The notes under the pieces: generated by a model
What the model saw: the letters and a program-made list of their open reading frames with translations, nothing else
Databases searched by the model: none
Told to the model about the DNA's origin: nothing
Shown: piece after piece, positions 1 through 64,000 of the stretch
Layout of the letters: the number at the start of each line of letters is the position of its first letter
Numbering within the stretch: position 1 is the stretch's first letter
IMG/VR virus record: IMGVR_UViG_3300020178_000002
Coordinates: 1 to 64,000 of that record
DNA: 64,000 nt
Direction: 5' to 3' (one strand)
Made by a program: the position numbers and the translations under genes

Positions 1-7
1 AGGGTTG

Positions 8-156
8 TTAAAATCTAGGTTTTCGACCTCGACACCACTTTGATTCTTCTGGTGTCCAATGGAGTCTAGCTTTCCCTCTTTTCTTTTTAAGAGCCATTTC
101 AGCTTTCATTGCTTCTGATCTGTCAGCGTATACTTACCACCTCTTGCGAAATCTCC
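8..156 (-). pseudogene. C-terminal remnant of an SLX1-like GIY-YIG nuclease gene
   Basis: Minus strand reads GDFARGGKYT, then in another frame YADRSEAMKAEMALKKKRGKARLHWTPEESKWCRGRKPRF*. This matches GGKYT...YASRSEALKAEYKLKRTKRGASRCKWSSKDSPLCVG in ORF 204..1424, with an internal deletion/frameshift. Confidence 0.8.
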
Positions 157-166
157 ACACTTTGTG

Positions 167-199
167 TACCTTACATTTGAACAAACATAATGTGAGGTA
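167..199 (+). promoter_or_regulatory. RBS-sequestering hairpin upstream of the endonuclease ORF
   Basis: taccttacatt (167-177) pairs with aatgtgaggta (189-199), one G-U, covering the GAGG SD before ATG 204. Confidence 0.6.
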
Positions 200-203
200 A
201 ATC

Positions 204-1424
204 ATGGGACAAAAAAAGTGTGGTAAATGCAACCAAGTTAAAGACACATCTGATTTCAATAGGGATAAATCTCGTAAAGATGGACTTCAACCCTCATGTA
301 AGGATTGTTTAAAAGCATATCGAGATGCAAACAAGCATAAGGCTAAAGCCTATAACGTGAGGTATCGGAAAGAAAACCAAGAGCAGATAAAAGAGCAAAA
401 GAGAAAGTATCGGGAGAGAAATAAAGAGGAAATAAGAGAAGGGAAAAAGCTCTGGAAAAGAGAGAAAAGAGCAAGACATAAAGAGGAATTACTCACCAAA
501 CACCAAAGGGGTGAGTGTTTAAATGAAGAAGAACAAAGACTAGTAGACCACTGGATAAGATCAGATTTTCTTCAATCTTTGAGTGTTGAGGAGAAAGAGC
601 TATTGGAAAAAAGTGAAAGTAAAAAGTACAGGGAGAGAAATAAAGAGCGGATAAAAGAGCAAAGTAAAAAGTACAAGGAGAGAAATAAAGAGCGGATAAA
701 AGAGCAAAGTAAAAAGTACAGGGAGAGAAATAAAGAGTGGATAAGGTTGAAATCAGAGGCAAAGAAAGTGTGGTCTGTATATCGGATAAACTTTAACGAC
801 AATACTTATTACATAGGGATGTCTAACAGACCAGACCAGAGATTTAACAAGCATAAAAGCCTATCCTTGAGAGGTCTTGCTCAAAACGTTTTAAATCAGA
901 AAGATTGGAGCGATGCTTCTTATGAAATACTAAGCCAACATAAGAGCGAAGCAGATTGCTTAGATGAAGAAAATAAACTTATAGGAGAGATGATGAATGA
1001 CCCTAATTGCCTTAATCAAAAAACAGAAAAGCGATCCAAGGACTATTGGGTATATGTCATACAGAGTGAACAAAAGAGATATGGTAAGAATGGTAAGGAG
1101 CTACCAGGTTTCTTCTATGTAGGGATGACAACAGACCCTACAAGAAGATTAAGAGAACACAACGGGCTGTATGCTAACGGTAAAGAGGGAAACCCAAAGG
1201 GTGGTAAGTACACATCTAAACATAGACCTTGGGTCGCAAGGGCTTGCTTTGGACCTTATGCTAGTAGATCCGAAGCCTTAAAAGCTGAGTACAAACTGAA
1301 AAGAACTAAGCGAGGTGCTTCTAGGTGCAAGTGGTCATCTAAGGACTCGCCTTTATGTGTGGGTTTAGGTGAGGCACACCCTTGGGTTTCGGATTCCTCT
1401 GGTTGGAAGCCACCAAAGCAATGA
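204..1424 (+). CDS. Double GIY-YIG protein: Zn finger + basic repeats + homing-type GIY-YIG fused to an SLX1-like GIY-YIG
   Basis: N-terminal CxxC...CxxC; KKYRERNKERIKEQS repeats; first domain VYRI...YYIGMS...RFNKH...E; second domain VYVI...FYVGMTTDPTRRLREHNG...GGKYT..RPW...SEALKAEYKLK. Confidence 0.85.
   Translation: MGQKKCGKCNQVKDTSDFNRDKSRKDGLQPSCKDCLKAYRDANKHKAKAYNVRYRKENQEQIKEQKRKYRERNKEEIREGKKLWKREKRARHKEELLTKHQRGECLNEEEQRLVDHWIRSDFLQSLSVEEKELLEKSESKKYRERNKERIKEQSKKYKERNKERIKEQSKKYRERNKEWIRLKSEAKKVWSVYRINFNDNTYYIGMSNRPDQRFNKHKSLSLRGLAQNVLNQKDWSDASYEILSQHKSEADCLDEENKLIGEMMNDPNCLNQKTEKRSKDYWVYVIQSEQKRYGKNGKELPGFFYVGMTTDPTRRLREHNGLYANGKEGNPKGGKYTSKHRPWVARACFGPYASRSEALKAEYKLKRTKRGASRCKWSSKDSPLCVGLGEAHPWVSDSSGWKPPKQ
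616..744 (+). repeat. 45-bp coding tandem repeat (~2.9 copies)
   Basis: Unit aaagtaaaaagtaca(g/a)ggagagaaataaagagcggataaaagagc starts at 616, 661 and 706. Confidence 0.95.
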
Positions 1425-1484
1425 GGTCTTAGCAGACTTTCTTACTTGTTGACTCTGGATAACATATACAGTCCATTCACTCAT
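1425..1484 (-). pseudogene. N-terminal remnant of the same SLX1-like GIY-YIG gene
   Basis: GAGGG SD (1491-1495, minus), then ATG 1484: MSEWTVYVIQSQQVRKSAKT, similar to DYWVYVIQSEQKRYGK in ORF 204..1424. Similarity ends at that ORF's stop codon. Confidence 0.8.
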
Positions 1485-1550
1485 CTTATTCCCTCTCAAA
1501 TAGATTTGTTAGTTGGTATTATAGGATATTTAATCAAAGGATGAAGACTA

Positions 1551-1733
1551 ATGAAAGATGACATAACGCTGTATGCTATAGTTTCCCCAGAGAATGAGGT
1601 GATTAAAACATCTTATGGGAAATACTATTTTACCAGAGCCACTGCTCGCAAAGCGAGGAAAGAAATAAAGACAAAGGCAAGGATTGCCAAGTGTCTTTTC
1701 TTATCAGCAGGTAAGTGGGAGACTTCTAAGTAA
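1551..1733 (+). CDS. small basic hypothetical protein
   Basis: 60-aa ORF with AAGGA SD. Confidence 0.6.
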   Translation: MKDDITLYAIVSPENEVIKTSYGKYYFTRATARKARKEIKTKARIAKCLFLSAGKWETSK

Positions 1734-1746
1734 TACCTTTTTTATA
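1731..1746 (+). promoter_or_regulatory. putative phage late-type promoter TAATA-N6-TTATA
   Basis: taata cctttt ttata; the motif recurs at 10198, 15867, 21731, 40265 and 58853 (minus). Confidence 0.6.
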
Positions 1747-1782
1747 TTTCAAAGTTGTTAAACTTGAAAAAGGCAGGCAACT

Positions 1783-2388
1783 ATGAAATATGCAGGTATA
1801 GGACTTAAGTCAGTTCAGAAAGTCTTTCCAGGACTAACAGATAGACAAGCAAACGAGCTACTTCATGCTCTTGCAGGGTTTATCTATACTTTACCCTTAG
1901 AAAAAATAAGGTTTGAGAAGATCGAAGGAGATATGACAGTCTCAGATACACCTTATGTACATCCTTCAAGTCCTAGGCGAGAAGACTATGAGAGAGAGGG
2001 TGTTATAGGTGGTGTTCTCTCTGGGTTAGTCAGAATTGACTTAGATGAGCTTGAAGATGACTTGAGCTTTGAGATAGAAGAATACAGTGAAGATACATCT
2101 GGATTAAGGGGTATTGCTTCTTCTTTAACTAAGAACATCAACCATAACTTTCTTAAGGCAAGTAATATATTTAGCTTAAGTGATGTATATGCACCTGTTC
2201 AAAACCTTATTGAAGCACCTTATGGTTATGAGGTTAAGCAGAAAGAGTTGTATGAGTATGACTATCAAGTTGAGGCTCTGTTCTTTAGAGGAGAGATTCT
2301 TTTTGCAAAGGTAAGATACGAAGCTATTTATGATGTATACGCAGAGATAAAAAGCTCTAGGCATAGATATTTTGATGAGGATGACTGA
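1783..2388 (+). CDS. hypothetical protein
   Basis: 201-aa ORF after the TAATA-N6-TTATA motif; begins MKYAG. Confidence 0.75.
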   Translation: MKYAGIGLKSVQKVFPGLTDRQANELLHALAGFIYTLPLEKIRFEKIEGDMTVSDTPYVHPSSPRREDYEREGVIGGVLSGLVRIDLDELEDDLSFEIEEYSEDTSGLRGIASSLTKNINHNFLKASNIFSLSDVYAPVQNLIEAPYGYEVKQKELYEYDYQVEALFFRGEILFAKVRYEAIYDVYAEIKSSRHRYFDEDD

Positions 2389-2419
2389 TGAGATTTAGGG
2401 GCAAGAAAAATTATTTCTA

Positions 2420-2438
2420 CCCCCCTTTTTTTTGATAA
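2420..2438 (+). promoter_or_regulatory. putative promoter motif, C-run...TTGATAA
   Basis: Same arrangement at 3601, 14534, 20179 and 28842, always intergenic and shortly upstream of an ATG. Confidence 0.55.
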
Positions 2439-2478
2439 GTAGAGCTACAACTAAACTTATTAAAGAAAGGTATTTACT

Positions 2479-2640
2479 ATGCGAAAATTTGTATCAAAAC
2501 TAGGTCGTTTTAATTTTTTCATCCATAATGTTATTGCTCACCCACTGATGGAAGTATGCCATGTTCTTGGCTTTACAGAGCTTGGGAATAAAATCCATGA
2601 TGGTACTCTTCCTCTTAGTGAAGAAGAACAACAGAGTTAA
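2479..2640 (+). CDS. small His-containing phage protein (not in the ORF track)
   Basis: AAAGG SD then MRKFVSKLGRFNFFIHNVIAHPLMEVCHVLGFTELGNKIHDGTLPLSEEEQQS* (53 aa). Confidence 0.75.
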   Translation: MRKFVSKLGRFNFFIHNVIAHPLMEVCHVLGFTELGNKIHDGTLPLSEEEQQS

Positions 2641-2691
2641 AAAAACGCTTGTGTTCTAAATTTGAGTGGTATAAAAAAACACTCACTATGA

Positions 2692-2762
2692 GCCCAGATG
2701 AAGCTTGTAGGCACAGAAACTTAAAAATCTGTGAGTACGAGTCTTATTCTGGGCATTTTTTT
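2692..2762 (+). other. long interrupted RNA hairpin plus U-tract (terminator, attenuator or small RNA)
   Basis: gcccaga/tctgggc, cttgta/tacgag and cacaga/tctgtg nested pairings, followed by a T-run. Confidence 0.5.
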
Positions 2763-2797
2763 ATTTTCGCTGAACCAAGCACAAACGAGGATTTCTA

Positions 2798-3355
2798 ATG
2801 AGAATCAAGAATCTTTTACTTGCCCTTACTTTTACCTTTATGGCAACTCCAGCTTTTGCAAAGGAAACTTGTAAAGCTACCAAATACACAAAAGTCATTG
2901 ATACTGTAAGATTTGGTATGACTATTCCTCAAGCAAAGAAAGCACTTAAAAAGAAGTATGGCTCTAAGGCAACTATTATTAACCCTAAAGAGGGCTTTCT
3001 AGTTGTTGACTTTACTCGCCCTCAGAAGAATATAGAACGAGCAATTTATCTTGCACAGAATGGAAAGATCACTCGTCAACTATTCCGATACTCAGAAAGC
3101 TTTCAAAGAAAGTTTGGTGGTCCTGCTCAGATGTTTGTAGCTATGGTTAAAAAGCTGCAAGAGAAATATGGCCAGCATGATGATCAAAATATGATTGAAT
3201 CTGAAGACAAAGCCATTTTCTTTTGGGCAAACAATGGTGGAGCTACTATGCAAGTCTCTGCTAGTAATGATGGGGTTGACCTAAGAATTGATTGTGAAGC
3301 ACTTGAGAAAGAAATCCAAGAGGAAGCTTCAAAATCTGCTAACTTTGGTTTTTAA
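2798..3355 (+). CDS. exported protein with signal peptide
   Basis: MRIKNLLLALTFTFMATPAFA (A-x-A cleavage site); GAGG SD. Confidence 0.8.
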   Translation: MRIKNLLLALTFTFMATPAFAKETCKATKYTKVIDTVRFGMTIPQAKKALKKKYGSKATIINPKEGFLVVDFTRPQKNIERAIYLAQNGKITRQLFRYSESFQRKFGGPAQMFVAMVKKLQEKYGQHDDQNMIESEDKAIFFWANNGGATMQVSASNDGVDLRIDCEALEKEIQEEASKSANFGF

Positions 3356-3404
3356 GTAGCTTTCTGTTAAGTTTTCTCTTAGAGTTGCAGAAAAGGAGAG
3401 AGCT

Positions 3405-3593
3405 ATGTGGCACTTAGAAAAAATAGTCGAGATGAACCAGCCAAAAGACGAACCACCTAAGGAAAAAGAAATCCAGCTAGAGACTGAAGATCTCCTTCTT
3501 ATTAAAGAAGAGCTTAGGAAGTCTAAGGAGCTTTTGTTAGAGTTGAGAGAGCTGGTAAAGGGTACTCGAGAGATACTAAAAAATAATAGCTGA
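3405..3593 (+). CDS. small coiled-coil protein
   Basis: AAGGAG SD; heptad-rich 62-aa ORF. Confidence 0.65.
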   Translation: MWHLEKIVEMNQPKDEPPKEKEIQLETEDLLLIKEELRKSKELLLELRELVKGTREILKNNS

Positions 3594-3671
3594 AAATCCA
3601 CCCCCCCCACTCCTTATTTGATAAGAAAACCATTAATAAGGTTTTTTTAAAAAAAATAAGGAGTAGGATAT

Positions 3672-4214
3672 ATGGGTATCAAAACCAAGATCAAGTCTAT
3701 TGACTATAAAGGCAAGTCTAAGAGTCTCTTAAAGAGCGTAGTCTTTAATTATTACACATGGCTCACAGCTATCTGGTTTTTAACTGATACAGGACTAAAA
3801 GAAGACCCACGCTTCACCTTTCCCACACTAGCTTTAACATCCCTAATTCTGGGTCTAGGGCTTTCTAAGGTGGAGTTTGGCTCTAAGCTAAAAACTCTCT
3901 ATAAGAAGAGAGCAGAGCCTAAAAAGGCGAGAGCTTATGGGCGAACTGTGTGGAATGGCTGGTTGATTGCTTTATCTAGCTTGCTAGTCTCTGGCAATCT
4001 TGTAAGAGAGACTTTAGATCTGCATTTCTTCAAGGGTCAGCCCTCTGCATTTGTATCAATGTTATTGATCGCATTTCTAGGCTTCTCTCTCTACAATGTC
4101 ATAGAGAGTAAATACAAGAAGTCACATAGAATCTTCTGGTTAGCCCCAACAATTGCAGCAGGGATTCTATTAAACCATCTGTTATCAGAGATTAACTTTC
4201 AGATCTTTCCCTAA
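3672..4214 (+). CDS. multi-pass membrane protein
   Basis: About five hydrophobic segments; AAGGAG SD. Confidence 0.8.
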   Translation: MGIKTKIKSIDYKGKSKSLLKSVVFNYYTWLTAIWFLTDTGLKEDPRFTFPTLALTSLILGLGLSKVEFGSKLKTLYKKRAEPKKARAYGRTVWNGWLIALSSLLVSGNLVRETLDLHFFKGQPSAFVSMLLIAFLGFSLYNVIESKYKKSHRIFWLAPTIAAGILLNHLLSEINFQIFP

Positions 4215-4219
4215 TTAAG

Positions 4220-4267
4220 AAAAGGACACTGTATTGCACATTATCTGCATACAGTGTCCTTTTTTTT
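4220..4267 (+). terminator. intrinsic terminator
   Basis: aaaggacactgtat...atacagtgtccttt stem followed by a T-run. Confidence 0.8.
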
Positions 4268-4318
4268 GTCTTGTGTTTGGTACTCTGAGAGTATCTATTT
4301 TTATAAGGAGTTTTTGTT

Positions 4319-4762
4319 TTGAGCAAAAAGCAAAAAAGAGCAATGAAGAAGAAGTCTGCAATTCGAAAAAGAAGAAAGCAGAGGAAACTCAATAAGAAGT
4401 ATGAAAGCCTAAAAGAGAAAGAGAAGTCATTAGACTTTCTTGTTCAAATGATGGATGTCTTTAAAGGTATGGGTTTAGATCCAGAAGCTCTTTCTTCACT
4501 TGGTGGAGATGAGATGCCACCAGAGAGTTTAGGCGAGGGCGAGGAAGAAGACTTGTCTCCTGAAGAAATGGAGCAGTTTACAAATCTTCTTTCTGCTTTA
4601 ATGGGTGGAGATCTGCCAGAGGGTTTATTTGATAACCTAGACCCAGAAAGTCTTTTTTCTGACGAATCTCCAACAGGGGGATCTGTAGCAGAGACAGATG
4701 AGGCAGATCCTGTATCTGAAGAAGAGTCTTCAACAGATGAAGAGCCTAATTCAGAAGACTAG
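4319..4762 (+). CDS. hypothetical protein with basic N-terminus and acidic C-terminus
   Basis: TTG start after AAGGAG; strongly charge-segregated sequence. Confidence 0.7.
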   Translation: MSKKQKRAMKKKSAIRKRRKQRKLNKKYESLKEKEKSLDFLVQMMDVFKGMGLDPEALSSLGGDEMPPESLGEGEEEDLSPEEMEQFTNLLSALMGGDLPEGLFDNLDPESLFSDESPTGGSVAETDEADPVSEEESSTDEEPNSED

Positions 4763-5325
4763 CTTCTGTTAAATGTTCTCCTTGATACAGGTAGGTAGTG
4801 GAATCCAGGTGAGATGGGGTCTCCTGTTTTGACAGGATTACCTTCTTCGTCAACTTTTAAGTTAAAGGTTGCTTTCCTTACAGAACCTGGTTCGAAGGTT
4901 GCGATTTCTTCAATCATATCAGCCCAAGATAACAAATACTGACTACCCTCAAAAGGTTCTCCTTTAAAGTCTGTTCTAAGTCCGTATGCAAAAACAGGCA
5001 CTTCAAGTTCGTCTGCGATTCTGCATAAAGACCTGACCTGTTCTTTTGTTAAAAACTGTGCTTCATCTACAAACACGACTTGGAAAGAGAAGCCTTGCAT
5101 GCCCTTTTCAAGTATGATCTTTAGGGGGCAATCTTCTTTACTAAGAGAAATGGCTTCTAATTTGAAGCCTATTCTTGAGCTGATGAGAGCTTTACCATCT
5201 CTGGCTTTTGCTACTTCGGGTACAAAAGTAAGGTAAGTGATACTTCTTTCGTGGCAAGAGTGCGTTCTCATTAGTAAGTTTGCAGACTTACCTGCGTTGA
5301 CAGTACTGTATATATATTTTAGCAT
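4759..5325 (-). CDS. tdk: thymidine kinase
   Basis: YSTVNAGKS P-loop, ISSRIG, VFVDEAQFLT, YGLRTDFKGEPFEGS..LL.WAD.IEEI. Confidence 0.95.
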   Translation of the reverse strand: MLKYIYSTVNAGKSANLLMRTHSCHERSITYLTFVPEVAKARDGKALISSRIGFKLEAISLSKEDCPLKIILEKGMQGFSFQVVFVDEAQFLTKEQVRSLCRIADELEVPVFAYGLRTDFKGEPFEGSQYLLSWADMIEEIATFEPGSVRKATFNLKVDEEGNPVKTGDPISPGFHYLPVSRRTFNRS

Positions 5326-5933
5326 GGGATCAGATCTCTTCTGTCTAGTTTAATTGCAATAGTTTTTTGAATATCTTTTTTTATATTAGAGACTTTCCTA
5401 GCCTCCCAGCCAAACATTCTTGCAATATGTGACATTTTAAATCCTTGCATGATAGCATCAAAGACTTTTAGGTGGTCTTCTTTGAATGAAAGCCTAATTT
5501 CGTTCATAAAGATCTTGTCAGAAGGGTCTTCTTCATAAGAGGAATCGTATGAGGTTGCTACATCATCATCCACTCCTACAAAGTATCTTTCCCTTTCTTT
5601 CCTGTGTTTGTTAATGATGTTCATAATAACACAGTCCATCACAAGAACAACATAAGTAGAGAGAGCCGACTTATCAGAGTCGAAAGGGCATTTACCTTTG
5701 TTTCTTATGAGGATGCCTTTATATACTTCATGTAGAACTTCTTCTGGGTCTAACCCCTCTCTAATCATACTTTGAGCTTGTCTCTTATAGAAGATTAGCT
5801 TGATATCTTCACTATGCTTCTCTATATCAACCCCTAGTTTTTTAGGTTTCTTGGGTTTGAATGTAAAAGAAAAAATAGATACCATTCCTTTGTGCCATAT
5901 TTTTTGTGGTTGGAGTTGGGTATAGTCAAACAT
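5319..5933 (-). CDS. phage RNA polymerase sigma factor (sigma70/ECF-like; start uncertain)
   Basis: Region-2-like EEVLHEVYKGIL...FDSDKSALSTYV..VM; C-terminal HTH GFKMSHIARMFGWEARKVSNIK. Confidence 0.7.
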   Translation of the reverse strand: MFDYTQLQPQKIWHKGMVSIFSFTFKPKKPKKLGVDIEKHSEDIKLIFYKRQAQSMIREGLDPEEVLHEVYKGILIRNKGKCPFDSDKSALSTYVVLVMDCVIMNIINKHRKERERYFVGVDDDVATSYDSSYEEDPSDKIFMNEIRLSFKEDHLKVFDAIMQGFKMSHIARMFGWEARKVSNIKKDIQKTIAIKLDRRDLIPC

Positions 5934-5974
5934 AAAGTGTCCTTACAAAGTGTTTATTCAAAAAGGAGAGAATT

Positions 5975-6937
5975 TTGGACTTATTAGAAAAGATTTCTGT
6001 GCTTCGTTGGGTCAAAACTAAATATAAGATTAACATAAACCTTGTCAAGCGTAAGTTAAAAGAGCAAGAGTTTGAAGAACTTGTTAAATATCTATCTTAC
6101 TTAAAGGAAATTGGTGGGGTTTATGATGCAAAGGATGTCATACAAGAATTCATCCAAAAAAAAGGGATTGAATATAAGCCACTCAAAACTTATGGTGACA
6201 GCGTAGACTTTTTTCTGTTTAAGAATACACACCCAGAGGAAGATGGTGAAGTAGAAGTCTATTTTAGACACTTGCTTCTGGGTTCAGGCAGAAAACCAAT
6301 CAGATCTAATGTAAGGTCTTTGAAGAGGGTATTGAAAGATCAAGGATATGAGATCAGTTGGGGAGTGCCAATAGATAGTGTGAGCTTCTACAAAGAGCCT
6401 AAGGTCAAGATTCGTGAGGATTACGAATTAAAGCTGCCAGATACAGGTTTAAAGTCTTTCACTTCTAAGTGCTATCCTACCAAAGATATTAATACTTGGT
6501 TAGATGACCCAAAGATTGATTTTGAGAACGAAGATGGCAGTATAAACTTGACCTTGAATGGTAGGTGGAAAGCCCATTTCACTCAGAGGTTCATATATCT
6601 TTTTGAGCAAAGCGAGTTACCTTATTTACTCAAGGGGCAAACAAGAGGGCAGTATAAGATGACTCCCGAAACAGAATTGCTTTGCCATTTAGCCTTCAGA
6701 GACATATTCCAGCCCATGCCTTTAGAGGAGTGGGTTAAGGTTGGAATGGGGCATGAGGGGTTATCTGACGACTTTGTGAGCGAATTATTATCTACGTTTT
6801 TGGATGCTATTTCATATAACATGAAGAAGGTTTACTTGAATTCAAAGGTTTTGGATTTCAAGGAAGAAAATATATTTGGTTGGCAAGCAGTTCTTGCCTT
6901 GCACTTTGTGCATGAAATGATTCAGAAAGGTCAGTAA
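5975..6937 (+). CDS. hypothetical protein
   Basis: 320-aa ORF, TTG start after AAGGAG. Confidence 0.8.
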   Translation: MDLLEKISVLRWVKTKYKININLVKRKLKEQEFEELVKYLSYLKEIGGVYDAKDVIQEFIQKKGIEYKPLKTYGDSVDFFLFKNTHPEEDGEVEVYFRHLLLGSGRKPIRSNVRSLKRVLKDQGYEISWGVPIDSVSFYKEPKVKIREDYELKLPDTGLKSFTSKCYPTKDINTWLDDPKIDFENEDGSINLTLNGRWKAHFTQRFIYLFEQSELPYLLKGQTRGQYKMTPETELLCHLAFRDIFQPMPLEEWVKVGMGHEGLSDDFVSELLSTFLDAISYNMKKVYLNSKVLDFKEENIFGWQAVLALHFVHEMIQKGQ

Positions 6938-6939
6938 AT

Positions 6940-7515
6940 TTGAATTTTGTTATTATCACTATGTTGTCTTTTCAGTGTATGCTGAATTCTTTAGAGGTTG
7001 CTTCTTCTTATGAGGTAAAATCACACTCTAAAAAGAGTGGGTGGTCTTTAATCAAGACACGAGCTTCTAAGAGAAGGCATTTAAAAAGAATACTCAAGTA
7101 TACATGGGATGAGAAAGACACCCGAATCTATACATTAGCATGGTTAGAGAGTAGACTCCGACCTACTAAAAGAGGGGATAGGGGCAAAGCTTGTGGTATT
7201 TTCCAGATTCATGCGAGGCATTCATATCCGCTATTCCATAGAAAAAAAGGATATGTAGGCTATAAGGAAGAAGAGTCTAAGAAGCAGATTGAGTCTGAGT
7301 GTAGGAAACTTTCTAGCACTAAGTATTCTATTGAAACTGTTAAGAAGTTGCTTAAGTTTATGGATGAGAAAGATCTACATGTTTGTCATCACAACTCTGG
7401 ACTCTATGGAAAATGTAATTCTTGGTATAAGAAGAGAGCAGATTTCTGGATGTCTTATTTTGAGTTATCTAAGTTTGTTTGTGATCGTGAAAGGTTAAAG
7501 AAATGGCTATGGTAA
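6940..7515 (+). CDS. lytic transglycosylase (SLT)-like protein
   Basis: LAWLESRL...GDRGKACGIFQI resembles the A-x-x-E-S and G-x-F-Q motifs of SLT domains. Confidence 0.55.
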   Translation: MNFVIITMLSFQCMLNSLEVASSYEVKSHSKKSGWSLIKTRASKRRHLKRILKYTWDEKDTRIYTLAWLESRLRPTKRGDRGKACGIFQIHARHSYPLFHRKKGYVGYKEEESKKQIESECRKLSSTKYSIETVKKLLKFMDEKDLHVCHHNSGLYGKCNSWYKKRADFWMSYFELSKFVCDRERLKKWLW

Positions 7516-7694
7516 AAACAGGGAATCCAATCCCAACAGCACCTGCTGAAATGATACAAGGGTATCTTGATTGTACTAATGGTAAAGAGGCTACCTCTGA
7601 CTCTGCTGTTTATATGTCAGGTTATGACTTAGCAAAGCTAGTTAAAGAAGGTAAGGCAGATCCCCCAGCTTGGGCTATGGAGAAAAATGAATGA
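7503..7694 (+). CDS. small hypothetical protein
   Basis: 63-aa ORF overlapping both neighbours, operon-like. Confidence 0.65.
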   Translation: MAMVKTGNPIPTAPAEMIQGYLDCTNGKEATSDSAVYMSGYDLAKLVKEGKADPPAWAMEKNE

Positions 7695-8358
7695 TTTGTG
7701 GATAAGGGAGGGTTTAGCTGACCCTCTATCAGAATACTTAAATTACTTAGTATCAAGAGGTGTGGATGAAAGCTGTAAAGTCAGCTTCCATTCTTGGCAG
7801 ACTCATGAAAATATCAAGTGTACGAGATTCTTGAGTCAATATGGCAATGGGGGTCGAGGTATCTCCTCTCATCTAGTTATACCTATCACCTCACCTAGAG
7901 GTGTTATCATAGGTATGGAGTCTAGAAAAATAATGCCAGATGGTTCTAAAAAAGTGATACAGTACAGAACTCTCTCTGCTCAATGGAATCCATATATACT
8001 TGGTGCAGAAGATTGTTTTAAAACCTTACATGAAGGTGGTGACCTATGGGTAGTAGAGGGCATCTTTGATAAGGTTTCTTTAGATAAGGTTGTCTCAAAG
8101 TATGATTCTGTCATAGCAACCTTAAGGGCTGGTATGGATAGTCTAACTCTTGAAATGATCTCAAGATACTATTCTAAGGCCAGTACCATTTACATCTGTT
8201 ATGATAATGATGAGACAGGTCAAAAGAAAGCTAAGTGGTTGCAGAAAGAGATGCAAGCAAAGGGTATTAGGGCAGTAGTCTGGAAATACAGAGGGAAAGA
8301 CCCTAATGAAGTCTGGTCAAAAGGTGGGGATCAAGCACTAAGGAGAATGTTCCTTTAA
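7687..8358 (+). CDS. DNA primase Toprim-domain protein
   Basis: YLVSRGV, LVIPI, WVVEGIFD, ICYDNDETGQK, KDPNE. No N-terminal Zn finger in this ORF. Confidence 0.85.
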   Translation: MNDLWIREGLADPLSEYLNYLVSRGVDESCKVSFHSWQTHENIKCTRFLSQYGNGGRGISSHLVIPITSPRGVIIGMESRKIMPDGSKKVIQYRTLSAQWNPYILGAEDCFKTLHEGGDLWVVEGIFDKVSLDKVVSKYDSVIATLRAGMDSLTLEMISRYYSKASTIYICYDNDETGQKKAKWLQKEMQAKGIRAVVWKYRGKDPNEVWSKGGDQALRRMFL

Positions 8359-8966
8359 TATAAGTCAACTAGAATAGGTTCAGGATTTCTAAAAGAAGCC
8401 TGCTTGATCCCATCTGACTTGCTGAAGAACATGCTTTTTATTTTCTTGTAAATACCAAAATCTACAAGAACTAAATAAGCCACCATACCTATGAGCATGA
8501 GCTTTGTTAGGAACAATCCTACATTAATAACAAAGAGAGATCCCATAGATAGCTTACAAGCATAAAAAAGGCCATGTGATAAAGCGACCCAGAAATAGTC
8601 ATCCGCATGAATTATGCTTTGCTTTGCTTTTTTAGAAGCTCTGTCGAATCTACTTTCCCACAAATCAGAGAGGTATTTTACCCTAGCCTTGAAAGTAGGC
8701 AGGCGGTTGACATTTGAAAGGACTTCTTTTTCCAATTCAGAAGGATTCTTTCCTACTCTATCAATCTCTCTTCCGATAGATCCCAGACTGTCTAGGTCAC
8801 TCTCTTCCAAAAGTTCTTTCATATTCTTGAGTTCTTTTCTGTTTTGCTTTCTGGTTAGGTTTAAGCTTTTTTCGAACTCTTCAATCTTCTCTTCTATCCA
8901 GCTCCCTGCAACTTTGCTTTCAAGTCTGGCAATCCTCATTTCTAGGCTTCTTATTTTCTTATTCAT
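8355..8966 (-). CDS. IRSLEMRIARLE-leader protein with C-terminal hydrophobic segments
   Basis: Start reassigned to MNKKIRSLEMRIARLESKVAG (ATG 8966, AAAGGG SD); the longer ORF call overlaps the divergent gene. Confidence 0.75.
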   Translation of the reverse strand: MNKKIRSLEMRIARLESKVAGSWIEEKIEEFEKSLNLTRKQNRKELKNMKELLEESDLDSLGSIGREIDRVGKNPSELEKEVLSNVNRLPTFKARVKYLSDLWESRFDRASKKAKQSIIHADDYFWVALSHGLFYACKLSMGSLFVINVGLFLTKLMLIGMVAYLVLVDFGIYKKIKSMFFSKSDGIKQASFRNPEPILVDLY

Positions 8967-8975
8967 GTCTTTTTC

Positions 8976-9030
8976 CCTTTGTAAGTTGTTTATAGCTCTC
9001 CTCATGCACTTGATAAATAACTTACAAAGG
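8976..9030. repeat. 18-bp inverted repeat between divergent leader-family genes
   Basis: cctttgtaagttgtttat (8976-8993) vs ataaataacttacaaagg (9013-9030), 17/18 match. Confidence 0.9.
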
Positions 9031-9038
9031 AGTGTATC

Positions 9039-9935
9039 ATGCACACAAAGGTATCTGCACAACAAATCAGGTCTCTTGAAATGAGAATTGCTAGGCTTGA
9101 AAAAGAAGCTGGTATTACAGAGTTTATTTCTAATATTGGAAACAAGCTTGTGAATTACCCAAGAAACTTCATAAAGAGAGTCACTGATGCTCTTAAGGAT
9201 GTTGGTTCTCAAACCGAGATTCTTCTTTGGGGTTCTCTTGGTGGTAAAAAGATTCTTAGAGAGTCTTTGGCAACTCAGTTAGAGATCCGAATCCGTACAG
9301 CTCTACAAGGAGCTATTTCTTCATTCAAAGACATGCCCTCTATTTCAAAGTTGGTTGTTTCAAATCCTATGAAATCAGAGTTCATACAGGTTGTGAGTGG
9401 TAGACCTAAGAAGATGGATGTCAAAGACCTTGCAGATTATTATGGTGGTCTTTCAGGTAAGTCAATCAAAGCAGCATATTTAAGTTGGGAAAAGGACTTC
9501 GGTCCTCTTTTGGATGCTCTTCAAGGGAAGAAACCAAGCTCTGGTGTATTGAAAACCGCTTTTAACAATTTCTTAAACTTCTTAAAAAGAACAAGTAAGC
9601 TTTTATATAGATTGATGAAGACTGTGCTTGCTGTATTCGGTTTTACATTTTTTATCTCTTTTGATTGGACTAGTCTTATTGTTGTAGCAGGAACACTTAT
9701 TGACTTGACAACCACAAACGCAATTCCTTTGGGTACAGCTTCTAGAGGCTTTTTCGAGCTTTTCTCTAATCTACAAGGAGGCTTTATTCCTGCTCTCTTA
9801 AATCTAATTGAGAAGGCATTCATTAAATTTGGTGTAAATGTAGATGCCTTTGATGAGAGAGCTAGTAAGATGGCTTCTGCTGGTGCTTCTTATCCAAACA
9901 TCAGAGTAGCTTTGGCTCAACTAGAGCAAATCTAA
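9039..9935 (+). CDS. IRSLEMRIARLE-leader protein with hydrophobic C-terminal region
   Basis: MHTKVSAQQIRSLEMRIARLEKEAG; AAGGAG SD. Confidence 0.8.
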   Translation: MHTKVSAQQIRSLEMRIARLEKEAGITEFISNIGNKLVNYPRNFIKRVTDALKDVGSQTEILLWGSLGGKKILRESLATQLEIRIRTALQGAISSFKDMPSISKLVVSNPMKSEFIQVVSGRPKKMDVKDLADYYGGLSGKSIKAAYLSWEKDFGPLLDALQGKKPSSGVLKTAFNNFLNFLKRTSKLLYRLMKTVLAVFGFTFFISFDWTSLIVVAGTLIDLTTTNAIPLGTASRGFFELFSNLQGGFIPALLNLIEKAFIKFGVNVDAFDERASKMASAGASYPNIRVALAQLEQI

Positions 9936-9975
9936 AAATCATTGGTAGAATCCTGTATCAACATAGGAGCTACCA

Positions 9976-10203
9976 ATGAGTAAAGATAAGTACGAAAAAA
10001 TCAATCACCCTAATCACTACCAATCCGAAAAGATGGAAGCGATAGAGGTGATTGAAGCTTATAACCTCAATTTCTCTTTAGGCTCTGCTGTCAAATATAT
10101 ACTCAGAGCAGGCAAGAAACCTGGAGAGTCTTCTATTGAAGATTTAAAAAAAGCGATCTGGTATCTTGAGAGGGAAGTTAAAAGGCATAGCGATCTTCAA
10201 TAG
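9976..10203 (+). CDS. DUF3310 family protein
   Basis: INHPNHY...EAIEVIE...FSLGSAVKYILRAGKK...EDLKKAIWYLERE signature. Confidence 0.9.
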   Translation: MSKDKYEKINHPNHYQSEKMEAIEVIEAYNLNFSLGSAVKYILRAGKKPGESSIEDLKKAIWYLEREVKRHSDLQ

Positions 10204-10213
10204 TTTTCTTATA
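10198..10213 (+). promoter_or_regulatory. putative late-type promoter
   Basis: caata gttttc ttata. Confidence 0.55.
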
Positions 10214-10245
10214 CATTACTCTTAATAAAAAACTTGGAGTATAAG

Positions 10246-11520
10246 ATGAGAAATCTAACAGCATCACAAAGAGTTGCCTCTTTGCATATTGCAAAAATGG
10301 AAAAAGAAGCTTTTCTTCTTGAAGCCATAAAAGAGAAGCTGCTATTAGGCACATTGACTACAGAAGCAAAAAGACAGAGTAAAGAAATGTCCTCTGAAGC
10401 TCGAAAAGGCATGAGGATGTTCTTTAATGACTCTGGTATAAACAGCCCTAAGAAGTTTACAGATTATATGGCAAGCGGTAAAGTTGACCTCAAAGACCCT
10501 TTTTCAAAGCTTCTTCATAGAGTGTGTAAGGGAAAATCTGTAGGTGAGGTTGGCGATATTGGTGGTAGGTTCTTCTCAGCTTACTATAAAAAAGACATCG
10601 AGGGGATGGCAGATGTTGTAGGAGTTGATGAAAAGGTGATGATGATCACTTGTATGCACTACATGAAAGACAGCCCCAAGATCAATTCTTTGGTTAAAAA
10701 AGGAGAGGACAGACTTAACAAGGCTTTATATGACAGAGTGCAAGAAACTTATCAGCTATATGTTGAAGAAAAGGCTCGGCAAAACCCAAACCAAAAACGT
10801 GGTAGTGATGCTATCTGGTCAAAGGAATTTGCTCAATTTTGCAAAGACCTTTGGCAGAATTCAGGAGATGCCTCTAAATTCGTAGATACTCTATTGACAT
10901 ATCTTAACGACAATATCATAAAAGATATGTTAGATGGCATTGTGGCTAAAGTGCCCATTGAGCATGAGATGTCTGCTGCCATCATGAAAGGCTTTTTCGG
11001 TGTTGTTGGATCTGTGGCTTCTTGGGTTGAGTGGGCTTTAGGTGGGGCTGTTTGGGCTTTGGGCTATGTTTTCACTATGCTTGTAGATGTTGAAAAGGGA
11101 GATGTCCTGCCCTATGTCTGGTCAACAGTTAGAGAAGTGTTACAAATAGGTTGGGTTATCCTTTCTCATGGGATAAAGCTTTGCTTTAATGTTCTCTCAA
11201 CGGGTCTTGTTTTAACAGCAGGGTTCTTAGGTCCTGCTTTTATTGTCAAGTTCCTCTTAGTAACTGTTGTTGCTTATCAAATATACCTATTTATGGCATG
11301 GGGTAACTATAAACTTACTGAATTACCAAAAGTTATATTCTGGGACTTCCCTAAAGCAATGCTCAAAAAGCTTTGGGATTTAGTCACAAATGGTGTCTAC
11401 AAGATGGACTCTAAAGCTAAGAAAGTTATAGTACAAGAAGTAGAGAAAGCAAAGAAGAAGTTGCCTGCACTTAAACCAGTACCTGCTGGAAGAGGCAGAA
11501 ATAGGTACTCAATGCCTTAA
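10246..11520 (+). CDS. leader-family protein with extensive hydrophobic C-terminal half
   Basis: MRNLTASQRVASLHIAKMEKEAF; GGAG SD before ATG 10246; several TM-like stretches. Confidence 0.8.
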   Translation: MRNLTASQRVASLHIAKMEKEAFLLEAIKEKLLLGTLTTEAKRQSKEMSSEARKGMRMFFNDSGINSPKKFTDYMASGKVDLKDPFSKLLHRVCKGKSVGEVGDIGGRFFSAYYKKDIEGMADVVGVDEKVMMITCMHYMKDSPKINSLVKKGEDRLNKALYDRVQETYQLYVEEKARQNPNQKRGSDAIWSKEFAQFCKDLWQNSGDASKFVDTLLTYLNDNIIKDMLDGIVAKVPIEHEMSAAIMKGFFGVVGSVASWVEWALGGAVWALGYVFTMLVDVEKGDVLPYVWSTVREVLQIGWVILSHGIKLCFNVLSTGLVLTAGFLGPAFIVKFLLVTVVAYQIYLFMAWGNYKLTELPKVIFWDFPKAMLKKLWDLVTNGVYKMDSKAKKVIVQEVEKAKKKLPALKPVPAGRGRNRYSMP

Positions 11521-12420
11521 TAACTCTCTCATTTGAAATAAGCCCTGTTCCTTATGCTTACACTCAAGCATTACATCTGCATCATTACTATACAGGTCAA
11601 AAGCCTCCCAATATGAATCAGAGTGTGCTTGGGGCTTAATTTTACTGTCCTTCTTTTCTTCACTTCTGCTCTGGGAGTAGTGAACAACAGGTTTAATAGA
11701 ACCCCAAGTAGATAATGCCATTTCTAAGGCTTCTCTTTCAGAGAGGTTTCCAGCACAAAACTTATGGTGGTGGTAGTCAAAGACTATAGGGGTCTTTGTT
11801 TTCTTGTAGATAAGGTTGTATAGGTCAAACACACTCCACATAGATGCTTTATCATCGTTTTCCAGAGTGAGTCTTGACTTCACTGATTCAGGCAATAACT
11901 TAAAGTTTTTGATCCACCTTTGAGCTGTAGCCTCCGCATCTCCATACATACCACCCACATGAATGTTTATTTTAGCGTATGTGGACATTTCAAGACCCAT
12001 AAGGTCAAAGACATCAGCATGAGTAGAAAGTTCTTTTATAGTTGATTCTACGACTTTCTCATTTGGTGAACCAAGCACATTAAAATGTCCTGGGTGTGTT
12101 GTTATCCTATGCCCTTTACTTTTTGCATAGTCTCCAGACTTTTTTAACAAAGAGCAGATTAGCTCATAATCAGGTAAGTCTTCTAAGTTATACTCACTCG
12201 ACCAAGGAAAAAGATTAGAAGATAGTCTAAAGAAGCGTATGTTCTCTTTTTCATTCCACTCTAAAATGGAAGATAAGTCTCTACAATTTTTCACGGCCAA
12301 CTCTGAAGCATAACTTATACCTTTTTGAGTAAATGTCCTTTTAATCATCGACCTGTTTGTAGTTACTCTTTCTTTCGACTCATTCAAAGTCTTGTTAATG
12401 CAAGCATATCCTAAATTCAT
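11509..12420 (-). CDS. uvsE: UV damage endonuclease
   Basis: LGYACIN, FFRLSS.LFPW, HPGHFNVLGSP, KINIHVGG, RLTLENDDK, PIVFDYHHH, VHYSQS, QAHSD, DVMLECK.KE. Confidence 0.95.
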   Translation of the reverse strand: MNLGYACINKTLNESKERVTTNRSMIKRTFTQKGISYASELAVKNCRDLSSILEWNEKENIRFFRLSSNLFPWSSEYNLEDLPDYELICSLLKKSGDYAKSKGHRITTHPGHFNVLGSPNEKVVESTIKELSTHADVFDLMGLEMSTYAKINIHVGGMYGDAEATAQRWIKNFKLLPESVKSRLTLENDDKASMWSVFDLYNLIYKKTKTPIVFDYHHHKFCAGNLSEREALEMALSTWGSIKPVVHYSQSRSEEKKDSKIKPQAHSDSYWEAFDLYSNDADVMLECKHKEQGLFQMRELLRH

Positions 12421-12476
12421 CCACTAATCCTTTTATTGTTACTTATATGAAGTGATCTCTTTGAAGGAGTTAAAAA

Positions 12477-13862
12477 ATGGACAGTATGATTGATAGAGTC
12501 CTTAGAAAATATGCTAAAAAGTCATTAAACAGGAAAATAGATGATGCCTTTAAAACATGGAAAGGCAAGAGTTCTCTTAGTAATCAAGAAATTGGCTATT
12601 GGACACTTAAGTCTTGGAAGAACTTTTCGAAGAAAGATATTTCTAAAGACCCTTTGAAGAGAAAGAGGAAAGAATACGCAAAGAGAGTTTTTAAAAAATT
12701 CGAAGAAGCTATTTTGAAAGATGAGGGAAAAAAGCAAGAGTCTCAAGATGGTTCTTTGGAAGAGAGCCAAGTAGTAAAGCTTCTTAGTAAGGAAAACTAT
12801 GGATTACCTAAGAAGTTCTACAGTAAAAACAAATTGATGATCAAAGATGTTAACCCCTCTGAAGAAGATGTTAAGAAGTTAGCTTCTGAAATAGGAGAGC
12901 TTTTTAAGACACCAGGTCACCAGAAAGGTTTAATAGGGTCTTTCGTTAGAGGTCAAAAGTTTTTCTTAAAGCGAAATGCTAAAATGATGAGTCAGTTTTA
13001 CAAACAGACACATCAATTCTTTAAGAAAGAAAAGGATGAGAAGGATTTAAGCCTAGAATCTAAAATTAAGGAAAACTTAGAAAGTAACCCAGAGCTACAT
13101 AGGACTTCAAAGCTACTTGCTGCAAATTGGACTCAATCTACAATTATTCCAAAAGTAGGTTTGCTTTTAGGTGTTGGGGGCAAGTTAAGCATAGGCTCTG
13201 CTGTAGCAGCCTCTGTCTCGACAGCAGTAGGTGGCTCTGCTGCTGTGGCTACTATGCCTGCATGGATTCCTTTGCTGGCTGGAGTCGCAGTTTCTTCCAT
13301 TGTGATGGGTCAAGTGTTTAAAAAGACTGTCAAGCAATTAAATAAAATGGAAGGTGGTAAGAGAGGTTATGAGTCCCTTGCTGCTGACATCTATGCAGGT
13401 TATGCAACTCCAGAGAAAATAGAAAAAGAGTATAAGGCAAAGATGGAAGAGATACTAAACTCTAAAGGTGACCCTAAAGCAAAGAAAAAGAAGATTCTTA
13501 AACTCTATGAGAAGTTTGACAAAGATGTCAGACCCTCAATAGATAAAGGTCTATATCTTTTAGGTGAGTCAGAGGGTGCAGCTTCTGGAGATTACTTAAA
13601 AAGAGGTGCTGAAGATGATCTTCCTGTTTACTTGCAACTCAAACATCTTAAGCAATCTTATGAGTCTGAAGATATAATCTTGGAAACTTTAAAGAGTGAC
13701 TCAAAAGACATCTCAAAAGAAGCACAGAAACTACTTTCTGGAAAAGAAGAGCTTCCTAAAGATGTCATGGACAGTATAAAGGGTTTTGTTGACTCTGGTA
13801 AGAAAGCAAGCTCTCAGAAGGTGGCTCAACTATACCTTAACTCTCTTCAATCTCTCTTTTAG
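12477..13862 (+). CDS. Lys-rich protein with central Gly/Ala-rich hydrophobic hairpin
   Basis: GLLLGVGG...AVAASVSTAVGGSAAVATMPAWIPLLAGVAVSS; C-terminal KKASSQKVAQLYL. Confidence 0.8.
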   Translation: MDSMIDRVLRKYAKKSLNRKIDDAFKTWKGKSSLSNQEIGYWTLKSWKNFSKKDISKDPLKRKRKEYAKRVFKKFEEAILKDEGKKQESQDGSLEESQVVKLLSKENYGLPKKFYSKNKLMIKDVNPSEEDVKKLASEIGELFKTPGHQKGLIGSFVRGQKFFLKRNAKMMSQFYKQTHQFFKKEKDEKDLSLESKIKENLESNPELHRTSKLLAANWTQSTIIPKVGLLLGVGGKLSIGSAVAASVSTAVGGSAAVATMPAWIPLLAGVAVSSIVMGQVFKKTVKQLNKMEGGKRGYESLAADIYAGYATPEKIEKEYKAKMEEILNSKGDPKAKKKKILKLYEKFDKDVRPSIDKGLYLLGESEGAASGDYLKRGAEDDLPVYLQLKHLKQSYESEDIILETLKSDSKDISKEAQKLLSGKEELPKDVMDSIKGFVDSGKKASSQKVAQLYLNSLQSLF

Positions 13863-14481
13863 TTTTTCTGTAGTATCTGAAAGCATCTTTAAACTTTAAG
13901 AACTTCTTGCCCTTACTTACTTCGATTGTACTCTTATAATAGTCAGTCAAAGAAGTAATTACCAAGTAATATGCTTTCCCATTCTTCGATTCTAGTTTAA
14001 CTATTCTAAGTTCTTGATTGTTAGGTAATATGAAGTACTCACCCACAAGCATTTCTTTAGAGGTCTTTCCTAAAATCCTCTTTTGGACTTCTCTTAGCTC
14101 TTGGAAAGTGTGTTCTATTCTTTGAGGTCTGAGACTCGAAAGCTGTCTCTTTAACAAGATCATTATCCTCGGTAGCTTCCTTCTTACAGTTTGTATCCTG
14201 TTTTCTTTTCCAGAGTCATTGCCAACTTCTTCTAAGATAGTGCCTACTACAACTGTTCTCAGTAAAATAGTATTACTGAGAACAGCACCTGAAAGATTAG
14301 CACCTGTCAAATCGGCACTTGTCAAATCAGCATTAGAGAGATCTGCGTTCTCTAAGTTGGCATAAGAAAGATCCGCTCCTATGAGTCTTGAGCCTGAGAA
14401 GTTGGTGTTTTTCAGATCTTGTTCAGACAACTGTATTTCGTTCAAGATTCTTCCTGACAAGTTCATTCCAGAGTAGTTCAT
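13837..14481 (-). CDS. pentapeptide repeat protein
   Basis: ADLSYANLENADLSNADLTSADLTGANLSGA. Confidence 0.9.
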   Translation of the reverse strand: MNYSGMNLSGRILNEIQLSEQDLKNTNFSGSRLIGADLSYANLENADLSNADLTSADLTGANLSGAVLSNTILLRTVVVGTILEEVGNDSGKENRIQTVRRKLPRIMILLKRQLSSLRPQRIEHTFQELREVQKRILGKTSKEMLVGEYFILPNNQELRIVKLESKNGKAYYLVITSLTDYYKSTIEVSKGKKFLKFKDAFRYYRKTKREIEES

Positions 14482-14596
14482 ATTTTCTCCTAATCTTTTT
14501 TACTTTTGTTGGTCATAAAGAGATAAAAAGATACCCCCCTTATTATCTTTGATAACTAACCTTATCAAAAACTGTATAGATTATAAGGAGAAAACT

Positions 14597-15028
14597 ATGA
14601 TTTACTTACTATCAAAGGAAGAGCTTGAGTCTCTTCGAGAAGATATTAACAATCAACTTAAAATGTTTGAACCAGATTCTACTCGTGGGGCTAAATTCAA
14701 AGAAGCTCTTGATCAGTTAGTGTTGGATGTTGAAGAAGCAGAGGAAAAGGACTTTAAAAGCCTTCGAGAGCTGGATAAGCGACTTGGAGAGCTTGAGGCA
14801 GATCCTTACTACTCAAAGTTGTATAAGCGAGATTTAGACTCATTGTTTATGAGCATTGTAATCAAGCACAATGGCTTCTTTCGGGTGTTGTATATGCTGC
14901 TAGGTAAAAGGCGGTGTGGTTGGCACTTAAGCTTCAAGATGCGTAGAGTTCCTCGACATAGTGTTCGTTGGAATCTTTTCGGTCTAGGACAACAAAAAGA
15001 TTCTGATGAAGACTCTGAGATTCGATAA
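14597..15028 (+). CDS. hypothetical protein
   Basis: Start reassigned to ATG 14597 after AAGGAG. Confidence 0.7.
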   Translation: MIYLLSKEELESLREDINNQLKMFEPDSTRGAKFKEALDQLVLDVEEAEEKDFKSLRELDKRLGELEADPYYSKLYKRDLDSLFMSIVIKHNGFFRVLYMLLGKRRCGWHLSFKMRRVPRHSVRWNLFGLGQQKDSDEDSEIR

Positions 15029-15054
15029 CACTATAAACAAAGAAAGGAAATTCC

Positions 15055-15303
15055 ATGAATAGAACAAAGATGGTTTGGGCTGCTCTTGCACTTTTTTCAC
15101 TTGGCACAATGATTATGCAACAAGTAAAGATTGTAAAGCAAAGCCGACAAATTAACATCTTGCAGTCTATGGTAGCTACTCAAAATGGCAATATTTCAAG
15201 CCAGCATGAGAGCATTAATAGACTTCAAGAGCAGAACATCTCTCTACAAGATGATTTAAATTCTTGTGAGGAATCTGCTATTCAACTTAATTTTAAACGT
15301 TAA
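15055..15303 (+). CDS. membrane-anchored coiled-coil protein
   Basis: One N-terminal TM helix, then heptads. Confidence 0.7.
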   Translation: MNRTKMVWAALALFSLGTMIMQQVKIVKQSRQINILQSMVATQNGNISSQHESINRLQEQNISLQDDLNSCEESAIQLNFKR

Positions 15304-15337
15304 TTTAAAAGTTGATGCCTTGAGCCAATAGGCTCTT

Positions 15338-15373
15338 AGCCCTGCTTTCCATTTGGGAAGTGGGGCTTTTTTT
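15338..15373 (+). terminator. intrinsic terminator
   Basis: agccctgctttcc-attt-gggaagtggggct followed by a T-run. Confidence 0.8.
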
Positions 15374-15714
15374 TATCCTCTAACAATGACTTTTAAATGA
15401 GCCACACCTCTTTTAGAGCCATTTTGGATAACAAGGTCATCAACTTTCGTAGAGATCACTTCAAAGTCAGTGAGGTTTCTGGCTTTTAGTTTTGCTTGGA
15501 CTTGTTCAATCACCTCATCACCACAAATATGGACATTACTGCTGTTCTCCAAATCTTTGAGGTTGATATTAAAGGGTACAGAAAGTCGGAGAACCATATT
15601 GAACCCATCTACTTCGTAATTTGAATCTAAGAAGTCTGGGTCTTGAATTAGAGATGTCAGTCTCTTTAAGTTATTTCGGGGGGTGCTCATAAGTTTTTTG
15701 ATATATCTGATCAT
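15373..15714 (-). CDS. hypothetical protein
   Basis: 113-aa ORF with AAGGAG SD. Confidence 0.7.
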   Translation of the reverse strand: MIRYIKKLMSTPRNNLKRLTSLIQDPDFLDSNYEVDGFNMVLRLSVPFNINLKDLENSSNVHICGDEVIEQVQAKLKARNLTDFEVISTKVDDLVIQNGSKRGVAHLKVIVRG

Positions 15715-15866
15715 TTTAATCTCCTTTTAATTTTTAAAGTATTTTCCCTTTTTATATGATCAGAAACCTAACTTCATAACTTATTCTTACCTCTCGCTAG
15801 TCTTTTATACAGGATATAGAGCAGATCACATAGAAAGAGATCATTGCATACAGGCCAGGAGTTATC

Positions 15867-15882
15867 TAATAAGCTGTTTATA
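15867..15882 (+). promoter_or_regulatory. putative late-type promoter
   Basis: taata agctgt ttata. Confidence 0.6.
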
Positions 15883-15919
15883 ATCAGCCCTCTTTTGACA
15901 AAGACACAAGGAGGGTAAA

Positions 15920-16420
15920 ATGGCTGTAGCTTTTAAAAGAAACCAAATACTAGGCAGGGGAGACTTAGATATCTTCCTCACTAATTCAAATGGCAATGTC
16001 TCAAATGCTGCCGAGATTACTTATGCCCTTTACTTTGTAGAGCCTGGACCACCAGAAGCAGATGTTCTTATCGGTGATCCACAGCGTATTCCAGAGAACC
16101 CATCTGTTGGGGAATACTATGCTTCTGTTAGGATTCCTACAACAGCTACTTATGGTAGATACAGGATAAGGTGGACTCTTAAAGAGTTTGTTAATAGTAA
16201 CTCACAGACAGTAGTACAAGAGTTTGGTGTTGTTGCAGAAAATGCTGTTTTGGGTCTTCAGCTTACAGAAGCTCAGAAGTCTATGGTCTATAAGTTGCGT
16301 ATGCTTTTAAGAGATCAGTGTCTTGCTGGAGAAGAACTCGTCACTGTTGATGCTGACGGTGAAAAGATCACACTCCCTATCGAAGAACTATATGACATCA
16401 TAGGAGATGGAAATGCTTGA
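15920..16420 (+). CDS. N-half of a fractured putative head-tail adaptor: 133-aa N-extein + 33-aa IntN
   Basis: Ends ...LRMLLRDQ|CLAGEELVTVDADGEKITLPIEELYDIIGDGNA*: intein block A plus an IEEL motif. Confidence 0.85.
   Translation: MAVAFKRNQILGRGDLDIFLTNSNGNVSNAAEITYALYFVEPGPPEADVLIGDPQRIPENPSVGEYYASVRIPTTATYGRYRIRWTLKEFVNSNSQTVVQEFGVVAENAVLGLQLTEAQKSMVYKLRMLLRDQCLAGEELVTVDADGEKITLPIEELYDIIGDGNA
16319..16417 (+). other. short split-intein N-fragment (IntN, 33 aa)
   Basis: Cys1 at 16319; CLAG...PIEELYD; no block B in this fragment. Confidence 0.85.
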
Positions 16421-17282
16421 AGAACTGCTAGTTAAGTTTGACCTCACAATAGAGCAACTGAACAAAAAAGGTCGAGTAGCTAAAGAGATTGTAGAAAAGC
16501 GTTCTGCTCTTGTTTCACATCTCCATAAGCAAGGGTTCTCTTGGAAAGAGATGACCGAAATCACAGGTCTTTCCAACGGGTCTATTCAGAGGCTGACCAA
16601 AGCGAAAGGCTGTAAAGCTGTTCAAGACAAACGCAAGAAGTTAGGTGCTAACGCTGGTCGATCCACCAAAGGTATGGATAGGTCTGAGCAACTAAAAAAA
16701 CAATGGGCTAAAGGAGACTTTGATTTCCATCGGGGGAGAGTTCGACCACAACATGAGCGTGATAAACTTAAAAAGGCTTGGGAAGATCCCAAACTTAGAT
16801 TGTTAGCCTCCGAGAACGCTAAGAAGTATGTGTGGGGAAATTCAGATGTGAAACAGAAGCTCATGGACTTTCACCACGATCCCGAAGAAAGAGCAAGGAG
16901 ATCGAACGCTCAAGCGATTAGGATGAAAGAGAACCCGACACCTTACCTTAGAGGCAAAACCTCAATAGAGGCTACACCTAAAGGTACTAAAGATGAGGTT
17001 CGTGTTCGCTCAAGCTATGAAGCAAAGACAATCTCCATCTTAGAGTCCGACCCTAATGTCAAAAGCTATACCTATGAGCCAATATACAAAGTTGCTGGAA
17101 GAACAATACTCCCCGACTTTGTTGTCCACTATCAAGATGGATCTACTACTCTTGTTGAAGTTAAACCACAATGGGCTTTAAACCGAGAAGATGTTATCGC
17201 CAGGTTAGCCCTATCTCAAAAAGTTGCTGATGATAATGGTTGGTCTTACCAAACATGGACTGAAAAGGAGTTGGGACTATGA
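16413..17282 (+). mobile_element. free-standing putative homing endonuclease (HTH + basic repeats + TnsA-N-like PD-(D/E)XK)
   Basis: GFSWKEMTEITGLSNGSIQRL HTH; RSSYE...YTYEP...PDFVVHYQDG..LVEVKP; AGGAG SD inside the IntN coding region (alternative ATG 16407); stop overlaps the next ATG (ATGA). Confidence 0.8.
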
Positions 17283-17665
17283 CATCTCAAGAACAAGCAC
17301 AGAAGATTAAAGACGCTTTCAAAAAAAGGAAGCTATCAATCAAATCTATGGACACTCAAGGTGATTTCTCTTGGAAGCAAATCTCTAAAGCTCATAAGAA
17401 CCCGACACCTATTGAACCCATTTATAAAATCACCACAGAGCAAGGTAAACATCTCACTATCACAGGTGGACACCGAGTCTATATGTCTCCTAACCTTTGT
17501 GTTCCAGCAGAGGAGCTGTCCGTAGGACTTAGCTTACAGACATCACAAGGAGCAACTAAGATTTCCAATATCGAGGTCATCGAAAACAGACCCTTTATGT
17601 TCGACCTTACTGTTGAGGAGAACCATAACCTTGTACTCGAAGGTTCTGATGTGGTCGTTCATAAC
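17279..17665 (+). other. long split-intein C-fragment (IntC)
   Basis: Contains block B (TxxH), block F and terminal HN followed by Cys +1; lacks block A. Confidence 0.85.
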
Positions 17666-18670
17666 TGCCCAGACAAGTATTACCATTTTAGGCCACCAGA
17701 GCATGAGGCTAACATCGGTTCTTATAATCAAGTCTTTGGTCAAGTTTGGGAAGATGAAGAGTTTCTTGAGTACCTTGAGCGAGCACTCGACTGGTGGAAC
17801 ATGCAACCGCCAGAGACAGAGGATCTTCACACATTAGATCAGCTTGTTGCTCAGAAGCCTGCATGGAGAACACCTATTTTACAGGGTGCTATTCAGTTTG
17901 CAGCAATGGCATTACAGGCAAATTGGATTGTAGATGAATTCTCGGTTAGAGGAGATACTGACTTGGAGGTTTTACTTCCTAGTGGAGAAAAGGTCAAGCT
18001 CACTATTGAGGAGCTACATGAGATTATAAAAGAGGAGCGTATGATGGATAATTTGACCAAACAAGCAATCAAACAGGCTTTCTTACAAGGAGAGCTTAAG
18101 GTTCTTTCCGTTGATAATGAAACCAGCCAAGTAGGCTACCAAGTGATTTCTGATGTGATGAAGCACCATACTCCACATAAAAAGATACTAAAAGTAGAAC
18201 TCGATAATGGGCAGTTCGTTATTGCTACTCAAGACCATTCCCTCTTCACCATTGAAGAGGGCAAGATCAAATCCATTGAAACAGAAAACTTTTCTGTTGG
18301 AGACACCCTCGCTATCGTTGAGGGTGGTGAAGTTAAAGGGTGTATTATCACTAACATCTCTCAAGAGGAAGACTGTGAATACACTTATGATCTTTGTGTG
18401 CCTATAAACGAGAACTTCGTACTTGCTAATGGCATACTAGCACACAACTCATACTCTATTGGAGGTATTTCTCTCGACATAGACAGGTCTAGTAAGTACG
18501 AGGGTTTGAAATCCTCAGCAGAGCAGATGTGGTCTACTTCTGTAGAAGCCAAGGCTAGAACAACAAAGTTCATAAGGGGTTTGAGGCAACCGAAATATGG
18601 TGTGGGAATAAGATCGAGTTTTGGGCCTGCGGTGGGTCGTGGTGTATTGAGTCCGAGAAACTTTATTTGA
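17279..18670 (+). CDS. C-half of the fractured adaptor: IntC (129 aa) + extein (92) + cis intein (169) + extein (73)
   Basis: TITGGH...FDLTVEENHNLV...VVVHN|C and a second SVRG...ATQDH...YDLCV..NENFVLANGILAHN|S. Extein motifs W.DEEFLEYL..AL.WWN..PP.T and F|SYSIGG.SL.IDRS resemble phage neck/adaptor proteins. Confidence 0.85.
   Translation: MTSQEQAQKIKDAFKKRKLSIKSMDTQGDFSWKQISKAHKNPTPIEPIYKITTEQGKHLTITGGHRVYMSPNLCVPAEELSVGLSLQTSQGATKISNIEVIENRPFMFDLTVEENHNLVLEGSDVVVHNCPDKYYHFRPPEHEANIGSYNQVFGQVWEDEEFLEYLERALDWWNMQPPETEDLHTLDQLVAQKPAWRTPILQGAIQFAAMALQANWIVDEFSVRGDTDLEVLLPSGEKVKLTIEELHEIIKEERMMDNLTKQAIKQAFLQGELKVLSVDNETSQVGYQVISDVMKHHTPHKKILKVELDNGQFVIATQDHSLFTIEEGKIKSIETENFSVGDTLAIVEGGEVKGCIITNISQEEDCEYTYDLCVPINENFVLANGILAHNSYSIGGISLDIDRSSKYEGLKSSAEQMWSTSVEAKARTTKFIRGLRQPKYGVGIRSSFGPAVGRGVLSPRNFI
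17942..18448 (+). other. contiguous mini-intein (Ser1...HN/Ser+1)
   Basis: 169 aa with blocks A, B, F and G; no endonuclease domain. Confidence 0.9.
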
Positions 18671-18773
18671 ACCCTATGTAGGCAGAGGAGTATTGAGGTA
18701 AGCAACGAAAGTATGGTGTTGGTATCTGTACTTTGAGTGAGTACTTTGAACCCTATGTGGGCAGAGGGGTGAG
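18666..18773 (+). repeat. relic duplicates of the adaptor gene 3' end
   Basis: tttgaaccctatgtRggcagaggRgt occurs twice (18666, 18745) and reads FEPYVGRGV; aagtatggtgttggtatc (18709) reads KYGVGI. The gene itself ends KYGVGIRSSFGPAVGRGVLS. Confidence 0.75.
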
Positions 18774-18805
18774 AAAAAAATCTTGACCACTTGCTTGCTT
18801 TTCAT

Positions 18806-18844
18806 ATAAGTTAATCTCAACTCAAGAATAAAGGATTAACTTAT
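18806..18844 (+). promoter_or_regulatory. hairpin covering the SD edge and AUG of the endonuclease gene
   Basis: Perfect 11-bp pair ataagttaatc / gattaacttat. Confidence 0.7.
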
Positions 18845-20117
18845 GGCTACTTGCCCTCACTGTAAAAGAGATTTCAAAACAGCAATAATTAGTGGTAGAC
18901 ACCGCAAGGTGTGTTGGCCAGATTGGAAGCCCCAACCAATTACACCATGTATCTGTGGACATGAATCCACATCAAACACACAGATGAAAAGACATAAGAA
19001 AGAATGCGAGGTATGGCAAGGTCGAGATAAGAAAGCGATCTCAAAGTTCAGACGCAAACAAACGATGAAGAATCGTTATGGGGTTGAGAATCCAGCCCAT
19101 AGCAAAGAGTCTGTAGAGAAGCGTAAACAGACTAACCTCAAGCGTTATGGTGCAGAGAACCCTTTCTCAAAGGAGAGTAGCCTTTTTGAAAAGGTGCAAG
19201 ATGCTCTTGATGGTAAGCGACCAGTCTTAAAGGGTAAGGATAACCCTTTTGCTTGGGAGAGCGTACAGGATAAGATCAAGCAGACGAACCTTGAGAGATA
19301 TGGTGTGGTCAACCCTCAACAGAATGATGTGGTCAAGGCTAAGACAGAGGCTACTAATCTTGAGAGGTATGGTGGAACGCTATTGGGATCACCAGAGCTT
19401 AGGGCTAAGATTGAGGCAACGAATATAGAGCGTTATGGTGTGCCTATCCCTAGCATGAGTAAAGAAGTCATGGATAGGGTTGTAGCGACTAATATGGAGC
19501 GATATGGTGTACCTTATACGAGTGCAGTGGGGGAGTTTAGACAGAAGCAACTCAAGACGATGATTGAGAACTATGGAAGCCACTACTTTGCGTCTGAGCA
19601 AGGCAAGGGGGAGATTAGGGCTACGATGGTGGATCGTTATGGTGTTGAGTTTCCTGGTGCTATTGATGGTCATTGGGATAAGGTGCAAGAGACATTGAAA
19701 GATAGGTATGGTGTGGAGTTCCCTATCTTGCTTATGAATCAGAAAGAGATGAACAAGTTTGAGTCAAGGGTAGCCTCATATAGCGACTCGCTCACCTTTA
19801 CAGGTAATGGTGCATATTGGAGATTTCTTCCAAGCAAGAAGAACTTTGATGGCTCGATTGGTGGCTACAAGAATCCAGACTTTGTAGTTTGTGTGAGTGA
19901 TGATCCCGAACATCCTTACATGGGTGCCACAAAGGTAGTGGAGTGTTTTGGTCAGTATTGGCACTCACAAGCGTTAACAGGGATGAGTAAAGAGGAGCAT
20001 GAGCGTAATACGATAGAGGCTTATGCGGAGGTAGGGCTTGATTGCCTTGTGATTTGGGAGGGAGACATTCGTTCAGATGAGGGTTCAGTGATTGAGAAGG
20101 TGGAGAGGTTCTGCTAG
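18843..20117 (+). mobile_element. putative homing endonuclease: Zn fingers + TNLERYGV repeats + Vsr-like C-terminal nuclease
   Basis: CPHC..H...C and CICG..H...C; about nine T(N/M)xxRYG repeats; NPDFVV...VVECFGQYWH...GLDCLVIWE. Confidence 0.75.
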
Positions 20118-20240
20118 TCAGATGCTTGATGAGCTTCAGAGAGAAATAGATTCTCTAAAGAGAGACCTAAATAAAAAACCCCCCCCAGAATCCTATTGAT
20201 AAGAGGTGTATTACAATAACTATTATTAAAAGGATTTTAT

Positions 20241-21185
20241 ATGAACATTTCTAAAAATCATTTATCTGAGGCATTCCCCCTTGAAGGTCAAAACCCATTA
20301 AAATGTGAGCCATTGGCTTTTAGAGGAACTGTTGAGGATATTGACTTTGAAGAAAGTGACTTTGAAGGTATTACTGCGTTAAACACTTATTATAAAGGTG
20401 TGCATTTTAAAGGTTGTACTTTCAATCTTACTTCTTTTTTCAAGTTTGTGGACTGCACTTTCACTGATGTTTCTTTTAAATACATCAGTGAAGAACGCTA
20501 TAAGAAAGATAATGAAGAAGATAGGAGAAGTCTCTTTATCAACTGCAAGTTTGTAAACACAACTTTTAAAAAAGTAAGTCTGGCTGGTGTAAGATTTGAT
20601 AATTGCAGTTTAGAGAACATCGCAATCATATCTTCATGTTTTGAAGCAGTTGATTTTGAGACTTCAACCTTAAAGAATGTGAAGTTTGTAAGCTGTTTTG
20701 TTAAGAACCTCTTGGTTTCAAGTGGAGAAAAAGTTTCTTTTGTTGCCTGTAAGACTACTGCAAACAAACATAAGCCAGCCACAATTGAGTTTCTAAATAC
20801 ACGAAGCAATTCTAAACAGAAGATTGTTAGCCCTAAGTTAGAGCTGCTGGATGCAACAGATAACCAAAGCCATGTCTTTGCAGGGAAGGGTGCATATAAC
20901 CAATATGTTGCTTTTCAGCAACATAGGACATATTCTTATTTTTATGCAACTACCTTAAAAAGATTATATGAGAAAGCCAGATTAGCCGCCCCACAGGGGT
21001 TACATCTTCACGAAAAACTAAAACTTCTTGATGAGAAAGACGCAAGGGAAAAGAAAGCCTTTCGGAAGAAGCTGAGAAAAAATATTCTTGGGCTTATCCT
21101 TATTGGACTTAGTTCCTATCTTCTATATTCAAATCAAGAAGCTGTTCTTCAGTCTATTGAATACCTTAAAAACCTTAGCTTCTAA
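20241..21185 (+). CDS. pentapeptide repeat protein with C-terminal TM anchor
   Basis: HFKGCTF, CTFTDVSF, CKFVNTTF, VRFDNCSL repeats; ILGLILIGLSSYLLY. Confidence 0.8.
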   Translation: MNISKNHLSEAFPLEGQNPLKCEPLAFRGTVEDIDFEESDFEGITALNTYYKGVHFKGCTFNLTSFFKFVDCTFTDVSFKYISEERYKKDNEEDRRSLFINCKFVNTTFKKVSLAGVRFDNCSLENIAIISSCFEAVDFETSTLKNVKFVSCFVKNLLVSSGEKVSFVACKTTANKHKPATIEFLNTRSNSKQKIVSPKLELLDATDNQSHVFAGKGAYNQYVAFQQHRTYSYFYATTLKRLYEKARLAAPQGLHLHEKLKLLDEKDAREKKAFRKKLRKNILGLILIGLSSYLLYSNQEAVLQSIEYLKNLSF

Positions 21186-21223
21186 GAAAAGCTGTTGCTT
21201 TAACCTGACTTTCTTCTACTATT

Positions 21224-21261
21224 AGGCACATACTCCATCTTTGGGGTGTGTGCCTTTTTTT
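21224..21261 (+). terminator. intrinsic terminator
   Basis: aggcacatactcca-tctt-tggggtgtgtgcct followed by a T-run. Confidence 0.8.
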
Positions 21262-21304
21262 GTCTTTATATATTTTTTTAGATAAGTATATCAAGGAGAA
21301 GAAA

Positions 21305-21733
21305 ATGAAAATAAACAATAAGATAGAAAACCTTGAGAATCGCATCGCCAAGCTAGAGGTTCAAAGTGCCCTCAACGATCCTTTCCTCAAAATTATAGGA
21401 CCTACTGACCCAGAAGCAATCGCAGATTACCTTGAGTTTAATTCTAGGGGGGTTGCTTATATTGAGGATGATAGGTTATTCGCTAGTAAAATCATGAAGC
21501 GACCTCAGCTCATTCTTGATGAGTTGATTTTGATTGAGTGGAGAAAAATGGGCTATGGTGGTAGGGCTGGAGAGAGAAATGAGTTCGGTGAGGTCATGTA
21601 TGATGAGATGGATGATTGGGTGGCTTCTGGTGCTCGTAAAAGGTATGAAAAATACAAGAGGTCTAAGCTCATTGTGAAGCAAGTAGTGTCACCAAGAACG
21701 GGTAAGAATGGTTGGGTTTTAACTCTGAAATAA
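21305..21733 (+). CDS. leader-family protein
   Basis: Start reassigned: MKINNKIENLENRIAKLEVQS after AAGGAG. Confidence 0.75.
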   Translation: MKINNKIENLENRIAKLEVQSALNDPFLKIIGPTDPEAIADYLEFNSRGVAYIEDDRLFASKIMKRPQLILDELILIEWRKMGYGGRAGERNEFGEVMYDEMDDWVASGARKRYEKYKRSKLIVKQVVSPRTGKNGWVLTLK

Positions 21734-21746
21734 TAGTTCGCTTATA
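21731..21746 (+). promoter_or_regulatory. putative late-type promoter
   Basis: taata gttcgc ttata. Confidence 0.6.
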
Positions 21747-21787
21747 TTGCTTCTTCAACAAACCATTGTAAAAAAAAGAGGGTCTGT

Positions 21788-22612
21788 ATGAGAAAGCTAG
21801 CATCCGATATTCGCAGTCTTGAACTGAGGATAGCCAAACTAGAGAAAATAAAAGACAAGGCATCTTATGTCAGTAAGTTAAAGGACAAGATTGCAGATGC
21901 TTATGTTGCCTTTAAGAGAAAAGTGCCTGGTAAGAGTGAAGTCAGATCAATGGTTAAAGAAGTTTTATCAAACCTTGAGTCTGACATTAACAGTTATTCT
22001 TATAGTTCGATGGAGTCAACTATATCTCTTAAAGGAGAATCTGTTTTCTTTAACATTGTTTTTGAAACTAGTTCTGGGATTAAGGAATTGAATTTTAGTC
22101 TTAGGGATAGAGAAGACATCCTTTCAGTTCGGGAGCTTAATCTTAAGGAAACGACTTCAGCAAATGTTAGACCACTTAGGCATATAAGAGCTGTCATACA
22201 CAGACATCTTTATTATGGTAATCCCTTATTTTGGGGGTTATTAAAAGGAGACCTCACTAGTTTGATTGATGATTTGGATTCGAAGACTAGAAAAGATTTT
22301 GAGCAGAAGTTCTGGAAAGACCTTGAGCGTAAGTCTTCAGTGGCAGCTAAAATTTTAAAAATAATTGCTGCTGTTGGTATGGGTGGGTTGCTTGTAAAGC
22401 TTGTTATGGCAGTTTTCGGACTAAGTTTGTGGAATTTAATTGGCTGGTCAGTTTTTGGTCTTTTGATTACAACTCTGGGGGCTCTTGCAACAGCTATGTG
22501 GGAACATATAGGACAAGCTAATAAGAGGGCTTCAAGAAAAGACAGGAAAAAATTAGAGTCTTTTCTTTTTGACCTGTCTTGGTATGGCCTTGAGGCTCTT
22601 TTGGGGATCTGA
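21788..22612 (+). CDS. leader-family protein with C-terminal hydrophobic hairpin
   Basis: MRKLASDIRSLELRIAKLEK; two TM-like segments. Confidence 0.8.
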   Translation: MRKLASDIRSLELRIAKLEKIKDKASYVSKLKDKIADAYVAFKRKVPGKSEVRSMVKEVLSNLESDINSYSYSSMESTISLKGESVFFNIVFETSSGIKELNFSLRDREDILSVRELNLKETTSANVRPLRHIRAVIHRHLYYGNPLFWGLLKGDLTSLIDDLDSKTRKDFEQKFWKDLERKSSVAAKILKIIAAVGMGGLLVKLVMAVFGLSLWNLIGWSVFGLLITTLGALATAMWEHIGQANKRASRKDRKKLESFLFDLSWYGLEALLGI

Positions 22613-22677
22613 AAAACTTCTATCTTGCTCTCTTAGTTCTATAATGGGTCTTACTATTTAACTAAAGAGAGGAAGAT

Positions 22678-25215
22678 ATGATTTTTTATTCCGAGAAAGA
22701 TGTTGAGGTTCATTTTCGCAAGGTTTTAGAAGATGCAACAGGAGAACATTTTAAAACACTTCGTAAGGTAAAAAACTCAAAAGGAAGACATTGGGAAACA
22801 GATGGTGTAATAGAATGGCAAACACCTTCAAAAACACCTGTTAGAGTTCTTTTAGAAGCCAAATTTGGTGCTGACTTTAAGAAAGCAACTTCAAGAAGTT
22901 CGGTTTTAGCTCAAGCTTTGTTTTACTGTAAGCGTTTTGAGGAACAGGGAGATGACTTACCAAATGTAATATTTATTGGAGATGAGGAATACTGTTTCGC
23001 AGTTCCTATGTCTTCCCTTAAATCTTTTTTAGAAGCAGAGGTAGATTGGTCAAGAGCACCATCAAATCCAGATCCTTCTTTAGAAGTTAATGTAGATACT
23101 CATTTAGAAAGTACTCTTGGAGTAGATGGTGAGCATTTAAAGCAACTTTGTGAGGGATTGGCTAGTGCTTGTCTTCAAAAGGTAAAGCCTTCACCTCAAA
23201 ACATCTCTGCAATGTATCAATATTGGGTAGATCAAATATTCTTAGAGGGTCACTCATACACACCTGTTGAGATGACAGACATTTTTTTTGGTTGTGTGTT
23301 CTACTCAGAGATTGACGAACATTATGTTCAAGAACACAGGGTTAAAAAGAATACTATCATGATGAGTGGTAAAGAGTACAACATCAATGTTTCAGCTATG
23401 AGAGGTTTTTTCCAGCGTAGGGAAAGAGGTCTTTCTAAAAAAGATGTGGATGAACTTGTTTCCATGAGAGACCGAATTATAGAAGATGATACAAGACGCA
23501 GGCAAGGTGCTTTTTATACCCCTACTCTATGGGTAGCAGAAGCTCATAAAGAAATGGAGAAAGAGTTAGGGGAAGATTGGAGGGATGAATGTGTTGTCTG
23601 GGATTGTTGCTCTGGGACAGGGAATATTACTCGAGACTATGATTTTCAAAATCTAATTCTTTCCACAGCAGAGAAGCCAGATGTTGATGTTATTAAAAGA
23701 GAGTGTTACAACGAGGGTGCATTTGTATTCCAATATGACTTCTTGAATCCAGAAGATGAAAGTCCTTTCTTTACAGGTGACTCTGACAACGTATTACCTT
23801 TAAAGGTAAAAAAGATGTTAAAAAAGGCTGCTGAGGAAGATAAGAGGATAGTATTTTTAATAAACCCTCCTTATGCAGAGGATGGTGTTGCAGGGGCTAA
23901 AGGAAATACTCGTAAAGGGGTTGCAAGTAACACTCTTGTGAACAGTGAGATGCCAAAGTTAGGCAGAGCAAATAGACAATTATATGCCCAATTCCTATAC
24001 CAATGTGAAAAGGTAAGTAGAGATTATGGTTTTGACAAAAAGACCATAGGGATTTTCTGCCCTTCCATATTTATGTCCTCTGGGTCTTTTAGTAAGTTTA
24101 GAGAATGGTGGTATGCAAAGTATTCATACAAGTCAGGGTTTTTGTTTCAGGCATCACACTTTGCTGACGTTAAAGGGTCTTGGGGTATTTCCTTTACACT
24201 TTGGAGTGAAGGTAATACAGCATTAGAAAGCAATCTTCCTCTTTTATTAAAAGACACATGTCAAGCTGAGAAAGTTAGTGTTATTGGGGATAAGAATTTA
24301 TATTCACCCTCAGCATCTTCGGCATCTTCTTGGGTTTCAGCTCTTTCACCTGCTTCTTCTAATATAGACACACCAAAGTTTTCTAGTGGTCTTAAAGTTA
24401 AAGAATCTGTAAGCAATGACAAAGGTATTGATCAAGATGCTTTGGGGGTCATGTGCAATATGGGCAATAGTTTAATGAAGTCTGCTACAGATGTTTATTT
24501 TATATCTGGAAAGCCCTCTCATAAAGGATGCTGTAATTTCCCTTTGGTTGAAGGAGAAGGGTGGAGAAGGGCTATTTCCTTATTCTCAGCTAGAAAGCTT
24601 GTTTCATCTAATTGGGTTAACCAGAAAGATGAATACCTAATACCTGATGTAAGCAAAGAGGGTTATGAAGATTGGGTTGATGATTGCCATGTATATGCTC
24701 TTTTACACTCTTCTAATAACATAGTTTCAATGAGAAGCCTCGATTACAAATCTAAGAAGTGGGATATTTATAATCACTTCTTTTGGATGAGTAGAGCAGA
24801 GGCTATGGAGTTGTATGGAGAGAGCAAGGAAGCTAAGTCTCTTTATCGAGATGCTAGAAACAACCCAATCTCTTATAATAAGAGTTCTGGGCAAGTTAAA
24901 GAGTGGAGAAAAAATGGAGATCCTTACTTCTCATATATTCTCCCTAAGCTAACTCTTTCTTCACTCTCAAGAGAAATCTTGAGTGATCTTCAAAAGCTCT
25001 TTATTGAGACTATACCTTATAGGTCGCAGATAACACATGAAAAAGGCTTAGACTTACACTTAGGCTCATGGGATGCTGGCATCTACCAGCTTAATAAGAT
25101 TTGGAAGCAATTACCTATTTTGAATAAAAAGTGGGAAGCTTTGAAAGTAAAGCACAGACAACTTGGTAAAAACCTAGAGCATGGAGTATATACTTTTGGG
25201 TTTTTGAAGAAATGA
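22678..25215 (+). CDS. fused restriction endonuclease / amino-methyltransferase (Type IIG-like)
   Basis: N-terminal TDGV...VLLEAKF...AQALFY nuclease; GAFYTP; motif I VWDCCSGTGN; motif IV INPPY; LYAQF; C-terminal TRD-sized region. Confidence 0.85.
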   Translation: MIFYSEKDVEVHFRKVLEDATGEHFKTLRKVKNSKGRHWETDGVIEWQTPSKTPVRVLLEAKFGADFKKATSRSSVLAQALFYCKRFEEQGDDLPNVIFIGDEEYCFAVPMSSLKSFLEAEVDWSRAPSNPDPSLEVNVDTHLESTLGVDGEHLKQLCEGLASACLQKVKPSPQNISAMYQYWVDQIFLEGHSYTPVEMTDIFFGCVFYSEIDEHYVQEHRVKKNTIMMSGKEYNINVSAMRGFFQRRERGLSKKDVDELVSMRDRIIEDDTRRRQGAFYTPTLWVAEAHKEMEKELGEDWRDECVVWDCCSGTGNITRDYDFQNLILSTAEKPDVDVIKRECYNEGAFVFQYDFLNPEDESPFFTGDSDNVLPLKVKKMLKKAAEEDKRIVFLINPPYAEDGVAGAKGNTRKGVASNTLVNSEMPKLGRANRQLYAQFLYQCEKVSRDYGFDKKTIGIFCPSIFMSSGSFSKFREWWYAKYSYKSGFLFQASHFADVKGSWGISFTLWSEGNTALESNLPLLLKDTCQAEKVSVIGDKNLYSPSASSASSWVSALSPASSNIDTPKFSSGLKVKESVSNDKGIDQDALGVMCNMGNSLMKSATDVYFISGKPSHKGCCNFPLVEGEGWRRAISLFSARKLVSSNWVNQKDEYLIPDVSKEGYEDWVDDCHVYALLHSSNNIVSMRSLDYKSKKWDIYNHFFWMSRAEAMELYGESKEAKSLYRDARNNPISYNKSSGQVKEWRKNGDPYFSYILPKLTLSSLSREILSDLQKLFIETIPYRSQITHEKGLDLHLGSWDAGIYQLNKIWKQLPILNKKWEALKVKHRQLGKNLEHGVYTFGFLKK

Positions 25216-25925
25216 GTTTGGGTATGAAGCCTAGAGAAAAATATGAGGATTTATTTTTCCACAACGAAGACTTCCCTATCCTTGATCTAAATGTACATTT
25301 AGTGAAGTGTCATTTCTATGCTTCAAGGTTTAAGAAGACTTCTTTCAAAGGGTCTATTTTAGAGGACTGTACTTTTGACTACACTATCTTTAGTAGGTGT
25401 AACTTTGATGGGGCTGTACTTAAGGATAGTGATGTCTCTGTGTACACAAAGCAGGTCTATTTTAGAGGTTGTAGCTTTAAAGGTGCTACTATATCACTTC
25501 TGGTAGATGGGGATGCTGTTTTTGACAACTGCAACCTAGAAGGTGCGACTTTTAAAGATTGTGACTTTGCCTGTGCAAGTTTTCAAGGCAGCAACTGTAA
25601 AGGGGTAGACTTTACAGGCATTACATATAACTACCAAGAAGCTCAAGATCAGCATTTCAATGGATATAACCATGACCCTCGCTTATTGTTTCAAGGTGCT
25701 GATCTCTCTGGGGCTAAGTTTGATGGGTTTTCTTTAAACCATGCACAATTTGAGGGTGCTATTTTGGATGGTGCTAGCTTTAGAGGGTGTGACTTAAGTT
25801 CAGAGCTTGTAGATCTCACAGGTTGGGGCTGTTGTGACTTTTATTCTGAGGGGACTAGCTTTAAGGGTTGTGACATGAGTAAAGCAGACTTCACAGATGC
25901 TGATCTTACGGGTGTTTTGAAATAG
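25212..25925 (+). CDS. pentapeptide repeat protein
   Basis: TSFKGSILEDCTFD, ADLSGAKFDG, ADFTDADLTG; ATGA overlap with the R-M gene. Confidence 0.9.
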   Translation: MSLGMKPREKYEDLFFHNEDFPILDLNVHLVKCHFYASRFKKTSFKGSILEDCTFDYTIFSRCNFDGAVLKDSDVSVYTKQVYFRGCSFKGATISLLVDGDAVFDNCNLEGATFKDCDFACASFQGSNCKGVDFTGITYNYQEAQDQHFNGYNHDPRLLFQGADLSGAKFDGFSLNHAQFEGAILDGASFRGCDLSSELVDLTGWGCCDFYSEGTSFKGCDMSKADFTDADLTGVLK

Positions 25926-25983
25926 TTTTTTTATTTCTTCTATACTTCTATATTCGATAATAGATAGTAAAAAGGAGAAATAA

Positions 25984-26814
25984 ATGACTAAACTACCTAC
26001 AAAAATATCAGTTTATTGGGACTATCAAGACAGCCTATACGAAATTCTCGAAGAAGAAGAGATTGAGAATCTAACAGTAGAAGAGAAGCTGGAAGAGCTG
26101 GGTCTTGAAAGAGAAATCGAAATTCCAAGAAACATACTTCTAGAGATGGCTCTCACTCCAAAAGATGATAGAGAATTCCTTCTTTCGGATTATTTGTCAG
26201 ACACTTATGGCTACACCCATTTTGGCTGGGTTGTTATGGAAGAAAAAGCTCTGAAAGATATGGAATTTAGAAATGTCTATGTCGGAGACTTGGAAGACAG
26301 CTTCGCATCTTTAAACCTAGATGGGTTAAGGCTAAGTAAGTCTGAAATGCATGTTACTTTCAAAGATGTTCACTTTAAGGGTGCTGTTTTTACAGGGTCT
26401 GATATTAAGTCTTCCTCATTTATGAATTGTGGAATGGCTTCTGCTAACTTTACGGGGTGTGATCTTAGAGAAGTCTACTTTGCTTACTGTGACCTTAAAG
26501 ATGTAGACTTCACAGGTGCTGATGTAAAAGGTGCTATCTTTAAGAAATGTAAAAACTTGACCATAGAGCAACTTAGAAAAGTAAAGTCTGGGTTCATAGA
26601 TATTGAAATAGGAGATATTTTAAAATCGACAACCTCCACAGAACAATATGTAGTGATTGCTGTTAAAGGCGACAAGATTAAAATGAGAAACATAAGAACA
26701 GGTCGTAAATATATTAGGAAAGCTGTTTTTGATAACTCTGGGCATCAGGGCAAAGTTATGATTTCAGTGATAGATAATCGTAGAAACATCTACTATAACT
26801 TTAAGAGGAAGTAA
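25984..26814 (+). CDS. pentapeptide repeat protein with acidic N-domain and small C-terminal beta domain
   Basis: AVFTGSDIK, ANFTGCDLR, VDFTGADVK. Confidence 0.85.
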   Translation: MTKLPTKISVYWDYQDSLYEILEEEEIENLTVEEKLEELGLEREIEIPRNILLEMALTPKDDREFLLSDYLSDTYGYTHFGWVVMEEKALKDMEFRNVYVGDLEDSFASLNLDGLRLSKSEMHVTFKDVHFKGAVFTGSDIKSSSFMNCGMASANFTGCDLREVYFAYCDLKDVDFTGADVKGAIFKKCKNLTIEQLRKVKSGFIDIEIGDILKSTTSTEQYVVIAVKGDKIKMRNIRTGRKYIRKAVFDNSGHQGKVMISVIDNRRNIYYNFKRK

Positions 26815-26817
26815 GTT

Positions 26818-27558
26818 ATGAAGAATTTAAATAACCTTGAAGAAAGAGTATCAAACCTAGAGAAGAAGTCTGCTCGTAAGAGAAAGACTATCGGAGATAC
26901 AGTTAAGGACCTAGAGTTCCTAAGATCTGCACACCCAGATAATCTTAGTGCCTCTGAGCTAACTAGAATAGTTAAAGATAGAAGAATCTCTAAAGAGTTG
27001 AAAGCAGCGATTAGAAGTTATGTTAAAACTCAAGCTAAATATTTTGAGCTTCGTGATAAGAGACTAGATCTTTCTCGTTTAATTAAGGGTCTCTCTAGAA
27101 CAGAGAAAGAAACAGTAGCATTAGCCTATTCTGACAAAATGGATCTGATAGTAGAGAAACTTACCTCTGCTATTAAGCAGACTACTTTGACTTATAATGG
27201 GAAGAAGTTAAGTCCTGGTATCCATGTAGAAAAGACAGAGAATGGTCAAAATAATGGTGTGTTCGACAATAGAAAATTCAGAGTCAAGTTTATTTTTAAG
27301 CCTTATGACTTTGCACACTATATCTTTGCTGTCTATCCAAATAGGCATGTCAGGACAAAGGTATTGCCTAATGGCTTTGACCAAGACGATTTCTTTTCAA
27401 AGCTATCTGATGCCTTTGGGAAAAGTATTGAGAGACACCTGCCAGGTTTTACTTCGATAATAAGTAGTTATGACCTTGTAAACGCAAACTATCATGGCAA
27501 TGGTGTGTTAGATATTACAGTTGATGGATTAATCCATTACATAGAGAAGAAGAAATAA
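26818..27558 (+). CDS. leader-family protein
   Basis: MKNLNNLEERVSNLEKKSA. Confidence 0.75.
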   Translation: MKNLNNLEERVSNLEKKSARKRKTIGDTVKDLEFLRSAHPDNLSASELTRIVKDRRISKELKAAIRSYVKTQAKYFELRDKRLDLSRLIKGLSRTEKETVALAYSDKMDLIVEKLTSAIKQTTLTYNGKKLSPGIHVEKTENGQNNGVFDNRKFRVKFIFKPYDFAHYIFAVYPNRHVRTKVLPNGFDQDDFFSKLSDAFGKSIERHLPGFTSIISSYDLVNANYHGNGVLDITVDGLIHYIEKKK

Positions 27559-27559
27559 A

Positions 27560-28828
27560 ATGGCTAATCCAATACATGTAGAAAAAGCCTTAAGTGGTGA
27601 GAAGGATCTAAGAAACCTAGACCTGTCTGGTGCTAATTTAAAAGGAGCTGAACTTACAGGAGTTGACCTAAGAGGTTCTAACCTTAAAGGAACTAACCTT
27701 AAAAATGCTGAATTGGCAGGCTCTGATTTCAGAGGTTGCACCTTTGACAAAAATACTAAGCTAATTATGGCTCGGTTAAGCGATTCAGACTTTAGAGGTG
27801 TTAACTTCAATGGTTTAACTCTCTTTTATCTTGTCACAGTAAGGTCTGATTTTTCTGGTGCTAGTTTTGTGGGGTGTACAATAGATATTTTCAAATCAGA
27901 AAAAGCTAACTTTACAGGTGCAGACTTTACAGGTGCTACTCTGAAGGATACAGACTTTACAGAAGCTAATCTTTCAAAGGCTAAGTTTGTAAGAGCAAAT
28001 CTTAAACTCGCTAGCCTAGGAGGTGCTAACATAACAGATGCAGACTTCACTAAGGCTGATCTTAGTGGTGTATTTTTCAGGAAAGTTGATTTAAGTACAG
28101 CAGCTTCCTTTTCTGGTGCTACGTTTGTTAATGCTAAGATGCCTCATGCTAAACTCAAAGACATGGATCTTTCCAATGTAGATTTCACAGGTGTAGACCT
28201 CTTTGGTGCAGATTTGTCTGGTTCTATTCTCAGAGGTTGTTTGTTTGAGAGCACAGAAGCTAATCGGGCTCTCTTTCATGGGTCTATTTTAGAAGAAGCT
28301 ATCTTTTTATATAGTAAAATTAGCGGTTGTAGTTTTATGAATGCAAAAGTTAAAGGTGCTAGCTTCACAAAGTGTAATCTGAATAGATCAGGCTTTCATG
28401 GATCAGACTTAACTGGTGTCTCCTTTGATGGTGGAGATCTTATCTTTTGTGGGTTTGTTAATACTGAGATTAAAGGTGCAACTTTCAAGAATGTTGATTT
28501 AAGATACTCTGACTTCTACAAAGCAACAGGAGAAAAATCTGCTACCTTCTCAAAAGTGGAAGCACAGAAAATCAAAGCTGGTGATGTTCTTACTAGTCAA
28601 CACCCTAACATGAGAGACACTGAGTTGGATGTTATTAAAGTAACTCCAAAGATGCTTTTAGTAGCTCTCAATTTAGGGGATCTAGGCATTAAGACTTATA
28701 GGAAGAAGAGGAAATTGGGTCTTGTTCGAGTAGGTGATAACACTACTTACTACGCTGAGTATGTGGATTATAATAAATACAAAGTCACAAGTGTTAAAGC
28801 ATATGATACATGGAGCTTATTAAGTTAG
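27560..28828 (+). CDS. long pentapeptide repeat protein
   Basis: Over 300 aa of A(D/N)(L/F)xx repeats plus a C-terminal non-repeat domain. Confidence 0.92.
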   Translation: MANPIHVEKALSGEKDLRNLDLSGANLKGAELTGVDLRGSNLKGTNLKNAELAGSDFRGCTFDKNTKLIMARLSDSDFRGVNFNGLTLFYLVTVRSDFSGASFVGCTIDIFKSEKANFTGADFTGATLKDTDFTEANLSKAKFVRANLKLASLGGANITDADFTKADLSGVFFRKVDLSTAASFSGATFVNAKMPHAKLKDMDLSNVDFTGVDLFGADLSGSILRGCLFESTEANRALFHGSILEEAIFLYSKISGCSFMNAKVKGASFTKCNLNRSGFHGSDLTGVSFDGGDLIFCGFVNTEIKGATFKNVDLRYSDFYKATGEKSATFSKVEAQKIKAGDVLTSQHPNMRDTELDVIKVTPKMLLVALNLGDLGIKTYRKKRKLGLVRVGDNTTYYAEYVDYNKYKVTSVKAYDTWSLLS

Positions 28829-28899
28829 TTTTTTTTTAAAACCCCCTGACTAGTTATTGATAATAAGAGTAATTAGTCTAATAAAGAAAGGGGGTTACT

Positions 28900-30426
28900 A
28901 TGAACAACTATTATGTTACAACACCTATATATTATGTGAACGACACACCTCATATAGGTCATGCTTATACAACAATAATAGCAGACACATTAGCTCGTTG
29001 GGAAAAGATTAAAGGTAATGATACTTACTTTTTAACAGGAACTGATGAGCATGGTTTAAAGATTGAACAGTCTGCTAAAAATAAAGGTGTGTCTCCACAA
29101 GAATTAGTAGATGATGTCTCACAGAGCTTTCGAGATCTTTGTTTAAAAGTAGATAGTTCTCCTAATGACTTTATCCGTACAACTGAATCTCGACACAAAG
29201 AAGTTGTTAAAGATCTCTGGCTTAAGCTAGTAGAATCAGGTGACATTTACTTAGGAGAGTATTCAGGTTGGTATAGCGTTAATGATGAGGCTTATTTCAC
29301 AGAAGATGAAATAGTTGATGGTAAAGCACCCTCTGGTCACAAAGTTGAATGGTTAGTAGAAAAATCTTATTTCTTTAGACTTTCTAAGTACACGGATTTG
29401 CTTCTCAATCACTTTGATGAGAACCCAGACTTTATCCAGCCAAAGAAAAGACTGAATGAAGTTAGAAGTTTTGTTAAGCAAGGGTTAAAAGACATTTCTA
29501 TATCAAGAAGCACATTTTCTTGGGGTATAGAAGTTCCAGAAGACCCTGAGCATGTAATCTATGTGTGGCTTGATGCTTTAGCTAACTACATTAGTGGTTT
29601 GGGTGGTTTCGAGGGTTCTCTTTTCGAGAAGTATTGGGGAAACTCACACCATATCATTGGGAAAGATATTCTCCGATTCCATGCTGTGTATCTCCCCTGC
29701 TTCTTACTTAGCGTTGGTGAAGATCTTCCAAAGAAGATTATTGCACATGGCTGGTGGACAGCAGAGGGTGAAAAGATTAGCAAGAGCAAGGGGAATGCCA
29801 TTGACCCTAATAAAGTAATTGATGCAATAGGAAGTGATTCCTTTAGGTATTTCTTACTACGAGAGATCTCATTAGGTTCTGATGGAGACTTTAGCTATAA
29901 CTCATTAGTTTCTAGAATAAACTCTGACCTCTCTAATGAATATGGGAATCTTGTTAGTAGAACGCTAGGCTTACTTAAGAAGTATAGAGCCTCTAAGATA
30001 CCAGAGTCCTATGAGCTAGGGCTAGATGAGGTAGAATTGCTCAAGGTGATTAACTCTTCAAAGAGTGAATTAGAGCTTGCCTTTGACAACTACCGCTTAA
30101 ATGATGCTTTGAAAGCAATCTGGAAAGTGGTTAAGGCAGGCAATAAGTATGTGAACGACACAGCACCTTGGGTTCTCTACAAAGAGGGTAAAGATAAAGA
30201 CCTAGATAGGGTTTTATACACTCTTGTAGAGCTCTTAAGAGTCATTGGTATTTGGACTTCTCCTTTCTTGCCAACTTCTTCAAAGAAGCTTTTAGATAGT
30301 CTTGGAGTGGTCAATAGAGATTTCCAATCTTCTATTAAGTGGTTTGTATTAAAGCCCAACACCGAAATCAAAGACTCTTTGCAACTGTTTCCTCGCTTAA
30401 ATCTAAAACCAGAGGACATCAAATAA
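28900..30426 (+). CDS. metG: methionyl-tRNA synthetase (short form)
   Basis: YYVTTPIYYVNDTPHIGHAY, LTGTDEHGLKI, FIRTT, YVWLDAL.NY, IGKDILRFH, KISKSKGN, anticodon domain with APW. Confidence 0.97.
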   Translation: MNNYYVTTPIYYVNDTPHIGHAYTTIIADTLARWEKIKGNDTYFLTGTDEHGLKIEQSAKNKGVSPQELVDDVSQSFRDLCLKVDSSPNDFIRTTESRHKEVVKDLWLKLVESGDIYLGEYSGWYSVNDEAYFTEDEIVDGKAPSGHKVEWLVEKSYFFRLSKYTDLLLNHFDENPDFIQPKKRLNEVRSFVKQGLKDISISRSTFSWGIEVPEDPEHVIYVWLDALANYISGLGGFEGSLFEKYWGNSHHIIGKDILRFHAVYLPCFLLSVGEDLPKKIIAHGWWTAEGEKISKSKGNAIDPNKVIDAIGSDSFRYFLLREISLGSDGDFSYNSLVSRINSDLSNEYGNLVSRTLGLLKKYRASKIPESYELGLDEVELLKVINSSKSELELAFDNYRLNDALKAIWKVVKAGNKYVNDTAPWVLYKEGKDKDLDRVLYTLVELLRVIGIWTSPFLPTSSKKLLDSLGVVNRDFQSSIKWFVLKPNTEIKDSLQLFPRLNLKPEDIK

Positions 30427-30466
30427 AAAAAAGACTCATATTGTTTATGATATGGGTCTTTTTTTT
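30425..30466. terminator. probably bidirectional intrinsic terminator
   Basis: A-run, agactcatat / atatgggtct stem, T-run. Confidence 0.8.
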
Positions 30467-30494
30467 GCTTAGGGAGATTTATATATCTTCTATT

Positions 30495-30537
30495 AACCTC
30501 AATGTCTGTGAGATAATATTTACAGAACATTGAGGTT
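30495..30537 (+). promoter_or_regulatory. RBS-sequestering hairpin ahead of the baseplate operon
   Basis: aacctcaatgt / acattgaggtt (11-bp perfect) plus inner ctgtga / ttacag; covers GAGG. Confidence 0.7.
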
Positions 30538-30543
30538 TTTTTT

Positions 30544-31578
30544 ATGAGCTATGATTTACACATAGCCCACGCTTGCCCTCACCATATTAGGTATGAGCGA
30601 GTTGGGATAACAAACGGCAGATTAGTTTCTCCCAGATCACCTATTGGAGGTGTTGGTCTTCTTGAGATAAGAAGAGATGGTGTTCTTCTTAATAAAGAGG
30701 GCAACTTGAGAGAAGCTTTTACTGTTGCCCCTCAATCCTCTCCCTATAGGATAAGGCAAGGTAAGAATGTTCTTGGTATAAGGACTTCAAATGGGGATGA
30801 CTACCAAATCACTATCCCTTCTAAGATATATCAGGCAGAAGCTCTTGCCACATATCTCAAACCAAAGCTGAAAGATGTTATAGTTAGCCTGGAAAGAAAA
30901 AGCTTAAAGTTTTCAGATAACCTTGTGGGCTTTAATTTTACTCTATATGGCAGCGTACTTAAATCTTTAGGATATGCTAAAGAAAAAGAAGTTGTTAAAA
31001 GTAAAAGAATCACACCACCTTGGTCATTAGTTAAAAGACTGAATGGCTATGACGTTCTTTTTTCAAAAGACCTATCTCCAGAGGGTCTTTTAGACATTTC
31101 TTACACAACACTTAAAGAGTTCTGTAGACGCTGCAACAGCACAGGAGTAGAGAACGACATAAGGTGGAATGATCAAGGAGAGATGGGTATTCTAGGCGGT
31201 ACTGACTTACTTTATCAGAATGTTGCTAAGTCAATACTAACAGAGATAGGTTCAAACCCATACCACAGCTTTTATGGGTCAAACGCTTTAAGCCTTATAG
31301 GTCGTAAAGTCAACTCTGGAACAGCCATGTCTTTAAGGGAGAGTGTGAATAGCTCTTTAAATAAGTTAATCAGTGTTCAGAGGCTTCAAAGAGAGTCTCA
31401 AGATCTTTCAGCAGAGGAAAAGATTTTGGGTGTTGAGTCTATAACAGTCTCACAAATTGACAATGATCAGACTTCCCTACTTTGCAATGTTGTAGTTAGA
31501 AGTGGTGCAGGCCAGCCTGTTAGTGTAAATGTAATCTTCTCTGTTCCTGGTTCAACATCTCTTAATGGAGACTTATAA
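30544..31578 (+). CDS. baseplate wedge protein (gp25/W-like C-terminus)
   Basis: LYQNVAKSILTEIGSNPYH..YGS..LIG...EKILGVESITV; directly upstream of the J-like gene. Confidence 0.65.
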   Translation: MSYDLHIAHACPHHIRYERVGITNGRLVSPRSPIGGVGLLEIRRDGVLLNKEGNLREAFTVAPQSSPYRIRQGKNVLGIRTSNGDDYQITIPSKIYQAEALATYLKPKLKDVIVSLERKSLKFSDNLVGFNFTLYGSVLKSLGYAKEKEVVKSKRITPPWSLVKRLNGYDVLFSKDLSPEGLLDISYTTLKEFCRRCNSTGVENDIRWNDQGEMGILGGTDLLYQNVAKSILTEIGSNPYHSFYGSNALSLIGRKVNSGTAMSLRESVNSSLNKLISVQRLQRESQDLSAEEKILGVESITVSQIDNDQTSLLCNVVVRSGAGQPVSVNVIFSVPGSTSLNGDL

Positions 31579-31580
31579 AG

Positions 31581-34500
31581 ATGAGTTCTTTTAAAATAAC
31601 AAGACCTGATGGTGTTTCAATTTCGACAAACTTAACCTACTCTGTCACAGAAGATGAAGTTAAGATATATGGTCTGATTGATGGATACTCTAAAATAGAA
31701 GCTTCTTATGAGTCCATAGAGTTTACCTCTGAAGGTGCTGAAGCCGATATAGATATCAATCAAGATGGTACTTGGGTATTTCCTAATACCACAGAAGGTT
31801 TAGATATAAGCCAAGGATCTAACTCTTTTACTTTCATAGCTTCCGACAACTCGGGCAACAGTACTCGACTTGAGCTTATTCTTGTTTTAGCAAATGATGA
31901 CTTAGCTGAATCACCAAGCTCTCCTACTGACATTAGAGTAGAAAGAGGGGGTGATAAGGTTGATGTGTCTTGGGTTCATTCAGACTCTAATGTCAACTAC
32001 TATAATCTATATGCCTCTACATCTTCTGGTGGTGGAGAATTGGGTTATGTTAGAGTAAATGCCTTGCCCATAGATGTTGTCTCTTATGGAGAGAGTAAAG
32101 AAAAAGTAAGCTTGATCTCTCAAGTAGTTTCAGATGTTAATACTATTGAAGAAGACCCTTTAATAGTTGAACTTAACCTTAGTCAGAATGATAGCTCAAC
32201 AACCACAATAGGTTCTTTAGAGATTCCAGAGAATGTAAAGAGGTTAAGGGTAGAAAGTAATGTTAGTTCTACTGAGTTAGAGACAAGGGTTTCTTTTTCT
32301 CACAACAGAAGTGCAGACCTGACTTCTACTCCCCCTACGATCCCTTTAGGTGCTTTTAACATTCTCCCCAGAACTGAACCTCTTTATTATGTTGTGACCT
32401 CAGTCAACTTTATTGATGGTGTTGAAAGAGAGTCTGTTTTTAGTGTGGAAGTTCCAGGTTTGCCCATAGACATTGAAGCATCTAACTTAGGTTTGCCCAC
32501 AGTGTCAGATGAAGTTTTAACAAATGAGTTGATTGCATCTATTTACGAGGCAGACCCCTCTGCGAGTGTTCATGCAGGCTCTGCGGTAAGAGATCTCTTT
32601 GTAGACCCTGTGGTGTCTGAAATATCCAGAGTCCGATTTATGGTAGACTTTTCTTATAGGTCTACTAACTTTATAAGCCTTTTAGGTATAGATGACCCTT
32701 TGAATACAGGGATTTCAATAAGTGTAGCTTCTTCTAGCTACAAGCAAACTTTAAAGGAAGCTCTATTTTTAGATAATGATTTTCAGGTTCAAACTTTGAT
32801 AGACCAATGTTTTGAACGTCTTGCTTCTAACTTAGGGATTAAGAGAAGAGAGGGTACAAAGTCAAGGGGCGAGGTCACGTTCTATACTTCTTCTACCCCT
32901 ACTTTTGATCTTGAAGTTTCAAGAGGTGAGATTATCTCCTCTGGTTCTGTTTCTTTCAGGACTGTAGACTCTGTGACTATCCCTTCAGACAGCTCTGCTA
33001 GCTATTATAATCCTTTAACAAAAAGGTATGAAATAAAGGTCTTAGTAGAGGCTCTTGAAGTAGGTTCTTCTGGAAACCTTTCTTCTGACAAGATTACACA
33101 AGGAGCACCTTTAGGTTTAAGAGTGACAAACAAAGCTCCAACTTTTGGTGGCCTCAATAGAGAAACAAATAGAGACTTAGCTTCTCGAGCTTTATCTTAT
33201 ATCTCATCTGTGGACAATGGAACAAAGGCTGGTTATGAAAGAATAGCTAGAGAGTCTGCTGGTGTGGAAAGTTATTCAATTATAGGTGCTGGCCATGAAT
33301 ATATGGTTAGAGATGGTGGTTTAGGAGGAAAGGTTGACATTTGGGTTCGAGGAGAGGTTTTAAATGAGGTGACTGATGTTTATGCACCCTCTTATAAGTC
33401 AGTAAGAGGGGCTCGGTTTACACCTCTTTATTCTGAAGGGTCGTATGTGTTTTTAGCAACGACAGCAACCAATGCTGATCCTTTGTTTGCTATGATTGAT
33501 CGAGAAGATAAGTTTGGGCTAAAGAACCAGACCTCTGGTGAGTTCTTTGATCTTACAAATGCGACAATCACAGAGGGTAGGGTTATTACTTTAGACTCTA
33601 GTTTAGATCAGCCCACATATCGCTTAACAGATATAATCTTAGGTGATTATAGAACAGATGTCTCAAGTCAGGTTGTCTTAGATAGACAGCCTGTGAGGTC
33701 TATTGCTTCTATAGCTACAAGTTCTGGTGTAGAGATCACCGACTATACTTTTTATAAGAGTGAAGATCCTTTAGTCTTAGGTCAATCTACCAAATCTTCA
33801 GACTATGTAGTTCTTGGCAATAATGGTGAGGAAAAGATTATAGAAGTTCTTGAAGAAGAAGTTACTTTTAATGGTCTTTATCCAGAGCCTCTTTCAAATA
33901 AGGGTGTAGATATATCCTCTGTAAGGGTTTACAATCCTTTAAACTCAGTAGATTTCACAAATCAATTAACTTCAAGCACTCCAGACTATAACATTTACAC
34001 AGAGAGTAATGGCTTAACTTACATTCAAAGAACATCTTCTTCTTCAATAGGAACTTCTGATACTGTGTCAGTCGATTATGAGCATCTTGAGAACATTGTT
34101 GTTTCTTACACAACAAATCTTGTTTTAACAAACTTGCAGAGTGTTGTTGACGAAGAAAAGCATATGGGTGCAGATGTTCTTGTTAAAGAAATCACACCCT
34201 CTCCTGTGGATGTAAAAGCTTTAGTTTACATTGATCGTGGAGAAGACCCCTCTTTGGTAGATAATTCAATTAGAGCCAATTTAACTATTAGAATAGAGTC
34301 AGAGGGTCAAGGGGGTAGGATTTATCCTTCAGATATAATCCGAGAGATAGATTCTGTTGTTGGTGTTTCTCATATAGAAATGCCTTTACTTCAACTAAGT
34401 TTAGCAGAGGGTACATTAGTTTTAAGGGAAGAAGTTTTAACAACAGTACCTACACTCATACCAGAGATTTCATTATCAGGGCATCAGGTTTGGGTTTGTG

Positions 34501-34871
34501 ATATTCCTTTAAAGCATATCCCAGCGTTGAATGGTGGTGATGGTGCTAGGCTGTTCTTAGATGGTGTTGAGTACCCTTTATTAAGTAGATCTCAAAGACA
34601 AACCATTTCAAATTGGAATGAGACTATAGGCTCTATAATAGGAACAGAAGGTATGTACCTGAATATAGATGGGTCACTTGCAGCTATCTCTGACACAAAC
34701 CAAAAGCTGGTCATATCCTTACCTCAAGGAAAGGTCACTTCTGACTATAAGATTGAAATAAACTACAGGGTAGGAGACTCCACAGGGTATGTTAATTCAA
34801 TTGTTCTAAATGACTTTTCTTATTTAACTAGTGGAGACTTTAGCTTTACTTATGAGGAGACTGATAGATGA
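31581..34871 (+). CDS. baseplate J-like protein with FN3-like N-terminal region
   Basis: GSAVRDLFVDP, LASNLGIKRR.G.KSRGEVTF, VEALEVGSSGN, VTN..PTFGG..RETN..LA.R, GKVDIWV. Confidence 0.85.
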   Translation: MSSFKITRPDGVSISTNLTYSVTEDEVKIYGLIDGYSKIEASYESIEFTSEGAEADIDINQDGTWVFPNTTEGLDISQGSNSFTFIASDNSGNSTRLELILVLANDDLAESPSSPTDIRVERGGDKVDVSWVHSDSNVNYYNLYASTSSGGGELGYVRVNALPIDVVSYGESKEKVSLISQVVSDVNTIEEDPLIVELNLSQNDSSTTTIGSLEIPENVKRLRVESNVSSTELETRVSFSHNRSADLTSTPPTIPLGAFNILPRTEPLYYVVTSVNFIDGVERESVFSVEVPGLPIDIEASNLGLPTVSDEVLTNELIASIYEADPSASVHAGSAVRDLFVDPVVSEISRVRFMVDFSYRSTNFISLLGIDDPLNTGISISVASSSYKQTLKEALFLDNDFQVQTLIDQCFERLASNLGIKRREGTKSRGEVTFYTSSTPTFDLEVSRGEIISSGSVSFRTVDSVTIPSDSSASYYNPLTKRYEIKVLVEALEVGSSGNLSSDKITQGAPLGLRVTNKAPTFGGLNRETNRDLASRALSYISSVDNGTKAGYERIARESAGVESYSIIGAGHEYMVRDGGLGGKVDIWVRGEVLNEVTDVYAPSYKSVRGARFTPLYSEGSYVFLATTATNADPLFAMIDREDKFGLKNQTSGEFFDLTNATITEGRVITLDSSLDQPTYRLTDIILGDYRTDVSSQVVLDRQPVRSIASIATSSGVEITDYTFYKSEDPLVLGQSTKSSDYVVLGNNGEEKIIEVLEEEVTFNGLYPEPLSNKGVDISSVRVYNPLNSVDFTNQLTSSTPDYNIYTESNGLTYIQRTSSSSIGTSDTVSVDYEHLENIVVSYTTNLVLTNLQSVVDEEKHMGADVLVKEITPSPVDVKALVYIDRGEDPSLVDNSIRANLTIRIESEGQGGRIYPSDIIREIDSVVGVSHIEMPLLQLSLAEGTLVLREEVLTTVPTLIPEISLSGHQVWVCDIPLKHIPALNGGDGARLFLDGVEYPLLSRSQRQTISNWNETIGSIIGTEGMYLNIDGSLAAISDTNQKLVISLPQGKVTSDYKIEINYRVGDSTGYVNSIVLNDFSYLTSGDFSFTYEETDR

Positions 34872-37800
34872 TTTTTGACTATGACCCTCGATTAGAAAGA
34901 GAAACAGTCTCTTCTGAATCTTCTTCTTATAGGTTGCTAAAAGACATACTCACAGAGCAAATTGTAGACTCTATGAGTAATGGCACAGCTTCTAACTATA
35001 TTACAAATTCTTATGGCTCTAACCATAGAATATTGTATGAGGGTGTAGCTAGTTTAATTGCTGATCTTATTTTAAAGTCTGCTGATGGCATTGAAGATAA
35101 TGAGTACTCACAACTGAGAGCAGAGTATGTTTCAACTCGATTGCTTTATTCAGTTTTTCCAGATGAAGACTCTGTGCCTACTAGCCAAAATGTAGGTGAG
35201 GTCATAAATATGCTCTTACAGACTTATGAAGCTCTTTTAGAGGGGGCTACAAAGAAGTCTATTGATGAAGCCCTTAATGATATATTTAATAGGTCAACAG
35301 TCACTACAGAAGTAGAGAACTATATTGCTAATATAACCACTTCTATATTAGCTACTACAGAGTTTAATACAGATGGTATTGTCTCTGAACACAAACACCA
35401 TGCCTTTACCAAAAGTGCTGGTTATGGTTCGACTTTAAAACCTATTGGTTATCGCTGGGGTGATGATCTACATACACATGAAATCATAGATGGTGAAATA
35501 CAGCCTCATACTGACGCTGATGGTGTTTCTCACACACATGAGATATACTTTGGTCTACCAGAGAATGTAATGCTCTTACAGAGCAATCTGAGGAAGATTT
35601 TTGAAGTAATTAAACCCTCACATATAAAAACAGGTGAGATCACATCTATCTTAGAAGAACCAAGTAGCCTTTCTCCCACAATAGAAGACGAAATCAATGG
35701 CCTTGATTCTGTGTTCTTGGGCTTGGGTTCTATCTACCAAGAAGATATGAGAAAAGGAAGAGATGGGGTTTGGGAAGATGAGCTTTATGGCTATGTGTCT
35801 GGAAAAGAGATAAGGTTTTGGAGACATCCTTTAAATGTTGCCGACAATGTAGTTGCAATATGGGAAGAAATAGACCCAAACACCCAACAAACTATTGTAA
35901 AGACCCAGAAGTTGAGGGTTATTTCTACTTTCGAAGAGTCCCCAGCAAACCAAACAGCATTTAATCAAGGAGAGACTCTATCTTTTGTTAGAGAAGTTGC
36001 CTCTGCCTCCAACTATGCAGAACAGGTAAGAATACAAAGTGGCTCTTTACTCCCACCAGGTCAAGGTGAAGTAGGGTTGATAAACCTTTCTTTTGCAGAT
36101 GATGGAGAGCCTTTACTGTATAGTGGTGATAGTAAAGTATACTATCCAACAATAACAGGATATGAGGGAGAAGAAGTTCAGCCTGCAACTAAGCCTTATG
36201 GTGACAGAGTAAGGCTTTCTTCATTTGTTGTAAGGGTAGATGCAAACATACAAACAGAAGGCATTACATTATTTAAGTTAGTCTCTTTGCCTTGGTCAGT
36301 TCGTAAAACAAGAGAATACTCTATCGACACTTACATCAATGATGGGGTCGATAGCTTTGTCTTAGATTTACCTTCCTATATCCCAGAGCTTTTACAGAAG
36401 AATCACAGAAATCTCCCAATCATAGGCAGCGACCTTGAAATTAAACTTAATGGTGTCTCACTACAGACACCCTTCTTCCTTGATCTTCGGACAAATCAAG
36501 TTATCTCTCAGCTTCCCGTATTTTCTTTAGGTCAAGAAATTACTTTAACTTATCCCTCTGTGCAAAGCTCTGTTAAGTCTTTTAGGGAGTTGAATAACAC
36601 GAACCTACTTCTAAACTCCATAAGACCTGTTAGGAAAGTAAGTCTTTCAGGTCGAGGTGGAGATTCAAAGAGGGCTTCAAGACCAAGCTTTACTTCTTAT
36701 GTTTTAAATCAAGCTAGTCCTGTAAGACCTTTGACTCTTTCCGAAAGGAAGATTAGTTATTCTGTTTCGACTTCTGACATATTAAACACTTTCAACCAGA
36801 GCTTAAACAGCTCTTTTGTTTTAAACAGAGGATCTTTCACCTTAAATCTCTCACAAGATCAGGTTTTTGCTCCTGCGGTTAAGACAATAACTTTAACAAG
36901 TGGTGAGGTGGCTTTTTCTCAATTAGGCTACATCCCTTCTTTTATAACTTTAGTGGAAGATGACTTAGGCAATAGTTATGACTTCACCTTAAGTAGTTCA
37001 AAGCTAGATATTAAAGGAATAAGCAGCTTTCCAATATCTTTAACAATCCATGCAGTTTCTTCTAGTCCTCTAAACCTTAACCAAACATGGCACAAGGGAG
37101 ATACTTTAGTAGAGGGTCAGGCTTTTGTAGGGTTGAAAGACACATCAACTTTACCTTTCCTTATAGAAAACACCCCAGAAGAGATCATCCAAAACCCTCT
37201 AGGTTTAGGTACTGATGAGGGAGATAGGAACATCTTATCTTCGAGAAAGGTTGATGAGTCTGGGGTGTATGGCGAACTTACATTTTATGAGGACTCAGCA
37301 GTTGAATATGAGATAGATGGTACAGATGGTTTTGCTAATGACTATAATCCAATTCAATATGAAGACACTCTCTTATACCAAGATCCAACTCTTTATATTT
37401 TAGGACCTAGAGTTGAAGTTGAAAGCAATTTAGTAAACACTATCCCAACCTACCTGTTTTTTAATTACTTCTTCTTAAATACTTTCGGTGGTGATGGTCA
37501 TTACTTTTCAATCTACAGGGTGGGTGCTGATGGTGTAAAGTATTACCAGACACTTACTCTGATTGCAGACAGTGGTGGTTTTCTAGCATTAGAAGAGTAT
37601 CCAAATTTACCTGCACCTAATGGGTCTCCTTTAGCTTACCGTTTTAGGGATGATGGCAATGGTGGTGGCTTCAATGTAAACTACACAAATGGTGAGTTTG
37701 CAGATAACTACACAGCAGAAATAAATGCCTCTTTCAACCACATCCCAAACCAGACTTACTTCATAGAGTTATATATGGAAGAAGATGGAGGTGGTGCTGA

Positions 37801-40267
37801 TACTCTTCATTTCTTCTCAAGTGGAACAAACCAGCCATTTGTCTTAGGTCAAGATTGGTTGAGCTCTCCAGAAACTTACAGACTAGATGATGCTAATGGT
37901 GGTGGTTTTGGTGCTGAGTATTATTATGAGGTTTTGTTTGCCACCAATCCTGGTGAAGTTGTTTCTTTTGACCCTTCTACTGATGAGTTCCCAGCTTATT
38001 CAAAAGAGAGTGAAGAAGTAGGTTTGACACATGAGGTAGGTGTTCCTTCTTACTATGGAGAAAACCTTTATCCTGTTGCGTATAGTAGCTTTGATCAGAA
38101 TACCAACTTTATTCCCAGAAATGCTGATGGTAGTATTCAATACTTTTTTGGGGTTGAGGATGAGCTTTTAGTTAGCACAGATGAAGTAATTGCAAGATTT
38201 AGCTTTAACTCTAACATTCCTATTTTAACAGATAGCATTTCTTTAACATACTATCTCTACCCTTCTGATATAGAAGAGATTCTTGCCAATACAGAAGATA
38301 TTGTAGAGGTGACTTATAGGTATCAGTCACCTCAGGTAGAAGATACACTTTCTTACTCTGCCGATGTAGATTACTTCTATGATCTGGGAGATGTTATAGA
38401 GGAAGACAACCTATCTTATGGAGATACTGTTTCTACTGTTTACAGATTTAACCCTATAAATGAAGAGTCAAGTATCAATGCTTTTGGTGACGATTTATCT
38501 GCTCGTATATCTTCACTGCACTTAGAGGATAGCTTTGATACCAGATCTGAACCAATCATTGCTTCCTATAGCTTAGTTCCTGTTTCAGAGGAGTCACTTG
38601 TAGGAGATCTTTCTGATGATGTCTTAACTACATTTGCATATTCTGGTGTAAGTGAGTCTGATTCACTAACTTATGAAGATTCGGTTTCAACAGGGATTCG
38701 TAGTTTATTTGTTTCAGACAGTCTAAGTTTTGATGCTGACGCTTCAAGGGATATATCTTTAGATCCCATTGAGGTTGAGAGTGAAATAGTTAAACTAGGT
38801 TCAGAGATTACAACTCAGTATAGCTATGCTGCTGTTAATGAGGAAAGTCTTGTTGTGTACTTGAATGACACAGTTAGTTTCCAAATGGGTGTTTCACAAG
38901 TAGACACGCTATCTTATTCTGATGATGTATCACATGTTTACAATTTAGGAGGCTCGTCTGTAGAGAGCGATTTGGATATAACAGATGCAGTCTCTTATCG
39001 TTACAAGATTTCTTTAACAGACAATGCACCGATAGTAGATGCTTACCCTAATACCAGCTTCTTATTCTCTGCTTCTGCGACAGAATCTTTAACATATGAG
39101 GATTCAGTTTCAACAACTCATAATAGAACAGTTAGTGTAGAGGGTTCTCTTTCTTCTTCTGACGCAGTAAGTACAATAGAAACTCCTTCAGGGATTTCTG
39201 TTGCAGACACCCTAAGTATGTCTGATACGGCGACCACTTCTATCGGGACTATTTCTGTTCCAAGTTTGGCTGTTGGTGTGAAATATAATAACTTTGCACA
39301 GGCAGATGATGAAATGTTCTCTGTTTACATAGGAGAAATGGATACTTTAGTTTATCCAGAAGTGACTGTGTACCAGCCAGACTCTCAAGATCTTTCACCT
39401 ATTAGTTTGGTAGAAGGAAGTAAAGAGATCAAAGTATTGGCTTCTTCAAGTGACGCTTATGCAAACACTAATGATGATGCATCACTCAGGTTTGGCCCTC
39501 TTCAATATGACACAGACTATACCCTGTATTCACATACAAGCTATTTAGATACAACACCTGATATTTCTGCAGCATTTAGGGCATCTTCTTCTGCATTGAA
39601 CCCAGATGGATTTATGTCTGGTAAGGGCTATACTGATCTCATGCCAGGTAGCACAGATGGAGCTCAAAGGTACTTTAGGCATAGTTTCTACATTAGGTCT
39701 TCAGATGATGCAGTGATCTTTACAGCAGACACAGGCACTGATTTTACTTTTGATGACTTAGAGCAGATTCGATTATACTTACACTTCATTTACACATATA
39801 GTACAGGAGACAGTGCAGATAACTTTGCAATAAGGCAAGCACCGAATGGGGCTACTTTTGCGAGTCCCGATGGTTCACCTGCATCAACAGGTGGTTGGAT
39901 AGAGCCTACAGTACATTCTGATGTGGTCAACCATAAGACTAATGGTGTGTATGACTATACTGACTTACCAGATTCAAGTGTTGCAAATACAGATAATGAC
40001 GCACAGGTTTCATGGGATTTGGTTATAGGCACTCGTTATCATTTGAAGGTTTCTTCTGTAGACAATGCATCAGATTTCCAAGTTTTCCTTGATCCTAGAA
40101 CAGAAGACAATGGTACTTCATGGAACACTGAATACACCTCGTCTAGCTCTTTGACCTATACCGAGACTTTAACAAATAATGATTCACAAAGTTATACTTT
40201 CAACCACTTCTTTACTATTCGTAGGGATGGTTTCATTATTTGGGAACAAGACCCTAGCGGTTCTTAA
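34868..40267 (+). CDS. large baseplate/tail protein with HxH motifs and acidic repeats
   Basis: Follows the J-like gene; LLEGATKKSI and IKPSHI resemble tail protein I-like motifs; HTHEI repeats. Confidence 0.65.
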   Translation: MIFDYDPRLERETVSSESSSYRLLKDILTEQIVDSMSNGTASNYITNSYGSNHRILYEGVASLIADLILKSADGIEDNEYSQLRAEYVSTRLLYSVFPDEDSVPTSQNVGEVINMLLQTYEALLEGATKKSIDEALNDIFNRSTVTTEVENYIANITTSILATTEFNTDGIVSEHKHHAFTKSAGYGSTLKPIGYRWGDDLHTHEIIDGEIQPHTDADGVSHTHEIYFGLPENVMLLQSNLRKIFEVIKPSHIKTGEITSILEEPSSLSPTIEDEINGLDSVFLGLGSIYQEDMRKGRDGVWEDELYGYVSGKEIRFWRHPLNVADNVVAIWEEIDPNTQQTIVKTQKLRVISTFEESPANQTAFNQGETLSFVREVASASNYAEQVRIQSGSLLPPGQGEVGLINLSFADDGEPLLYSGDSKVYYPTITGYEGEEVQPATKPYGDRVRLSSFVVRVDANIQTEGITLFKLVSLPWSVRKTREYSIDTYINDGVDSFVLDLPSYIPELLQKNHRNLPIIGSDLEIKLNGVSLQTPFFLDLRTNQVISQLPVFSLGQEITLTYPSVQSSVKSFRELNNTNLLLNSIRPVRKVSLSGRGGDSKRASRPSFTSYVLNQASPVRPLTLSERKISYSVSTSDILNTFNQSLNSSFVLNRGSFTLNLSQDQVFAPAVKTITLTSGEVAFSQLGYIPSFITLVEDDLGNSYDFTLSSSKLDIKGISSFPISLTIHAVSSSPLNLNQTWHKGDTLVEGQAFVGLKDTSTLPFLIENTPEEIIQNPLGLGTDEGDRNILSSRKVDESGVYGELTFYEDSAVEYEIDGTDGFANDYNPIQYEDTLLYQDPTLYILGPRVEVESNLVNTIPTYLFFNYFFLNTFGGDGHYFSIYRVGADGVKYYQTLTLIADSGGFLALEEYPNLPAPNGSPLAYRFRDDGNGGGFNVNYTNGEFADNYTAEINASFNHIPNQTYFIELYMEEDGGGADTLHFFSSGTNQPFVLGQDWLSSPETYRLDDANGGGFGAEYYYEVLFATNPGEVVSFDPSTDEFPAYSKESEEVGLTHEVGVPSYYGENLYPVAYSSFDQNTNFIPRNADGSIQYFFGVEDELLVSTDEVIARFSFNSNIPILTDSISLTYYLYPSDIEEILANTEDIVEVTYRYQSPQVEDTLSYSADVDYFYDLGDVIEEDNLSYGDTVSTVYRFNPINEESSINAFGDDLSARISSLHLEDSFDTRSEPIIASYSLVPVSEESLVGDLSDDVLTTFAYSGVSESDSLTYEDSVSTGIRSLFVSDSLSFDADASRDISLDPIEVESEIVKLGSEITTQYSYAAVNEESLVVYLNDTVSFQMGVSQVDTLSYSDDVSHVYNLGGSSVESDLDITDAVSYRYKISLTDNAPIVDAYPNTSFLFSASATESLTYEDSVSTTHNRTVSVEGSLSSSDAVSTIETPSGISVADTLSMSDTATTSIGTISVPSLAVGVKYNNFAQADDEMFSVYIGEMDTLVYPEVTVYQPDSQDLSPISLVEGSKEIKVLASSSDAYANTNDDASLRFGPLQYDTDYTLYSHTSYLDTTPDISAAFRASSSALNPDGFMSGKGYTDLMPGSTDGAQRYFRHSFYIRSSDDAVIFTADTGTDFTFDDLEQIRLYLHFIYTYSTGDSADNFAIRQAPNGATFASPDGSPASTGGWIEPTVHSDVVNHKTNGVYDYTDLPDSSVANTDNDAQVSWDLVIGTRYHLKVSSVDNASDFQVFLDPRTEDNGTSWNTEYTSSSSLTYTETLTNNDSQSYTFNHFFTIRRDGFIIWEQDPSGS

Positions 40268-40280
40268 TACTCTTTTTATA
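40265..40280 (+). promoter_or_regulatory. putative late-type promoter
   Basis: taata ctcttt ttata. Confidence 0.6.
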
Positions 40281-40317
40281 AACAACTTTTATCTAAACAC
40301 TCACTAAGGAGAACACT

Positions 40318-41019
40318 ATGTTCAATATCAAAGGTTATGTAGAGGCTACTTTCAGAGACTCTGAGGGAAATGTAATTCAATACGAAGAGGGTCATAATAC
40401 AGTTGTTCAAATGTCTAGCAATATTATCATGGACAATATTCTTCCCAGACTCGGAGCTTCTGGAACAGCTACGGGAGTATCAAATCGCCCTGAAGCTACT
40501 AACATGGATGATGATACCACATTCCCTAATGGTGGTAACTACATTGGTCCAGCAGGTGCAAGTACAAACACTTCTGCAGCTCATGCAATCAATAACATTG
40601 CTTACATTGCAGTAGGTGACAACTTGGGCACAGATTCAGCAGGAAATGCCCATTCCTCACAGAATGCAGATGTTGCAAGTGCAAGCACACAAGTTAACAT
40701 GGTAGATGATAGCTTTAGCCTGACAAGCACAAACCCTTATTTTGCTCGTTTGGTTGATTCTGTGAGTTTCCCTGCATACAACCAGATTCGATTCACTACT
40801 ACCTTTGCACTTGGTGAGGGTAATATCACAAATGGCATTGCAGAGATTGGTTTGTGGACTGCTGGTGATAATGTTGATGCAGATGGTTTTGCAAACACCA
40901 CAACACCAACTGTGACAACTAACATGAGACTTTTTGCTAGAAAAGTTTTGGATAACACCATTACTAAGACTGATGATGGTACTCTTGAAATAAACTACAC
41001 CATCACATTCAACGCTTAA
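40318..41019 (+). CDS. tail-collar/baseplate-type structural protein
   Basis: HNTVV...YIAVG...FTTTFALGEGN...IAEIGL...LFARK...ITKT...LEINYTITF pattern. Confidence 0.65.
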   Translation: MFNIKGYVEATFRDSEGNVIQYEEGHNTVVQMSSNIIMDNILPRLGASGTATGVSNRPEATNMDDDTTFPNGGNYIGPAGASTNTSAAHAINNIAYIAVGDNLGTDSAGNAHSSQNADVASASTQVNMVDDSFSLTSTNPYFARLVDSVSFPAYNQIRFTTTFALGEGNITNGIAEIGLWTAGDNVDADGFANTTTPTVTTNMRLFARKVLDNTITKTDDGTLEINYTITFNA

Positions 41020-41105
41020 TTTTTTCTTGTTATGAGGTTCGAGAGGGATATTTTTTAGTTGTTTTATCACCTCCATATCGTACCCCATAACCTGTGGAGG
41101 AAAAT

Positions 41106-41765
41106 ATGATAAAGTCCAAAGTAAATCCCCCTCACACATCTGCCTTAAACTTTGGTTTGGCTTTTGGTGACAATATAGGAATCAAAGTTAAAGGTGATGT
41201 CTTTGCTACTCTCAGGTATGAGGATGGCAAAGAAGAGATCGTAATTGATAAGTCCAATATCTACACTTTGGATGGTGGAGTTTTGGCAGCTATTTTGTTT
41301 TCTAACAATGCAGGGCAAAGCAACAATAGATTTGTGAATATGCTTGCAGTTGGAACAGGTGCTTCTGGTTCATCACAGAATCCAGACATTCCTGATTATC
41401 AACAAAGAGCTTTAAACACACCACTCTATAAGAAAACTTTCTCGAGTGTAGTTTATCGCAAAGCAGATGGGAGCTTAAGTGTTGATGGGAATAATGACCC
41501 TATTCCAACCAACATTGTAGATTTCACAACAACTTTTGAGTCTTCTGAAGCTGTGGGTGCTTTAACTGAAATGGGTTTAATAAGTTCAGTCAACAATAGC
41601 TTCTTAGAAAACTCCTTTGTTAAAAACCCAAACAACTTCCCTCTTGAAAGAGATGTTTCAGAAGCTGTTTTAGATTATGACGTACTTGTTAATTATTTAA
41701 CCTTCCCTGTCATAAATAAACCTAATGGGGCAATTCTTGCAATCACATGGCGATTAACTTTTTAA
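41106..41765 (+). CDS. tail-collar/baseplate-type structural protein (paralog of the previous gene)
   Basis: LAVGTG...FTTTFESSEAVGALTEMGL...FPVINK...LAITWRLTF; start reassigned after GGAGG. Confidence 0.65.
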   Translation: MIKSKVNPPHTSALNFGLAFGDNIGIKVKGDVFATLRYEDGKEEIVIDKSNIYTLDGGVLAAILFSNNAGQSNNRFVNMLAVGTGASGSSQNPDIPDYQQRALNTPLYKKTFSSVVYRKADGSLSVDGNNDPIPTNIVDFTTTFESSEAVGALTEMGLISSVNNSFLENSFVKNPNNFPLERDVSEAVLDYDVLVNYLTFPVINKPNGAILAITWRLTF

Positions 41766-41781
41766 GTAGGAGACTACCCTC

Positions 41782-44700
41782 ATGAAATACCTCTCTTCTA
41801 CTAGCAGAAACTTAAACCCTGCAAACTATGCATGGGAATCTGTTGTCCATCAGTTTGGAAGACCTCTCCTAGATAGTGAGCTAAACCTTTCTCAAGATAT
41901 TCTGAGACAGAGACTAGACTTGCCATCTGGTATGATTTCAGACCAATCAAGCATGAATGACAAGAATAGGTTCTTGTTCTATTCTCCTTACACAGGAAAC
42001 CCTAGAGTCTTAAACCCAGAATTCAGAGCGAATACTTTAACCATTGAAAGGTTCATTGCCTCTGTTAATGGGATGGCTGTGGATGTTAAGGGAACTAACT
42101 CTGTAGACCCAGAACTTAACCATGTTGAGCTATCTGAACCACAAGAGGGAATAGATCTAGTAGATTTTGTTTTCTTAGAGGTATGGAGAAAAGAAGTTAC
42201 TCCATCAATGGATGCCAGAGCCAGACTCAAAGTCTCTAGCCCATTAGCAAATGACACTTTAACCTTTCAAGATGCAAACAACTCTGTAGTAATAACAGCA
42301 GGTGTTGACTTTCAAATCAGCAACTCTAGCCCCGAAACGGCTAGAAACCTATCTGAAGCTATAAATAACTATGATGGACAAGGCTTAGGTCTAACTCTTG
42401 GCTCTGTCACAGTCACCTCTGAAACAAGAGGCACTCCTTATTTATTTCTCAGTTTAACTGGTGGTGCTAGTGGCAATACTCCAACATTTAATATTACAAG
42501 TGGTTCTGTAGGCATACTTGTAATAACCCAACCTTCTGGTGGTTCAGATGGTGAGGGTAAGCCTAATGCAAACAACATTTATTATGCTGGTAATCTTGAC
42601 TGTCATAGTGATCTTTATTTGGATGATGACATACAAGACCCTACTTTGAATGTTTCTTCGACAAGAAGGGTTCAAATACAGTATCGTCTTAGGGTTCATG
42701 CCAATTTTAACTATAGTATATCTCAAGACATCTTTGGCTTAGATAGCTTTGGTTTATTTGCTCAAGGTGCAAATGCAAATCCCATTAACACAGCTACTTT
42801 CAGTAGGCATAGTAATGATTCTGGACTTTGGGTTGCAGGCGATGGTTCAGAAGCAAGTGCTTCAACTTTAGGTACTGTTGATGGGTATATCTATGCAATA
42901 CCTGTAGCTTTTGTCTATAGGCGAAATAAGCCTCTAAATGGCAATGAGGGATTTCACCCCTTAGATAGATATAACACAGGTGCTTTACATGACCATGATG
43001 GATCAACCTTACAGGCAAACCCTTATGTAGATCGTGTAGCCACTACATATTCAGATAGGCCAGATGGTCTTTTCTCCGACCAGATTGCAGAAGAAGATGT
43101 ACTTGATTTAAGAAGAAGAGTTTTCCCTAAAGGTTTAGACTTTAAATCAGAGCTTGTTCATCAATATCATTCTTTACTTGATGGTTTAAATAAGACTTGG
43201 ATTGCAGAAGCACATAACTTAGCAGATACAGGTAATGGTACAGCAGGGATATCTCACACTCCTCTTATGTGTGATGTTTTTGGGAGTAATGCTAATTCTT
43301 TAAACATTGGTAATTACAAGAGAGACTTTAACAATGTTTCCAGAAGGTTCTCTAATGTGCCTTTAGTAGAAAGAGTCTTCTTTATTATCTATCCAGGACT
43401 TAACACCTCAGGTATTAGCTACACTCCAAACGATAATGCTCAAGCGAATGGTTGGCACGTTGGAGATACCATTGTTGTAAGTCTGAATGATTTAGATGCA
43501 AAGGGAGACACAGAGTGGGTTCCTGTTGATGCATTTGGGTCTATTGGTATAGATTTACCCTCAGGTTCTAAGATCACAGATTTAGGTATGTGTTGGCACA
43601 ATGATGGTCACTATGTGAATGATATAGTTCAAGATGTAGAGATTTCCTATGTCAACATCACAGATAGTGCAATCTCTGTGGTTCTAGGAGAGAATGACCA
43701 AGTTGCTAATGGAGGTATCTCTGGTGCTGCTGATTATGCTGTGGTTTCAGACGATTCTTTAACATTAGGGAGTGAAGCAGTTATTTTCCTTGAGTTGGTT
43801 ATTGAGATGCCTTCTGGTGATCATGGTTTAACAGGGAGAGTAGATCAGATCCCTAGCTTCGATTCAGAAGTTTATGCAACAGGATCTTGTATTTCTTTGA
43901 ATGAGCCAGAGGCTGTTGTTAATCTGTATCCTAATGTAGGAAACGGGGTTGCTTCGCCCATTATTAACCTAAGAGAAGGTAAGCGAGAAGTTTCTTTAGA
44001 GTATGTTAGGGGTTTGATGACAAGAACTATAGTTTCTACTAGGTCTAGCTTCACATATTTACCTTATAGGGTTTATGGAGATCCATCTACAATCACAATT
44101 ACAGATGTTTCTGATCCTTTAAATCCAAGTGTTTTAACGCTAGATTCTTCTAGTTCTAAGTTCTCACACTCTGAACCTTTGTTAGCTTGGCAGGCTGTTT
44201 GGGTTTCTGGTCAAAGAAGTTTGGAGATAGAGTTCCACCCTGTAGTTCCTTATCCTGCTACAGACACTTCAAATAACTCTATATTCGTCTTTTATAAGAG
44301 ACAAGCACCTCAGACATGTGGTTCTGACTTTCCGATTGCTAACGACAATATAAGCACTGATTCTGGTGGTGTTGTACCTGTTGAGATGGAGTTGAGTCCT
44401 TTAGCAATAGGGGAGAAGATTTCTTCTTTTATGAACTCGGACTTTACTTATCCTTTCCTTGCTCCAACAGAGCATTTAGGGAGTTCTCCTTTAGCAGAGA
44501 ACAACTATGGCTATGATGAGTATCTGGTTTTGAACAGCAATGAGGTTTTCCTAGATGACTTGACAGTCAATACAGGTAATGTGGACTTATCAAGTTTAGT
44601 GCCTTTAGCTTCATCGGTTAAGCTAACACTAGGAAGATCGGCTATACCACCTGTCAAAGACAACTATAACCGAGTTGTCTATCAAACAATGAGTGAAGCT

Positions 44701-44955
44701 AGCTATTACCCAGCTTCATATGCTAAGAATCTTTCGGTCTTTAACAAGAGCTATAAAAATGCCTTGCCTTGTTTAATGAAAGTCACATCAGACAGTCATG
44801 ATCTCTACAGAAGTGGAGAGGTTCTGTTAGTGGTTTTCATTAAGACTTCTATTTGGGGTCAATCAGTATCTGTAGATATGAGAGATAATAATTCAAACAA
44901 CTTAGTTGTTGCGTGTGTTTATAGGACTCGCAATTTGCTTCTTTTAGGAGATTAG
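41782..44955 (+). CDS. large baseplate/tail structural protein
   Basis: VVHQFGRPLLDSELN..QD and DFVFLEVW motifs; paralog of 51476..56662. Confidence 0.7.
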   Translation: MKYLSSTSRNLNPANYAWESVVHQFGRPLLDSELNLSQDILRQRLDLPSGMISDQSSMNDKNRFLFYSPYTGNPRVLNPEFRANTLTIERFIASVNGMAVDVKGTNSVDPELNHVELSEPQEGIDLVDFVFLEVWRKEVTPSMDARARLKVSSPLANDTLTFQDANNSVVITAGVDFQISNSSPETARNLSEAINNYDGQGLGLTLGSVTVTSETRGTPYLFLSLTGGASGNTPTFNITSGSVGILVITQPSGGSDGEGKPNANNIYYAGNLDCHSDLYLDDDIQDPTLNVSSTRRVQIQYRLRVHANFNYSISQDIFGLDSFGLFAQGANANPINTATFSRHSNDSGLWVAGDGSEASASTLGTVDGYIYAIPVAFVYRRNKPLNGNEGFHPLDRYNTGALHDHDGSTLQANPYVDRVATTYSDRPDGLFSDQIAEEDVLDLRRRVFPKGLDFKSELVHQYHSLLDGLNKTWIAEAHNLADTGNGTAGISHTPLMCDVFGSNANSLNIGNYKRDFNNVSRRFSNVPLVERVFFIIYPGLNTSGISYTPNDNAQANGWHVGDTIVVSLNDLDAKGDTEWVPVDAFGSIGIDLPSGSKITDLGMCWHNDGHYVNDIVQDVEISYVNITDSAISVVLGENDQVANGGISGAADYAVVSDDSLTLGSEAVIFLELVIEMPSGDHGLTGRVDQIPSFDSEVYATGSCISLNEPEAVVNLYPNVGNGVASPIINLREGKREVSLEYVRGLMTRTIVSTRSSFTYLPYRVYGDPSTITITDVSDPLNPSVLTLDSSSSKFSHSEPLLAWQAVWVSGQRSLEIEFHPVVPYPATDTSNNSIFVFYKRQAPQTCGSDFPIANDNISTDSGGVVPVEMELSPLAIGEKISSFMNSDFTYPFLAPTEHLGSSPLAENNYGYDEYLVLNSNEVFLDDLTVNTGNVDLSSLVPLASSVKLTLGRSAIPPVKDNYNRVVYQTMSEASYYPASYAKNLSVFNKSYKNALPCLMKVTSDSHDLYRSGEVLLVVFIKTSIWGQSVSVDMRDNNSNNLVVACVYRTRNLLLLGD

Positions 44956-44956
44956 T

Positions 44957-47900
44957 ATGCCAAAGAAAACAGTAGACACCGACAGCTTGATTACTGTCAA
45001 TTCTTCACAAGGGACAGACAGTATCAGTTTGGGCTTAACTTCTTCTTCAAGTCAAAGAGTATCGACTAATGCAGAAGATATATTTTCTTCAAATGCACTA
45101 GGTGGGTACTTAGACGAGAACTTGCAATCTAATTTAGATAACTTATCTTCAGAAGCAAAGAGAAACCAGCCCCCTAAGCTAGGCTATGGAGCAATTACTT
45201 TTTCAAATGACTTAGGTGTCTCTATATCACATGATGGCCGACCTGATTGGGGGTCAGCAAAAGTGGTAGACTACCCATCTTGGGTCTACAAAAAAAAGAT
45301 CTGGGCAGAGAAAAGAGAGATGCCTCATATAGGTTTCGGGAATGAGCAAGAAGACTTAGCAACCTCTATATCTGATTCTAAATGGATAAACGAAGGCGGT
45401 CTTTATGACACTTTAAATTTAAATTATAGAGACAACCGAGAAACAGGATCTCCTAGTAGCTACAGCTATTATGGTTTTGGAGATACACAATTTGACCATA
45501 TAGGATTTCCTTTAATTGCTCAGTCTGCACCGAGAGACTCATTTAACTTACTAGACAATAGTCAGATATACCCTTTCTTGTACCAAGAACCTCTTTTCAC
45601 ACCAGATGAAACAAATGATTTATTCAATGCCTCAACAGGTATTACTTTAGGTCTGACCTCTGGAGAGGGCACTTCAAGCTTTGGCTTAAGAAAAGGTGAG
45701 CCTGCTATTGCAATGTCTCCTATTTCAACAAGAAGCAACTCACCTTTTAACTCTAAGATATTGATAGATAGCTACAATGATGACTTAGGATTCGTTATTT
45801 CTGGCCTACTCTTTCCAGCAGATAGAGGTGTTTTAGCTTTGATTCGTTTTGAATCAGATCCTAACGGAGTCTCATCTGGCATATCTACACCAGCAACCAA
45901 TGCAGAAGAAGTTTTAAATAGAGTGGTTGCTGCTATAAAGTTAGGGCATGGTGTAGGCCCTCTTGATGGAGAATCTGGTGGTGACATCTTTAATGATTCA
46001 GAGGGAGAGACATTCCCCTCTCTTAAAACAGGTCAGTATGATCTGTATGAATTACATACAGGAAACTATATACCAAACTCAACTAGGTCAGGTGCTAACC
46101 CCAACTTAGTTGCAGACCCCACTAAAGGTCAAGTACGATTGTTGACAGATCCTTTAGCTTTCAATGTTGAAGATAATACTTATTCTTTAGGGATACCTGT
46201 CTTATTCTCTCCATATGACTACTCAAGAGAAGTAGAGGCTCGTTTTTTCTTCCCTAATAGAAACTTTCTTTCTTATAGAATGCCTTTGTTAAAGGATTAC
46301 TCACCAGAGGGTCTTTTAACACCTGTTGCAGAAAGAGATAGATTCTTTGTTAAAAACACACCTAACAAAGATCAAGCTAAAAAAGTATATGAGCCACTTT
46401 TTAAAACTGCTGGTGGGTATGTTACCTTTGGTGCAAGAGATAACTATAGTTATCAAGTGGCTCGTTATAGACATGTTGTAAACCTAATGGATTTAGAAGC
46501 AGATACTTATGTAAACATATCTTCTGACCCCACAGACGATGAACCAGACTATAACTTTGGGTCATTTGCTTTAATCCACTTTAAGACAGAAGCAGCTTTT
46601 GAAAGACTTGTCAGAGATGGTATTGCACCTTCAGATGAAGAGGTATTCAGTAGAAACCTCATAGACTTTGATGACCTGTCAAATAACATTGCTCAAGACT
46701 TAGGGACTGTAGGTGGAGATGGTCTTGAAGATGGTGTTTCTTCTTTCTCATCTAGTAATGCACTAAGTATTTTTAGACCTAACTTTAACTTTGAAAGACC
46801 ATTGTTTGATGGATTGTTTAACAGCTTTGATTTTACACCTAAAGCTCAGACAGAAAACTTCTATCCTAACTATGATGCAGCAAACTCCGAAAAGATTAAC
46901 AAGAATAATAGTTACTTCTCTTTTATCTCTGGAGTTATTTATGTCAGCCCTACTATTCCATTTAGATATAACGGACACCCTGACTTACAAGGGAACTCTC
47001 TAACACCTACTGTTCAAGAGAGCCTTTACTCTAAGATTAAAACAGAGTTTAACATTACTCAAGAGCTAGAACTAAATGATCTTACTAAATGGGATACAAC
47101 AGAGCCTTCTGAGAATTCTTCAGTCAGACCATTTGCCCAAATCTTAGCAAGCTCTTTAACAGCACAAGATAATTTAGAAGCAACTGTATATACCCAATGC
47201 TCAGTGACTACTAAACATCAGAGTCTATTTGTTAATCAGCGTCTTGGGGTTAATACCTTATATGCTAAGGGTGATGCAGTTAAGCCAATTACAGATCTTA
47301 CTTTAATGAATGAGAAAGATGGTTTCTGTACTTTATCTACCTCTGCAACTAGGACTTCTTTGCTAGTAAACAGAGCTTCTAGGCAACATGACAATATAGG
47401 TGTTGAGATTGTTGCAGATGATGTTGAAACATTATTAGGAAACCCTGTCACCAATAACTCTAAAGTCCTTTATCACTCTGCTCGTAAAATATCACTTCTT
47501 GAATTATACGGACAGAGGTTTAGACCAAATGGGTCATTGCCTGGATTCGCTGGCACTTCTATATCTTCTCTATCCGAGATCTACACCCCATTTGGAGATG
47601 TTGGATATCCTGGTGGAGAGAATGATGATTTTACTTATGGGTATGTTTTTGCATGGTGGGAAAATACAAATAATACAGGTCACCATCCCAAAGTTGCAGG
47701 TCAGTCCTTCTCAATTTATAGATATGATGAAGAAGGTTATAGGATATACCAAGAGCTAGAACTTCTTCCTATCGGTGGAGATGAAGCAAATGGTTATGCT
47801 TTGGAGCTTTGTTCTGGTTGGAATCGTGTGAGCCATGCAGATAATAATGTGAACACAGACCCTAAGTACAGATACCCTCAAAACAGACCTGTTTATAGAC

Positions 47901-50662
47901 CTGTAGAGAACAACGATTCTAGATTAGCTGTGACTACTCATGCAGATGCTCGTTTCTTACTTGTTAAAGATGTAGATTACTATATTGAGTGTTATCCTTC
48001 TGTTCCTTACACAGCAGCAAGCCCACTCAATCCTTTAAACTTTGATGAGACAACAGCAAATCAAAGTATCTCTAGTATTGGTGGGTCTGCTTACTCAGAC
48101 CTTCAGCTTAAAGTAGTTGAAGAGTTAAACCCTGCACAGTCGGTCTGGAATGCTTATGCTGGAACAAACAGCCTTTATGACAATCTAGCAGGGGTGAATA
48201 CTAACCAATGTCAATGGTTAGGGAAGGACACCTTGTTCCCACCACCTGTGGCAAACCCTGTTGCGGATGTTGGTTATACTTCTCATGTTAGGGGTATAAA
48301 GTACTTAAGAAGAACTTCTTTATTTTCGTATGAGTCATCAATACCTCATCCTCACCCAAGACCAAGTTATGACCTTGTTGGTGAAATTCATTATGGGGAT
48401 GTCTTTATTGAGGTAGCACCTACAGGAAACATGGAGCTTCCTGAATATGGTAACTTTACCCAAGACATAAGAGGCTTTATAACAGTCTCTGGGCTAGGTA
48501 ATGAACCATACTTTGCAGAAGATCAGATTCATGCTGTAGCTCCTACTTACAATCCTAGAATCCCTTTGAAGTCTCTCTTTACTAGAAGAAAAGACACACA
48601 AGAGAGGTTCTTAGATGAGTCTTACAGAATAGAGTCTAGTTTACAGCACTTGCTTACAGTAGTAGGAGACCCTACTTCTTCTGCAAGATACAGTAACAAT
48701 TCGGTAGCTAATTTTAATCCAGCACTTCCAGACAACATGTTCAATTCAAATACTGACTTGATTGAAAACTTGCAAGGACCAGGATTGCCGAATGGTGGTG
48801 CAGGGGTCAATTCTGGCTATATCTGCTTCCCTGTTAGAGATGAAAGCACTTTTAATGGCCGAGTTTTCTTAGATCTTCTTGATTCTTTCCCTGCTGATGA
48901 TCTCTTTAGGAAAAGAGCAGGTCATGGTGGTGCAGGTTATTTAAGAAATAGCTGGCACATTAGAAGGGCTGCTATGTCAACAGACCCTCTTGAGAATGAT
49001 TGGAGAGAAGCACAGGTAATAGGTTTCCCAGATATGACAAGAAACTTAATGAGTGGTTCTAAGTATGGAACACCACCAAGAGGTTTGCTTGTTTATCCTT
49101 ATATGGACTTTTCTAGTAATGCAGCTTTCTCTTTTGAGGGTCAGACTACAGGGGCTAATAACCTCATTGCTTCTAACGAGGGGTATTTCTTACCTAATGC
49201 AAACATAGGTTCAACAGATACAAGAGAGGGTTCTGATTGGGTTGATGATGACTTAAACAATGCAGGTTTCTCACTCAATCCTAAGTTGAGACACGCTCAA
49301 CCTAATTATTATAAGACTTCCCTACTTAGTGATTTTGCTGACCCTAATGACTATCCAGATGTTGGGTATGTCAGAGCATTTGATCTTAACTTTGGAAAGA
49401 ATCCTACACTAACACCTCAAGCACCTTATTGGAATAAGAATTGGGTTGAGGACACAGAGCAAGGCGAGGAAAATAGAACTTACCTTGAAGCTCAGAACTA
49501 TGGTTTGATTGAATCTGGTCAATGGATTAGAGCAGAAGTATACCCTGATGAAAGAGGCTTTAGGTTTGCCCCTGTTAATCTAAGGCTTGTTGGTATAGAT
49601 TGGGATATGATTTCATTTGTAGATAGAAATTTCCCTCTCCAGAAAAGGGATGGTTTAGTCCATGAGGTAAGTGGCTCTCAGTATCTTTGTAGAAAGCGAG
49701 TAATGAGAGTTTTTGTTAAAGTTCCAGGTTTAACTGCTTGGCTAGATGTGGGTGTGAAAGATGGTGAGATAGGCGAATCTTACAGACATTGGACAGGAGA
49801 CAAATCAGATCCAAATGTTGGAAATAAAGACCCTAATGGTGCAACAAGTAGAAAAGATGATCCTTTAGTAGATGGTGCAGGTTGCTGTCTTTCTTATGAA
49901 GAAAAGTATTTAGTAGAAGAAGGTCTGGCTTGCTTGGACTTAAAGTTGAACTTGGGCTTTGTCCCTGCCTTTAACTCATGGGGTGCAGACACAAGTTTGC
50001 CTGTTGGAGACTCGAGTAACATCTCTAAAGATGAGTATTTAGGCTTCTCTAAAGAGTATAGAGTAGACAACTGTCCTACTGATACTATTTACCTCAGAAA
50101 CCAGAACAACTTATCTTCTGTGGACTCAACTATCGCTGGAGCTAAGAACTTTGAAGCACCAATGCTTGTTAAAGTTGTTCTTTCTCATCCAGACCACCCT
50201 AAGTATGAAGTACATCCTGACGACAATACTAAGCTAGTAAACGCAACAGATATTAGTGATTTGACTTTAGAGATTGCAGATATTGCTAATGGGACACCTA
50301 ACAATGTTTCAATCATAGACATCCATCCTTCACCTAACACTTCTTATCTTGGTCACTCTTACCCACCTGATGACCGAGCACCTTTATGGTCAAGGAGAGG
50401 GTTGATGGGGATAGAGGTTCTTAGACCAGATGGTTCTAATTTTGATAGGGATGAAGCTATTGATAGACCAGATTTTACTTCTATTGATCTATATGGAAAT
50501 CCTACATTGTATTATGCAAGGACAGAAGATTTATTGAGTTATGAGAGTTATGTTAAACAATCCTCATCTTTAACAAACAAGATAACTTATACACATAATT
50601 TAAATGTAGCACCGACAGGATTAAGTTCTGAATATAAGAAGCCTGTTAAAGGAGAAGGTTAA
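44957..50662 (+). CDS. very large virion structural protein
   Basis: 1901-aa ORF in the tail operon; no catalytic motif recognised. Confidence 0.65.
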   Translation: MPKKTVDTDSLITVNSSQGTDSISLGLTSSSSQRVSTNAEDIFSSNALGGYLDENLQSNLDNLSSEAKRNQPPKLGYGAITFSNDLGVSISHDGRPDWGSAKVVDYPSWVYKKKIWAEKREMPHIGFGNEQEDLATSISDSKWINEGGLYDTLNLNYRDNRETGSPSSYSYYGFGDTQFDHIGFPLIAQSAPRDSFNLLDNSQIYPFLYQEPLFTPDETNDLFNASTGITLGLTSGEGTSSFGLRKGEPAIAMSPISTRSNSPFNSKILIDSYNDDLGFVISGLLFPADRGVLALIRFESDPNGVSSGISTPATNAEEVLNRVVAAIKLGHGVGPLDGESGGDIFNDSEGETFPSLKTGQYDLYELHTGNYIPNSTRSGANPNLVADPTKGQVRLLTDPLAFNVEDNTYSLGIPVLFSPYDYSREVEARFFFPNRNFLSYRMPLLKDYSPEGLLTPVAERDRFFVKNTPNKDQAKKVYEPLFKTAGGYVTFGARDNYSYQVARYRHVVNLMDLEADTYVNISSDPTDDEPDYNFGSFALIHFKTEAAFERLVRDGIAPSDEEVFSRNLIDFDDLSNNIAQDLGTVGGDGLEDGVSSFSSSNALSIFRPNFNFERPLFDGLFNSFDFTPKAQTENFYPNYDAANSEKINKNNSYFSFISGVIYVSPTIPFRYNGHPDLQGNSLTPTVQESLYSKIKTEFNITQELELNDLTKWDTTEPSENSSVRPFAQILASSLTAQDNLEATVYTQCSVTTKHQSLFVNQRLGVNTLYAKGDAVKPITDLTLMNEKDGFCTLSTSATRTSLLVNRASRQHDNIGVEIVADDVETLLGNPVTNNSKVLYHSARKISLLELYGQRFRPNGSLPGFAGTSISSLSEIYTPFGDVGYPGGENDDFTYGYVFAWWENTNNTGHHPKVAGQSFSIYRYDEEGYRIYQELELLPIGGDEANGYALELCSGWNRVSHADNNVNTDPKYRYPQNRPVYRPVENNDSRLAVTTHADARFLLVKDVDYYIECYPSVPYTAASPLNPLNFDETTANQSISSIGGSAYSDLQLKVVEELNPAQSVWNAYAGTNSLYDNLAGVNTNQCQWLGKDTLFPPPVANPVADVGYTSHVRGIKYLRRTSLFSYESSIPHPHPRPSYDLVGEIHYGDVFIEVAPTGNMELPEYGNFTQDIRGFITVSGLGNEPYFAEDQIHAVAPTYNPRIPLKSLFTRRKDTQERFLDESYRIESSLQHLLTVVGDPTSSARYSNNSVANFNPALPDNMFNSNTDLIENLQGPGLPNGGAGVNSGYICFPVRDESTFNGRVFLDLLDSFPADDLFRKRAGHGGAGYLRNSWHIRRAAMSTDPLENDWREAQVIGFPDMTRNLMSGSKYGTPPRGLLVYPYMDFSSNAAFSFEGQTTGANNLIASNEGYFLPNANIGSTDTREGSDWVDDDLNNAGFSLNPKLRHAQPNYYKTSLLSDFADPNDYPDVGYVRAFDLNFGKNPTLTPQAPYWNKNWVEDTEQGEENRTYLEAQNYGLIESGQWIRAEVYPDERGFRFAPVNLRLVGIDWDMISFVDRNFPLQKRDGLVHEVSGSQYLCRKRVMRVFVKVPGLTAWLDVGVKDGEIGESYRHWTGDKSDPNVGNKDPNGATSRKDDPLVDGAGCCLSYEEKYLVEEGLACLDLKLNLGFVPAFNSWGADTSLPVGDSSNISKDEYLGFSKEYRVDNCPTDTIYLRNQNNLSSVDSTIAGAKNFEAPMLVKVVLSHPDHPKYEVHPDDNTKLVNATDISDLTLEIADIANGTPNNVSIIDIHPSPNTSYLGHSYPPDDRAPLWSRRGLMGIEVLRPDGSNFDRDEAIDRPDFTSIDLYGNPTLYYARTEDLLSYESYVKQSSSLTNKITYTHNLNVAPTGLSSEYKKPVKGEG

Positions 50663-51456
50663 TGCCTGCGATATTCAACCGAGCTGATGATAGTTTGATT
50701 CAGGTACTTCCTAGTTTTTCAAACTCTCTATTAACAGAGATGACAGGTAAGTATGTAATTGACTACCCAGAGCAATTTGACCTAAGTAGGGATTTAGATT
50801 CTTTGGATACTTCACTGAGTGCTGCTCAAGTAAGAAGTAATTTTAAAGACCTTGTTCATAATAAGTTTGTTCAAGCTTTCCCTAGTTTTGATGTCTTTGA
50901 TCACAACTACTTAGAAGACTTAAACCACCCATTTGAGAATGGCTTTTTCCCAAGCACAGATGCAGGTTCTTTATTGAGGACAGGCTATAAAGTAAGCTCT
51001 GGTCCTAATAAAACCTGTGTTATAGGAAGAAGCCCAAGGAAAAACACAATCGAGGGTTCAACCTTAACTACAGATATGACCTCACCTAAGAACAAATGCT
51101 TAATTACTCAAGAGATAGATATTGAGGGTTCAACACCAGATGGTCGTGGTCGTTTTGAGTTTATGGTTTACTTCAAAGATTGTCTTAGGAAACATACCAA
51201 AGACAGTAGCGACCTTTCTAGCACACCAGCAACCTTCGGCATGTTAAATCAAACAGGCAAAGTTGAGTATCAAACTAAAAGAGGTCTTGAAAATTTCCTT
51301 AGAGTTTATATTTCTGGAGACAATGGTAGTACCTATTCAGAGATAACTAACCTCACTTCATTCTCTTTTCCTCAGAGAAGAAATACTATAAGGTTGGCTT
51401 TTGTCAATTACACTGATTGGGATATAAACCTCTTAACATACACTTTGATGTACTGA
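50662..51456 (+). CDS. structural protein
   Basis: Coupled to the upstream gene; VYISGDNGSTY...IRLAF beta-sandwich-type end. Confidence 0.6.
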   Translation: MPAIFNRADDSLIQVLPSFSNSLLTEMTGKYVIDYPEQFDLSRDLDSLDTSLSAAQVRSNFKDLVHNKFVQAFPSFDVFDHNYLEDLNHPFENGFFPSTDAGSLLRTGYKVSSGPNKTCVIGRSPRKNTIEGSTLTTDMTSPKNKCLITQEIDIEGSTPDGRGRFEFMVYFKDCLRKHTKDSSDLSSTPATFGMLNQTGKVEYQTKRGLENFLRVYISGDNGSTYSEITNLTSFSFPQRRNTIRLAFVNYTDWDINLLTYTLMY

Positions 51457-51475
51457 AAGAATAAAGGTAGGCAAC

Positions 51476-54400
51476 ATGGATGATTTTAAGACTTACGCAA
51501 GCCGAACATTAAATGCTGAAGGGACACAGTATCAGAATGTAATTTGGCAAGCTGGAAAGCCCCCCTTAGATAGTGAACTAAACTTAGTAGGTCAGATAGC
51601 CAAGCAAAATCTTCAAGATCTAGTTAAGGCTCAAGCCCACAGTGGTGTTTTAATTGACCCTCGATCTTCTGATCGTGATTATATCTTTAGAGATTTATGG
51701 TCTAACTACTTTAAAGTTAAGTCTTTTTCTGCGGTTGTTAATGGACAAGTTGTAAATGTAGAAGAGCTTGAAATTAAGTTGCCACCACCACCTCCATCTG
51801 GTTCAAGGGTGGACTTTGTATTCTTAGAAGTCTGGAACTCTATTATTTCTGCCGAGAACAGTGGACTCGTAGATAATAAGCCTTCTCCTACAGAAATCTA
51901 TCAGAATGGTAATGTAGCAGGTTCTGTTTCTTTATCTGATGAATTAGTAGATGGCTTGGTTGGGTTTGAAACAACTAAAAGGGTTCAGACACAGTATCAA
52001 ATCCGAGTTGTTTCAAGTGTAGACTTGAAAGCAAGTCCAGAAGGTATGTCTAGTCCTTTAGTTACTGCTGTAGGTCCAACAGATGGTTCTGCAAATGTAG
52101 CATTTAGTCATGTAGAGGGAGATGCAGGTCTTTGGGTTGCAGAAGTGAATGATGACTATTTGTCTGAGAATAAAATCTATGGAATCCCACTGTGTAGTGT
52201 GTTCAGAAGAAACGAAGAACCTTACAGAGATGTCTCCAATGCAGGTGGTCCGAACCAGAATGGTTCAGTAAATAGAAAGCCTTCTTCTAGTAGCTCACAA
52301 GATGCATCTCCTTTAGTGCTAGCCTCACTAGATTCTTCTTTAAGTAGAGACTTTTTAGGTGCATTCACATTATCTAATCTTGAGGGGTCAGAGCTTTCTG
52401 ATTTAGACTTGTTCTCTGGAGTGACTTCAAGATTCTTTGTTATTGGTAGTGGCCTTTCAAAAGAGATTATTAAAGCTTCAAGCATTGATCTTAATACGAA
52501 CACTATTACTATTGAACAAAGAGGTGTTGCAGGAACACAGGCCAAGTACCATTCTTCTGGTGTTAGAATAAGACTTCACAACTCAAGACCTGATGGGAAA
52601 TTTGCAGATGAAGTTCACCCTGAAGACATCTTAGATATGAGACATGCTACAACTTTAGGGGAGTGGGATTATCAATCCCTTCTTGAAAGTTCTGTAGCAG
52701 ACCTTTTATTTGGAGAGCTTAAATCTACCTTTAAGCAAAACTCTATTAACTCATATTGCCAAGGAACGACTATTGAAGAAGTTTCTTATTTGAGTAGTGT
52801 TGCTTCAAACAGAACACACCAGATGGATTACCCTAATGGGTTTAGAGATACTTGGTCAGATGCATCTGTTCCTCAAATGGGTCTTACTTTATACTTAAAC
52901 CCTGTTGTAAGTAGAGATGCTAATGGCTTGAGTACAGTTAACTTGAACGTAAGCTCTCAAAACGAATGGGAGATTGGACCAGATTTAAGTCCTTCTGCTT
53001 TCTTATTTGATGGTGCTACACCTTTACAAACCAGCTCTTTGCTTTTCCTTACTTTGGATGGGTCTTTAGATAATCTGGGTTATGGTATAAAAGGCAACTC
53101 TATTCAAGACAAGGGTATCAGATTTATTTCTCCTAGAGAGAATGGGTCTGTGAATCTGAAAAAGAGACCACCTTTTATTATTGAGCAGCTTGGCTCGGAG
53201 CATGAGAATATAAGCTACCCTACTTTTGTTTCAAACTTTGAAAAGCCTTTCATTGTTTTAGGTCGAAACAGAGGAACAGAAAGTTTTGTGACAAGTGTTT
53301 CTGACCCAGACAAGAACAACCACAACTACACTGTACTGTATAAGAAATCTGCATTTAATGAATCAGTGATGTCAGATGTGCAAGGGGCTGTGAGCGATGA
53401 ATATGATCAAGTCCTTGCAGTTAAGCTGAACTCTAACCCTCTTAGTGCAGAGGATATGGCTCTCGTTTCTCCATTCAACTCCAATCTATATTTAGGTGAC
53501 GAGTCGAATCTATATGCTGTTGTTTATGGTGACCCTACACAAGGTTCAAAGAACAATGGTGTTTATAAAGTAATCAGTCTTAACTCTTACTTTGTGAGTT
53601 CAGATTACTATATTGACAAAAACCTCACACCTTGGAATCCTTCTGCTGGCATTGCAGACACTTTTATCCTTGAACCCATAGATAATATAGGAGATAGGGA
53701 TGGCTTGCTAGATGATGGTATTTCTTTAACAATAGAGTTTAGAAGCCAAGAGATGACAGAGTTTGATGACGATATCTGTATAGCTGTGACTGAAGGCTCT
53801 GGGACTATATTAAATACTAATAATGAGTTCCAGCTTAGTGTTTCTGTCTTGTACCCACCAGCTTTGGGTGCAACTGCGAATGTTCCTAAAAACATCCATA
53901 AGATAGGCATCACAGCTCCAAATAGAGAGCATTTACTAAACAATGCTCCAAGCGACTTGGATGTTGCAAATACTTCTGAGATCCCTCTTGTTTCAGGTGA
54001 GATTAATCTTCCCGTGAAGAACCATATCTCTTTGTGGAATAGACTACCTTCTTCAAGTCTTCCTGTAGGTTGGGCAGATGCTAGCAAGCTTGGTGGGAAT
54101 ATTATAAATGAAGAAGCTGATAGAGAGAGTGAAGTTTTTAAAGATGAGGGTTCAAAGACTCTTGTTTTGAGACCTTATCAAAAGAAGCAAGTCTTAGTAC
54201 ATCAACATGAATCAGTTCAAAGCTTGATCCCTGCAAACTATTCTAATGGTGATTTAGTAGATGGTGCTTCCCTATTCTTGTCCACAGGTGCATATGTTAT
54301 TCCAGAAGCTTTAGTACCTAGATTTGGTAGGCAAGATATACCATTACACACTAGAACTTCTTCAAGTGACTCTTTCTTGAACGGATTGAATCATATTTTT

Positions 54401-56662
54401 GTGGACAAGACTTCTAGCTCTGACCCTGTTTTTAACATTGTGGGTGGTATTTCAAATCAAGGTACTCCAGGTGTAGAACCTTTATTGTTTGATACACAAG
54501 GTGTATATGGTAAATATGACCAGACTCTCTCTAATGTAAATGCCATTGGTGTTAGAAAAAGAGAAGAGGGTGGTCAAGTAAACTCTAGAACAAATCCCAT
54601 ATATGCACCTACAAGTGACTTTGGAACTAATCTTCAAGGTATAGAGCTACCTCCTTATTATGGTGTAGTGAGAGTTTATGGTATCTATGAGAGAAGTGCT
54701 TACCTACAACACATTGTTGGTGCAGGTAATACAAGTGGGCATAATGCTGACAGAATCACTCAAATAGATGCTGTCTTAAATGGTGACTGTCCTAACTTAC
54801 TTAGGACAGACACTTCATCATTCACTCTATATATCAACCAAAATGGCGGTAATCTGGATATCAATAACTCTTTATATGAAGATGCACACACATATATTTT
54901 AACAGAGCACTCTATTGATATTACTCGTATTCCAACATACAACGAGACTTTAGCGTTTAAAGACTTTGACTATGTGGTTGAAGCTGTGGTCTTTGGTTTT
55001 TCAGATGGCTTCATTTCTAATAATAGGAACGTGCTTGTTAGAAGATTTAATGGTGCAGGTACTGTCCGTAATGCTGCTGATGTGAGTCGTATACCTGTGG
55101 ATTCAGTGATTCCTTTTGCACCACCTCTTGGTTCTAAGATTTCTGTGGCTTACAAGAGATCTGTTTATCAAGGAGATCCTTTCTTTACAAAAGGGATTAA
55201 TCTCTTGGACAACACAGATCAGACTTTGCCTTATGGTAGAAAGAGCGTTAGTGATTTACAGCTTGGTTCGAGAGACCAAACAAATGTAGATTTGCTAAAT
55301 CGAAGGAACTTACAAGTTCTTGCAAGTATGGATTTCTACACCACATTAGGAACAGGTAAGATTGGTGGGGCTGTGTTCCCATCGACAGTAACTGATGTAG
55401 GTCACACAGAGCATAAGGTTTTCCGAAACCCCTCGCTTTATAATGGAGTTTACCCTAAGACTTTAACCTCTACTTTCACACTTGAGCCAAACAAAGGTGG
55501 ATATGCTTCTATCTTCTTGTTTGAATCAGCAAGTGCACAGTATGTTCAAGACCCTGTGGCTTTCATTTTTACAAATACTGAAGAATCTGGTGGCTTTGCA
55601 CATACTTTATCTGGTGCTAATGCAGAGGAAATGGTTTCCAACTTAATTGCTTTCTTGCAGAGTAAGAGTTATGAGGCTTTCCAAGTATCTGGCTTGTATG
55701 ATGGTGGCAATTCTAAGTTCTTTGGGGTTATTACTAGAGAGCCTTATGACAACTTAGAGAGTAGCATCTTGTTAAACAAGGCATATGCAGGTAGGAACAT
55801 TCAAATCTTTGAGGGTCTTAGAGAAACACCTATGAGTTTTAACTTCTATGACTCAGTTAATGGTGTCACTTTAGAGGGTTCATTAGGGCTTCCCTCAAGA
55901 GGTAAGACTCATGTTAATTTCTCAAGAACTGATTTCAATCCTCGTAACGCTGGGCAAGGGAACACTCCTATTTCCCTTGTAGGGCTTTCTTCAAGACTCC
56001 CCTTAGGCTCTTTAGTAAGAGACTCTGATCTTCTCTGTGAGGACATTTTAAACAACCAATCAAGCTACTTACTTTCATCTACAGGAAACATCTCTACATT
56101 ATCTAATTCAGTACCTGTAAATAATGAGGGCAGACCTTACACTAGAGCAGTTGGTGTGTCTGGTGAGGTCTTGCAATTAACAGATGGGGATTTGAGTCAG
56201 TCAGTTCCTTTAGCAGAGAGCAATACTTACTACTCTATCTCGAGAGGGAGTGGTTCAATATTTGGTGCTTCTGGTAATGTACCTGGCTCTCCTTTTAGCT
56301 TCTTATCTGTATCTTTGAATGAAAGCTCTAAGCCTGTATTAAAAGGTTCTGTTCTTGCGTGTAGAGCAATGCTTGTTAAAAACTTTGAAGAGAGTTTCAA
56401 TGGGAATGTTAGATCTTATGGTGATGAGCTTCAACTTCTTGTCGTCACACATTGTATAGATGGTGCAACCAGATCTCCATTATCTGCAAACACAAATAGT
56501 TCACAGTTGACAATAGGTGGTCAGATTTCTCCTACGGGTTATGGAGAAGGTTTTGCTTCTGCGGATAGATATAGAATTAAAGGCAAGCCTCTTGTTAAGA
56601 TAAACTCGACAGAGACAGAGCTAGAAGTGACACCTGCTCCCTTTAACTCTAGCGAAAGCTAA
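51476..56662 (+). CDS. large baseplate/tail structural protein
   Basis: VIWQAGKPPLDSELN, RVDFVFLEVW, ETTKRVQ.QY.IRV, RPDG.F.D. Confidence 0.7.
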   Translation: MDDFKTYASRTLNAEGTQYQNVIWQAGKPPLDSELNLVGQIAKQNLQDLVKAQAHSGVLIDPRSSDRDYIFRDLWSNYFKVKSFSAVVNGQVVNVEELEIKLPPPPPSGSRVDFVFLEVWNSIISAENSGLVDNKPSPTEIYQNGNVAGSVSLSDELVDGLVGFETTKRVQTQYQIRVVSSVDLKASPEGMSSPLVTAVGPTDGSANVAFSHVEGDAGLWVAEVNDDYLSENKIYGIPLCSVFRRNEEPYRDVSNAGGPNQNGSVNRKPSSSSSQDASPLVLASLDSSLSRDFLGAFTLSNLEGSELSDLDLFSGVTSRFFVIGSGLSKEIIKASSIDLNTNTITIEQRGVAGTQAKYHSSGVRIRLHNSRPDGKFADEVHPEDILDMRHATTLGEWDYQSLLESSVADLLFGELKSTFKQNSINSYCQGTTIEEVSYLSSVASNRTHQMDYPNGFRDTWSDASVPQMGLTLYLNPVVSRDANGLSTVNLNVSSQNEWEIGPDLSPSAFLFDGATPLQTSSLLFLTLDGSLDNLGYGIKGNSIQDKGIRFISPRENGSVNLKKRPPFIIEQLGSEHENISYPTFVSNFEKPFIVLGRNRGTESFVTSVSDPDKNNHNYTVLYKKSAFNESVMSDVQGAVSDEYDQVLAVKLNSNPLSAEDMALVSPFNSNLYLGDESNLYAVVYGDPTQGSKNNGVYKVISLNSYFVSSDYYIDKNLTPWNPSAGIADTFILEPIDNIGDRDGLLDDGISLTIEFRSQEMTEFDDDICIAVTEGSGTILNTNNEFQLSVSVLYPPALGATANVPKNIHKIGITAPNREHLLNNAPSDLDVANTSEIPLVSGEINLPVKNHISLWNRLPSSSLPVGWADASKLGGNIINEEADRESEVFKDEGSKTLVLRPYQKKQVLVHQHESVQSLIPANYSNGDLVDGASLFLSTGAYVIPEALVPRFGRQDIPLHTRTSSSDSFLNGLNHIFVDKTSSSDPVFNIVGGISNQGTPGVEPLLFDTQGVYGKYDQTLSNVNAIGVRKREEGGQVNSRTNPIYAPTSDFGTNLQGIELPPYYGVVRVYGIYERSAYLQHIVGAGNTSGHNADRITQIDAVLNGDCPNLLRTDTSSFTLYINQNGGNLDINNSLYEDAHTYILTEHSIDITRIPTYNETLAFKDFDYVVEAVVFGFSDGFISNNRNVLVRRFNGAGTVRNAADVSRIPVDSVIPFAPPLGSKISVAYKRSVYQGDPFFTKGINLLDNTDQTLPYGRKSVSDLQLGSRDQTNVDLLNRRNLQVLASMDFYTTLGTGKIGGAVFPSTVTDVGHTEHKVFRNPSLYNGVYPKTLTSTFTLEPNKGGYASIFLFESASAQYVQDPVAFIFTNTEESGGFAHTLSGANAEEMVSNLIAFLQSKSYEAFQVSGLYDGGNSKFFGVITREPYDNLESSILLNKAYAGRNIQIFEGLRETPMSFNFYDSVNGVTLEGSLGLPSRGKTHVNFSRTDFNPRNAGQGNTPISLVGLSSRLPLGSLVRDSDLLCEDILNNQSSYLLSSTGNISTLSNSVPVNNEGRPYTRAVGVSGEVLQLTDGDLSQSVPLAESNTYYSISRGSGSIFGASGNVPGSPFSFLSVSLNESSKPVLKGSVLACRAMLVKNFEESFNGNVRSYGDELQLLVVTHCIDGATRSPLSANTNSSQLTIGGQISPTGYGEGFASADRYRIKGKPLVKINSTETELEVTPAPFNSSES

Positions 56663-56853
56663 TGAAGGGTCGCTTTAAAGGCCATTGCACAGGTTGTGCA
56701 AAGAAATTGCCTGAATCCAGATTGGGTTGGGGTTTAGTTTGGCCTGATGGATCTGGATTTTGTGCAAAGTGTCTTTATGACAATCGCAAGGCAGTCAATT
56801 TTTTTGAAGACCGAAAGAAGAAGAGAAATGTTAAAAAAACCAATATTCATTGA
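56662..56853 (+). CDS. small Zn-finger protein
   Basis: CTGC...CAKC. Confidence 0.6.
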   Translation: MKGRFKGHCTGCAKKLPESRLGWGLVWPDGSGFCAKCLYDNRKAVNFFEDRKKKRNVKKTNIH

Positions 56854-57217
56854 AAACTCTAAAGTGCCTGTTATTCTTTCTTACTTTGCACCTATTGACA
56901 TTAATGCAATCACTCTTGGCTTTGTTGTCTTTGCAAGAGGAGAGTTATCAGAGGTGACAAGAAGACATGAAACAATTCATTACAGGCAATATCTAGAGCT
57001 ATGGTTTATTGGTTTCATAGTCATCTATATATATGACTTCTTATACGCTGCTATAATCAAGCGTAAGGGCTTTTCTAGGGAAGCCTATCTCTCTATAAGG
57101 TTTGAGCAGGAAGCGTGGGACTGTGACGAATATATAAACTATTTGGAAATAAGAAGTCGTTTTGCTTGGAAGTTATATCCTTTGGGTGGGGAAGATTACT
57201 CACCTCCTAAAGAATGA
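56828..57217 (+). CDS. HExxH zinc metallopeptidase-like protein
   Basis: AITLGFVVF...RRHETIHYRQ...AY..IRFEQEA; start reassigned to MLKKP. Confidence 0.75.
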   Translation: MLKKPIFIENSKVPVILSYFAPIDINAITLGFVVFARGELSEVTRRHETIHYRQYLELWFIGFIVIYIYDFLYAAIIKRKGFSREAYLSIRFEQEAWDCDEYINYLEIRSRFAWKLYPLGGEDYSPPKE

Positions 57218-58807
57218 GGGCAGGTAATCTTTCCAGCTCTTGCTGGTGTACTTTTCAAAAAGCTTATTAACATAATCTCTCTGATCGGCTATAGTTTTCA
57301 TAGAGTCTGGGAAATTCGCTTTTTGTATGAACTTAAACTTTGGCAACTCTCTTTTTAACTCTTTGGTGATTTTTTCCCTATTTTCATCTGAGTTCATTTT
57401 GAGTCTTTTGATTTTAGCTTGCAGTAAGTCTGTGTCATTGTCTCTGATTCTGTCTTCGATCAATTCAAGCTCTCTGTTTAGCCTTTTTAGGTCTTCTTTT
57501 GTAAGTTTGTTCTTCTTAGGAGTTCTTCTTTCATTAGCAGAGACTCTTTCGATGATCTTTTGGATCGTACCCAGATTAACAAACTCTGGCTCTGGATTGA
57601 GTATTTCAAGAATCTCTCCTTTTCTTTCTTCCAAAACCTTCAATTTTTTGAGGACACTATCTACATCTTCGACTCTTTGAGAAATTTCACTGAGTATGTG
57701 TTTAGGTAGTTTTGTCTTCATTTTAGCCTTTAGCTTTTTGATTTCATCTTCCGATAGGCTGTCTTTAGCTTTATTTTCTTCTATCTTCTTTAAGTCGTAT
57801 CTTTTATAGATGTCTAAAGCTTTTCCTTTGTCTCTCTCTTTAAGAGCATCCCTTAGAAGAGAAAAGCCCTCAATCTCATTTAAGATGTTTTCCTCAAGTA
57901 CTTCGACCTCTTGAGGATCACCACTCAGACGACCCAAATCCCTTTTAAGCTCTTTAATCTTTCTATTAATTTTGTTCTGTGTCTCAATTTCCTTAATTTT
58001 TGTTTCTAAGAGCCTAAGGGTTTTGAAGTCTTCTCCAGTGAAGAGGGTTGAATCGTATTTCTCTTTGAACACTCTGAGAGATTCTATATCTTCCTTGAGT
58101 TTACTTAGGCTACTAAAGTAAGCAGAAGCAAGTTGACCTTTAGCTACTTCAAAGTCGTACTTTCTTTGAAGATCCCGAATTTTTTCTTTCAAGTACATCA
58201 AATACTTAGTTGTCTTTTTTTCGAAAACTTCTCGAGAGACTAGTTCATAATTCCCACCAGTCTTTCTCTTAAACTTAAACTCAAGACTAATGTTCTGAGC
58301 AGGAAGCCCCACCTTTTCAAGCTCTGCTAAACTACTAAAGCTAAATATTGTTGAGAGGCTAATTGTCACACCATCAAACTTTGTTCTTCGATTGAAATTA
58401 ATTCTTCCAAAGTCAGCACTTGTAAGATCAGCACCTGTGAAATCAGCAGAGTTAAGAATAGATTTAACAAAGCTTGAATTTTGGAGAATAGCACCTGTGA
58501 AATCAGCACCTGTTAGATCTGAGCCATCAAACTCTGCATCTATCAAAGTAGAGCCAGAGAAGTCCAAGCCTGACAAGTCCATTTTTTGGAGTTGAAGACC
58601 TGTAACTTTGATACCACTCCAATTATACTCTAAAAGCTCTTCCTTTTTCATACGAGAAAAAAATCTGCCATCTCTCTGGATAAGTCTTGTAGGGTCTTCT
58701 TTTACTATGCTTTTGTCCTTAGATCTTAATTCATCTTGCAAGAGAGAAATGTTTTTAGCGATCTCATCAAGTTTATCTTTTCTTTTTCGGGCTGCTGTCT
58801 TAGTCAT
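57200..58807 (-). CDS. pentapeptide repeat + long coiled-coil protein
   Basis: SDLTGADFTGAILQ...ADFTGADLTSADF, then K/E/L heptads. Confidence 0.85.
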   Translation of the reverse strand: MTKTAARKRKDKLDEIAKNISLLQDELRSKDKSIVKEDPTRLIQRDGRFFSRMKKEELLEYNWSGIKVTGLQLQKMDLSGLDFSGSTLIDAEFDGSDLTGADFTGAILQNSSFVKSILNSADFTGADLTSADFGRINFNRRTKFDGVTISLSTIFSFSSLAELEKVGLPAQNISLEFKFKRKTGGNYELVSREVFEKKTTKYLMYLKEKIRDLQRKYDFEVAKGQLASAYFSSLSKLKEDIESLRVFKEKYDSTLFTGEDFKTLRLLETKIKEIETQNKINRKIKELKRDLGRLSGDPQEVEVLEENILNEIEGFSLLRDALKERDKGKALDIYKRYDLKKIEENKAKDSLSEDEIKKLKAKMKTKLPKHILSEISQRVEDVDSVLKKLKVLEERKGEILEILNPEPEFVNLGTIQKIIERVSANERRTPKKNKLTKEDLKRLNRELELIEDRIRDNDTDLLQAKIKRLKMNSDENREKITKELKRELPKFKFIQKANFPDSMKTIADQRDYVNKLFEKYTSKSWKDYLPSFFRR

Positions 58808-58837
58808 GGTGATCTCCTTGTCTACTTTCTCTTAGAT

Positions 58838-58853
58838 TATAAAAAACCTATTA
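58838..58853 (-). promoter_or_regulatory. putative late-type promoter
   Basis: Minus strand taata ggtttt ttata. Confidence 0.6.
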
Positions 58854-61136
58854 GACGTTTGAAAGGTTTTGACCTCTAGGTACAATTAAAGTAGACATAG
58901 GAACTCCAAATAAGGGGTCTATATCAGACCCACAAACAATACCACCTATTGCTGTACCTGGTGAACTTAAAGAAATACTAGGGGCTTTCACACTAACAGT
59001 TCCAGAGACAATCGAAACACTTGCACTAGACATAGAAATCTTCAAGCCAGATGAAACAACCACTGACCCTTGAGGAGACAAAAACTTGAACCCTGTAGCA
59101 TCTGTGTTTTGTGTAGACCCAGATACAATAGTTGTGTCAGAGCCAACCCCTATTGTTTTTGACTCTGTTCCTGTTGTTAAAGTTTTAGTGTTGGTTGATG
59201 GACCTAAGAAGATTTCTTCCTTACCACCATATACATTTGTGTATGAGTCTGATGGTCCAGCAGGGTGTCCTGTGCCAGGGTTAGCAATTATTTTAACTTT
59301 TCTAACAGCTCCATGTAAAGCATTTGCATTGGGTGGTCCAGAGACAGAAACATCTAAAGACCCTACAGCAGTTTGCTTTATTCTTTCAGAGGACATGTTT
59401 AAAGCAGTTCCTGTTGAAAGACTCATTAGCTCTTTACTATTCAGTCTCACTTCACCAGCTTGAGAAAGGTCTACTAAAGGAGCTTTTAAAGAGATTGCAG
59501 AACCCGATTCAAGTTGTATTCTCTTATTACCAATTACTTCAACAGAAACCTCTGAACCAGCACCTGCAACCTCATTGCCTGTTCTAGACTCAGTACCCTC
59601 AATCTTTACCACACTAGAGCTAATTGATGTATTGCCTTCAGAAGCTAGCTCTAAAGAGGTTATTGTTCTTACCTCTCCCTTGTTTGCATTTAAAGAGAAC
59701 CCACCTGCAACAGATAATTTAGCCGAGTCATCAGAGGGATTGCTTACAAAGCCCCTATACTTTCCACCTTTAGTAAAACTAGAAAATGTATCAGCAATCC
59801 CTTGTGGTGCAACAGGGGTGATTCTCAACAAAGCAGCAGAGTGGTCAGCAAAAGGAGTAGATGAGTTAGCACCCTCAATTTTCCCTCTTGTATTTTCCAC
59901 CACAGGGATTAGAGGTATTCCATATAAAGAAGCACCTGCTGTTGTGAAAGGATTATTACCTGTAGGTGTACCTAAAACCCATTCTATGAAAGGCATATTC
60001 CTAGCCTTTTCTAGTTCTTTGGGACATCTATCACTATCAAACCCGTCTGTTTGTTCTGTGACGGGAAGTGTTCCGTCAGAAGTGTGGTTTACTTCTATTC
60101 TATATTCAGTAAATGCACTGCCACTCTCTACAGCATTCCCACCATCTTTACTTACTCTAAATATAGACTTTCCACCATAGGTGATAGCTTCTTCATTCGT
60201 GTTCCCATAGAAGTCTTCTGAAACTAACCCTGCTTTATAAAGAAAGCGGTATGGATCTAAGGATGGAGGAATCCTACCCTCGAAGTTTCTGTTTCCTGTT
60301 ATTTTTCCATCTTCATAGATTGCATCTTCACCTCTGTCAAAAAGAGGGTGAGGGGTGAGCTTACCTACACTAATGTTTTTCTCGTATTCTTCTGCAAGAG
60401 GATAGAAAGGATTGCCCTCTGAATCTATCTGTATTCCAGAATCCCACTTAATTCCATCAGAGAACATCTCTTTAGGTAGGTTTCGAGCATCTCTTTGAAC
60501 CATACCTGCATACACTCTAGTTCCAGACATTGCATGGAACTGCTGTAGAGACCTCATAATGATTGCTTGATCTTGGTCTCTTAAAGCAATCTCATTTGAT
60601 CTTCTATTACTTAATAGAACACTTTCATTCAAGACTAAATCAGCACCTTGAGAAGAGCTGGCTGCCACATTACCTGGCTCATAATGTCTGAGCTTGTGTC
60701 TAATCCTCTGGTGATAACTTTCAACTGCTTGTCTTTTTTTGTTTGTGTCTATACCCTCACCTGGTTGGTAGCTTTGTGTGGTGAGCCAATCATGACCAAG
60801 ATAAGTTGCTCGAGGCCACCAAGCTAAGATTGCAGGTGTTTTATCATTAGATGCTGCAAGAGTGTCAGATGCGAACCATCCTACAATACATTGGTCACCA
60901 ATTTCTGGTATACCACCCATGAAATGTCTATTACCCATAGAGGGCATAGCTAATTCTACACCAGACAAAGGCTTTCCTACATCACCTTGACCATGTAAAA
61001 CTTGAAGCGTACATCTCATTTCTTCCCAATGAACCTCGACTATTTTTGCAATGCAAAGAGACATTGAACTCCAGCCTTTGGCTGGGTCGGCTTCTTTTCT
61101 TCTTATGTCTTTTCTGACTTCATTTGCTGGCTTCAT
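58851..61136 (-). CDS. baseplate central spike (gp5/gpV/VgrG-like)
   Basis: N-terminal OB-like AKIVEVH...GGIPEIGDQCIVGW; Ser/Gly-rich beta-helix-type C-terminus ending DPLFGVP. Confidence 0.7.
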   Translation of the reverse strand: MKPANEVRKDIRRKEADPAKGWSSMSLCIAKIVEVHWEEMRCTLQVLHGQGDVGKPLSGVELAMPSMGNRHFMGGIPEIGDQCIVGWFASDTLAASNDKTPAILAWWPRATYLGHDWLTTQSYQPGEGIDTNKKRQAVESYHQRIRHKLRHYEPGNVAASSSQGADLVLNESVLLSNRRSNEIALRDQDQAIIMRSLQQFHAMSGTRVYAGMVQRDARNLPKEMFSDGIKWDSGIQIDSEGNPFYPLAEEYEKNISVGKLTPHPLFDRGEDAIYEDGKITGNRNFEGRIPPSLDPYRFLYKAGLVSEDFYGNTNEEAITYGGKSIFRVSKDGGNAVESGSAFTEYRIEVNHTSDGTLPVTEQTDGFDSDRCPKELEKARNMPFIEWVLGTPTGNNPFTTAGASLYGIPLIPVVENTRGKIEGANSSTPFADHSAALLRITPVAPQGIADTFSSFTKGGKYRGFVSNPSDDSAKLSVAGGFSLNANKGEVRTITSLELASEGNTSISSSVVKIEGTESRTGNEVAGAGSEVSVEVIGNKRIQLESGSAISLKAPLVDLSQAGEVRLNSKELMSLSTGTALNMSSERIKQTAVGSLDVSVSGPPNANALHGAVRKVKIIANPGTGHPAGPSDSYTNVYGGKEEIFLGPSTNTKTLTTGTESKTIGVGSDTTIVSGSTQNTDATGFKFLSPQGSVVVSSGLKISMSSASVSIVSGTVSVKAPSISLSSPGTAIGGIVCGSDIDPLFGVPMSTLIVPRGQNLSNV

Positions 61137-64000
61137 GTCTTATTCCTTTTGTTGTATGCTTCATTATACTTCTCTTTATCTGTTAAGTCCTCTAAAGCAT
61201 CTCCGATATTTGAAGCTTGATTACTCAAATCTTCAAAACTAGCCTTTGTTTGTTTAATAACAGAATCAAGTGAAATGCCCCTACCTGTTTGAAACTCTCC
61301 TCTAAGAGTCTTTTGGTGATTCTGCCATGAGAGTAGCTTCTCTTTAGAAGCTCTAATAGACTCGGCAACAAGAGGATTCTCTATTTCAACAAGTGAGCTA
61401 TCTAAGTTTACAGAAGAATAAAGTAAGACCGCTTCTGAAGTCGTACCCTTACAAGAGCACATAGCTTGCTCTCTCTGGTCTGGTCTTATCTCTAACAGAG
61501 ACCTTGGCACATTTTGAATGATTTGCTCTTCTGATCTAGTCATCATCCTGCTGGCAAGTGTGTCAAAAGTAAAGCCCTTCTCTGGGTCTGTGCTTTCATC
61601 ATCTAAATCAAGACCAAATGCCTTGTATATTTCTTGCACATGTTCCCTGCCCTCGCCTTGGTTATATATATTGCTAATTTTCTCTACAACCCTCTTTCTG
61701 TAGTATGCTTGAAAGGCTTCTGTTGTGTCATATCTGCTTAAACTATCTCTGATCTCATTAATCTCTAACTGAGTAAACATTCTACTAGGGTCTTGTCTAA
61801 GAATAGCATCAAACAAAGTGTCTTTTGCTGGCCTAAGACCTCTACCATATTGATATGCACCAAAAACCTCATAGCCTTTGTCGTCGGAAACAGGAAATAC
61901 AGGTGAGATCATCTTGCCTTGTTTAAACTGTCTCCTCACTTCTTTTCGAGATCTGCCCTTTTTAAGCCTACCCTCTACATTAGGTTTGAACACTGACCTT
62001 GAAGTCTTTAACAATTTCGCTAAATCTTTAGCTCTGCTTTCTTCTGATGCTCTAAATAAATCAGGATAGTCTTGTCCCAGCTTTTCCATATGCTTAGTTG
62101 CAATCTCTGCAGCAAGTCTTCTCGCTTTAATATTCTTAGTATTTCCAGGTATAGTCTCTAGCTTTGAGCTATCCTCTAAGGGCTGTCCATTCAGGTAAAA
62201 ATCAGAGGGGTAACCTGTAGGTATCTTGTTCCTTTGTCTAAATACAAAAGGTCTTATTTGAGCAAGGGTGGAAGTAGGCTTATATTTTTTAGTGATAGTT
62301 GTAGTTAAGACATTAATTAAGTTAGTCCGAAAAGAGTTACCAAAGCTATCACTAGACTCCCAAGCAGTGGGGTCTAGCTTTCTTCCTACCTCGACCTCTT
62401 TTTGCTCTATTGTTTGATTGACTTGGAATGTTAAAGTTTTGATGTCTTTTGTAGGAACATATTCAAAGCCATTTGTATATAAGGTTCTGGTGTTAATCCC
62501 TGCTACGACTTTTCCTCTTTCTTCTTTAACAAGCACATTGTCTTTTCCATGAAGTGGGTCGGAAACAACCATACTGATCCTTGTCGGGTCTGCAATGCCT
62601 GGAGGGTCAAACCTTAAATCTGGAACAACACCCTCTGTTTCTTCACTGACTGAAGGGATATATGGTCCTTGATGCTCTCTACTAGGATGTGAACAAGAAT
62701 AGTATCTGTAATAGCCAGGTAGGTGAGGGGCAAAGCTACTTTTCTTGTTATCAAGCTGTCTTAGTATGTCAGCTAAATTAAGACCATCATCTTGACCTTG
62801 GTTTTGATCTGTTTGTTTTCTTAGTTCTAGTATCAAGTCATAGAGAGTAAAGGTGGGGTCACTACCATTATTTGTTAGACCTTCAAGAGCCTTCTTAAAT
62901 TCTTTCTCTGCACTTTCTAGTATTCTTTTAGCTTTAGCTTCGTTTGTAGAAGCAAGTTTACCTTTACCTAGTAGCTTTGAAGCTTTTTCCCTAGCAGATC
63001 TTTTTCTAGAGGCTGCCTTTTCTAAAGCAGATTCCCCTAATATGATACTCTTAGACTTGGCTTGCTTTTTACTTATTCTGTTAGTTACGACTCGACCATT
63101 TTTCAGCTTTCGTAAATAAGGAGATCTTTCTTTCTCTAAGCCTAGAGTTCCCTCTCTTCTTCCTATTTTAAAAGTCCATGGGCCTTCAAATAAACTACCA
63201 CCTTCTACTGTCTTTATAATGCCATACCTTTTACCCTCAATAAGAAGCATGTTTCTATATGCCTGTCTAGCCTCTGTTCCAAGATAACCCATGTTCTGGT
63301 ACTCGATAGCATTTTTAAATGCTTCAGGGCTCATTTTAAAGGGGTCTAGAGCCATGACTACATTAGGGAAGCCTATTCTCTTTTTAACTGTGATTTTCTC
63401 TCCATAACTATTCTCCCTAGATTCAGTAGCATAGATGCTTTTCTCTGGAAGACTTGTATCTGCAAGATCGACAGCTTCAGAAGGGTTTTCTGCATAGCTG
63501 ACTTCAGTTCGACCAGGTGGGATAAACTTTTTCCTTTGGGCAGAGAGTGTCAATCCTGTAGTACACTCACCACCATAAGAAAAGTTATGAGAAACAGATT
63601 CAACATAATAGAAGCAATCATTCTCTTCTACATAGATAGGATAACCTGGCTTTAATTCTGGTCTTAGAGGAATAGTTATGCTGCAACCCTCTGTTGCTTT
63701 GTTAGCATTATCTAAAGCAACTACAGAAGCATAGAATGCTTTTCGAGCGGAATTGTAGAATGTTGTGTCAAAGGACAGGCTCTTCCATCCATACTTGGCA
63801 ACAAGCTTGTAGTCTACATACATTCCTTTTACACCCCATTCACCTTCAAGGTTAGTTCCCTTTAAGTTCCTAAAAGGACCACCAGAACAAATGACATAGG
63901 TAAATTCGGGTTCATTGTGTTCATAACTGATAGATATAGTGTCTTCTCTATTAATCCTATATATTCTATCTTCACTCGTATCCATATTATACATAGGGGG
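61133..64000 (-). CDS. baseplate hub (gp27/gpD-like), 5'-truncated by the window edge
   Basis: SITIPLRPELKPGYPIY...YYVESVSHNFSYG...TT.LTL; the frame stays open to base 64000. Confidence 0.65.
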   Translation of the reverse strand, partial: PPMYNMDTSEDRIYRINREDTISISYEHNEPEFTYVICSGGPFRNLKGTNLEGEWGVKGMYVDYKLVAKYGWKSLSFDTTFYNSARKAFYASVVALDNANKATEGCSITIPLRPELKPGYPIYVEENDCFYYVESVSHNFSYGGECTTGLTLSAQRKKFIPPGRTEVSYAENPSEAVDLADTSLPEKSIYATESRENSYGEKITVKKRIGFPNVVMALDPFKMSPEAFKNAIEYQNMGYLGTEARQAYRNMLLIEGKRYGIIKTVEGGSLFEGPWTFKIGRREGTLGLEKERSPYLRKLKNGRVVTNRISKKQAKSKSIILGESALEKAASRKRSAREKASKLLGKGKLASTNEAKAKRILESAEKEFKKALEGLTNNGSDPTFTLYDLILELRKQTDQNQGQDDGLNLADILRQLDNKKSSFAPHLPGYYRYYSCSHPSREHQGPYIPSVSEETEGVVPDLRFDPPGIADPTRISMVVSDPLHGKDNVLVKEERGKVVAGINTRTLYTNGFEYVPTKDIKTLTFQVNQTIEQKEVEVGRKLDPTAWESSDSFGNSFRTNLINVLTTTITKKYKPTSTLAQIRPFVFRQRNKIPTGYPSDFYLNGQPLEDSSKLETIPGNTKNIKARRLAAEIATKHMEKLGQDYPDLFRASEESRAKDLAKLLKTSRSVFKPNVEGRLKKGRSRKEVRRQFKQGKMISPVFPVSDDKGYEVFGAYQYGRGLRPAKDTLFDAILRQDPSRMFTQLEINEIRDSLSRYDTTEAFQAYYRKRVVEKISNIYNQGEGREHVQEIYKAFGLDLDDESTDPEKGFTFDTLASRMMTRSEEQIIQNVPRSLLEIRPDQREQAMCSCKGTTSEAVLLYSSVNLDSSLVEIENPLVAESIRASKEKLLSWQNHQKTLRGEFQTGRGISLDSVIKQTKASFEDLSNQASNIGDALEDLTDKEKYNEAYNKRNKT

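What the first reader, a model, noticed from the sequence alone, without database searches (positions are those of the whole stretch)
167..41100. Widespread promoter-in-hairpin design: RBSs masked on read-through RNA, freed by the gene's own promoter
Seen: many first-in-unit genes have an upstream arm complementary to their SD/AUG region. Pairs: 167-177/189-199; 3357-3365/3397-3405; 3609-3619/3654-3664; 8976-8993/9013-9030; 9940-9948/9970-9978; 10207-10214/10239-10246; 18806-18816/18834-18844; 22621-22638/22660-22678; 25930-25941/25973-25984; 28840-28858/28868-28896; 30495-30505/30527-30537; 41070-41077/41093-41100. In most, a promoter-like -10 (TATAAT, TAGAAT, TTGATAA or TTATA) lies in the 5' arm or loop. 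Known: T4 uses this logic for a few genes (e, soc, 49, I-TevI). Inference: here it is general and spans several promoter classes, insulating each gene's timing from upstream transcription.
Basis: partly seen in the sequence, partly recalled or inferred. Interest (0 to 1): 0.75.

Follow-up and report, generated by a model that had tools for sequence, protein, structure and literature searches.

The report
RBS-masking leader hairpins in jumbo phage
About a third of the transcription units at the start of this uncultured 312-kb marine phage begin with an RNA hairpin that hides the ribosome binding site; one hairpin is kept across a whole phage family, and the layout looks like the known phage T4 trick in which a gene's own promoter, placed inside the hairpin, frees the site.

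Summary
All 12 arm pairs exist as written. Against dinucleotide shuffles and against other genes' SD segments, 7 are clearly non-random (204, 3672, 9976, 18843, 22678, 25984, 30544). The 8976/9013 repeat is real but lies between divergent genes. Three are intermediate (3405, 28900, 41106). One is chance (10246), and its pairing is lost in an 80% relative. I found five more (1783, 2479, 15920, 20241, 25212).

With one automated pipeline, 7/18 first-in-unit genes pass here, against 8/51 in T4, 1/26 in phiKZ and 2/35 in T5. No operon-internal gene passes in any of them.

The hairpin before the gp25-like baseplate gene 30544 is kept in diverged relatives down to about 40% protein identity. Its stems are replaced entirely (10/11 pairs with compensatory changes). 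A TTTAT motif sits at its 5' foot.

The promoter-in-hairpin reading is plausible but unproven. Generic -10 hexamers are not enriched. Two specific motifs are: C-run–TTGATAA, and TTTAT. Both lie in or beside the 5' arm. Metatranscriptome contigs begin inside 3 of 3 hairpins examined. No transcription start site is mapped.

The parts
167..199 (+). Hairpin (arms 167-177/189-199) masking the SD of gene 204-1424, an HNH / GIY-YIG homing-endonuclease-like gene
   Evidence: 11 bp, 1 G:U; rank 0.035; cognate ranks 2/0; for the annotation. No promoter motif was found.
1744..1791 (+).
   Evidence: I16, 14 nt, 93%; opening cost 14.3 kcal/mol
2420..2470 (+). C-run 2420-2425, TTGATAA 2432-2438, and arms 2425-2440/2455-2470 masking the SD of gene 2479
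   Evidence: Kept in L213 with a G:C to G:U change. Opening cost 8.8 (long RNA) against 3.9 (short RNA).
3357..3405 (+). Hairpin 3357-3365/3397-3405 before gene 3405 (intermediate support)
   Evidence: rank 0.175; ranks 1/4. Arms are unchanged in L213 while the loop changed.
3601..3667 (+). C-run 3601-3608, arms 3606-3619/3654-3667, TTGATAA 3618-3624, and an inner small hairpin with a T-run; masks the SD of gene 3672
   Evidence: z -6.4, rank 0. L213 keeps it with one mismatch. Opening cost 19.2 against 3.3 kcal/mol.
8976..9030 (.). 18-nt inverted repeat between divergent genes 8355-8966(-) and 9039-9935(+); each arm holds one gene's SD; TTGATAA at 9010-9016
   Evidence: L213 shows a compensatory A:U to G:C change and a G:U to A:U change, with a strongly diverged loop.
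9940..9978 (+). Hairpin 9940-9948/9970-9978 masking the SD and AUG of gene 9976; TAGAAT at 9946-9951 lies in the 5' arm
   Evidence: z -5.2, rank 0.005; ranks 0/0; opening cost 18.5 against 2.1
10207..10246 (+).
   Evidence: rank 0.28; ranks 20/18; pairing lost in L213
14534..14568 (.). C-run–TTGATAA site before gene 14597, inside the palindrome TTGATAACTAACCTTATCAA (14549-14568) between divergent genes; weak masking only
   Evidence: rank 0.105; one search shows no change (5.2 against 5.0)
15889..15914 (+). Hairpin CCCTCTTTT/AAGGAGGG masking the SD of gene 15920; TTTATAAT lies just upstream (15877-15884)
   Evidence: rank 0.03. Arms are kept and the loop replaced in L085, whose protein is 95% identical.
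18806..18844 (+). Hairpin 18806-18816/18834-18844 masking the SD and AUG of homing endonuclease gene 18843-20117; TTGACC-N16-TATAAG overlaps the 5' arm
   Evidence: 11/11 bp; rank 0.000; (PHROG homing endonuclease)
20179..20238 (+). C-run 20179-20186, TTGATAA 20196-20202, arms 20187-20202/20223-20238 masking the SD of pentapeptide-repeat gene 20241 (new)
   Evidence: rank 0.000, P(SD paired) 0.91
22621..22678 (+). Hairpin of about 17 bp masking the SD and AUG of gene 22678-25215; TCTAT at the foot (22619-22623) and TATAAT in the loop (22640-22645)
   Evidence: rank 0.000. The L085 orthologue (59% identity) has different arms that again hold the SD. Opening cost 23.5 against 4.7-7.7.
25930..25984 (+). 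Hairpin 25930-25941/25973-25984 masking the SD of gene 25984; TTTAT at the foot; TATACT, TATATT and GATAAT in the loop
   Evidence: rank 0.000. RNA contigs start at 25974 and 25982 with depth near zero upstream. Opening cost 13.2 against 0.8-3.2.
28826..28910 (+). Imperfect inverted repeat around the MetRS start (28900); C-run 28842-28846 pairs with the GGGGG of the SD; TTGATAAT at 28857-28864
   Evidence: I8; ranks 0/1; rank 0.2. RNA contigs: one starts at 28888, and one reads through 28493-29054.
30489..30543 (+). Leader of gp25-like baseplate gene 30544: TCTAT 30489-30493, arms 30495-30505/30527-30537, loop motif GTGAGATAATATTTA 30508-30522, and T8 before the ATG. A separate intrinsic terminator lies at 30425-30466.
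   Evidence: z -6.4; orthologues; 92% of cells paired against 72% shuffled, 10/11 pairs compensatory; an RNA contig starts at 30528
41063..41100 (+). TTTAT 41063-41067 and arms 41070-41077/41093-41100 before gene 41106 (intermediate support)
   Evidence: ranks 1/0; rank 0.21. L085 keeps it with an A:U to G:U change. Distant orthologues vary. The modelled short RNA stays closed.

Best explanation
These are cis-acting leader hairpins in the mRNA. An upstream arm pairs with the Shine-Dalgarno and/or start codon of the first gene of a transcription unit, so any RNA that carries the whole leader, such as read-through from the unit upstream, is poorly translated.

The unit's own promoter element lies in or right beside the 5' arm. 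It is TTTAT/TCTAT at the foot of the stem, TTGATAA within or after the arm, or a TATAAT-like hexamer in the loop. Its transcripts therefore start inside the hairpin, lack the masking arm, and are translatable. This is the logic shown for T4 genes e, soc, 49 and I-TevI (PMC3014915). Here it is used at roughly a third of the units of an uncultured 312-kb marine or salt-marsh phage, and it is fixed for the baseplate module across its wider family.

Shown: the complementarity, its restriction to first-in-unit genes, its conservation and covariation, and the motif enrichment and positions.

Inferred: that the motifs are promoters, where transcription starts, and that translation differs between long and short RNAs.
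For: - Non-random, cognate-specific pairing occurs only at first-in-unit starts.
- The predicted RBS opening cost is 11-23.5 kcal/mol on long RNA and 1-8 on RNA started 7 nt after the motif. Internal genes give 3.5-9.
- Fourteen of 15 baseplate-gene orthologues tested beat the shuffles, and their stems are entirely different.
- A covariance-model alignment gave 92% of cells paired against 72% shuffled, 47 doubly changed cells against 15, and 10/11 stem pairs with compensatory changes.
- The model also found the same 'TTTATC + hairpin + SD + ATG' module before other genes.
- Hairpins are kept in L085 for 15920, 22678 and 41106, and in L213 for 2479, 3405, 3672 and 8976/9013.
- TTTAT occurs within 75 nt upstream of 73% of first-in-unit genes and 6% of internal genes in relatives. 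It peaks at -50..-41 and ends 0-7 nt into the stem foot.
- C-run–N6-10–TTGATAA occurs at 5 sites in the window, against 0.21 expected. All are on the + strand, 37-48 nt before an ATG. TTGATAA occurs in 7 upstream regions against 0.38 expected.
- RNA contigs from metatranscriptomes begin at 25974/25982, 28888 and 30528. All are past the 5' arm, with depth near zero upstream for two of them. One read-through contig spans 28493-29054. By chance P is about 4e-4.
- Two of the genes are homing endonucleases, a class known to carry such hairpins (PMC3014915).
Against: - No TSS is mapped.
- The RNA evidence is assembled contigs of mixed strains. Contigs also break at an internal gene start (27567/27576), and DNA contigs of other samples end at the same baseplate junction. 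The ends may therefore mark strain or module junctions or processing sites.
- Generic -10 hexamers and sigma-70 promoters are not enriched.
- TTTAT is AT-rich, and its complement doubles as the SD-AUG spacer in many stems.
- For 41106 the short RNA is still predicted closed.
- Three of 4 extra TTGATAA-class sites lack masking.
- 30544 is preceded by a strong terminator, so little read-through is expected there, yet its hairpin is the best conserved.
- The conserved loop motif GTGAGAnAAnATTT is not explained by this model.
Confidence: 0.55

Rival explanations
1. Constitutive translational operators. The whole hairpin is part of each gene's normal mRNA, with the TSS at or upstream of the foot. 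It sets a low or regulated translation rate. It would be opened by a phage or host factor, as Com opens the mom leader of phage Mu, or bound by a repressor, as with RegA or coat-protein operators. It could also serve as a 5' stabilising stem.
For: - The loop motif GTGAGAnAAnATTT is conserved in about half of the clades while the stems turn over. It does not recur elsewhere in the window, which looks more like a binding site than a general promoter.
- The 30544 hairpin is conserved although a terminator already blocks read-through.
- The 41106 leader stays closed in the short model.
- The Mu com/mom and RegA comparisons rest on established knowledge and were not tested here.
Against: - RNA contigs start downstream of the 5' arm at 3/3 hairpins.
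- TTTAT/TTGATAA motifs sit where a -10-type element would place the start inside the arm.
- The loop motif is absent from the L025-L034 clade and from the paralogous modules, which still keep the hairpin.
Confidence: 0.25
2. RNA processing sites. The hairpins are cut by RNase III or another endonuclease. This separates cistrons and releases the RBS, so the 5' ends seen inside the hairpins are cleavage products.
For: RNA contig ends inside hairpins are equally compatible with cleavage. Some orthologous stems reach 19-25 bp.
Against: Most stems in the window are 9-18 bp, which is short for RNase III. The conserved DNA motifs at the foot have no role in this model. The hairpins have no shared internal-loop architecture.
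Confidence: 0.08
3. Not RNA regulators. The pairs are intrinsic terminators, DNA-level palindromes (operators or recombination junctions of gene modules), by-products of pyrimidine-rich promoter elements, or chance.
For: - 10207/10239 is chance.
- In divergent pairs, the reverse complement of one gene's SD automatically lies upstream of the other's SD.
- The 8976/9013 repeat could be a duplicated leader or an operator.
- 30495-30537 and the inner 3672 hairpin are followed by T-runs.
- In 2479, and in one L165 site, the C-run is the 3' arm of a terminator-like stem.
- DNA contigs end at the baseplate junction.
Against: - The T-run is lost in most orthologues, whereas SD pairing is kept.
- None of the SD hairpins is scored terminator-like.
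- The arms differ from gene to gene, so they cannot mediate recombination within the genome.
- The 3' arm always lands on the SD and/or AUG.
- Cognate specificity and compensatory changes exceed the shuffled and slid controls.
Confidence: 0.07

Closest known systems
T4 RBS-sequestering leaders with an internal late promoter (genes e, soc, 49, I-TevI; also I-TevII/III, Aeh1 mobE, segB) – PMC3014915
   Same: An upstream arm pairs with the SD and/or AUG. The region that encodes the 5' strand also carries a promoter-type element. Homing endonuclease genes are among the targets. My pipeline recovers T4 gene 49 (rank 0.005) and I-TevII (0.000), and e is borderline at 0.065.
   Different: The phage family is different. 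The putative promoter motifs are different: TTTAT and C-run–TTGATAA rather than TATAAATA. The frequency is higher: 39% against 16% of first-in-unit genes under the same test. The targets include a baseplate module and a tRNA synthetase. TSSs and translation effects are not demonstrated here.
T4 gene 25 'split' translation initiation region (Nivinskas/Malys, cited in PMC3014915)
   Same: A conserved leader hairpin before a gp25-type baseplate wedge gene (PHROG baseplate hits for 30544).
   Different: In T4 the hairpin lies between the SD and the AUG and enhances initiation by bringing them together. Here the SD is inside the 3' arm and is masked.
Phage Mu mom leader opened by Com, and RegA / coat-protein translational operators (from established knowledge)
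   Same: A hairpin holds the initiation region, and a conserved single-stranded motif could be a protein site.
   Different: No factor is known here. The loop motif is limited to some clades, and motifs at the stem foot suggest promoter placement.
PeSL cassettes (promoter-early stem-loop) of T4-type hyperplastic regions
   Same: A stem-loop and a promoter packed together at gene-module borders. Contigs break at such a border here.
   Different: PeSLs are repeated sequences that promote shuffling. These arms are unique to each gene and overlap the RBS.

Membership tests
T4-type promoter-in-hairpin RBS masking | An upstream arm complementary to the SD and/or AUG of the gene, forming a stable stem on long RNA | tested here: met
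   7-8 of the 12 pairs are strong and 5 more were found; opening cost 11-23.5 kcal/mol
T4-type promoter-in-hairpin RBS masking | The structure is under selection (conserved or covarying in relatives) | tested here: met
   30544; 15920, 22678, 41106; 2479, 3405, 3672, 8976/9013. No diverged relatives were available for 204, 18843, 20241, 25984 and 28900. The 9976 region in L213 is 95% identical, which is too close to be informative.
T4-type promoter-in-hairpin RBS masking | The gene's own promoter lies so that its transcript starts downstream of the masking arm | tested here: inconclusive
   Motif positions and RNA contig starts at 25974/25982, 28888 and 30528 fit this. There is no TSS mapping, and the generic -10 test is negative.
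T4-type promoter-in-hairpin RBS masking | Longer transcripts from upstream promoters run through the hairpin | tested here: inconclusive
   One RNA contig spans 28493-29054. Most units lack a terminator before the hairpin, but 30544 has one.
T4-type promoter-in-hairpin RBS masking | Long RNA is poorly translated and short RNA is well translated | not testable with these tools
   Only folding predictions are available.
Intrinsic (rho-independent) terminator | A G+C-rich stem directly followed by a U-run, conserved as such | tested here: not met
   Only 30495-30537 and the inner 3672 stem have a T-run. It is absent from most orthologues, and none is listed by the terminator scan.
T4 gene 25 split-SD enhancing hairpin | The SD lies upstream of the hairpin, and the hairpin lies between the SD and the AUG | tested here: not met
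   The SD lies in the 3' arm in the window and in orthologues.
RNase III processing site | A double-stranded stem of about two helical turns (about 20 bp) | tested here: not met
   Window stems are 9-18 bp. Some orthologous stems reach 19-25 bp.
Known Rfam cis-regulatory RNA | A match to a curated covariance model at the gathering score | tested here: not met
   0 matches in the whole window

The most novel reading that the evidence does not exclude
The 'TTTAT-foot + SD-masking hairpin' module may be a family-wide regulatory grammar of a large clade of uncultured aquatic (marine and freshwater) jumbo phages. On this reading, a phage-specific promoter element is physically fused to a translational mask. 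The baseplate-gene leader, with its conserved loop motif GTGAGAnAAnATTT, would then be a new cis-regulatory RNA family that also binds a factor: a second layer of control on top of promoter-dependent unmasking.
Probability: 0.25. Interest if true: 0.65.

Novelty: new member of a known kind. Interest (0 to 1): 0.5.

Why it matters
If the model holds, this phage family separates 'when a gene is transcribed through' from 'when it is translated' at many units, using one compact DNA module.

That would matter in three ways:
- It would give a rule for reading expression timing from sequence in uncultured jumbo phages. Candidate promoter motifs are TTTAT and C-run–TTGATAA, and the masked units mark the genes whose timing matters: homing endonucleases, the baseplate module and a phage MetRS.
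- It would show that the T4 mechanism is an ancient or recurrent solution rather than a curiosity of a few T4 genes. The same test also flags 16% of T4 first-in-unit genes, which is more than the textbook four.
- It cautions annotators and expression engineers that cloning such genes with their native upstream region will silence them.

Tried and rejected
- A near-identity search of INPHARED found nothing. Single-protein related-locus searches returned only copies of the same phage.
- MAFFT plus RNAalifold on all baseplate leaders gave no consensus structure, because the stems are not alignable by sequence. A covariance model built from one clade solved this.
- I tried sense-versus-antisense folding asymmetry (G:U against A:C) as a test of RNA-level against DNA-level function. 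The sense strand was more stable in 27/33 hairpins. Coding controls selected for stability show the same bias (88%), so the test is uninformative.
- Generic -10 hexamers in hairpin segments are not above composition-matched shuffles. The sigma-70 scan shows no enrichment.
- The loop motif GTGAGAnAAnATTTA does not recur in the window, so it is not a general promoter.
- A collection-wide scan for CCCCCC-N5-12-TTGATAAG gave mostly unrelated hits. The four extra sites from this genome (L180) or from another viral contig of the metagenome that also holds a fragment of this phage (L165; whether it is the same phage was not checked) mostly lack masking.
- Rfam and tRNA scans were empty.
- The idea that the C-run is always a terminator arm is rejected. 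That holds for only 2 of 9 sites.
- Read laying allows one call, so only 3 hairpins could be compared with RNA.
Full report
**What the window is**

The 64-kb window is the first 64 kb of a 312-kb viral contig. That contig is IMGVR_UViG_3300020178_000002, equal to Ga0181596_10000003, from salt-marsh and marine metagenomes. It is 38% G+C and has no close relative in the INPHARED phage collection.

Its genes include the following:
- HNH/GIY-YIG and other homing endonucleases
- an intein-bearing ORF
- thymidine kinase, a Toprim protein and UvdE
- several pentapeptide-repeat proteins
- a methionyl-tRNA synthetase (28900-30426)
- a T4-like baseplate block: a gp25-like gene at 30544 and a gp6-like gene at 31581

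Genes use strong Shine-Dalgarno (SD) sequences. I curated 51 gene starts.

**Checking the observation**

All 12 arm pairs are present exactly as written, and every 3' arm overlaps an SD and/or AUG. I applied two tests.

Test 1 compared the duplex energy between the -18..+3 segment and -75..-20 with 200 dinucleotide shuffles of the upstream part.
- Twelve of 50 starts reach rank <=0.035, against about 1.75 expected.
- Eleven of the 12 have an upstream gap of at least 40 nt.

Test 2 asked whether a gene's own SD segment is the best partner of its own upstream region.
- Nine of 22 co-directional first-in-unit genes have the cognate pair in the top 3 of 50 in both directions.
- Only 1 of 18 operon-internal genes does.

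- Strong: 167/189, 3609/3654, 9940/9970, 18806/18834, 22621/22660, 25930/25973, 30495/30527.
- Strong but special: 8976/9013.
- Intermediate: 3357/3397, 28840/28868, 41070/41093.
- Chance: 10207/10239.

One confound applies to divergent gene pairs. The reverse complement of one gene's SD automatically lies upstream of the other gene's SD. I therefore counted those pairs separately.

**Calibration against other phages**

I ran the same fully automatic pipeline (gene calling plus shuffle test) on four genomes. The table gives first-in-unit genes at rank <=0.02.

| Genome | Passing | Share |
|---|---|---|
| This window | 7/18 | 39% |
| T4, 0-100 kb | 8/51 | 16% |
| phiKZ, 0-50 kb | 1/26 | 4% |
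| T5, 0-50 kb | 2/35 | 6% |

- No internal gene passed in any genome.
- The window differs from T4 at p=0.05 and from phiKZ plus T5 at p=0.0009.
- The method recovers T4 gene 49 and I-TevII. T4 gene e is borderline, and the A+U-rich soc stem is missed.
- The feature is therefore real and unusually frequent. It affects about a third of the units, not most of them.

**Conservation of the baseplate-gene hairpin**

A profile search for the baseplate protein returned 65 metagenomic loci at 25-100% identity.
- Down to about 40% identity, nearly every orthologue has a hairpin whose 3' arm holds the SD, and often the AUG as well. The stem sequences are completely different between clades.
- Fourteen of 15 orthologues tested beat the shuffles.
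- High-G+C relatives at 25-32% identity show no such hairpin.

A covariance model built from one clade aligned 18 distinct leaders.
- 92% of cells are paired, against 72% in shuffles and at most 65% when the partner column is slid.
- 47 cells are doubly changed, against 15 in shuffles.
- 10 of 11 stem pairs show compensatory changes.
- Caveat: the alignment was fitted to the model's own structure.

The model also found the same module, 'TTTATC + pyrimidine arm + loop + purine arm with SD + ATG', before unrelated genes in relatives. These are L036:1106, L045:7559 and L032:3214. L027:3981 and L045:2790 came from the shuffle test.

**Conservation of the other hairpins**
- In L085, a 73% relative, hairpins are kept before the orthologues of 15920 (same arms, new loop), 22678 (new arms, SD still inside) and 41106 (A:U to G:U).
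- In L213, an 80% relative of window positions 1.4-14 kb:
  - The 8976/9013 repeat shows a compensatory A:U to G:C change and a G:U to A:U change, while its loop has diverged heavily.
  - 2479 keeps its stem (G:C to G:U).
  - 3672 keeps its stem with one mismatch.
  - The 10207/10239 pairing is lost.

**Is there a promoter in the hairpin?**

- A >=5/6 TATAAT match occurs in 7 of 15 hairpin segments, against 5.9±1.8 in composition-matched shuffles.
- Sigma-70-type sites are not enriched.

Two specific motifs are enriched.
- C5-8–N6-10–TTGATAA
  - It occurs at five sites in the window, against 0.21 expected. All are on the + strand, 37-48 nt before an ATG.
  - TTGATAA occurs in 7 upstream regions, against 0.38 expected.
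  - The masking arm lies between the C-run and TTGATAA, overlaps TTGATAA, or is the C-run itself.
- TTTAT (or TCTAT)
  - In relatives it lies within 75 nt upstream of 73% of first-in-unit genes and 67% of divergent genes, but only 6% of internal genes (p about 1e-15).
  - It peaks at -50..-41, and in hairpin-bearing leaders it ends 0-7 nt into the foot of the stem.

If these motifs are -10-type elements, transcription would start inside or beyond the 5' arm. Folding predicts what that would do to the cost of opening -15..+3:
- It falls from 11-23.5 kcal/mol on long RNA to 1-8 kcal/mol on such short RNA.
- Internal genes give 3.5-9 kcal/mol.
- 41106 is the exception: it stays closed, at 10.2 kcal/mol.

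Masking is gene-specific and not tied to a promoter class. Three of four further C-run–TTGATAA sites show none. Two of these sites are elsewhere in this genome (L180). Two are on another viral contig of the metagenome that also holds a fragment of this phage (L165; whether it is the same phage was not checked).

**RNA evidence**

I used 25300-31200, which holds three hairpins.
- Metatranscriptome contigs begin at 25974 and 25982 (gene 25984), at 28888 (gene 28900) and at 30528 (gene 30544).
- All of these starts lie past the 5' arm. Depth upstream is near zero for two of the three genes.
- One contig reads through 28493-29054.
- Four of 16 contig left ends fall in the 121 nt between a 5' arm and its ATG. 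Chance gives P of about 4e-4.

This fits starts inside the hairpins together with some read-through, but it is weak evidence:
- These are assembled contigs of mixed strains.
- Contigs also break at an internal gene start (27567/27576).
- DNA contigs from other samples end about 50 nt before the same baseplate ATG (L005, L009, L037).
- The ends could therefore mark strain or module junctions, or processing sites.

**Interpretation**

The best-supported reading is the T4 logic described for genes e, soc, 49 and I-TevI, and for several homing endonucleases (PMC3014915).
- The RBS is masked on RNA that carries the full leader.
- It is open on RNA started from a promoter placed in or beside the masking arm.
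- Two of the masked genes here are homing endonucleases, which matches the precedent.

The main rival is a constitutive translational operator opened or bound by a factor. Three points favour it:
- The loop motif GTGAGAnAAnATTT is conserved in about half of the clades and is unique in the window.
- The 30544 hairpin persists behind a strong terminator.
- The 41106 leader stays closed in the short model.

Other rivals fit a few individual sites only:
- RNase III-type processing is unlikely for stems of 9-18 bp.
- Terminator, DNA palindrome and chance explanations apply to single cases. 10207/10239 is chance. 8976/9013 may be a duplicated leader or an operator.

T4 gene 25 also has a conserved leader hairpin, but that one sits between the SD and the AUG and enhances initiation. 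Here the SD is inside the stem.

**Verdict**

- The mechanism is of a known kind.
- New here are the phage family, the putative promoter motifs, the high frequency, and the deep conservation at the baseplate module.
- The decisive missing piece is 5'-end mapping.

Noticed in passing
window 2420-2438, 3601-3624, 14534-14555, 20179-20202, 28842-28863; L180 (same genome, about 294 kb); L165: A promoter-like motif: a run of 5-8 C, then 6-10 nt, then TTGATAA(G/T). It always lies 37-48 nt before a start codon (expected 0.21 in the window). It was not found in the fetched loci of relatives. I know of no described promoter with a C-run.
   Followed up: partly
relatives L022-L063; window 30489, 22619, 25930, 41063, 1739: TTTAT/TCTAT lies upstream of 73% of first-in-unit genes and 6% of internal genes in relatives, peaking 41-50 nt before the ATG. 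It is a candidate core promoter element of this phage family.
   Followed up: partly
window 30508-30522 and orthologous loops (L022, L024, L035, L038, L042, L044, L046, L053, L062): The loop motif GTGAGAnAAnATTT is conserved while the surrounding stem is replaced. It is unique in the window, and it resembles an SD-plus-spacer sequence. Its function is unknown.
   Followed up: partly
window 16413-17282 and 17279-18670, compared with L085:1351-2244: In the 73% relative, the orthologue of 15920 runs straight into the orthologue of 17279. That relative lacks residues of about 222-382 (Hint/intein domain) and lacks the TnsA-like endonuclease ORF. Both look like mobile insertions in the window's phage.
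   Followed up: partly
window 28900-30426: A phage-encoded methionyl-tRNA synthetase (Pfam tRNA-synt_1g, 7e-109). It is absent at this position in the 73% relative L085, whose gene content upstream of the baseplate gene differs.
   Followed up: partly
L005, L009/L089, L037 (contig ends 49-51 nt before the baseplate ATG): Independent DNA contigs end at the foot of the baseplate leader hairpin. This suggests a junction between a conserved baseplate module and variable upstream content in co-occurring strains.
   Followed up: no
window 18671-18790: Two copies of ACCCTATGTRGGCAGAGG about 80 nt apart lie in the 172-nt spacer before homing endonuclease gene 18843.
   Followed up: no
window 14549-14568: The perfect-armed palindrome TTGATAA-CTAACC-TTATCAA lies between divergent genes 13837-14481(-) and 14597-15028(+). 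It may be a bidirectional promoter or an operator.
   Followed up: no
window 25167-25206: Operon-internal gene 25212 (its ATG overlaps the upstream stop codon) has its SD region paired with an arm inside the upstream ORF (rank 0.01). This arrangement is typical of translational coupling.
   Followed up: no
T4 NC_000866 1-100000 (L216, L217): With the same test, 8 of 51 first-in-unit T4 genes show significant upstream complementarity to their SD and/or AUG. That is more than the four textbook cases. The starts flagged in the first run (rank <=0.035) include 8161, 13130, 15232, 40157 (gene 55) and, in record coordinates, 62740 (regB), 65355 (denV) and 77337 (gene 4).
   Followed up: no
window 20241-21185, 25984-26814, 27560-28828, 57200-58807(-); also 13837-14481(-) by its orthologue in L213: At least four pentapeptide-repeat proteins are encoded in 64 kb (Pfam for 20241 and 25984; PHROG families shared with them for 27560 and 57200). 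A fifth, 13837-14481(-), is inferred only from the Pfam hits of its L213 orthologue. Two of them (20241, 25984) sit behind masking hairpins.
   Followed up: no

Follow-up and report, generated by a model that had tools for sequence, protein, structure and literature searches.

The locus analysed here raises the question of how a complete protein can be made from a coding sequence that lies in two separate ORFs with an endonuclease gene between them. The DNA examined is a window of 64,000 nt (IMGVR_UViG_3300020178_000002, positions 1-64,000), which is part of a much larger genome. A preliminary description of this DNA proposed a split intein that fractures a putative virion gene around a TnsA-like endonuclease, and a three-part locus of this kind is borne out at the same place by the ORFs, by their motifs and by contiguous homologues. 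Judged from the sequences, the arrangement is not due to chance, because uninterrupted homologues of 298 aa cross both splice junctions and because the same split arrangement is found in independent assemblies. We consider it very likely that the locus is a fractured gene, that is, a probable neck-protein gene of large aquatic phages, here of a large marine phage, into which two related class-1 mini-inteins have inserted, each at its own site.

Organization of the locus

The three ORFs lie on one strand (Table 1). ORF1 and ORF2 overlap by 14 nt, or by 8 nt if counted from the ATG at 16413, and ORF2 and ORF3 share 4 nt (ATGA), which link the endonuclease stop to the IntC start; ORF1 and ORF3 share one reading frame. 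Each of the three ORFs has its own Shine-Dalgarno sequence in front of it: GGAGG at about 15905-15912 before ORF1, GGAG 6 nt before the ATG at 16413 of ORF2, and AAGGAG 8 nt upstream of the start of ORF3. A scan for promoters and terminators was uninformative: promoter-like sites were fewer than in shuffled sequence, and no terminator between the ORFs was convincing. The GC content is 0.43 over 16-20 kb, compared with about 0.37 in the flanks. A tblastn search with P0004, an uninterrupted homologue, found no second copy of the host gene within the 64-kb window.

Table 1. Features of the fractured gene and its surroundings (window coordinates)
Feature	Position	Strand	Remarks
ORF1	15920-16420	+	166 aa; N-extein 133 aa and IntN 33 aa
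N-extein E1, 133 aa	15920-16318	+	83% identical to P0004 residues 1-133
IntN of split intein 1	16319-16420	+	33 codons (Cys1 ... GDGNA) and TGA stop
ORF2	16407-17282	+	291 aa; version of the gene callers 289 aa from ATG 16413
Putative free-standing endonuclease gene	16407-17282	+	HTH and TnsA-like PD-(D/E)xK; probable start ATG 16413
ORF3	17279-18670	+	463 aa; IntC 129, extein 92, mini-intein 169 and C-extein 73 aa
IntC of split intein 1, 129 aa	17279-17665	+	basic N-terminus, TGGH, block F, terminal HN
Middle extein E2, 92 aa	17666-17941	+	first residue Cys+1 (17666-17668)
Intein 2, contiguous mini-intein, 169 aa	17942-18448	+	Ser1, block B TQDH, terminal HN, Ser+1
C-extein E3, 73 aa and stop	18449-18670	+	SYSIGG...SPRNFI
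Two decayed partial copies of the 3' end of the gene	18671-18775	+	after the stop codon; tblastn of P0004; EPYVGRGVLR then stop, KQRKYGVGIC..EPYVGRGV
Second free-standing homing-endonuclease-like gene	18843-20117	+	DUF7487 repeats and C-terminal Vsr-like motif

Uninterrupted homologues and the predicted product

Joining the three exteins (133+92+73) gives a predicted product of 298 aa, which is the commonest length of uninterrupted homologues. The uninterrupted E1-E2-E3 form is itself the commonest one, accounting for 127 of the 269 proteins fetched, typically of 298 aa (P0004 included). These homologues read straight through both junctions, as LLRDQ-N/SPDKY and VDEF-DYSIGG, and gp319 of Tunturi_5 is collinear with the predicted spliced product. 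The earlier prediction of a 298-aa protein with junctions LLRDQ↓CPDKY and VDEF↓SYSIG (arrows mark splice junctions) is thus matched by contiguous homologues in its length and at both junctions; contiguous proteins across LRDQ↓CPDK, which that description had named as a check, were found in P0004 and about 125 others. Position +1 of intein 1 is Asn or Ser in uninterrupted alleles and Cys in the window. The predicted splice-junction peptides are LLRDQCPDKYYHFR (E1-E2) and NWIVDEFSYSIGG (E2-E3).

The exteins are free of frameshifts and internal stops and are 70-83% identical to uninterrupted homologues (tblastn). E2 reaches 93% identity with uninterrupted homologues and is 100% identical in P0001 and P0002, both of which start with IntC1.

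Intein 1 is split between motif N1 and block B

ORF1 ends with LRMLLRDQ↓CLAGEELVTVDADGEKITLPIEELYDIIGDGNA and a stop codon, so that Cys1 (16319-16321) directly follows the N-extein and IntN comprises 33 aa (16319-16417). IntC1 carries block B in ITGGHRVY (TGGH), block F in FMFDLTVEENHNLVL and FDLTVEENHNLVL, and block G in VVVHN↓C. The split point lies between block A (motif N1) and block B, with block B inside IntC, and in alignments with 5o9j and 6rpp it falls in the region past the first beta-strands. IntN has a net charge of -8 and the first 45 residues of IntC one of +6; such opposite charges could drive the association of the halves. All the elements first read from this DNA, namely an acidic IntN of 33 aa with Cys1 and an IntC of 129 aa with blocks B, F and G, a final HN↓C and a basic N-terminus, are seen in the sequence, and they support the assignment of intein 1 as an atypically split class-1 intein (33-aa IntN, 129-aa IntC), which would splice in trans.

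IntC1 alone gives weak phmmer matches to many solved inteins, the best being KlbA (2jmz, E 1.5e-4) and others including TFIIB, DnaB, gp41-1 and VidaL (6vgv, E 0.42). The Hint fold of inteins 1 and 2 is predicted from Pfam PF14890 and PF07591 and from the phmmer matches to solved inteins. Intein 1 also exists unsplit, in P0006, P0018, P0069 and others, and these forms depart from the split one at no place other than the split point; IntN is collinear with the first 30-33 residues of the intein in P0006 and P0018. Cys1 is retained in every IntN1 fragment seen, those of relatives being 29-42 aa long, and every allele censused has the terminal Asn followed by Cys or Ser at +1; the penultimate His is variable, with S, G, K or F in some alleles.

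Intein 2 and the downstream elements

Intein 2 is contiguous in the window. Its Ser1 (17942-17944) directly follows E2, and its motifs are TQDH, YDLCVPINENFVL and ILAHN↓S. It matches Pfam PF14890 with E 7e-23 and the CDC21-1 mini-intein (6rpp) over its whole length with E 7e-12. Intein 2 is missing from L001, P0002 and P0004, which read VDEF-DYSIGG, and an allele without it is also present in run X16. In relatives, intein 2 is split by endonucleases of the Vsr/DUF559 type, and Ser1 is retained in every IntN2 fragment seen; a Shine-Dalgarno sequence and an ATG still lie inside the contiguous intein 2 of the window itself.

The gene at 18843-20117, directly downstream of the host gene, matches Pfam PF24308 (E 1.7e-49) and phrog_3339, 'homing endonuclease'. 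The insertion is polymorphic: a contig of run X15 joins 18664 to 20181, and alleles without the insertion (L003) have a 23-aa C-terminal extension in its place.

The endonuclease between the intein halves

ORF2 encodes an N-terminal HTH, a central basic region and a C-terminal TnsA-like nuclease of the PD-(D/E)xK type. Its match to Pfam PF08722 (Tn7_TnsA-like_N; E 2.3e-8, 34.9 bits) is above the cut-off of 26.5, and residues E203, D235, E249 and K251, which form the catalytic E...PD...ExK, are invariant in an alignment of 23 homologues, as are SSYE, PD and EVK down to 38% identity. The TnsA-like endonuclease placed here by the preliminary description therefore stands, with its catalytic residues kept. 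A PDB search with the endonuclease gave no match.

There are 92 homologous clusters of this endonuclease. It lies between the intein halves, at the same position, in L001, L006, L008, L009 and L010; in every context examined the family occurs at this one genomic position only, and its presence is polymorphic. ORF2 is a putative free-standing homing endonuclease, which would cut alleles without the endonuclease or the intein in a sequence-specific manner; its polymorphic presence and its single position are indirect evidence of this.

Recurrence of the split arrangement

The split arrangement is found in L001, L003, L006, L008, L009 and L010 and in LR745208.1 (N-extein 55% identical), which was the sole match in a DNA-level search of a phage collection. 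It is also found in lineages in which the endonuclease is at 39-51% identity and keeps its catalytic residues. All these diverged split lineages keep Cys1, TGGH and the terminal Asn, with Cys or Ser at +1. The spacing of the ORFs is variable among relatives, with gaps of 31-36 nt or overlaps of 4-91 nt and differing frame combinations.

The same stops occur in independent assemblies from different studies. In an unrelated marine DNA data set one contig spans 15700-18210 with 8 differences, and a contig from an RNA library, of a kind that may stem from contaminating DNA, spans IntN, endonuclease and IntC unbroken (16307-17661).

In relatives, each of the two insertion sites is found in four states: empty, occupied by a contiguous mini-intein, or split, with either an endonuclease gene or a remnant of one. 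L013, for example, is an intein-free locus, and L004 is of the contiguous type. Split alleles are common within this phage family. Intein 1 has switched between split and contiguous at least four times, and deletion footprints are present, such as the HEG start kept in L012 and an 80-bp HEG remnant in L004. A more general reading is that intein splitting is reversible and recurrent, with two unrelated endonuclease families, TnsA-like and Vsr-like, using a second, non-canonical site of the Hint fold between N1 and block B, and with split inteins repeatedly re-fusing into working mini-inteins upon deletion of the endonuclease; we regard the case for this as evenly balanced.

Identity of the host protein

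The host protein is plausibly a head-tail connector or neck protein, a reading to which several weak signals point. The entry phrog_17327, 'head-tail connector', is matched in part by 8 of 46 family members (best E 8.6e-6), and hhalign aligns the family with PaBG gp291, an annotated connector, at a probability of 95%. Homologues in three jumbo phages, Tunturi_5 and PaBG among them, are annotated as connectors. The predicted topology consists of helices, a beta-hairpin, a helix and a flexible C-terminal tail, and the model of P0004 has a beta-sandwich over the N-extein region. When the helical C-terminal domain was modelled on its own and put through Foldseek, its best match was the PhiTE connector chain 9cc7_C (E 0.2, TM 0.35-0.41, non-significant), other neck chains had E > 1, and 5 of the top 30 matches were neck or connector chains (PhiTE, Sf14, R4C, phiCD508 and A-1(L)). 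Leads from a protein atlas were T4 gp13, the SU10 adaptor and gp6-like connectors.

That the protein is instead some other virion or non-virion protein is a serious alternative, to which we give somewhat less than an even chance. The host protein had no significant match in Pfam or the PDB, either as a single sequence or as a 46-sequence profile, and the host-protein pieces of the window gave nothing significant in PHROGs; Pfam showed no enzyme domain. Searched with Foldseek, the full-length model matched in the PDB only Ig-like beta-sandwich domains, on its N-terminal domain, and in BFVD uncharacterised phage proteins and gp165 of phage G. No recognisable head module surrounds the host gene in the window. 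In Tunturi_5 and PaBG the name connector comes from annotation, and the literature on Tunturi viruses, PaBG and phage G yielded neither an experiment behind it nor a proteomic or cryo-EM statement on the homologues of these three phages. Against this alternative, independent weak signals agree, namely phrog_17327, PaBG gp291, the fold matches to neck chains, the atlas leads and the topology. The head-tail adaptor suggested at the outset is therefore kept as plausible on account of phrog_17327 and the PaBG gp291 alignment, and weakened by the lack of a Pfam match and by fold matches that are non-significant.

Proposed mechanism and alternatives

From the organization of the locus we infer co-transcription, trans-splicing, an endonuclease activity with its target, and a role in the virion. 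Intein 1 sits at LLRDQ↓(N/S→C)PDKY, and inside it, past motif N1 (block A) and ahead of block B, lies an endonuclease cassette. This provides the stop codon that ends the upstream piece, and also a ribosome-binding site and ATG from which the downstream piece starts, so that intein 1 is split into the 33-aa IntN and the 129-aa IntC. One transcript would then give three polypeptides: E1-IntN, the endonuclease, and IntC-E2-intein2-E3. The acidic IntN would dock on the basic N-terminal part of IntC and complete the Hint fold. Intein 1 would follow class-1 chemistry, with an N-S acyl shift at Cys1 and transfer to Cys+1, then cyclisation of the terminal Asn and an S-N shift, by which E1 would be joined to E2. 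Intein 2 (Ser1/Ser+1) would splice in cis and join E2 to E3, giving the 298-aa protein. The endonuclease presumably cuts alleles without the cassette in co-infecting phages, and the cassette would spread in this way.

The same fragments could be held together non-covalently by the intein halves and be functional without splicing. There is a precedent in NrdA of Aeromonas phage Aeh1, whose gene is split by a homing endonuclease and whose parts are reported to be joined, without splicing, by domains that a mobile element left behind (PMC3045599). We find this improbable at our locus: Cys1, T-x-x-H, the terminal Asn and the +1 Cys or Ser are kept at 39-55% identity, with only the penultimate His varying, and the maintenance of splicing residues across diverged lineages would be unexpected if only binding mattered. 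Moreover, contiguous alleles that are nearly identical can release the protein only by splicing in cis.

Decay of the locus into a non-functional gene copy disabled by mobile elements would account for a region that holds two inteins, two endonuclease genes and decayed 3'-end duplicates, and it is very improbable, since the exteins are intact, with the 70-83% identity given above, the split arrangement survives deep divergence and the 64-kb window has no other copy. It is scarcely credible that the stops arose in assembly or that recoding overrides them, giving one long intein with a nested endonuclease domain, as the common frame of ORF1 and ORF3 and the tight overlaps might suggest, because identical stops occur in independent assemblies from different studies and each ORF has its own Shine-Dalgarno sequence. 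Programmed frameshifting or read-through was rejected: the varying gaps, overlaps and frames of the relatives leave no conserved frameshift geometry.

Comparison with known systems

Fractured genes split after motif N1 have been known since 2009, and the locus belongs to this already described type. Dassa et al. 2009 (PMC2677866) reported a terminase locus 'fractured at an unusual point', where the break likewise follows motif N1 and IntC has 122 aa. As in their fractured genes, a free-standing endonuclease ORF sits close between two intein-extein ORFs of one strand, translation signals come with the cassette, and the intein halves are oppositely charged. The locus differs in that its host is probably structural and not a DNA-metabolism enzyme or a terminase, that the endonuclease of intein 1 is TnsA-like and not Vsr-like (the Vsr-like type being found in intein 2 of relatives), and that two inteins lie in one small gene, with empty, contiguous, split and remnant states sampled at both sites. 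An enzyme host and a Vsr-like endonuclease, neither of which is found at intein 1, are typical of fractured genes and not defining for them.

Intein 1 shares with AceL-TerL (IntN/IntC 25/104 aa), GOS-TerL (37/115 aa), VidaL and PolB16 OarG (15/168 aa) a short, synthesizable IntN, a long IntC, a split between blocks A and B and a phage or metagenomic source; Cys1/Cys+1 is common to it and AceL-TerL. It differs from these in its host gene and its sizes (33/129 aa), and it showed no close sequence relationship to VidaL. The rarity first ascribed to short-IntN splits was overstated: they are scarce, but the 2009 terminase, VidaL and PolB16 OarG are examples and they are common in this phage family.

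The CDC21-1 (6rpp) and TFIIB (5o9j) inteins are the best solved-structure matches to intein 2 and to contiguous intein 1 (residues 8-135). Unlike intein 1, they are contiguous and lie in archaeal cellular genes for replication or transcription. Their nested endonucleases, where present, are placed at the canonical site after block B (PMC6801210), whereas the endonuclease genes here sit before block B. With the N-terminal domain of Tn7 TnsA, ORF2 shares the PD-(D/E)xK core with conserved E...PD...ExK; unlike TnsA, it lies outside any Tn7 context and lacks TnsB-E partners, its match to TnsA is confined to the N-terminal nuclease domain, and it carries an N-terminal HTH and a central basic region in a putative free-standing gene of the homing type.

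Implications

The locus leaves the present understanding of how such elements work unchanged. Natural split inteins with a short IntN are scarce and are wanted for semisynthesis, and the 33-aa Cys1 IntN with its 129-aa IntC may add to the supply for protein engineering. Relatives include at least 30 clusters of Ser1/Ser+1 inteins with IntN of 29-51 aa, each with close contiguous counterparts; if splitting is indeed reversible, they would provide dozens of natural matched cis/trans intein pairs, including atypically split ones of the Ser1/Ser+1 type. One gene family shows empty, mini-intein, split with endonuclease, split with remnant and re-fused stages at two sites, and the order of events is testable because every stage is sampled in it.

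Most known phage inteins lie in replication enzymes and terminases, and a structural host would widen this list. If the proposed mechanism is true, many strains would make a conserved, probably structural protein only after protein trans-splicing, and, with reversible splitting at both sites, the number of trans-splicing steps that maturation of the neck protein needs would range from none to two between strains.

Anatomy of the fractured gene

The preliminary description had proposed a gene broken within an intein around a TnsA-like endonuclease gene, and every element of it was found in its place, because the ORFs, motifs, charges and domain matches were all seen there. Three ORFs occupy positions 15920-18670, and their features are collected below with those of the rest of the window.

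Features of the fractured gene and of other parts of the window
Feature	Positions	Strand	Description
ORF1	15920-16420	+	166 aa; GGAGG site upstream; ends ...KLRMLLRDQ/CLAGEELVTVDADGEKITLPIEELYDIIGDGNA-stop
IntN of intein 1	16319-16420	+	stop included
ORF2	16407-17282	+	endonuclease; start overlaps ORF1 stop
ORF3	17279-18670	+	463 aa; ATGA overlap with ORF2 stop; AAGGAG 8 nt upstream
ORF3, part 1 (IntC)	17279-17665	+	129 residues; ...ITGGHRVY...FMFDLTVEENHNLVLEGSDVVVHN
ORF3, part 2 (middle extein, E2)		+	92 residues; CPDKYYHFRPP...NWIVDEF
ORF3, part 3 (intein 2)	17942-18448	+	169 residues; SVRGDTDLEV...NFVLANGILAHN
ORF3, part 4 (C-extein, E3)		+	73 residues; starts SYSIGG
Two decayed partial copies	18671-18775		last ~25 codons of host gene
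DUF7487/Vsr-like endonuclease gene	18843-20117
Methionyl-tRNA synthetase gene	28900-30426		full length; Pfam tRNA-synt_1g, E 7e-109
Homing-endonuclease-like gene	204-1424
Homing-endonuclease-like gene	11509-12420	-
Paralogue	13837-14481	-
Paralogue	20241-21185		pentapeptide repeats
Paralogue	25212-28828

A second ATG of ORF2, at 16413 (289 aa) and 6 nt after a GGAG, is the start chosen by the gene callers of the public collection. The 33-residue tail of ORF1 has a net charge of -8 and the first 45 residues of ORF3 one of +6. Pfam Intein_splicing matches ORF3 (E 7e-23) and Tn7_TnsA-like_N matches ORF2 (E 2.3e-8, exceeding the curated cut-off); the solved CDC21-1 mini-intein 6rpp is a full-length match of the 169-residue element (E 7e-12), and the 129-residue piece has weak matches to several solved inteins. 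G+C content is 0.43 over 16-20 kb and about 0.37 on both flanks.

Uninterrupted homologues and recurrence in other lineages

The 92-residue middle piece used as query retrieved 194 proteins; 307 cluster representatives came from a full HMMER search that started from an uninterrupted homologue. The plain E1-E2-E3 architecture (E1 being the N-extein) is present in 127 of the 269 proteins fetched, and the most frequent form is uninterrupted and exactly 298 residues long; one such protein, P0004, is unbroken over both junctions (...LLRDQ-NPDKYYHF... and ...WIVDEF-DYSIGG...). The 298-aa length (133+92+73) and the two junctions predicted for the product are thus confirmed, the only junction difference being in the +1 residues, Asn/Ser to Cys at site 1 and Asp to Ser at site 2. 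An uninterrupted homologue, gp319, is also encoded by a cultivated jumbo phage, Tunturiibacter phage Tunturi_5; tblastn detected no further copy of this gene within the window.

The same three ORFs recur in the 485-kb uncultured phage LR745208.1: an N-extein 55% identical to that of the window with a 33-residue Cys1 IntN, an endonuclease homologue sharing 37% identity, and an IntC with C-extein; the second intein is absent. Directly upstream in LR745208.1 (L001:3886-5010) lies a 374-aa ORF with a terminal PD-(D/E)xK-like YLPDFWV motif, which may be another endonuclease gene flanking the locus. The endonuclease family comprises 92 clusters; three members (39-51% identity) were looked up, and each is flanked on one side by an ORF of about 162-165 aa encoding N-extein and IntN and on the other by one of about 258-298 aa encoding IntC and C-extein. 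All lineages retain Cys1, T-G-G-H, the terminal Asn and either Cys or Ser at +1; the penultimate His is variable, a position that also varies in other inteins. The SSYE, PD and EVK residues of the endonuclease do not change among 23 homologues with identities as low as 38%. Salt-marsh, marine and estuarine samples are the source of the sequences.

States of the two insertion sites

Both insertion sites exist in several forms among relatives. Intein 1 is contiguous in P0006, P0018, P0069, P0127 and P0150 and split in 22 IntC-E2-E3 proteins and five E1-IntN fragments; intein 2 is contiguous in the window, P0077, P0123 and others, and split at an equivalent position in more than 30 clusters, with an IntN2 of 29-51 aa and Ser1 in all. 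Both are split in P0001, whose E2 is identical and IntC1 nearly identical to those of the window, and in two further loci (L003:452-2864, L008:2476-6247); this three-piece gene is found in close and distant relatives. In the latter two loci the TnsA-like endonuclease interrupts intein 1, and intein 2 is interrupted by a DUF559/Vsr-like one (...EVDGCYWH...), which belongs to the family described by Dassa et al. (PMC2677866); the same family splits intein 2 at L012:2501-5369, where intein 1 is contiguous. An RNA-library contig (run X16), corresponding to window 17937-18477, has 32 nt encoding EF-DYSIGGISL in place of intein 2 and represents an allele without intein 2 that occurs alongside in the same environment. 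Intein 2 and its relatives are Ser1/Ser+1. Ser1 inteins are reported with a Lys/Arg-His 'NX' motif (PMC10189870), to which the K-H-H of MKHHTPH in the window's intein 2, at the expected place, putatively corresponds.

At L004:6235-6335 the halves of intein 2 are only 80 bp apart, and the spacer is made up of ~50 nt from the beginning and ~30 nt from the end of the Vsr-like endonuclease gene and is therefore a deletion remnant. In the window, the join of intein 2 (AAAGAG/GAGCGTATGATGGAT, KEERMMDN) matches the 3' end of the L003 cassette (...AAAGGAGCGTATAATGGAT...; L003 positions 1195-1225 and 2150-2175 compared), and at 18028-18050, exactly at the split point of relatives, the downstream half's ribosome-binding site and its ATG are kept. 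Both alleles have the appearance of stages in which the endonuclease was lost and the halves then re-fused. The contiguous intein 1 of L012 reads ...IGGDNAC-KIKQAF at the join and keeps AATGCTTG; the window's counterpart of this stretch comprises the end of IntN, its stop and the beginning of the endonuclease gene. In the IntC1 region, a maximum-likelihood tree (30 split and five contiguous alleles, a sample shaped by search length filters) scatters contiguous alleles among split ones, with well-supported branches requiring at least four state changes. Judging from footprints and nesting, the direction would be from split to contiguous, and the simplest reading is that the endonuclease gene was lost repeatedly and the halves were rejoined in frame.

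Downstream insertion and rest of the window

The DUF7487/Vsr-like gene just 3' of the host gene is a polymorphic insertion: contigs of other samples join window position 18664 to 20181, and four alleles without it (L003, P0002, P0003, P0012) encode a host protein with a hydrophobic 23-residue tail (VFPLFIGSYEMLSGFLSVAQGVI) absent from the window. The decayed copies between the host stop codon and this gene may be leftovers of recombination at insertion. The window holds further homing-endonuclease-like genes (a GIY-YIG protein and a phrog_8420 endonuclease), and the genome carries a heavy load of such elements. A methionyl-tRNA synthetase gene, typical of very large phage genomes, is also present, and so is a set of paralogues sharing PHROG families without assigned function (phrog_923, 12514, 15350, 7713).

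Proposed mechanism

The anatomy, collinearity, conservation and polymorphism of the locus were directly observed, and we consider it very probably a functional fractured gene dependent on trans-splicing. One transcript would carry the three ORFs, with coupled translation; a one-piece RNA-library contig over IntN, endonuclease and IntC (16307-17661) is consistent with co-transcription, and also with DNA carry-over. The acidic IntN would dock on the basic N-terminal part of IntC, completing the Hint fold, and E1 would be joined to E2 by class-1 splicing through Cys1, Cys+1 and Asn129; intein 2 would be removed in cis via Ser1, Ser+1 and its own terminal Asn, yielding the 298-residue protein. The endonuclease, a PD-(D/E)xK enzyme that carries a helix-turn-helix at its N-terminus, presumably cuts alleles devoid of it, thereby promoting its own spread.

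Non-covalent assembly of unspliced fragments has a precedent in Aeh1 NrdA (PMC3045599), and we give it low probability here. Pseudogenisation is likewise improbable. Stops due to assembly error or recoding are also unlikely, because ORF spacing (from 31-36-nt gaps to 4-91-nt overlaps) and frame combinations vary between lineages, which points to separate ORFs and speaks against a frameshift; a single contig from an unrelated marine DNA data set covers 15700-18210 with eight differences.

Identity of the host protein

Neither Pfam families nor PDB sequences matched the host protein, even when a 46-sequence profile was used. In its AlphaFold2 model with the 46-sequence alignment (pLDDT 80.6), residues 1-104 form a beta-sandwich at the N-terminus, a helical domain includes a beta-hairpin (226-235), and the C-terminal tail is poorly ordered. 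The full model resembles only Ig-like domains in the PDB; for the helical domain the top match was the PhiTE connector chain 9cc7_C (E 0.2), with neck chains of Sf14, R4C, phiCD508 and A-1(L) among the top 30, all non-significant. The 'head-tail connector' family phrog_17327 is matched by 8 of the 46 members (best E 8.6e-6), hhalign (probability 95%) relates the family to PaBG gp291, which carries a head-tail connector annotation, tblastn to phage G gp165 and Tunturi_5 gp319, and the protein atlas gave low-scoring leads to T4 gp13, the SU10 adaptor and gp6-like connectors; in the literature on homologues we found no experimental basis for the connector annotations. A neck or connector protein is our best guess, modestly favoured, and this identity is the weakest part of the whole interpretation: the proposed trans-splicing organisation is supported, and the head-tail adaptor identity is unproven, drawing on annotation labels and weak profile and fold matches.

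Comparison with known systems

The rarity initially ascribed to short-IntN splits was overstated. Dassa et al. had in 2009 described a terminase gene fractured behind motif N1, with an IntC of 122 aa, and natural short-IntN inteins characterised since are AceL-TerL (25 aa), GOS-TerL (37 aa), VidaL and PolB16 OarG, the last with a 15-aa IntN and Ser1/Ser+1. The present element shares their defining sequence features and presumably works like them; the sequence comparison covered VidaL, a solved atypical intein, and detected no close relationship (E 0.42). It differs from known short-IntN and fractured systems in its host gene, its TnsA-like endonuclease, the presence of two inteins in a small gene and the completeness of its natural series of states. 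The element is mechanistically unsurprising and belongs to an already described kind; it is of use to intein biochemists and for the study of selfish-element dynamics in large phages.

What the first reader, a model, noticed from the sequence alone, without database searches (positions are those of the whole stretch)
17942..18448. Second intein is a contiguous paralog with an internal RBS and Met-Met at the exact split point
Seen: residues 1-33 (SVRGDTDLEVLLPSGEKVKLTIEELHEIIKEER) align with IntN (CLAGEELVTVDADGEKITLPIEELYDIIGDGNA, also 33 aa). Residue 34 onward (MMDNLTKQAIKQAFLQGELKVLSVD) aligns with the IntC start (MTSQEQAQKIKDAFKKRKLSIKSMD). DNA at the seam is aaaGAGGAGcgtATGATG (18032-18046), mirroring AGGAGatggaaATG at the end of IntN. 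Inference: either a re-fused, formerly split intein that lost its endonuclease, or a pre-split intermediate. An internal start would make a free IntC2-extein that might cross-splice with IntN1 and skip the 92-aa middle extein, i.e. alternative protein splicing.
Basis: partly seen in the sequence, partly recalled or inferred. Interest (0 to 1): 0.85.

Follow-up and report, generated by a model that had tools for sequence, protein, structure and literature searches.

The report
Re-fused split intein with endonuclease scar
The second intein in this jumbo-phage gene was once split in two by a homing-endonuclease gene and was stitched back together by a 952-base deletion, which left the old ribosome-binding site and start codon of the downstream half inside the reading frame.

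Summary
Window 17942-18448 encodes an intact 169-aa mini-intein (Ser1...His-Asn|Ser+1). It is a colinear paralog (31% identity, E=6e-18) of the split intein upstream. GAGGAGcgtATGATG sits at the paralog's split point.

Relatives explain it. In at least 7 close relatives and hundreds of distant ones this intein is split at exactly this seam. A Vsr-like homing endonuclease gene (HEG) of 307-327 aa lies between the halves in the five loci with an intact HEG that were read. The window seam equals a relative's IntN tail up to AGGAG, joined to that relative's HEG 3' tail from AGGAG onward (AGGAGCGTATGATGGA, exact match to L004). This is a 952-nt deletion between two 5-nt microhomologies.

So residues R33-M34 are HEG-tail sequence read in another frame. 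ATG 18044 is the old IntC start, and AGGAG is its Shine-Dalgarno.

Internal initiation is plausible but untested. Cross-splicing with IntN1 ("alternative protein splicing") has no support.

This is a new variant of a known kind: fractured genes (Dassa 2009) and atypically split inteins.

The parts
15920..16318 (+). N-extein (133 aa) of the host gene, a conserved 298-aa jumbo-phage protein of unknown function
   Evidence: Intein-free 298-aa homologs align end to end.
16319..16420 (+). IntN1: 33-aa N-fragment of split intein 1 (Cys1) plus stop. Its tail overlaps the RBS and start of HEG1.
16407..17282 (+). HEG1: free-standing endonuclease gene between the halves of intein 1, with an N-terminal HTH and a TnsA-like PD-(D/E)xK nuclease. 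Its 3' end carries the SD (17266-17270) and overlaps the IntC1 start (ATGA).
   Evidence: Pfam PF08722 E=2.3e-8 and PHROG endonuclease hits. Reduced to a remnant in L004 and absent in L002 and L010.
17279..17665 (+). IntC1: 129-aa C-fragment of split intein 1 (...VVVHN | Cys+1)
17666..17941 (+). Middle extein (92 aa, CPDKYY...IVDEF)
17942..18448 (+). Int2: contiguous 169-aa class-1 mini-intein (Ser1, T96-x-x-H99, H168-N169, Ser+1). This is the finding.
   Evidence: Pfam E=7e-23. AF2 pLDDT 97.4, pTM 0.91. Foldseek TM 0.75-0.81 to mini-inteins. Invariant S1/H99/H168/N169 in 44 homologs.
17942..18037 (+). IntN2-derived part (residues 1-32), homologous to the 35-aa IntN2 fragments of split relatives
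18033..18037 (+). AGGAG: the deletion junction. This 5-nt microhomology is present both in the IntN2 tail and in the HEG2 3' tail of split relatives. It is also the former Shine-Dalgarno of IntC2.
   Evidence: L004 left flank matches up to here, right flank from here on..
18038..18043 (+). CGTATG: relic of the HEG2 3' coding end (...R-S-V-stop in the HEG frame), now read as Arg33-Met34 of the intein
   Evidence: Exact match to L004 (AGGAGCGTATGATGGA), one mismatch to L001/L002/L010.
18044..18448 (+). IntC2-derived part (residues 35-169). ATG 18044-18046 is the former IntC2 start codon.
   Evidence: 527 homologs of 205-237 aa; 113 of the 120 listed start at this position. dN/dS 0.08-0.16 against split relatives.
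18449..18670 (+). C-extein (73 aa, SYSIGG...) plus stop
18843..20117 (+). Second free-standing HEG (DUF7487 repeats) just downstream of the host gene. It lies inside the divergent tract that also contains the seam.
   Evidence: Pfam E=1.7e-49 and PHROG homing endonuclease. Absent in L001, present in L011.

Best explanation
Int2 is a cis-splicing mini-intein that descends from an atypically split intein (IntN about 35 aa, IntC about 135 aa). The two halves were once separated by a free-standing Vsr-like homing endonuclease gene, HEG2. A 952-nt deletion between two AGGAG pentamers removed the IntN2 stop codon and all of HEG2 except its last 6 nt. One pentamer lay in the IntN2 tail and the other in the HEG2 3' tail, where it served as the SD of IntC2. 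The deletion joined the halves in frame. The internal 'RBS + Met-Met' is therefore a scar: AGGAG is the old SD, CGTATG is the HEG tail (now Arg-Met), and ATG 18044 is the old IntC2 start.

Shown: the homology of each seam segment to split relatives, the intact intein fold and catalytic residues, and the reality of the allele in independent samples.

Inferred: the fused intein splices in cis, joining ...IVDEF to SYSIGG.... IntC1 at the N-terminus of the same precursor trans-splices with IntN1 on the ORF1 product, giving the mature 298-aa protein. The fusion arose in another lineage and was carried into this genome by recombination, because the divergent tract starts about 30 nt left of the seam.
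For: (1) L001 is about 99% identical to the window on the left flank. It has IntN2 ending ...KEDGEG-stop, a 315-aa HEG (Pfam DUF559/MTES_1575/Vsr), then IntC2 starting MDNLTKQ. L004, L005, L008 and L010 have the same layout.
(2) Junction analysis: the window matches the L004 IntN2 tail through ATAAAAGAGGAG and the L004 HEG tail from AGGAGCGTATGATGGA. The overlap is 5 nt and 952 nt are missing.
(3) The HEG tail AGGAGCGT encodes a conserved HEG C-terminus (...QRSV-stop) in L001, L004 and L010 and in the L002 remnant.
(4) 527 IntC2+C-extein proteins score E<=1e-10 at 47-89% identity, and 113 of the 120 listed start at the seam. One (P0121, locus L004) starts MMDN.
(5) HEG2 identity tracks intein identity across loci (86/89, 70/81-83, 52-57/67-79%), so the HEG is an old resident.
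(6) In trees the window allele is the only contiguous member of nested, well-supported clades of split alleles (99/93, 99/96, 100/99). The nearest other contiguous Int2 is at most 50% identical.
(7) Independent HEG decay occurs in the same gene. In L002, HEG2 is reduced to about 80 bp and the intein is still split. In L004, HEG1 is reduced to about 100 bp. In L010, intein 1 is contiguous and keeps AATGCTTG, the IntN1 tail and HEG1 start.
(8) The intein is intact: pLDDT 97.4, the seam lies in the loop between helices 22-30 and 38-48, the catalytic residues are invariant, and dN/dS is 0.08-0.16.
(9) The allele occurs in at least 10 salt-marsh runs, a 2021 marine run and three public contigs of 50-312 kb.
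Against: The AU test does not reject a tree in which the 7 split relatives form one clade excluding the window (delta lnL 24.4, p=0.148), so nesting rests on bootstrap support only. The trees are unrooted, and the locus is recombinant: synonymous divergence (dS) from L001 is 0.013 left of the seam and 0.23-0.35 right of it. That weakens any tree-based polarity. The uniquely HEG-derived stretch is short (6 nt beyond the AGGAG). A two-state comparison cannot by itself tell deletion from insertion. No direct parent allele, identical on both flanks with the HEG present, was found. Splicing activity was not tested.
Confidence: 0.85

Rival explanations
1. Pre-split or HEG-naive allele. The window shows the contiguous state into which the HEG2 cassette inserts, and the SD and ATG happened to pre-exist, which made a viable split possible.
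For: A two-allele comparison is symmetric between insertion and deletion. The AU test does not reject the window being sister to all 7 split relatives. The split/contiguous state flips often on the tree: at least 29 changes, at least 9 of them forced by well-supported branches. HEGs do home into HEG-less alleles.
Against: Split alleles with an orthologous, co-diverged HEG at the same position extend to relatives far more distant than the window-L001 pair. No other contiguous allele above 50% identity exists among the hits. Of the 43 contiguous relatives only 3-4 have a Met near the seam, about chance level, and the two checked at DNA level have no SD. AGGAGCGT is HEG coding sequence (conserved ...QRSV-stop). 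Dassa 2009 (PMC2677866) argue that the invading element brings the downstream Met. This reading would also need a 5-nt AGGAG duplication flanking the cassette.
Confidence: 0.07
2. Functional dual expression. Whatever its origin, the internal SD and ATG are kept because initiation at 18044 makes a free IntC2-C-extein that has a use. One possibility is trans-splicing with IntN1 to give an isoform lacking the 92-aa middle extein, i.e. 'alternative protein splicing'.
For: The initiation region is identical to the working one of L004 from -11 to +8. It is predicted to be unstructured. 27 of 41 window genes use such SDs. IntN1 and IntN2 share GEK-x-x-L-x-IEEL-x-x-II. A Cys1/Ser+1 pair is chemically acceptable for inteins (general knowledge).
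Against: No translation data exist. All known copies of the fused allele are 99.7-100% identical, so retention of the motif needs no selection. In L001 and L004 both inteins are split in one three-piece gene (L005 and L008 carry the same IntC1+mid+IntN2 piece), which requires the two pairs not to cross-react. In cis, IntC2 is already occupied by its own IntN2. A product lacking a conserved third of the protein is unlikely to be useful.
Confidence: 0.04
3. Assembly chimera. The fused seam is an artefact of joining reads from split-allele strains.
For: The locus is strain-variable and contigs break near it in some runs.
Against: The shared sequence at the junction is only 5 nt, far below any assembler k-mer. 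Independent contigs from different years and studies span the seam, including one 3,320-nt contig at 37x depth with 0 differences. Three public contigs of 50-312 kb carry ORF3 identically.
Confidence: 0.01

Closest known systems
'Fractured genes': split inteins with a free-standing Vsr-like homing endonuclease gene between the halves (Dassa et al. 2009, PMC2677866), including the HEG-less split locus gp41-7
   Same: Relatives of Int2 (L001, L004, L005, L008, L010) have exactly this layout, as read in L001 and L004: the IntN stop overlaps the HEG start (TAATG), the HEG is Vsr/DUF559-like, and the HEG 3' end overlaps the IntC start and carries its SD. L002 matches their step III (HEG lost, still split). 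The setting is phage and metagenomic.
   Different: The window's Int2 is no longer fractured. It is a state absent from their model: the HEG was deleted and the intein halves re-joined into a mini-intein that keeps the cassette's SD and Met. Their step IIIa re-creates a contiguous gene by putting the HEG in frame, not by losing it. The split site here is the atypical N-proximal one. The HEG inside intein 1 of the window is TnsA-like, not Vsr-like.
Naturally atypically split inteins with a short IntN (AceL-TerL 25/104 aa, GOS-TerL 37/115 aa, Cat-TerL consensus 30/104; Thiel 2014, Bachmann & Mootz 2015, as summarised in PMC11766414 and PMC11923092)
   Same: The fragment sizes are similar: intein 1 is 33/129 aa, and split relatives of Int2 are about 35/135 aa. 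The split is N-proximal, in the loop after the first helix rather than at the canonical endonuclease site. The source is phage or environmental.
   Different: The host protein is different (an uncharacterised 298-aa virion-type protein, not terminase). Int2 uses Ser1/Ser+1. No sequence relationship to the TerL inteins was tested. Those inteins are called rare, whereas here more than 500 split homologs were found.
Mini-inteins produced by loss of an in-frame endonuclease domain in the homing cycle (Gogarten & Hilario 2006, as cited in bioRxiv 10.1101/2025.01.02.630785); nearest solved examples are the CDC21-1 mini-inteins 6RPP/6RPQ
   Same: The end product is the same: a compact HINT domain without an endonuclease, with empty, HEG-bearing and HEG-less alleles co-existing in one population.
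   Different: Here the lost endonuclease was a separate gene in another frame and the intermediate was a split gene. The loss had to restore the reading frame, and it left translation signals inside the ORF.
Engineered fusions of split inteins (e.g. fused Aes123 PolB1, PDB 9HTH; fused NrdJ-1, 8UBS)
   Same: IntN and IntC are joined by a short linker into one folded HINT domain. The Int2 model matches 9HTH at TM 0.75.
   Different: Those fusions are man-made for crystallography. This one arose naturally, and the linker is leftover HEG and RBS sequence.

Membership tests
Class 1 cis-splicing mini-intein (HINT domain) | HINT fold | tested here: met
   Pfam Intein_splicing E=7e-23. AF2 pLDDT 97.4, pTM 0.91. 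Foldseek E as low as 5e-12 and TM 0.75-0.81 to solved mini-inteins. phmmer against 6RPP gives E=7e-12.
Class 1 cis-splicing mini-intein (HINT domain) | Nucleophile at position 1, block B T-x-x-H, C-terminal His-Asn, nucleophile at +1 | tested here: met
   S1, T96/H99, H168-N169 and S+1. S1, H99, H168 and N169 are invariant in 44 homologs.
Class 1 cis-splicing mini-intein (HINT domain) | In-frame insertion in a host gene for which intein-free alleles exist | tested here: met
   L011 has no mismatches to the window over 16203-17937 and then reads DEF|DYSIGG without Int2. Many 298-aa intein-free homologs exist.
Class 1 cis-splicing mini-intein (HINT domain) | Demonstrated protein splicing | not testable with these tools
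   Only inferred, from the intact residues, purifying selection (dN/dS 0.08-0.16) and persistence of the allele at 37x depth across samples.
Fractured gene / naturally split intein with intervening free-standing HEG (Dassa 2009) | Intein halves on two separate ORFs | tested here: not met
   Int2 is one uninterrupted frame in the window. The feature is met for intein 1 of the window and for Int2 in L001, L004, L005, L008 and L010.
Fractured gene / naturally split intein with intervening free-standing HEG (Dassa 2009) | Endonuclease gene between the halves, overlapping the downstream start | tested here: not met
   Only 6 nt of the HEG tail plus the SD remain at 18033-18043. Relatives keep a 307-327-aa Vsr-like HEG.
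Atypically split inteins (short IntN) | IntN of about 15-40 aa and IntC over 100 aa, split N-terminal to block B | tested here: met
   This holds for the ancestral or relative state: IntN2 is 35 aa (P0003) and IntC2 is 135 aa. Intein 1 of the window is 33/129 aa. The seam is in the loop between helices 22-30 and 38-48.
Atypically split inteins (short IntN) | Sequence kinship to the described AceL-TerL/GOS-TerL group | not tested
   No sequence of those inteins was available from a tool. The PDB sequence search returned none of them at E<=0.01.

The most novel reading that the evidence does not exclude
The scar is still an active internal start. The phage would then make both a cis-splicing precursor and a free IntC2-C-extein. 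The free fragment could trans-splice with IntN1 to produce a shorter isoform that skips the middle extein, which would be natural alternative protein splicing.
Probability: 0.03. Interest if true: 0.9.

Novelty: new variant of a known kind. Interest (0 to 1): 0.55.

Why it matters
Published models of split-intein evolution run one way: contiguous intein, then endonuclease invasion, then a fractured gene, then endonuclease loss, then dispersed halves. This locus gives sequence-level evidence for the reverse step. A fractured gene was healed by deletion of the endonuclease, with a readable scar.

It does so within a set of nearly identical phage genomes that carry the empty, split-with-HEG and re-fused alleles; a more distant relative (L002) adds the split-with-HEG-remnant allele. 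Two inteins of the same gene switch state independently. That makes gain, loss and reversal of gene fracture directly testable.

As a by-product, the family offers hundreds of natural atypically split inteins. It also offers natural three-piece genes with two presumably orthogonal pairs, one Cys/Cys and one Ser/Ser. These are the kinds of parts protein engineers look for.

Tried and rejected
**Extein function.** Pfam and PHROG gave no hits for the intein-free homolog P0082. The AF2 model was mediocre (pLDDT 74.5) and Foldseek against PDB found nothing at E<=0.001. The protein atlas gave only weak leads to neck, adaptor and connector proteins. Function remains unknown.

**Phage GenBank blastn of the locus.** There was one weak hit, to a 485-kb uncultured phage, which was uninformative.

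**More re-fusion scars in other contiguous Int2 alleles.** A Met near the seam occurs at about chance frequency. The two best candidates (P0040, P0074) have no SD upstream, so they are not counted as scars.

**Diverged fused alleles, to test conservation of the SD-Met.** Exact-pattern scans of viral and metagenome contigs returned only three identical copies of ORF3. The other 36 matching loci showed no similarity to ORF3.

**AU test for nesting.** Not significant (p=0.148).

**HEG2 against the downstream DUF7487 HEG.** BLASTP found no significant similarity, although both hit PHROG 3339.

**RNA structure masking the SD.** None was predicted.

**Assembly artefact.** Rejected.

Full report
**1. 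What is at the coordinates**

Three consecutive + strand ORFs encode one host protein in pieces.
- ORF1 (15920-16420) is a 133-aa N-extein plus a 33-aa IntN1 (CLAGEE...GNA-stop).
- ORF2 (16407-17282) is a 291-aa free-standing endonuclease. It has an N-terminal HTH and a TnsA-like PD-(D/E)xK nuclease (Pfam PF08722, E=2.3e-8).
- ORF3 (17279-18670) is IntC1 (129 aa, ...VVVHN), a 92-aa middle extein, Int2 (169 aa, nt 17942-18448) and a 73-aa C-extein.

The seam DNA is AAA GAG GAG CGT ATG ATG, with GAGGAG at 18032-18037 and the two ATGs at 18041 and 18044. Pfam Intein_splicing scores E=7e-23 on ORF3.

The genome is a jumbo phage of about 312 kb from salt-marsh and marine samples. It carries a baseplate wedge homolog, a weak sheath-initiator-like match (below Pfam's cutoff), a methionyl-tRNA synthetase and several homing endonuclease genes.

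**2.

IntN1+IntC1 aligns colinearly with Int2: 48/157 identical, E=6e-18. The break between IntN1 and IntC1 falls at M34|M35 of Int2.

An in-frame internal ATG behind a 5-mer SD is rare in this window. There are 6 in 19,222 codons, two of which are the seam itself and two probably true starts.

One detail needs correcting. The AGGAG...ATG at the end of IntN1 starts the endonuclease gene, not IntC1. The IntC1 SD lies in the 3' end of ORF2, at 17266-17270.

**3. Relatives show every state of both inteins**

A search with ORF3, followed by an architecture census, gave the following classes.
- Intein-free 298-aa proteins.
- IntC1+middle+C-extein, i.e. intein 1 split and no Int2. P0001 is 100% identical to the window up to IVDEF and then reads DYSIGG.
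- IntC1+middle+IntN2, i.e. both inteins split. P0003 is 99% identical and ends ...IIKEDGEG-stop.
- Contiguous intein 1 plus split IntN2 (P0006, P0011).
- Contiguous Int2 in many distant relatives at 27-46% identity across the intein, with variable linkers and no Met-Met.
- Both inteins contiguous (P0027 and others).

A second search with the part downstream of the seam found 527 proteins at E<=1e-10. Of the 120 listed, 113 are 205-237 aa long and begin exactly at the seam with M(L/I)D..T+.AI+.AF. P0121 begins MMDNSTKQ. The split form of Int2 is therefore common and old.

**4. What lies between the halves in relatives**

- **L001** (about 99% identical to the window upstream): the IntN2 stop overlaps the start (TAATG) of a 315-aa HEG. 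The HEG hits DUF559, MTES_1575 and Vsr, the family Dassa et al. described in fractured genes. Its 3' end...CAAAGGAGCGTATAATGG, overlaps the IntC2 start MDNLTKQ.
- **L004, L005-7, L008-9 and L010**: the same layout, with 307-327-aa orthologous HEGs.
- **L002/L003**: the HEG is reduced to about 80 bp, its first 46 or so and last 35 or so nt, and the intein is still split.

**5. The seam is a deletion scar**

Laying relatives on the window shows where each flank matches. The L004 IntN2 tail matches through ...ATAAAAGAGGAG and then diverges into GGTGAGGAGTAATG, which is the IntN2 stop and HEG start. The L004 HEG tail matches from AGGAGCGTATGATGGA onward.

The two matches overlap by AGGAG (18033-18037), and 952 nt are missing. 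In L004 the HEG ends ...Q-Q-R-S-V-TGA and its stop overlaps ATGATG. The window carries that same 16-mer.

So window residues R33 and M34 are HEG 3' sequence read in the intein frame. ATG 18044 is the old IntC2 start and AGGAG is its SD, with the native 6-nt spacing.

**6. Polarity**

- HEG2 identity tracks intein identity across loci: 86/89%, 70/81-83% and 52-57/67-79%. The HEG was therefore resident long before the window and L001 diverged (94% identity in IntC2+C-extein).
- In trees of IntC2+C-extein, the window allele is the only contiguous member of nested supported clades of split alleles: 2 rows at 99/93, 6 rows at 99/96 and 8 rows at 100/99.
- No other contiguous Int2 above 50% identity was found.
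- Dassa et al. argue that the invading HEG element supplies the upstream stop and the downstream Met. An allele that carries that Met and SD without the HEG is therefore post-invasion.

There are caveats. The AU test does not reject the 7 split relatives forming a clade without the window (p=0.148). The trees are unrooted, and the locus is recombinant.

**7. Recombination context**

The window differs from L001 at only 2 positions in 16828-18009. It then differs at 18010, 18013, 18037 and 18038, and at 44 positions in 18044-18664. Synonymous divergence (dS) is 0.013 on the left and 0.23-0.35 on the right. About 99% identity resumes at 21099.

The divergent tract thus begins about 30 nt left of the seam and contains it, along with the C-extein, the DUF7487 HEG and a pentapeptide-repeat gene. 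The fused allele was probably made elsewhere and recombined in.

L011 has no mismatches to the window over 16203-17937 and lacks Int2 entirely. So three genomes that are about 99% identical in the flanks carry the empty, split-with-HEG and re-fused alleles.

**8. The intein looks functional**

All 44 contiguous homologs keep S1, H99, H168 and N169; T96 is nearly invariant, and position +1 is Ser or Thr. AF2 gives pLDDT 97.4 and pTM 0.91. The seam residues 31-37 lie in the loop between helices 22-30 and 38-48, which is the least confident block at pLDDT 88. Foldseek matches mini-inteins at TM 0.75-0.81.

dN/dS of the IntC2 part is 0.16 against L001 and 0.08 against L004.

The allele is present at 37x depth in salt-marsh runs and in at least 10 such runs. 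It is also in a 2021 marine run and in an RNA-library contig spanning the seam. Cis-splicing is inferred, not shown.

**9. Internal initiation and cross-splicing**

The initiation region is identical to the working one of L004 from -11 to +8, and it is predicted to be unstructured. Some initiation at 18044 is therefore plausible. No data bear on it.

All known copies of the fused allele are 99.7-100% identical, so persistence of the motif is explained by youth alone.

Cross-splicing with IntN1 is untested. It is disfavoured because L001 and L004 run both inteins split in a three-piece gene (L005 and L008 carry the same IntC1+mid+IntN2 piece), which needs the two pairs to be orthogonal.

**10. 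Comparison with known systems**

The relatives are textbook fractured genes (Dassa 2009), but split at the atypical N-proximal site known from AceL-TerL and GOS-TerL.

The window allele adds a state I did not find described in the papers I could search: healing of a fractured gene by loss of the HEG, leaving a mini-intein with a translation-signal scar.

A second probable case affects intein 1 in L010. Its contiguous seam keeps AATGCTTG, which is the IntN1 tail and HEG1 start, with TGA changed to TGT. L002 has a scar-less contiguous intein 1.

**Verdict**

The re-fusion interpretation is supported (confidence 0.85). The alternative-splicing idea is unsupported. This is a new variant of a known kind, of moderate interest.

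Noticed in passing
L010:3001-4242 (seam about 3480-3510), compared with window 16401-16420: Intein 1 is contiguous in this relative. Its seam (ATAGGGGGCGACAATGCTTGTAAGATAAAA = I-G-G-D-N-A-C-K-I-K) keeps AATGCTTG, which in the window is the last IntN1 codons overlapping the HEG1 start. A TGT codon stands where the window has the TGA stop. This is probably a second, independent re-fusion scar, in the other intein.
   Followed up: partly
L004:3189-3290 and L002:7251-7331: These are HEG remnants with the intein still split. L004 keeps only about the first 90 and last 20 nt of the TnsA-like HEG1. L002 keeps about the first 46 and last 35 nt of the Vsr-like HEG2. They are independent internal deletions of the endonuclease genes.
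   Followed up: partly
window 17941-21099, compared with L001 and L011: Three genomes that are about 99% identical on both sides differ completely in this 3-kb stretch. The differences are Int2 fused, split or absent; the DUF7487 HEG present, absent or present; and a pentapeptide-repeat gene only 69% identical. This is an HEG-associated recombination hot spot.
   Followed up: partly
window 17936-17944 and 18449-18451; L011 about 5657-5668: The intein-free allele reads GAGTTT|GATTAC (E-F|D-Y). The intein-bearing allele reads GAATTC|...|TCATAC (E-F|S-Y). So Asp changes to Ser at +1, and two synonymous changes sit just upstream. Likewise, site 1 has Asn in intein-free alleles and Cys+1 in the window. 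These look like co-converted extein flanks.
   Followed up: partly
window 18666-18691 and 18745-18770: A 26-nt direct repeat (TTTGAACCCTATGTRGGCAGAGG, 92% identical, 79 nt apart) overlaps and follows the host gene's stop. A degenerate copy of the gene's last codons lies in between. It sits upstream of the DUF7487 HEG and may be a footprint of that HEG's insertion.
   Followed up: no
L001, L004 (whole host-gene locus); L005, L008 (middle and C-terminal pieces): These are natural three-piece genes: N-extein-IntN1 / IntC1-middle-IntN2 / IntC2-C-extein. They use two atypically split inteins, one Cys1/Cys+1 and one Ser1/Ser+1, so the pairs are presumably orthogonal. More than 500 IntC2-type fragments exist in public data, although such inteins are described as rare.
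   Followed up: partly
window 16407-17282: The HEG that fractures intein 1 is a TnsA-like PD-(D/E)xK endonuclease with an N-terminal HTH. It is not the Vsr-like type reported for fractured genes.
   Followed up: no
window 14549-15028 and 21248-21733: These ORFs were listed with TTG and GTG starts. They more likely begin at internal ATGs preceded by AAGGAG (codons 17 and 20).
   Followed up: no
window 28900-30426; 204-1424: The phage encodes a methionyl-tRNA synthetase (Pfam E=7e-109). A GIY-YIG endonuclease gene is a further mobile nuclease in the same window.
   Followed up: no
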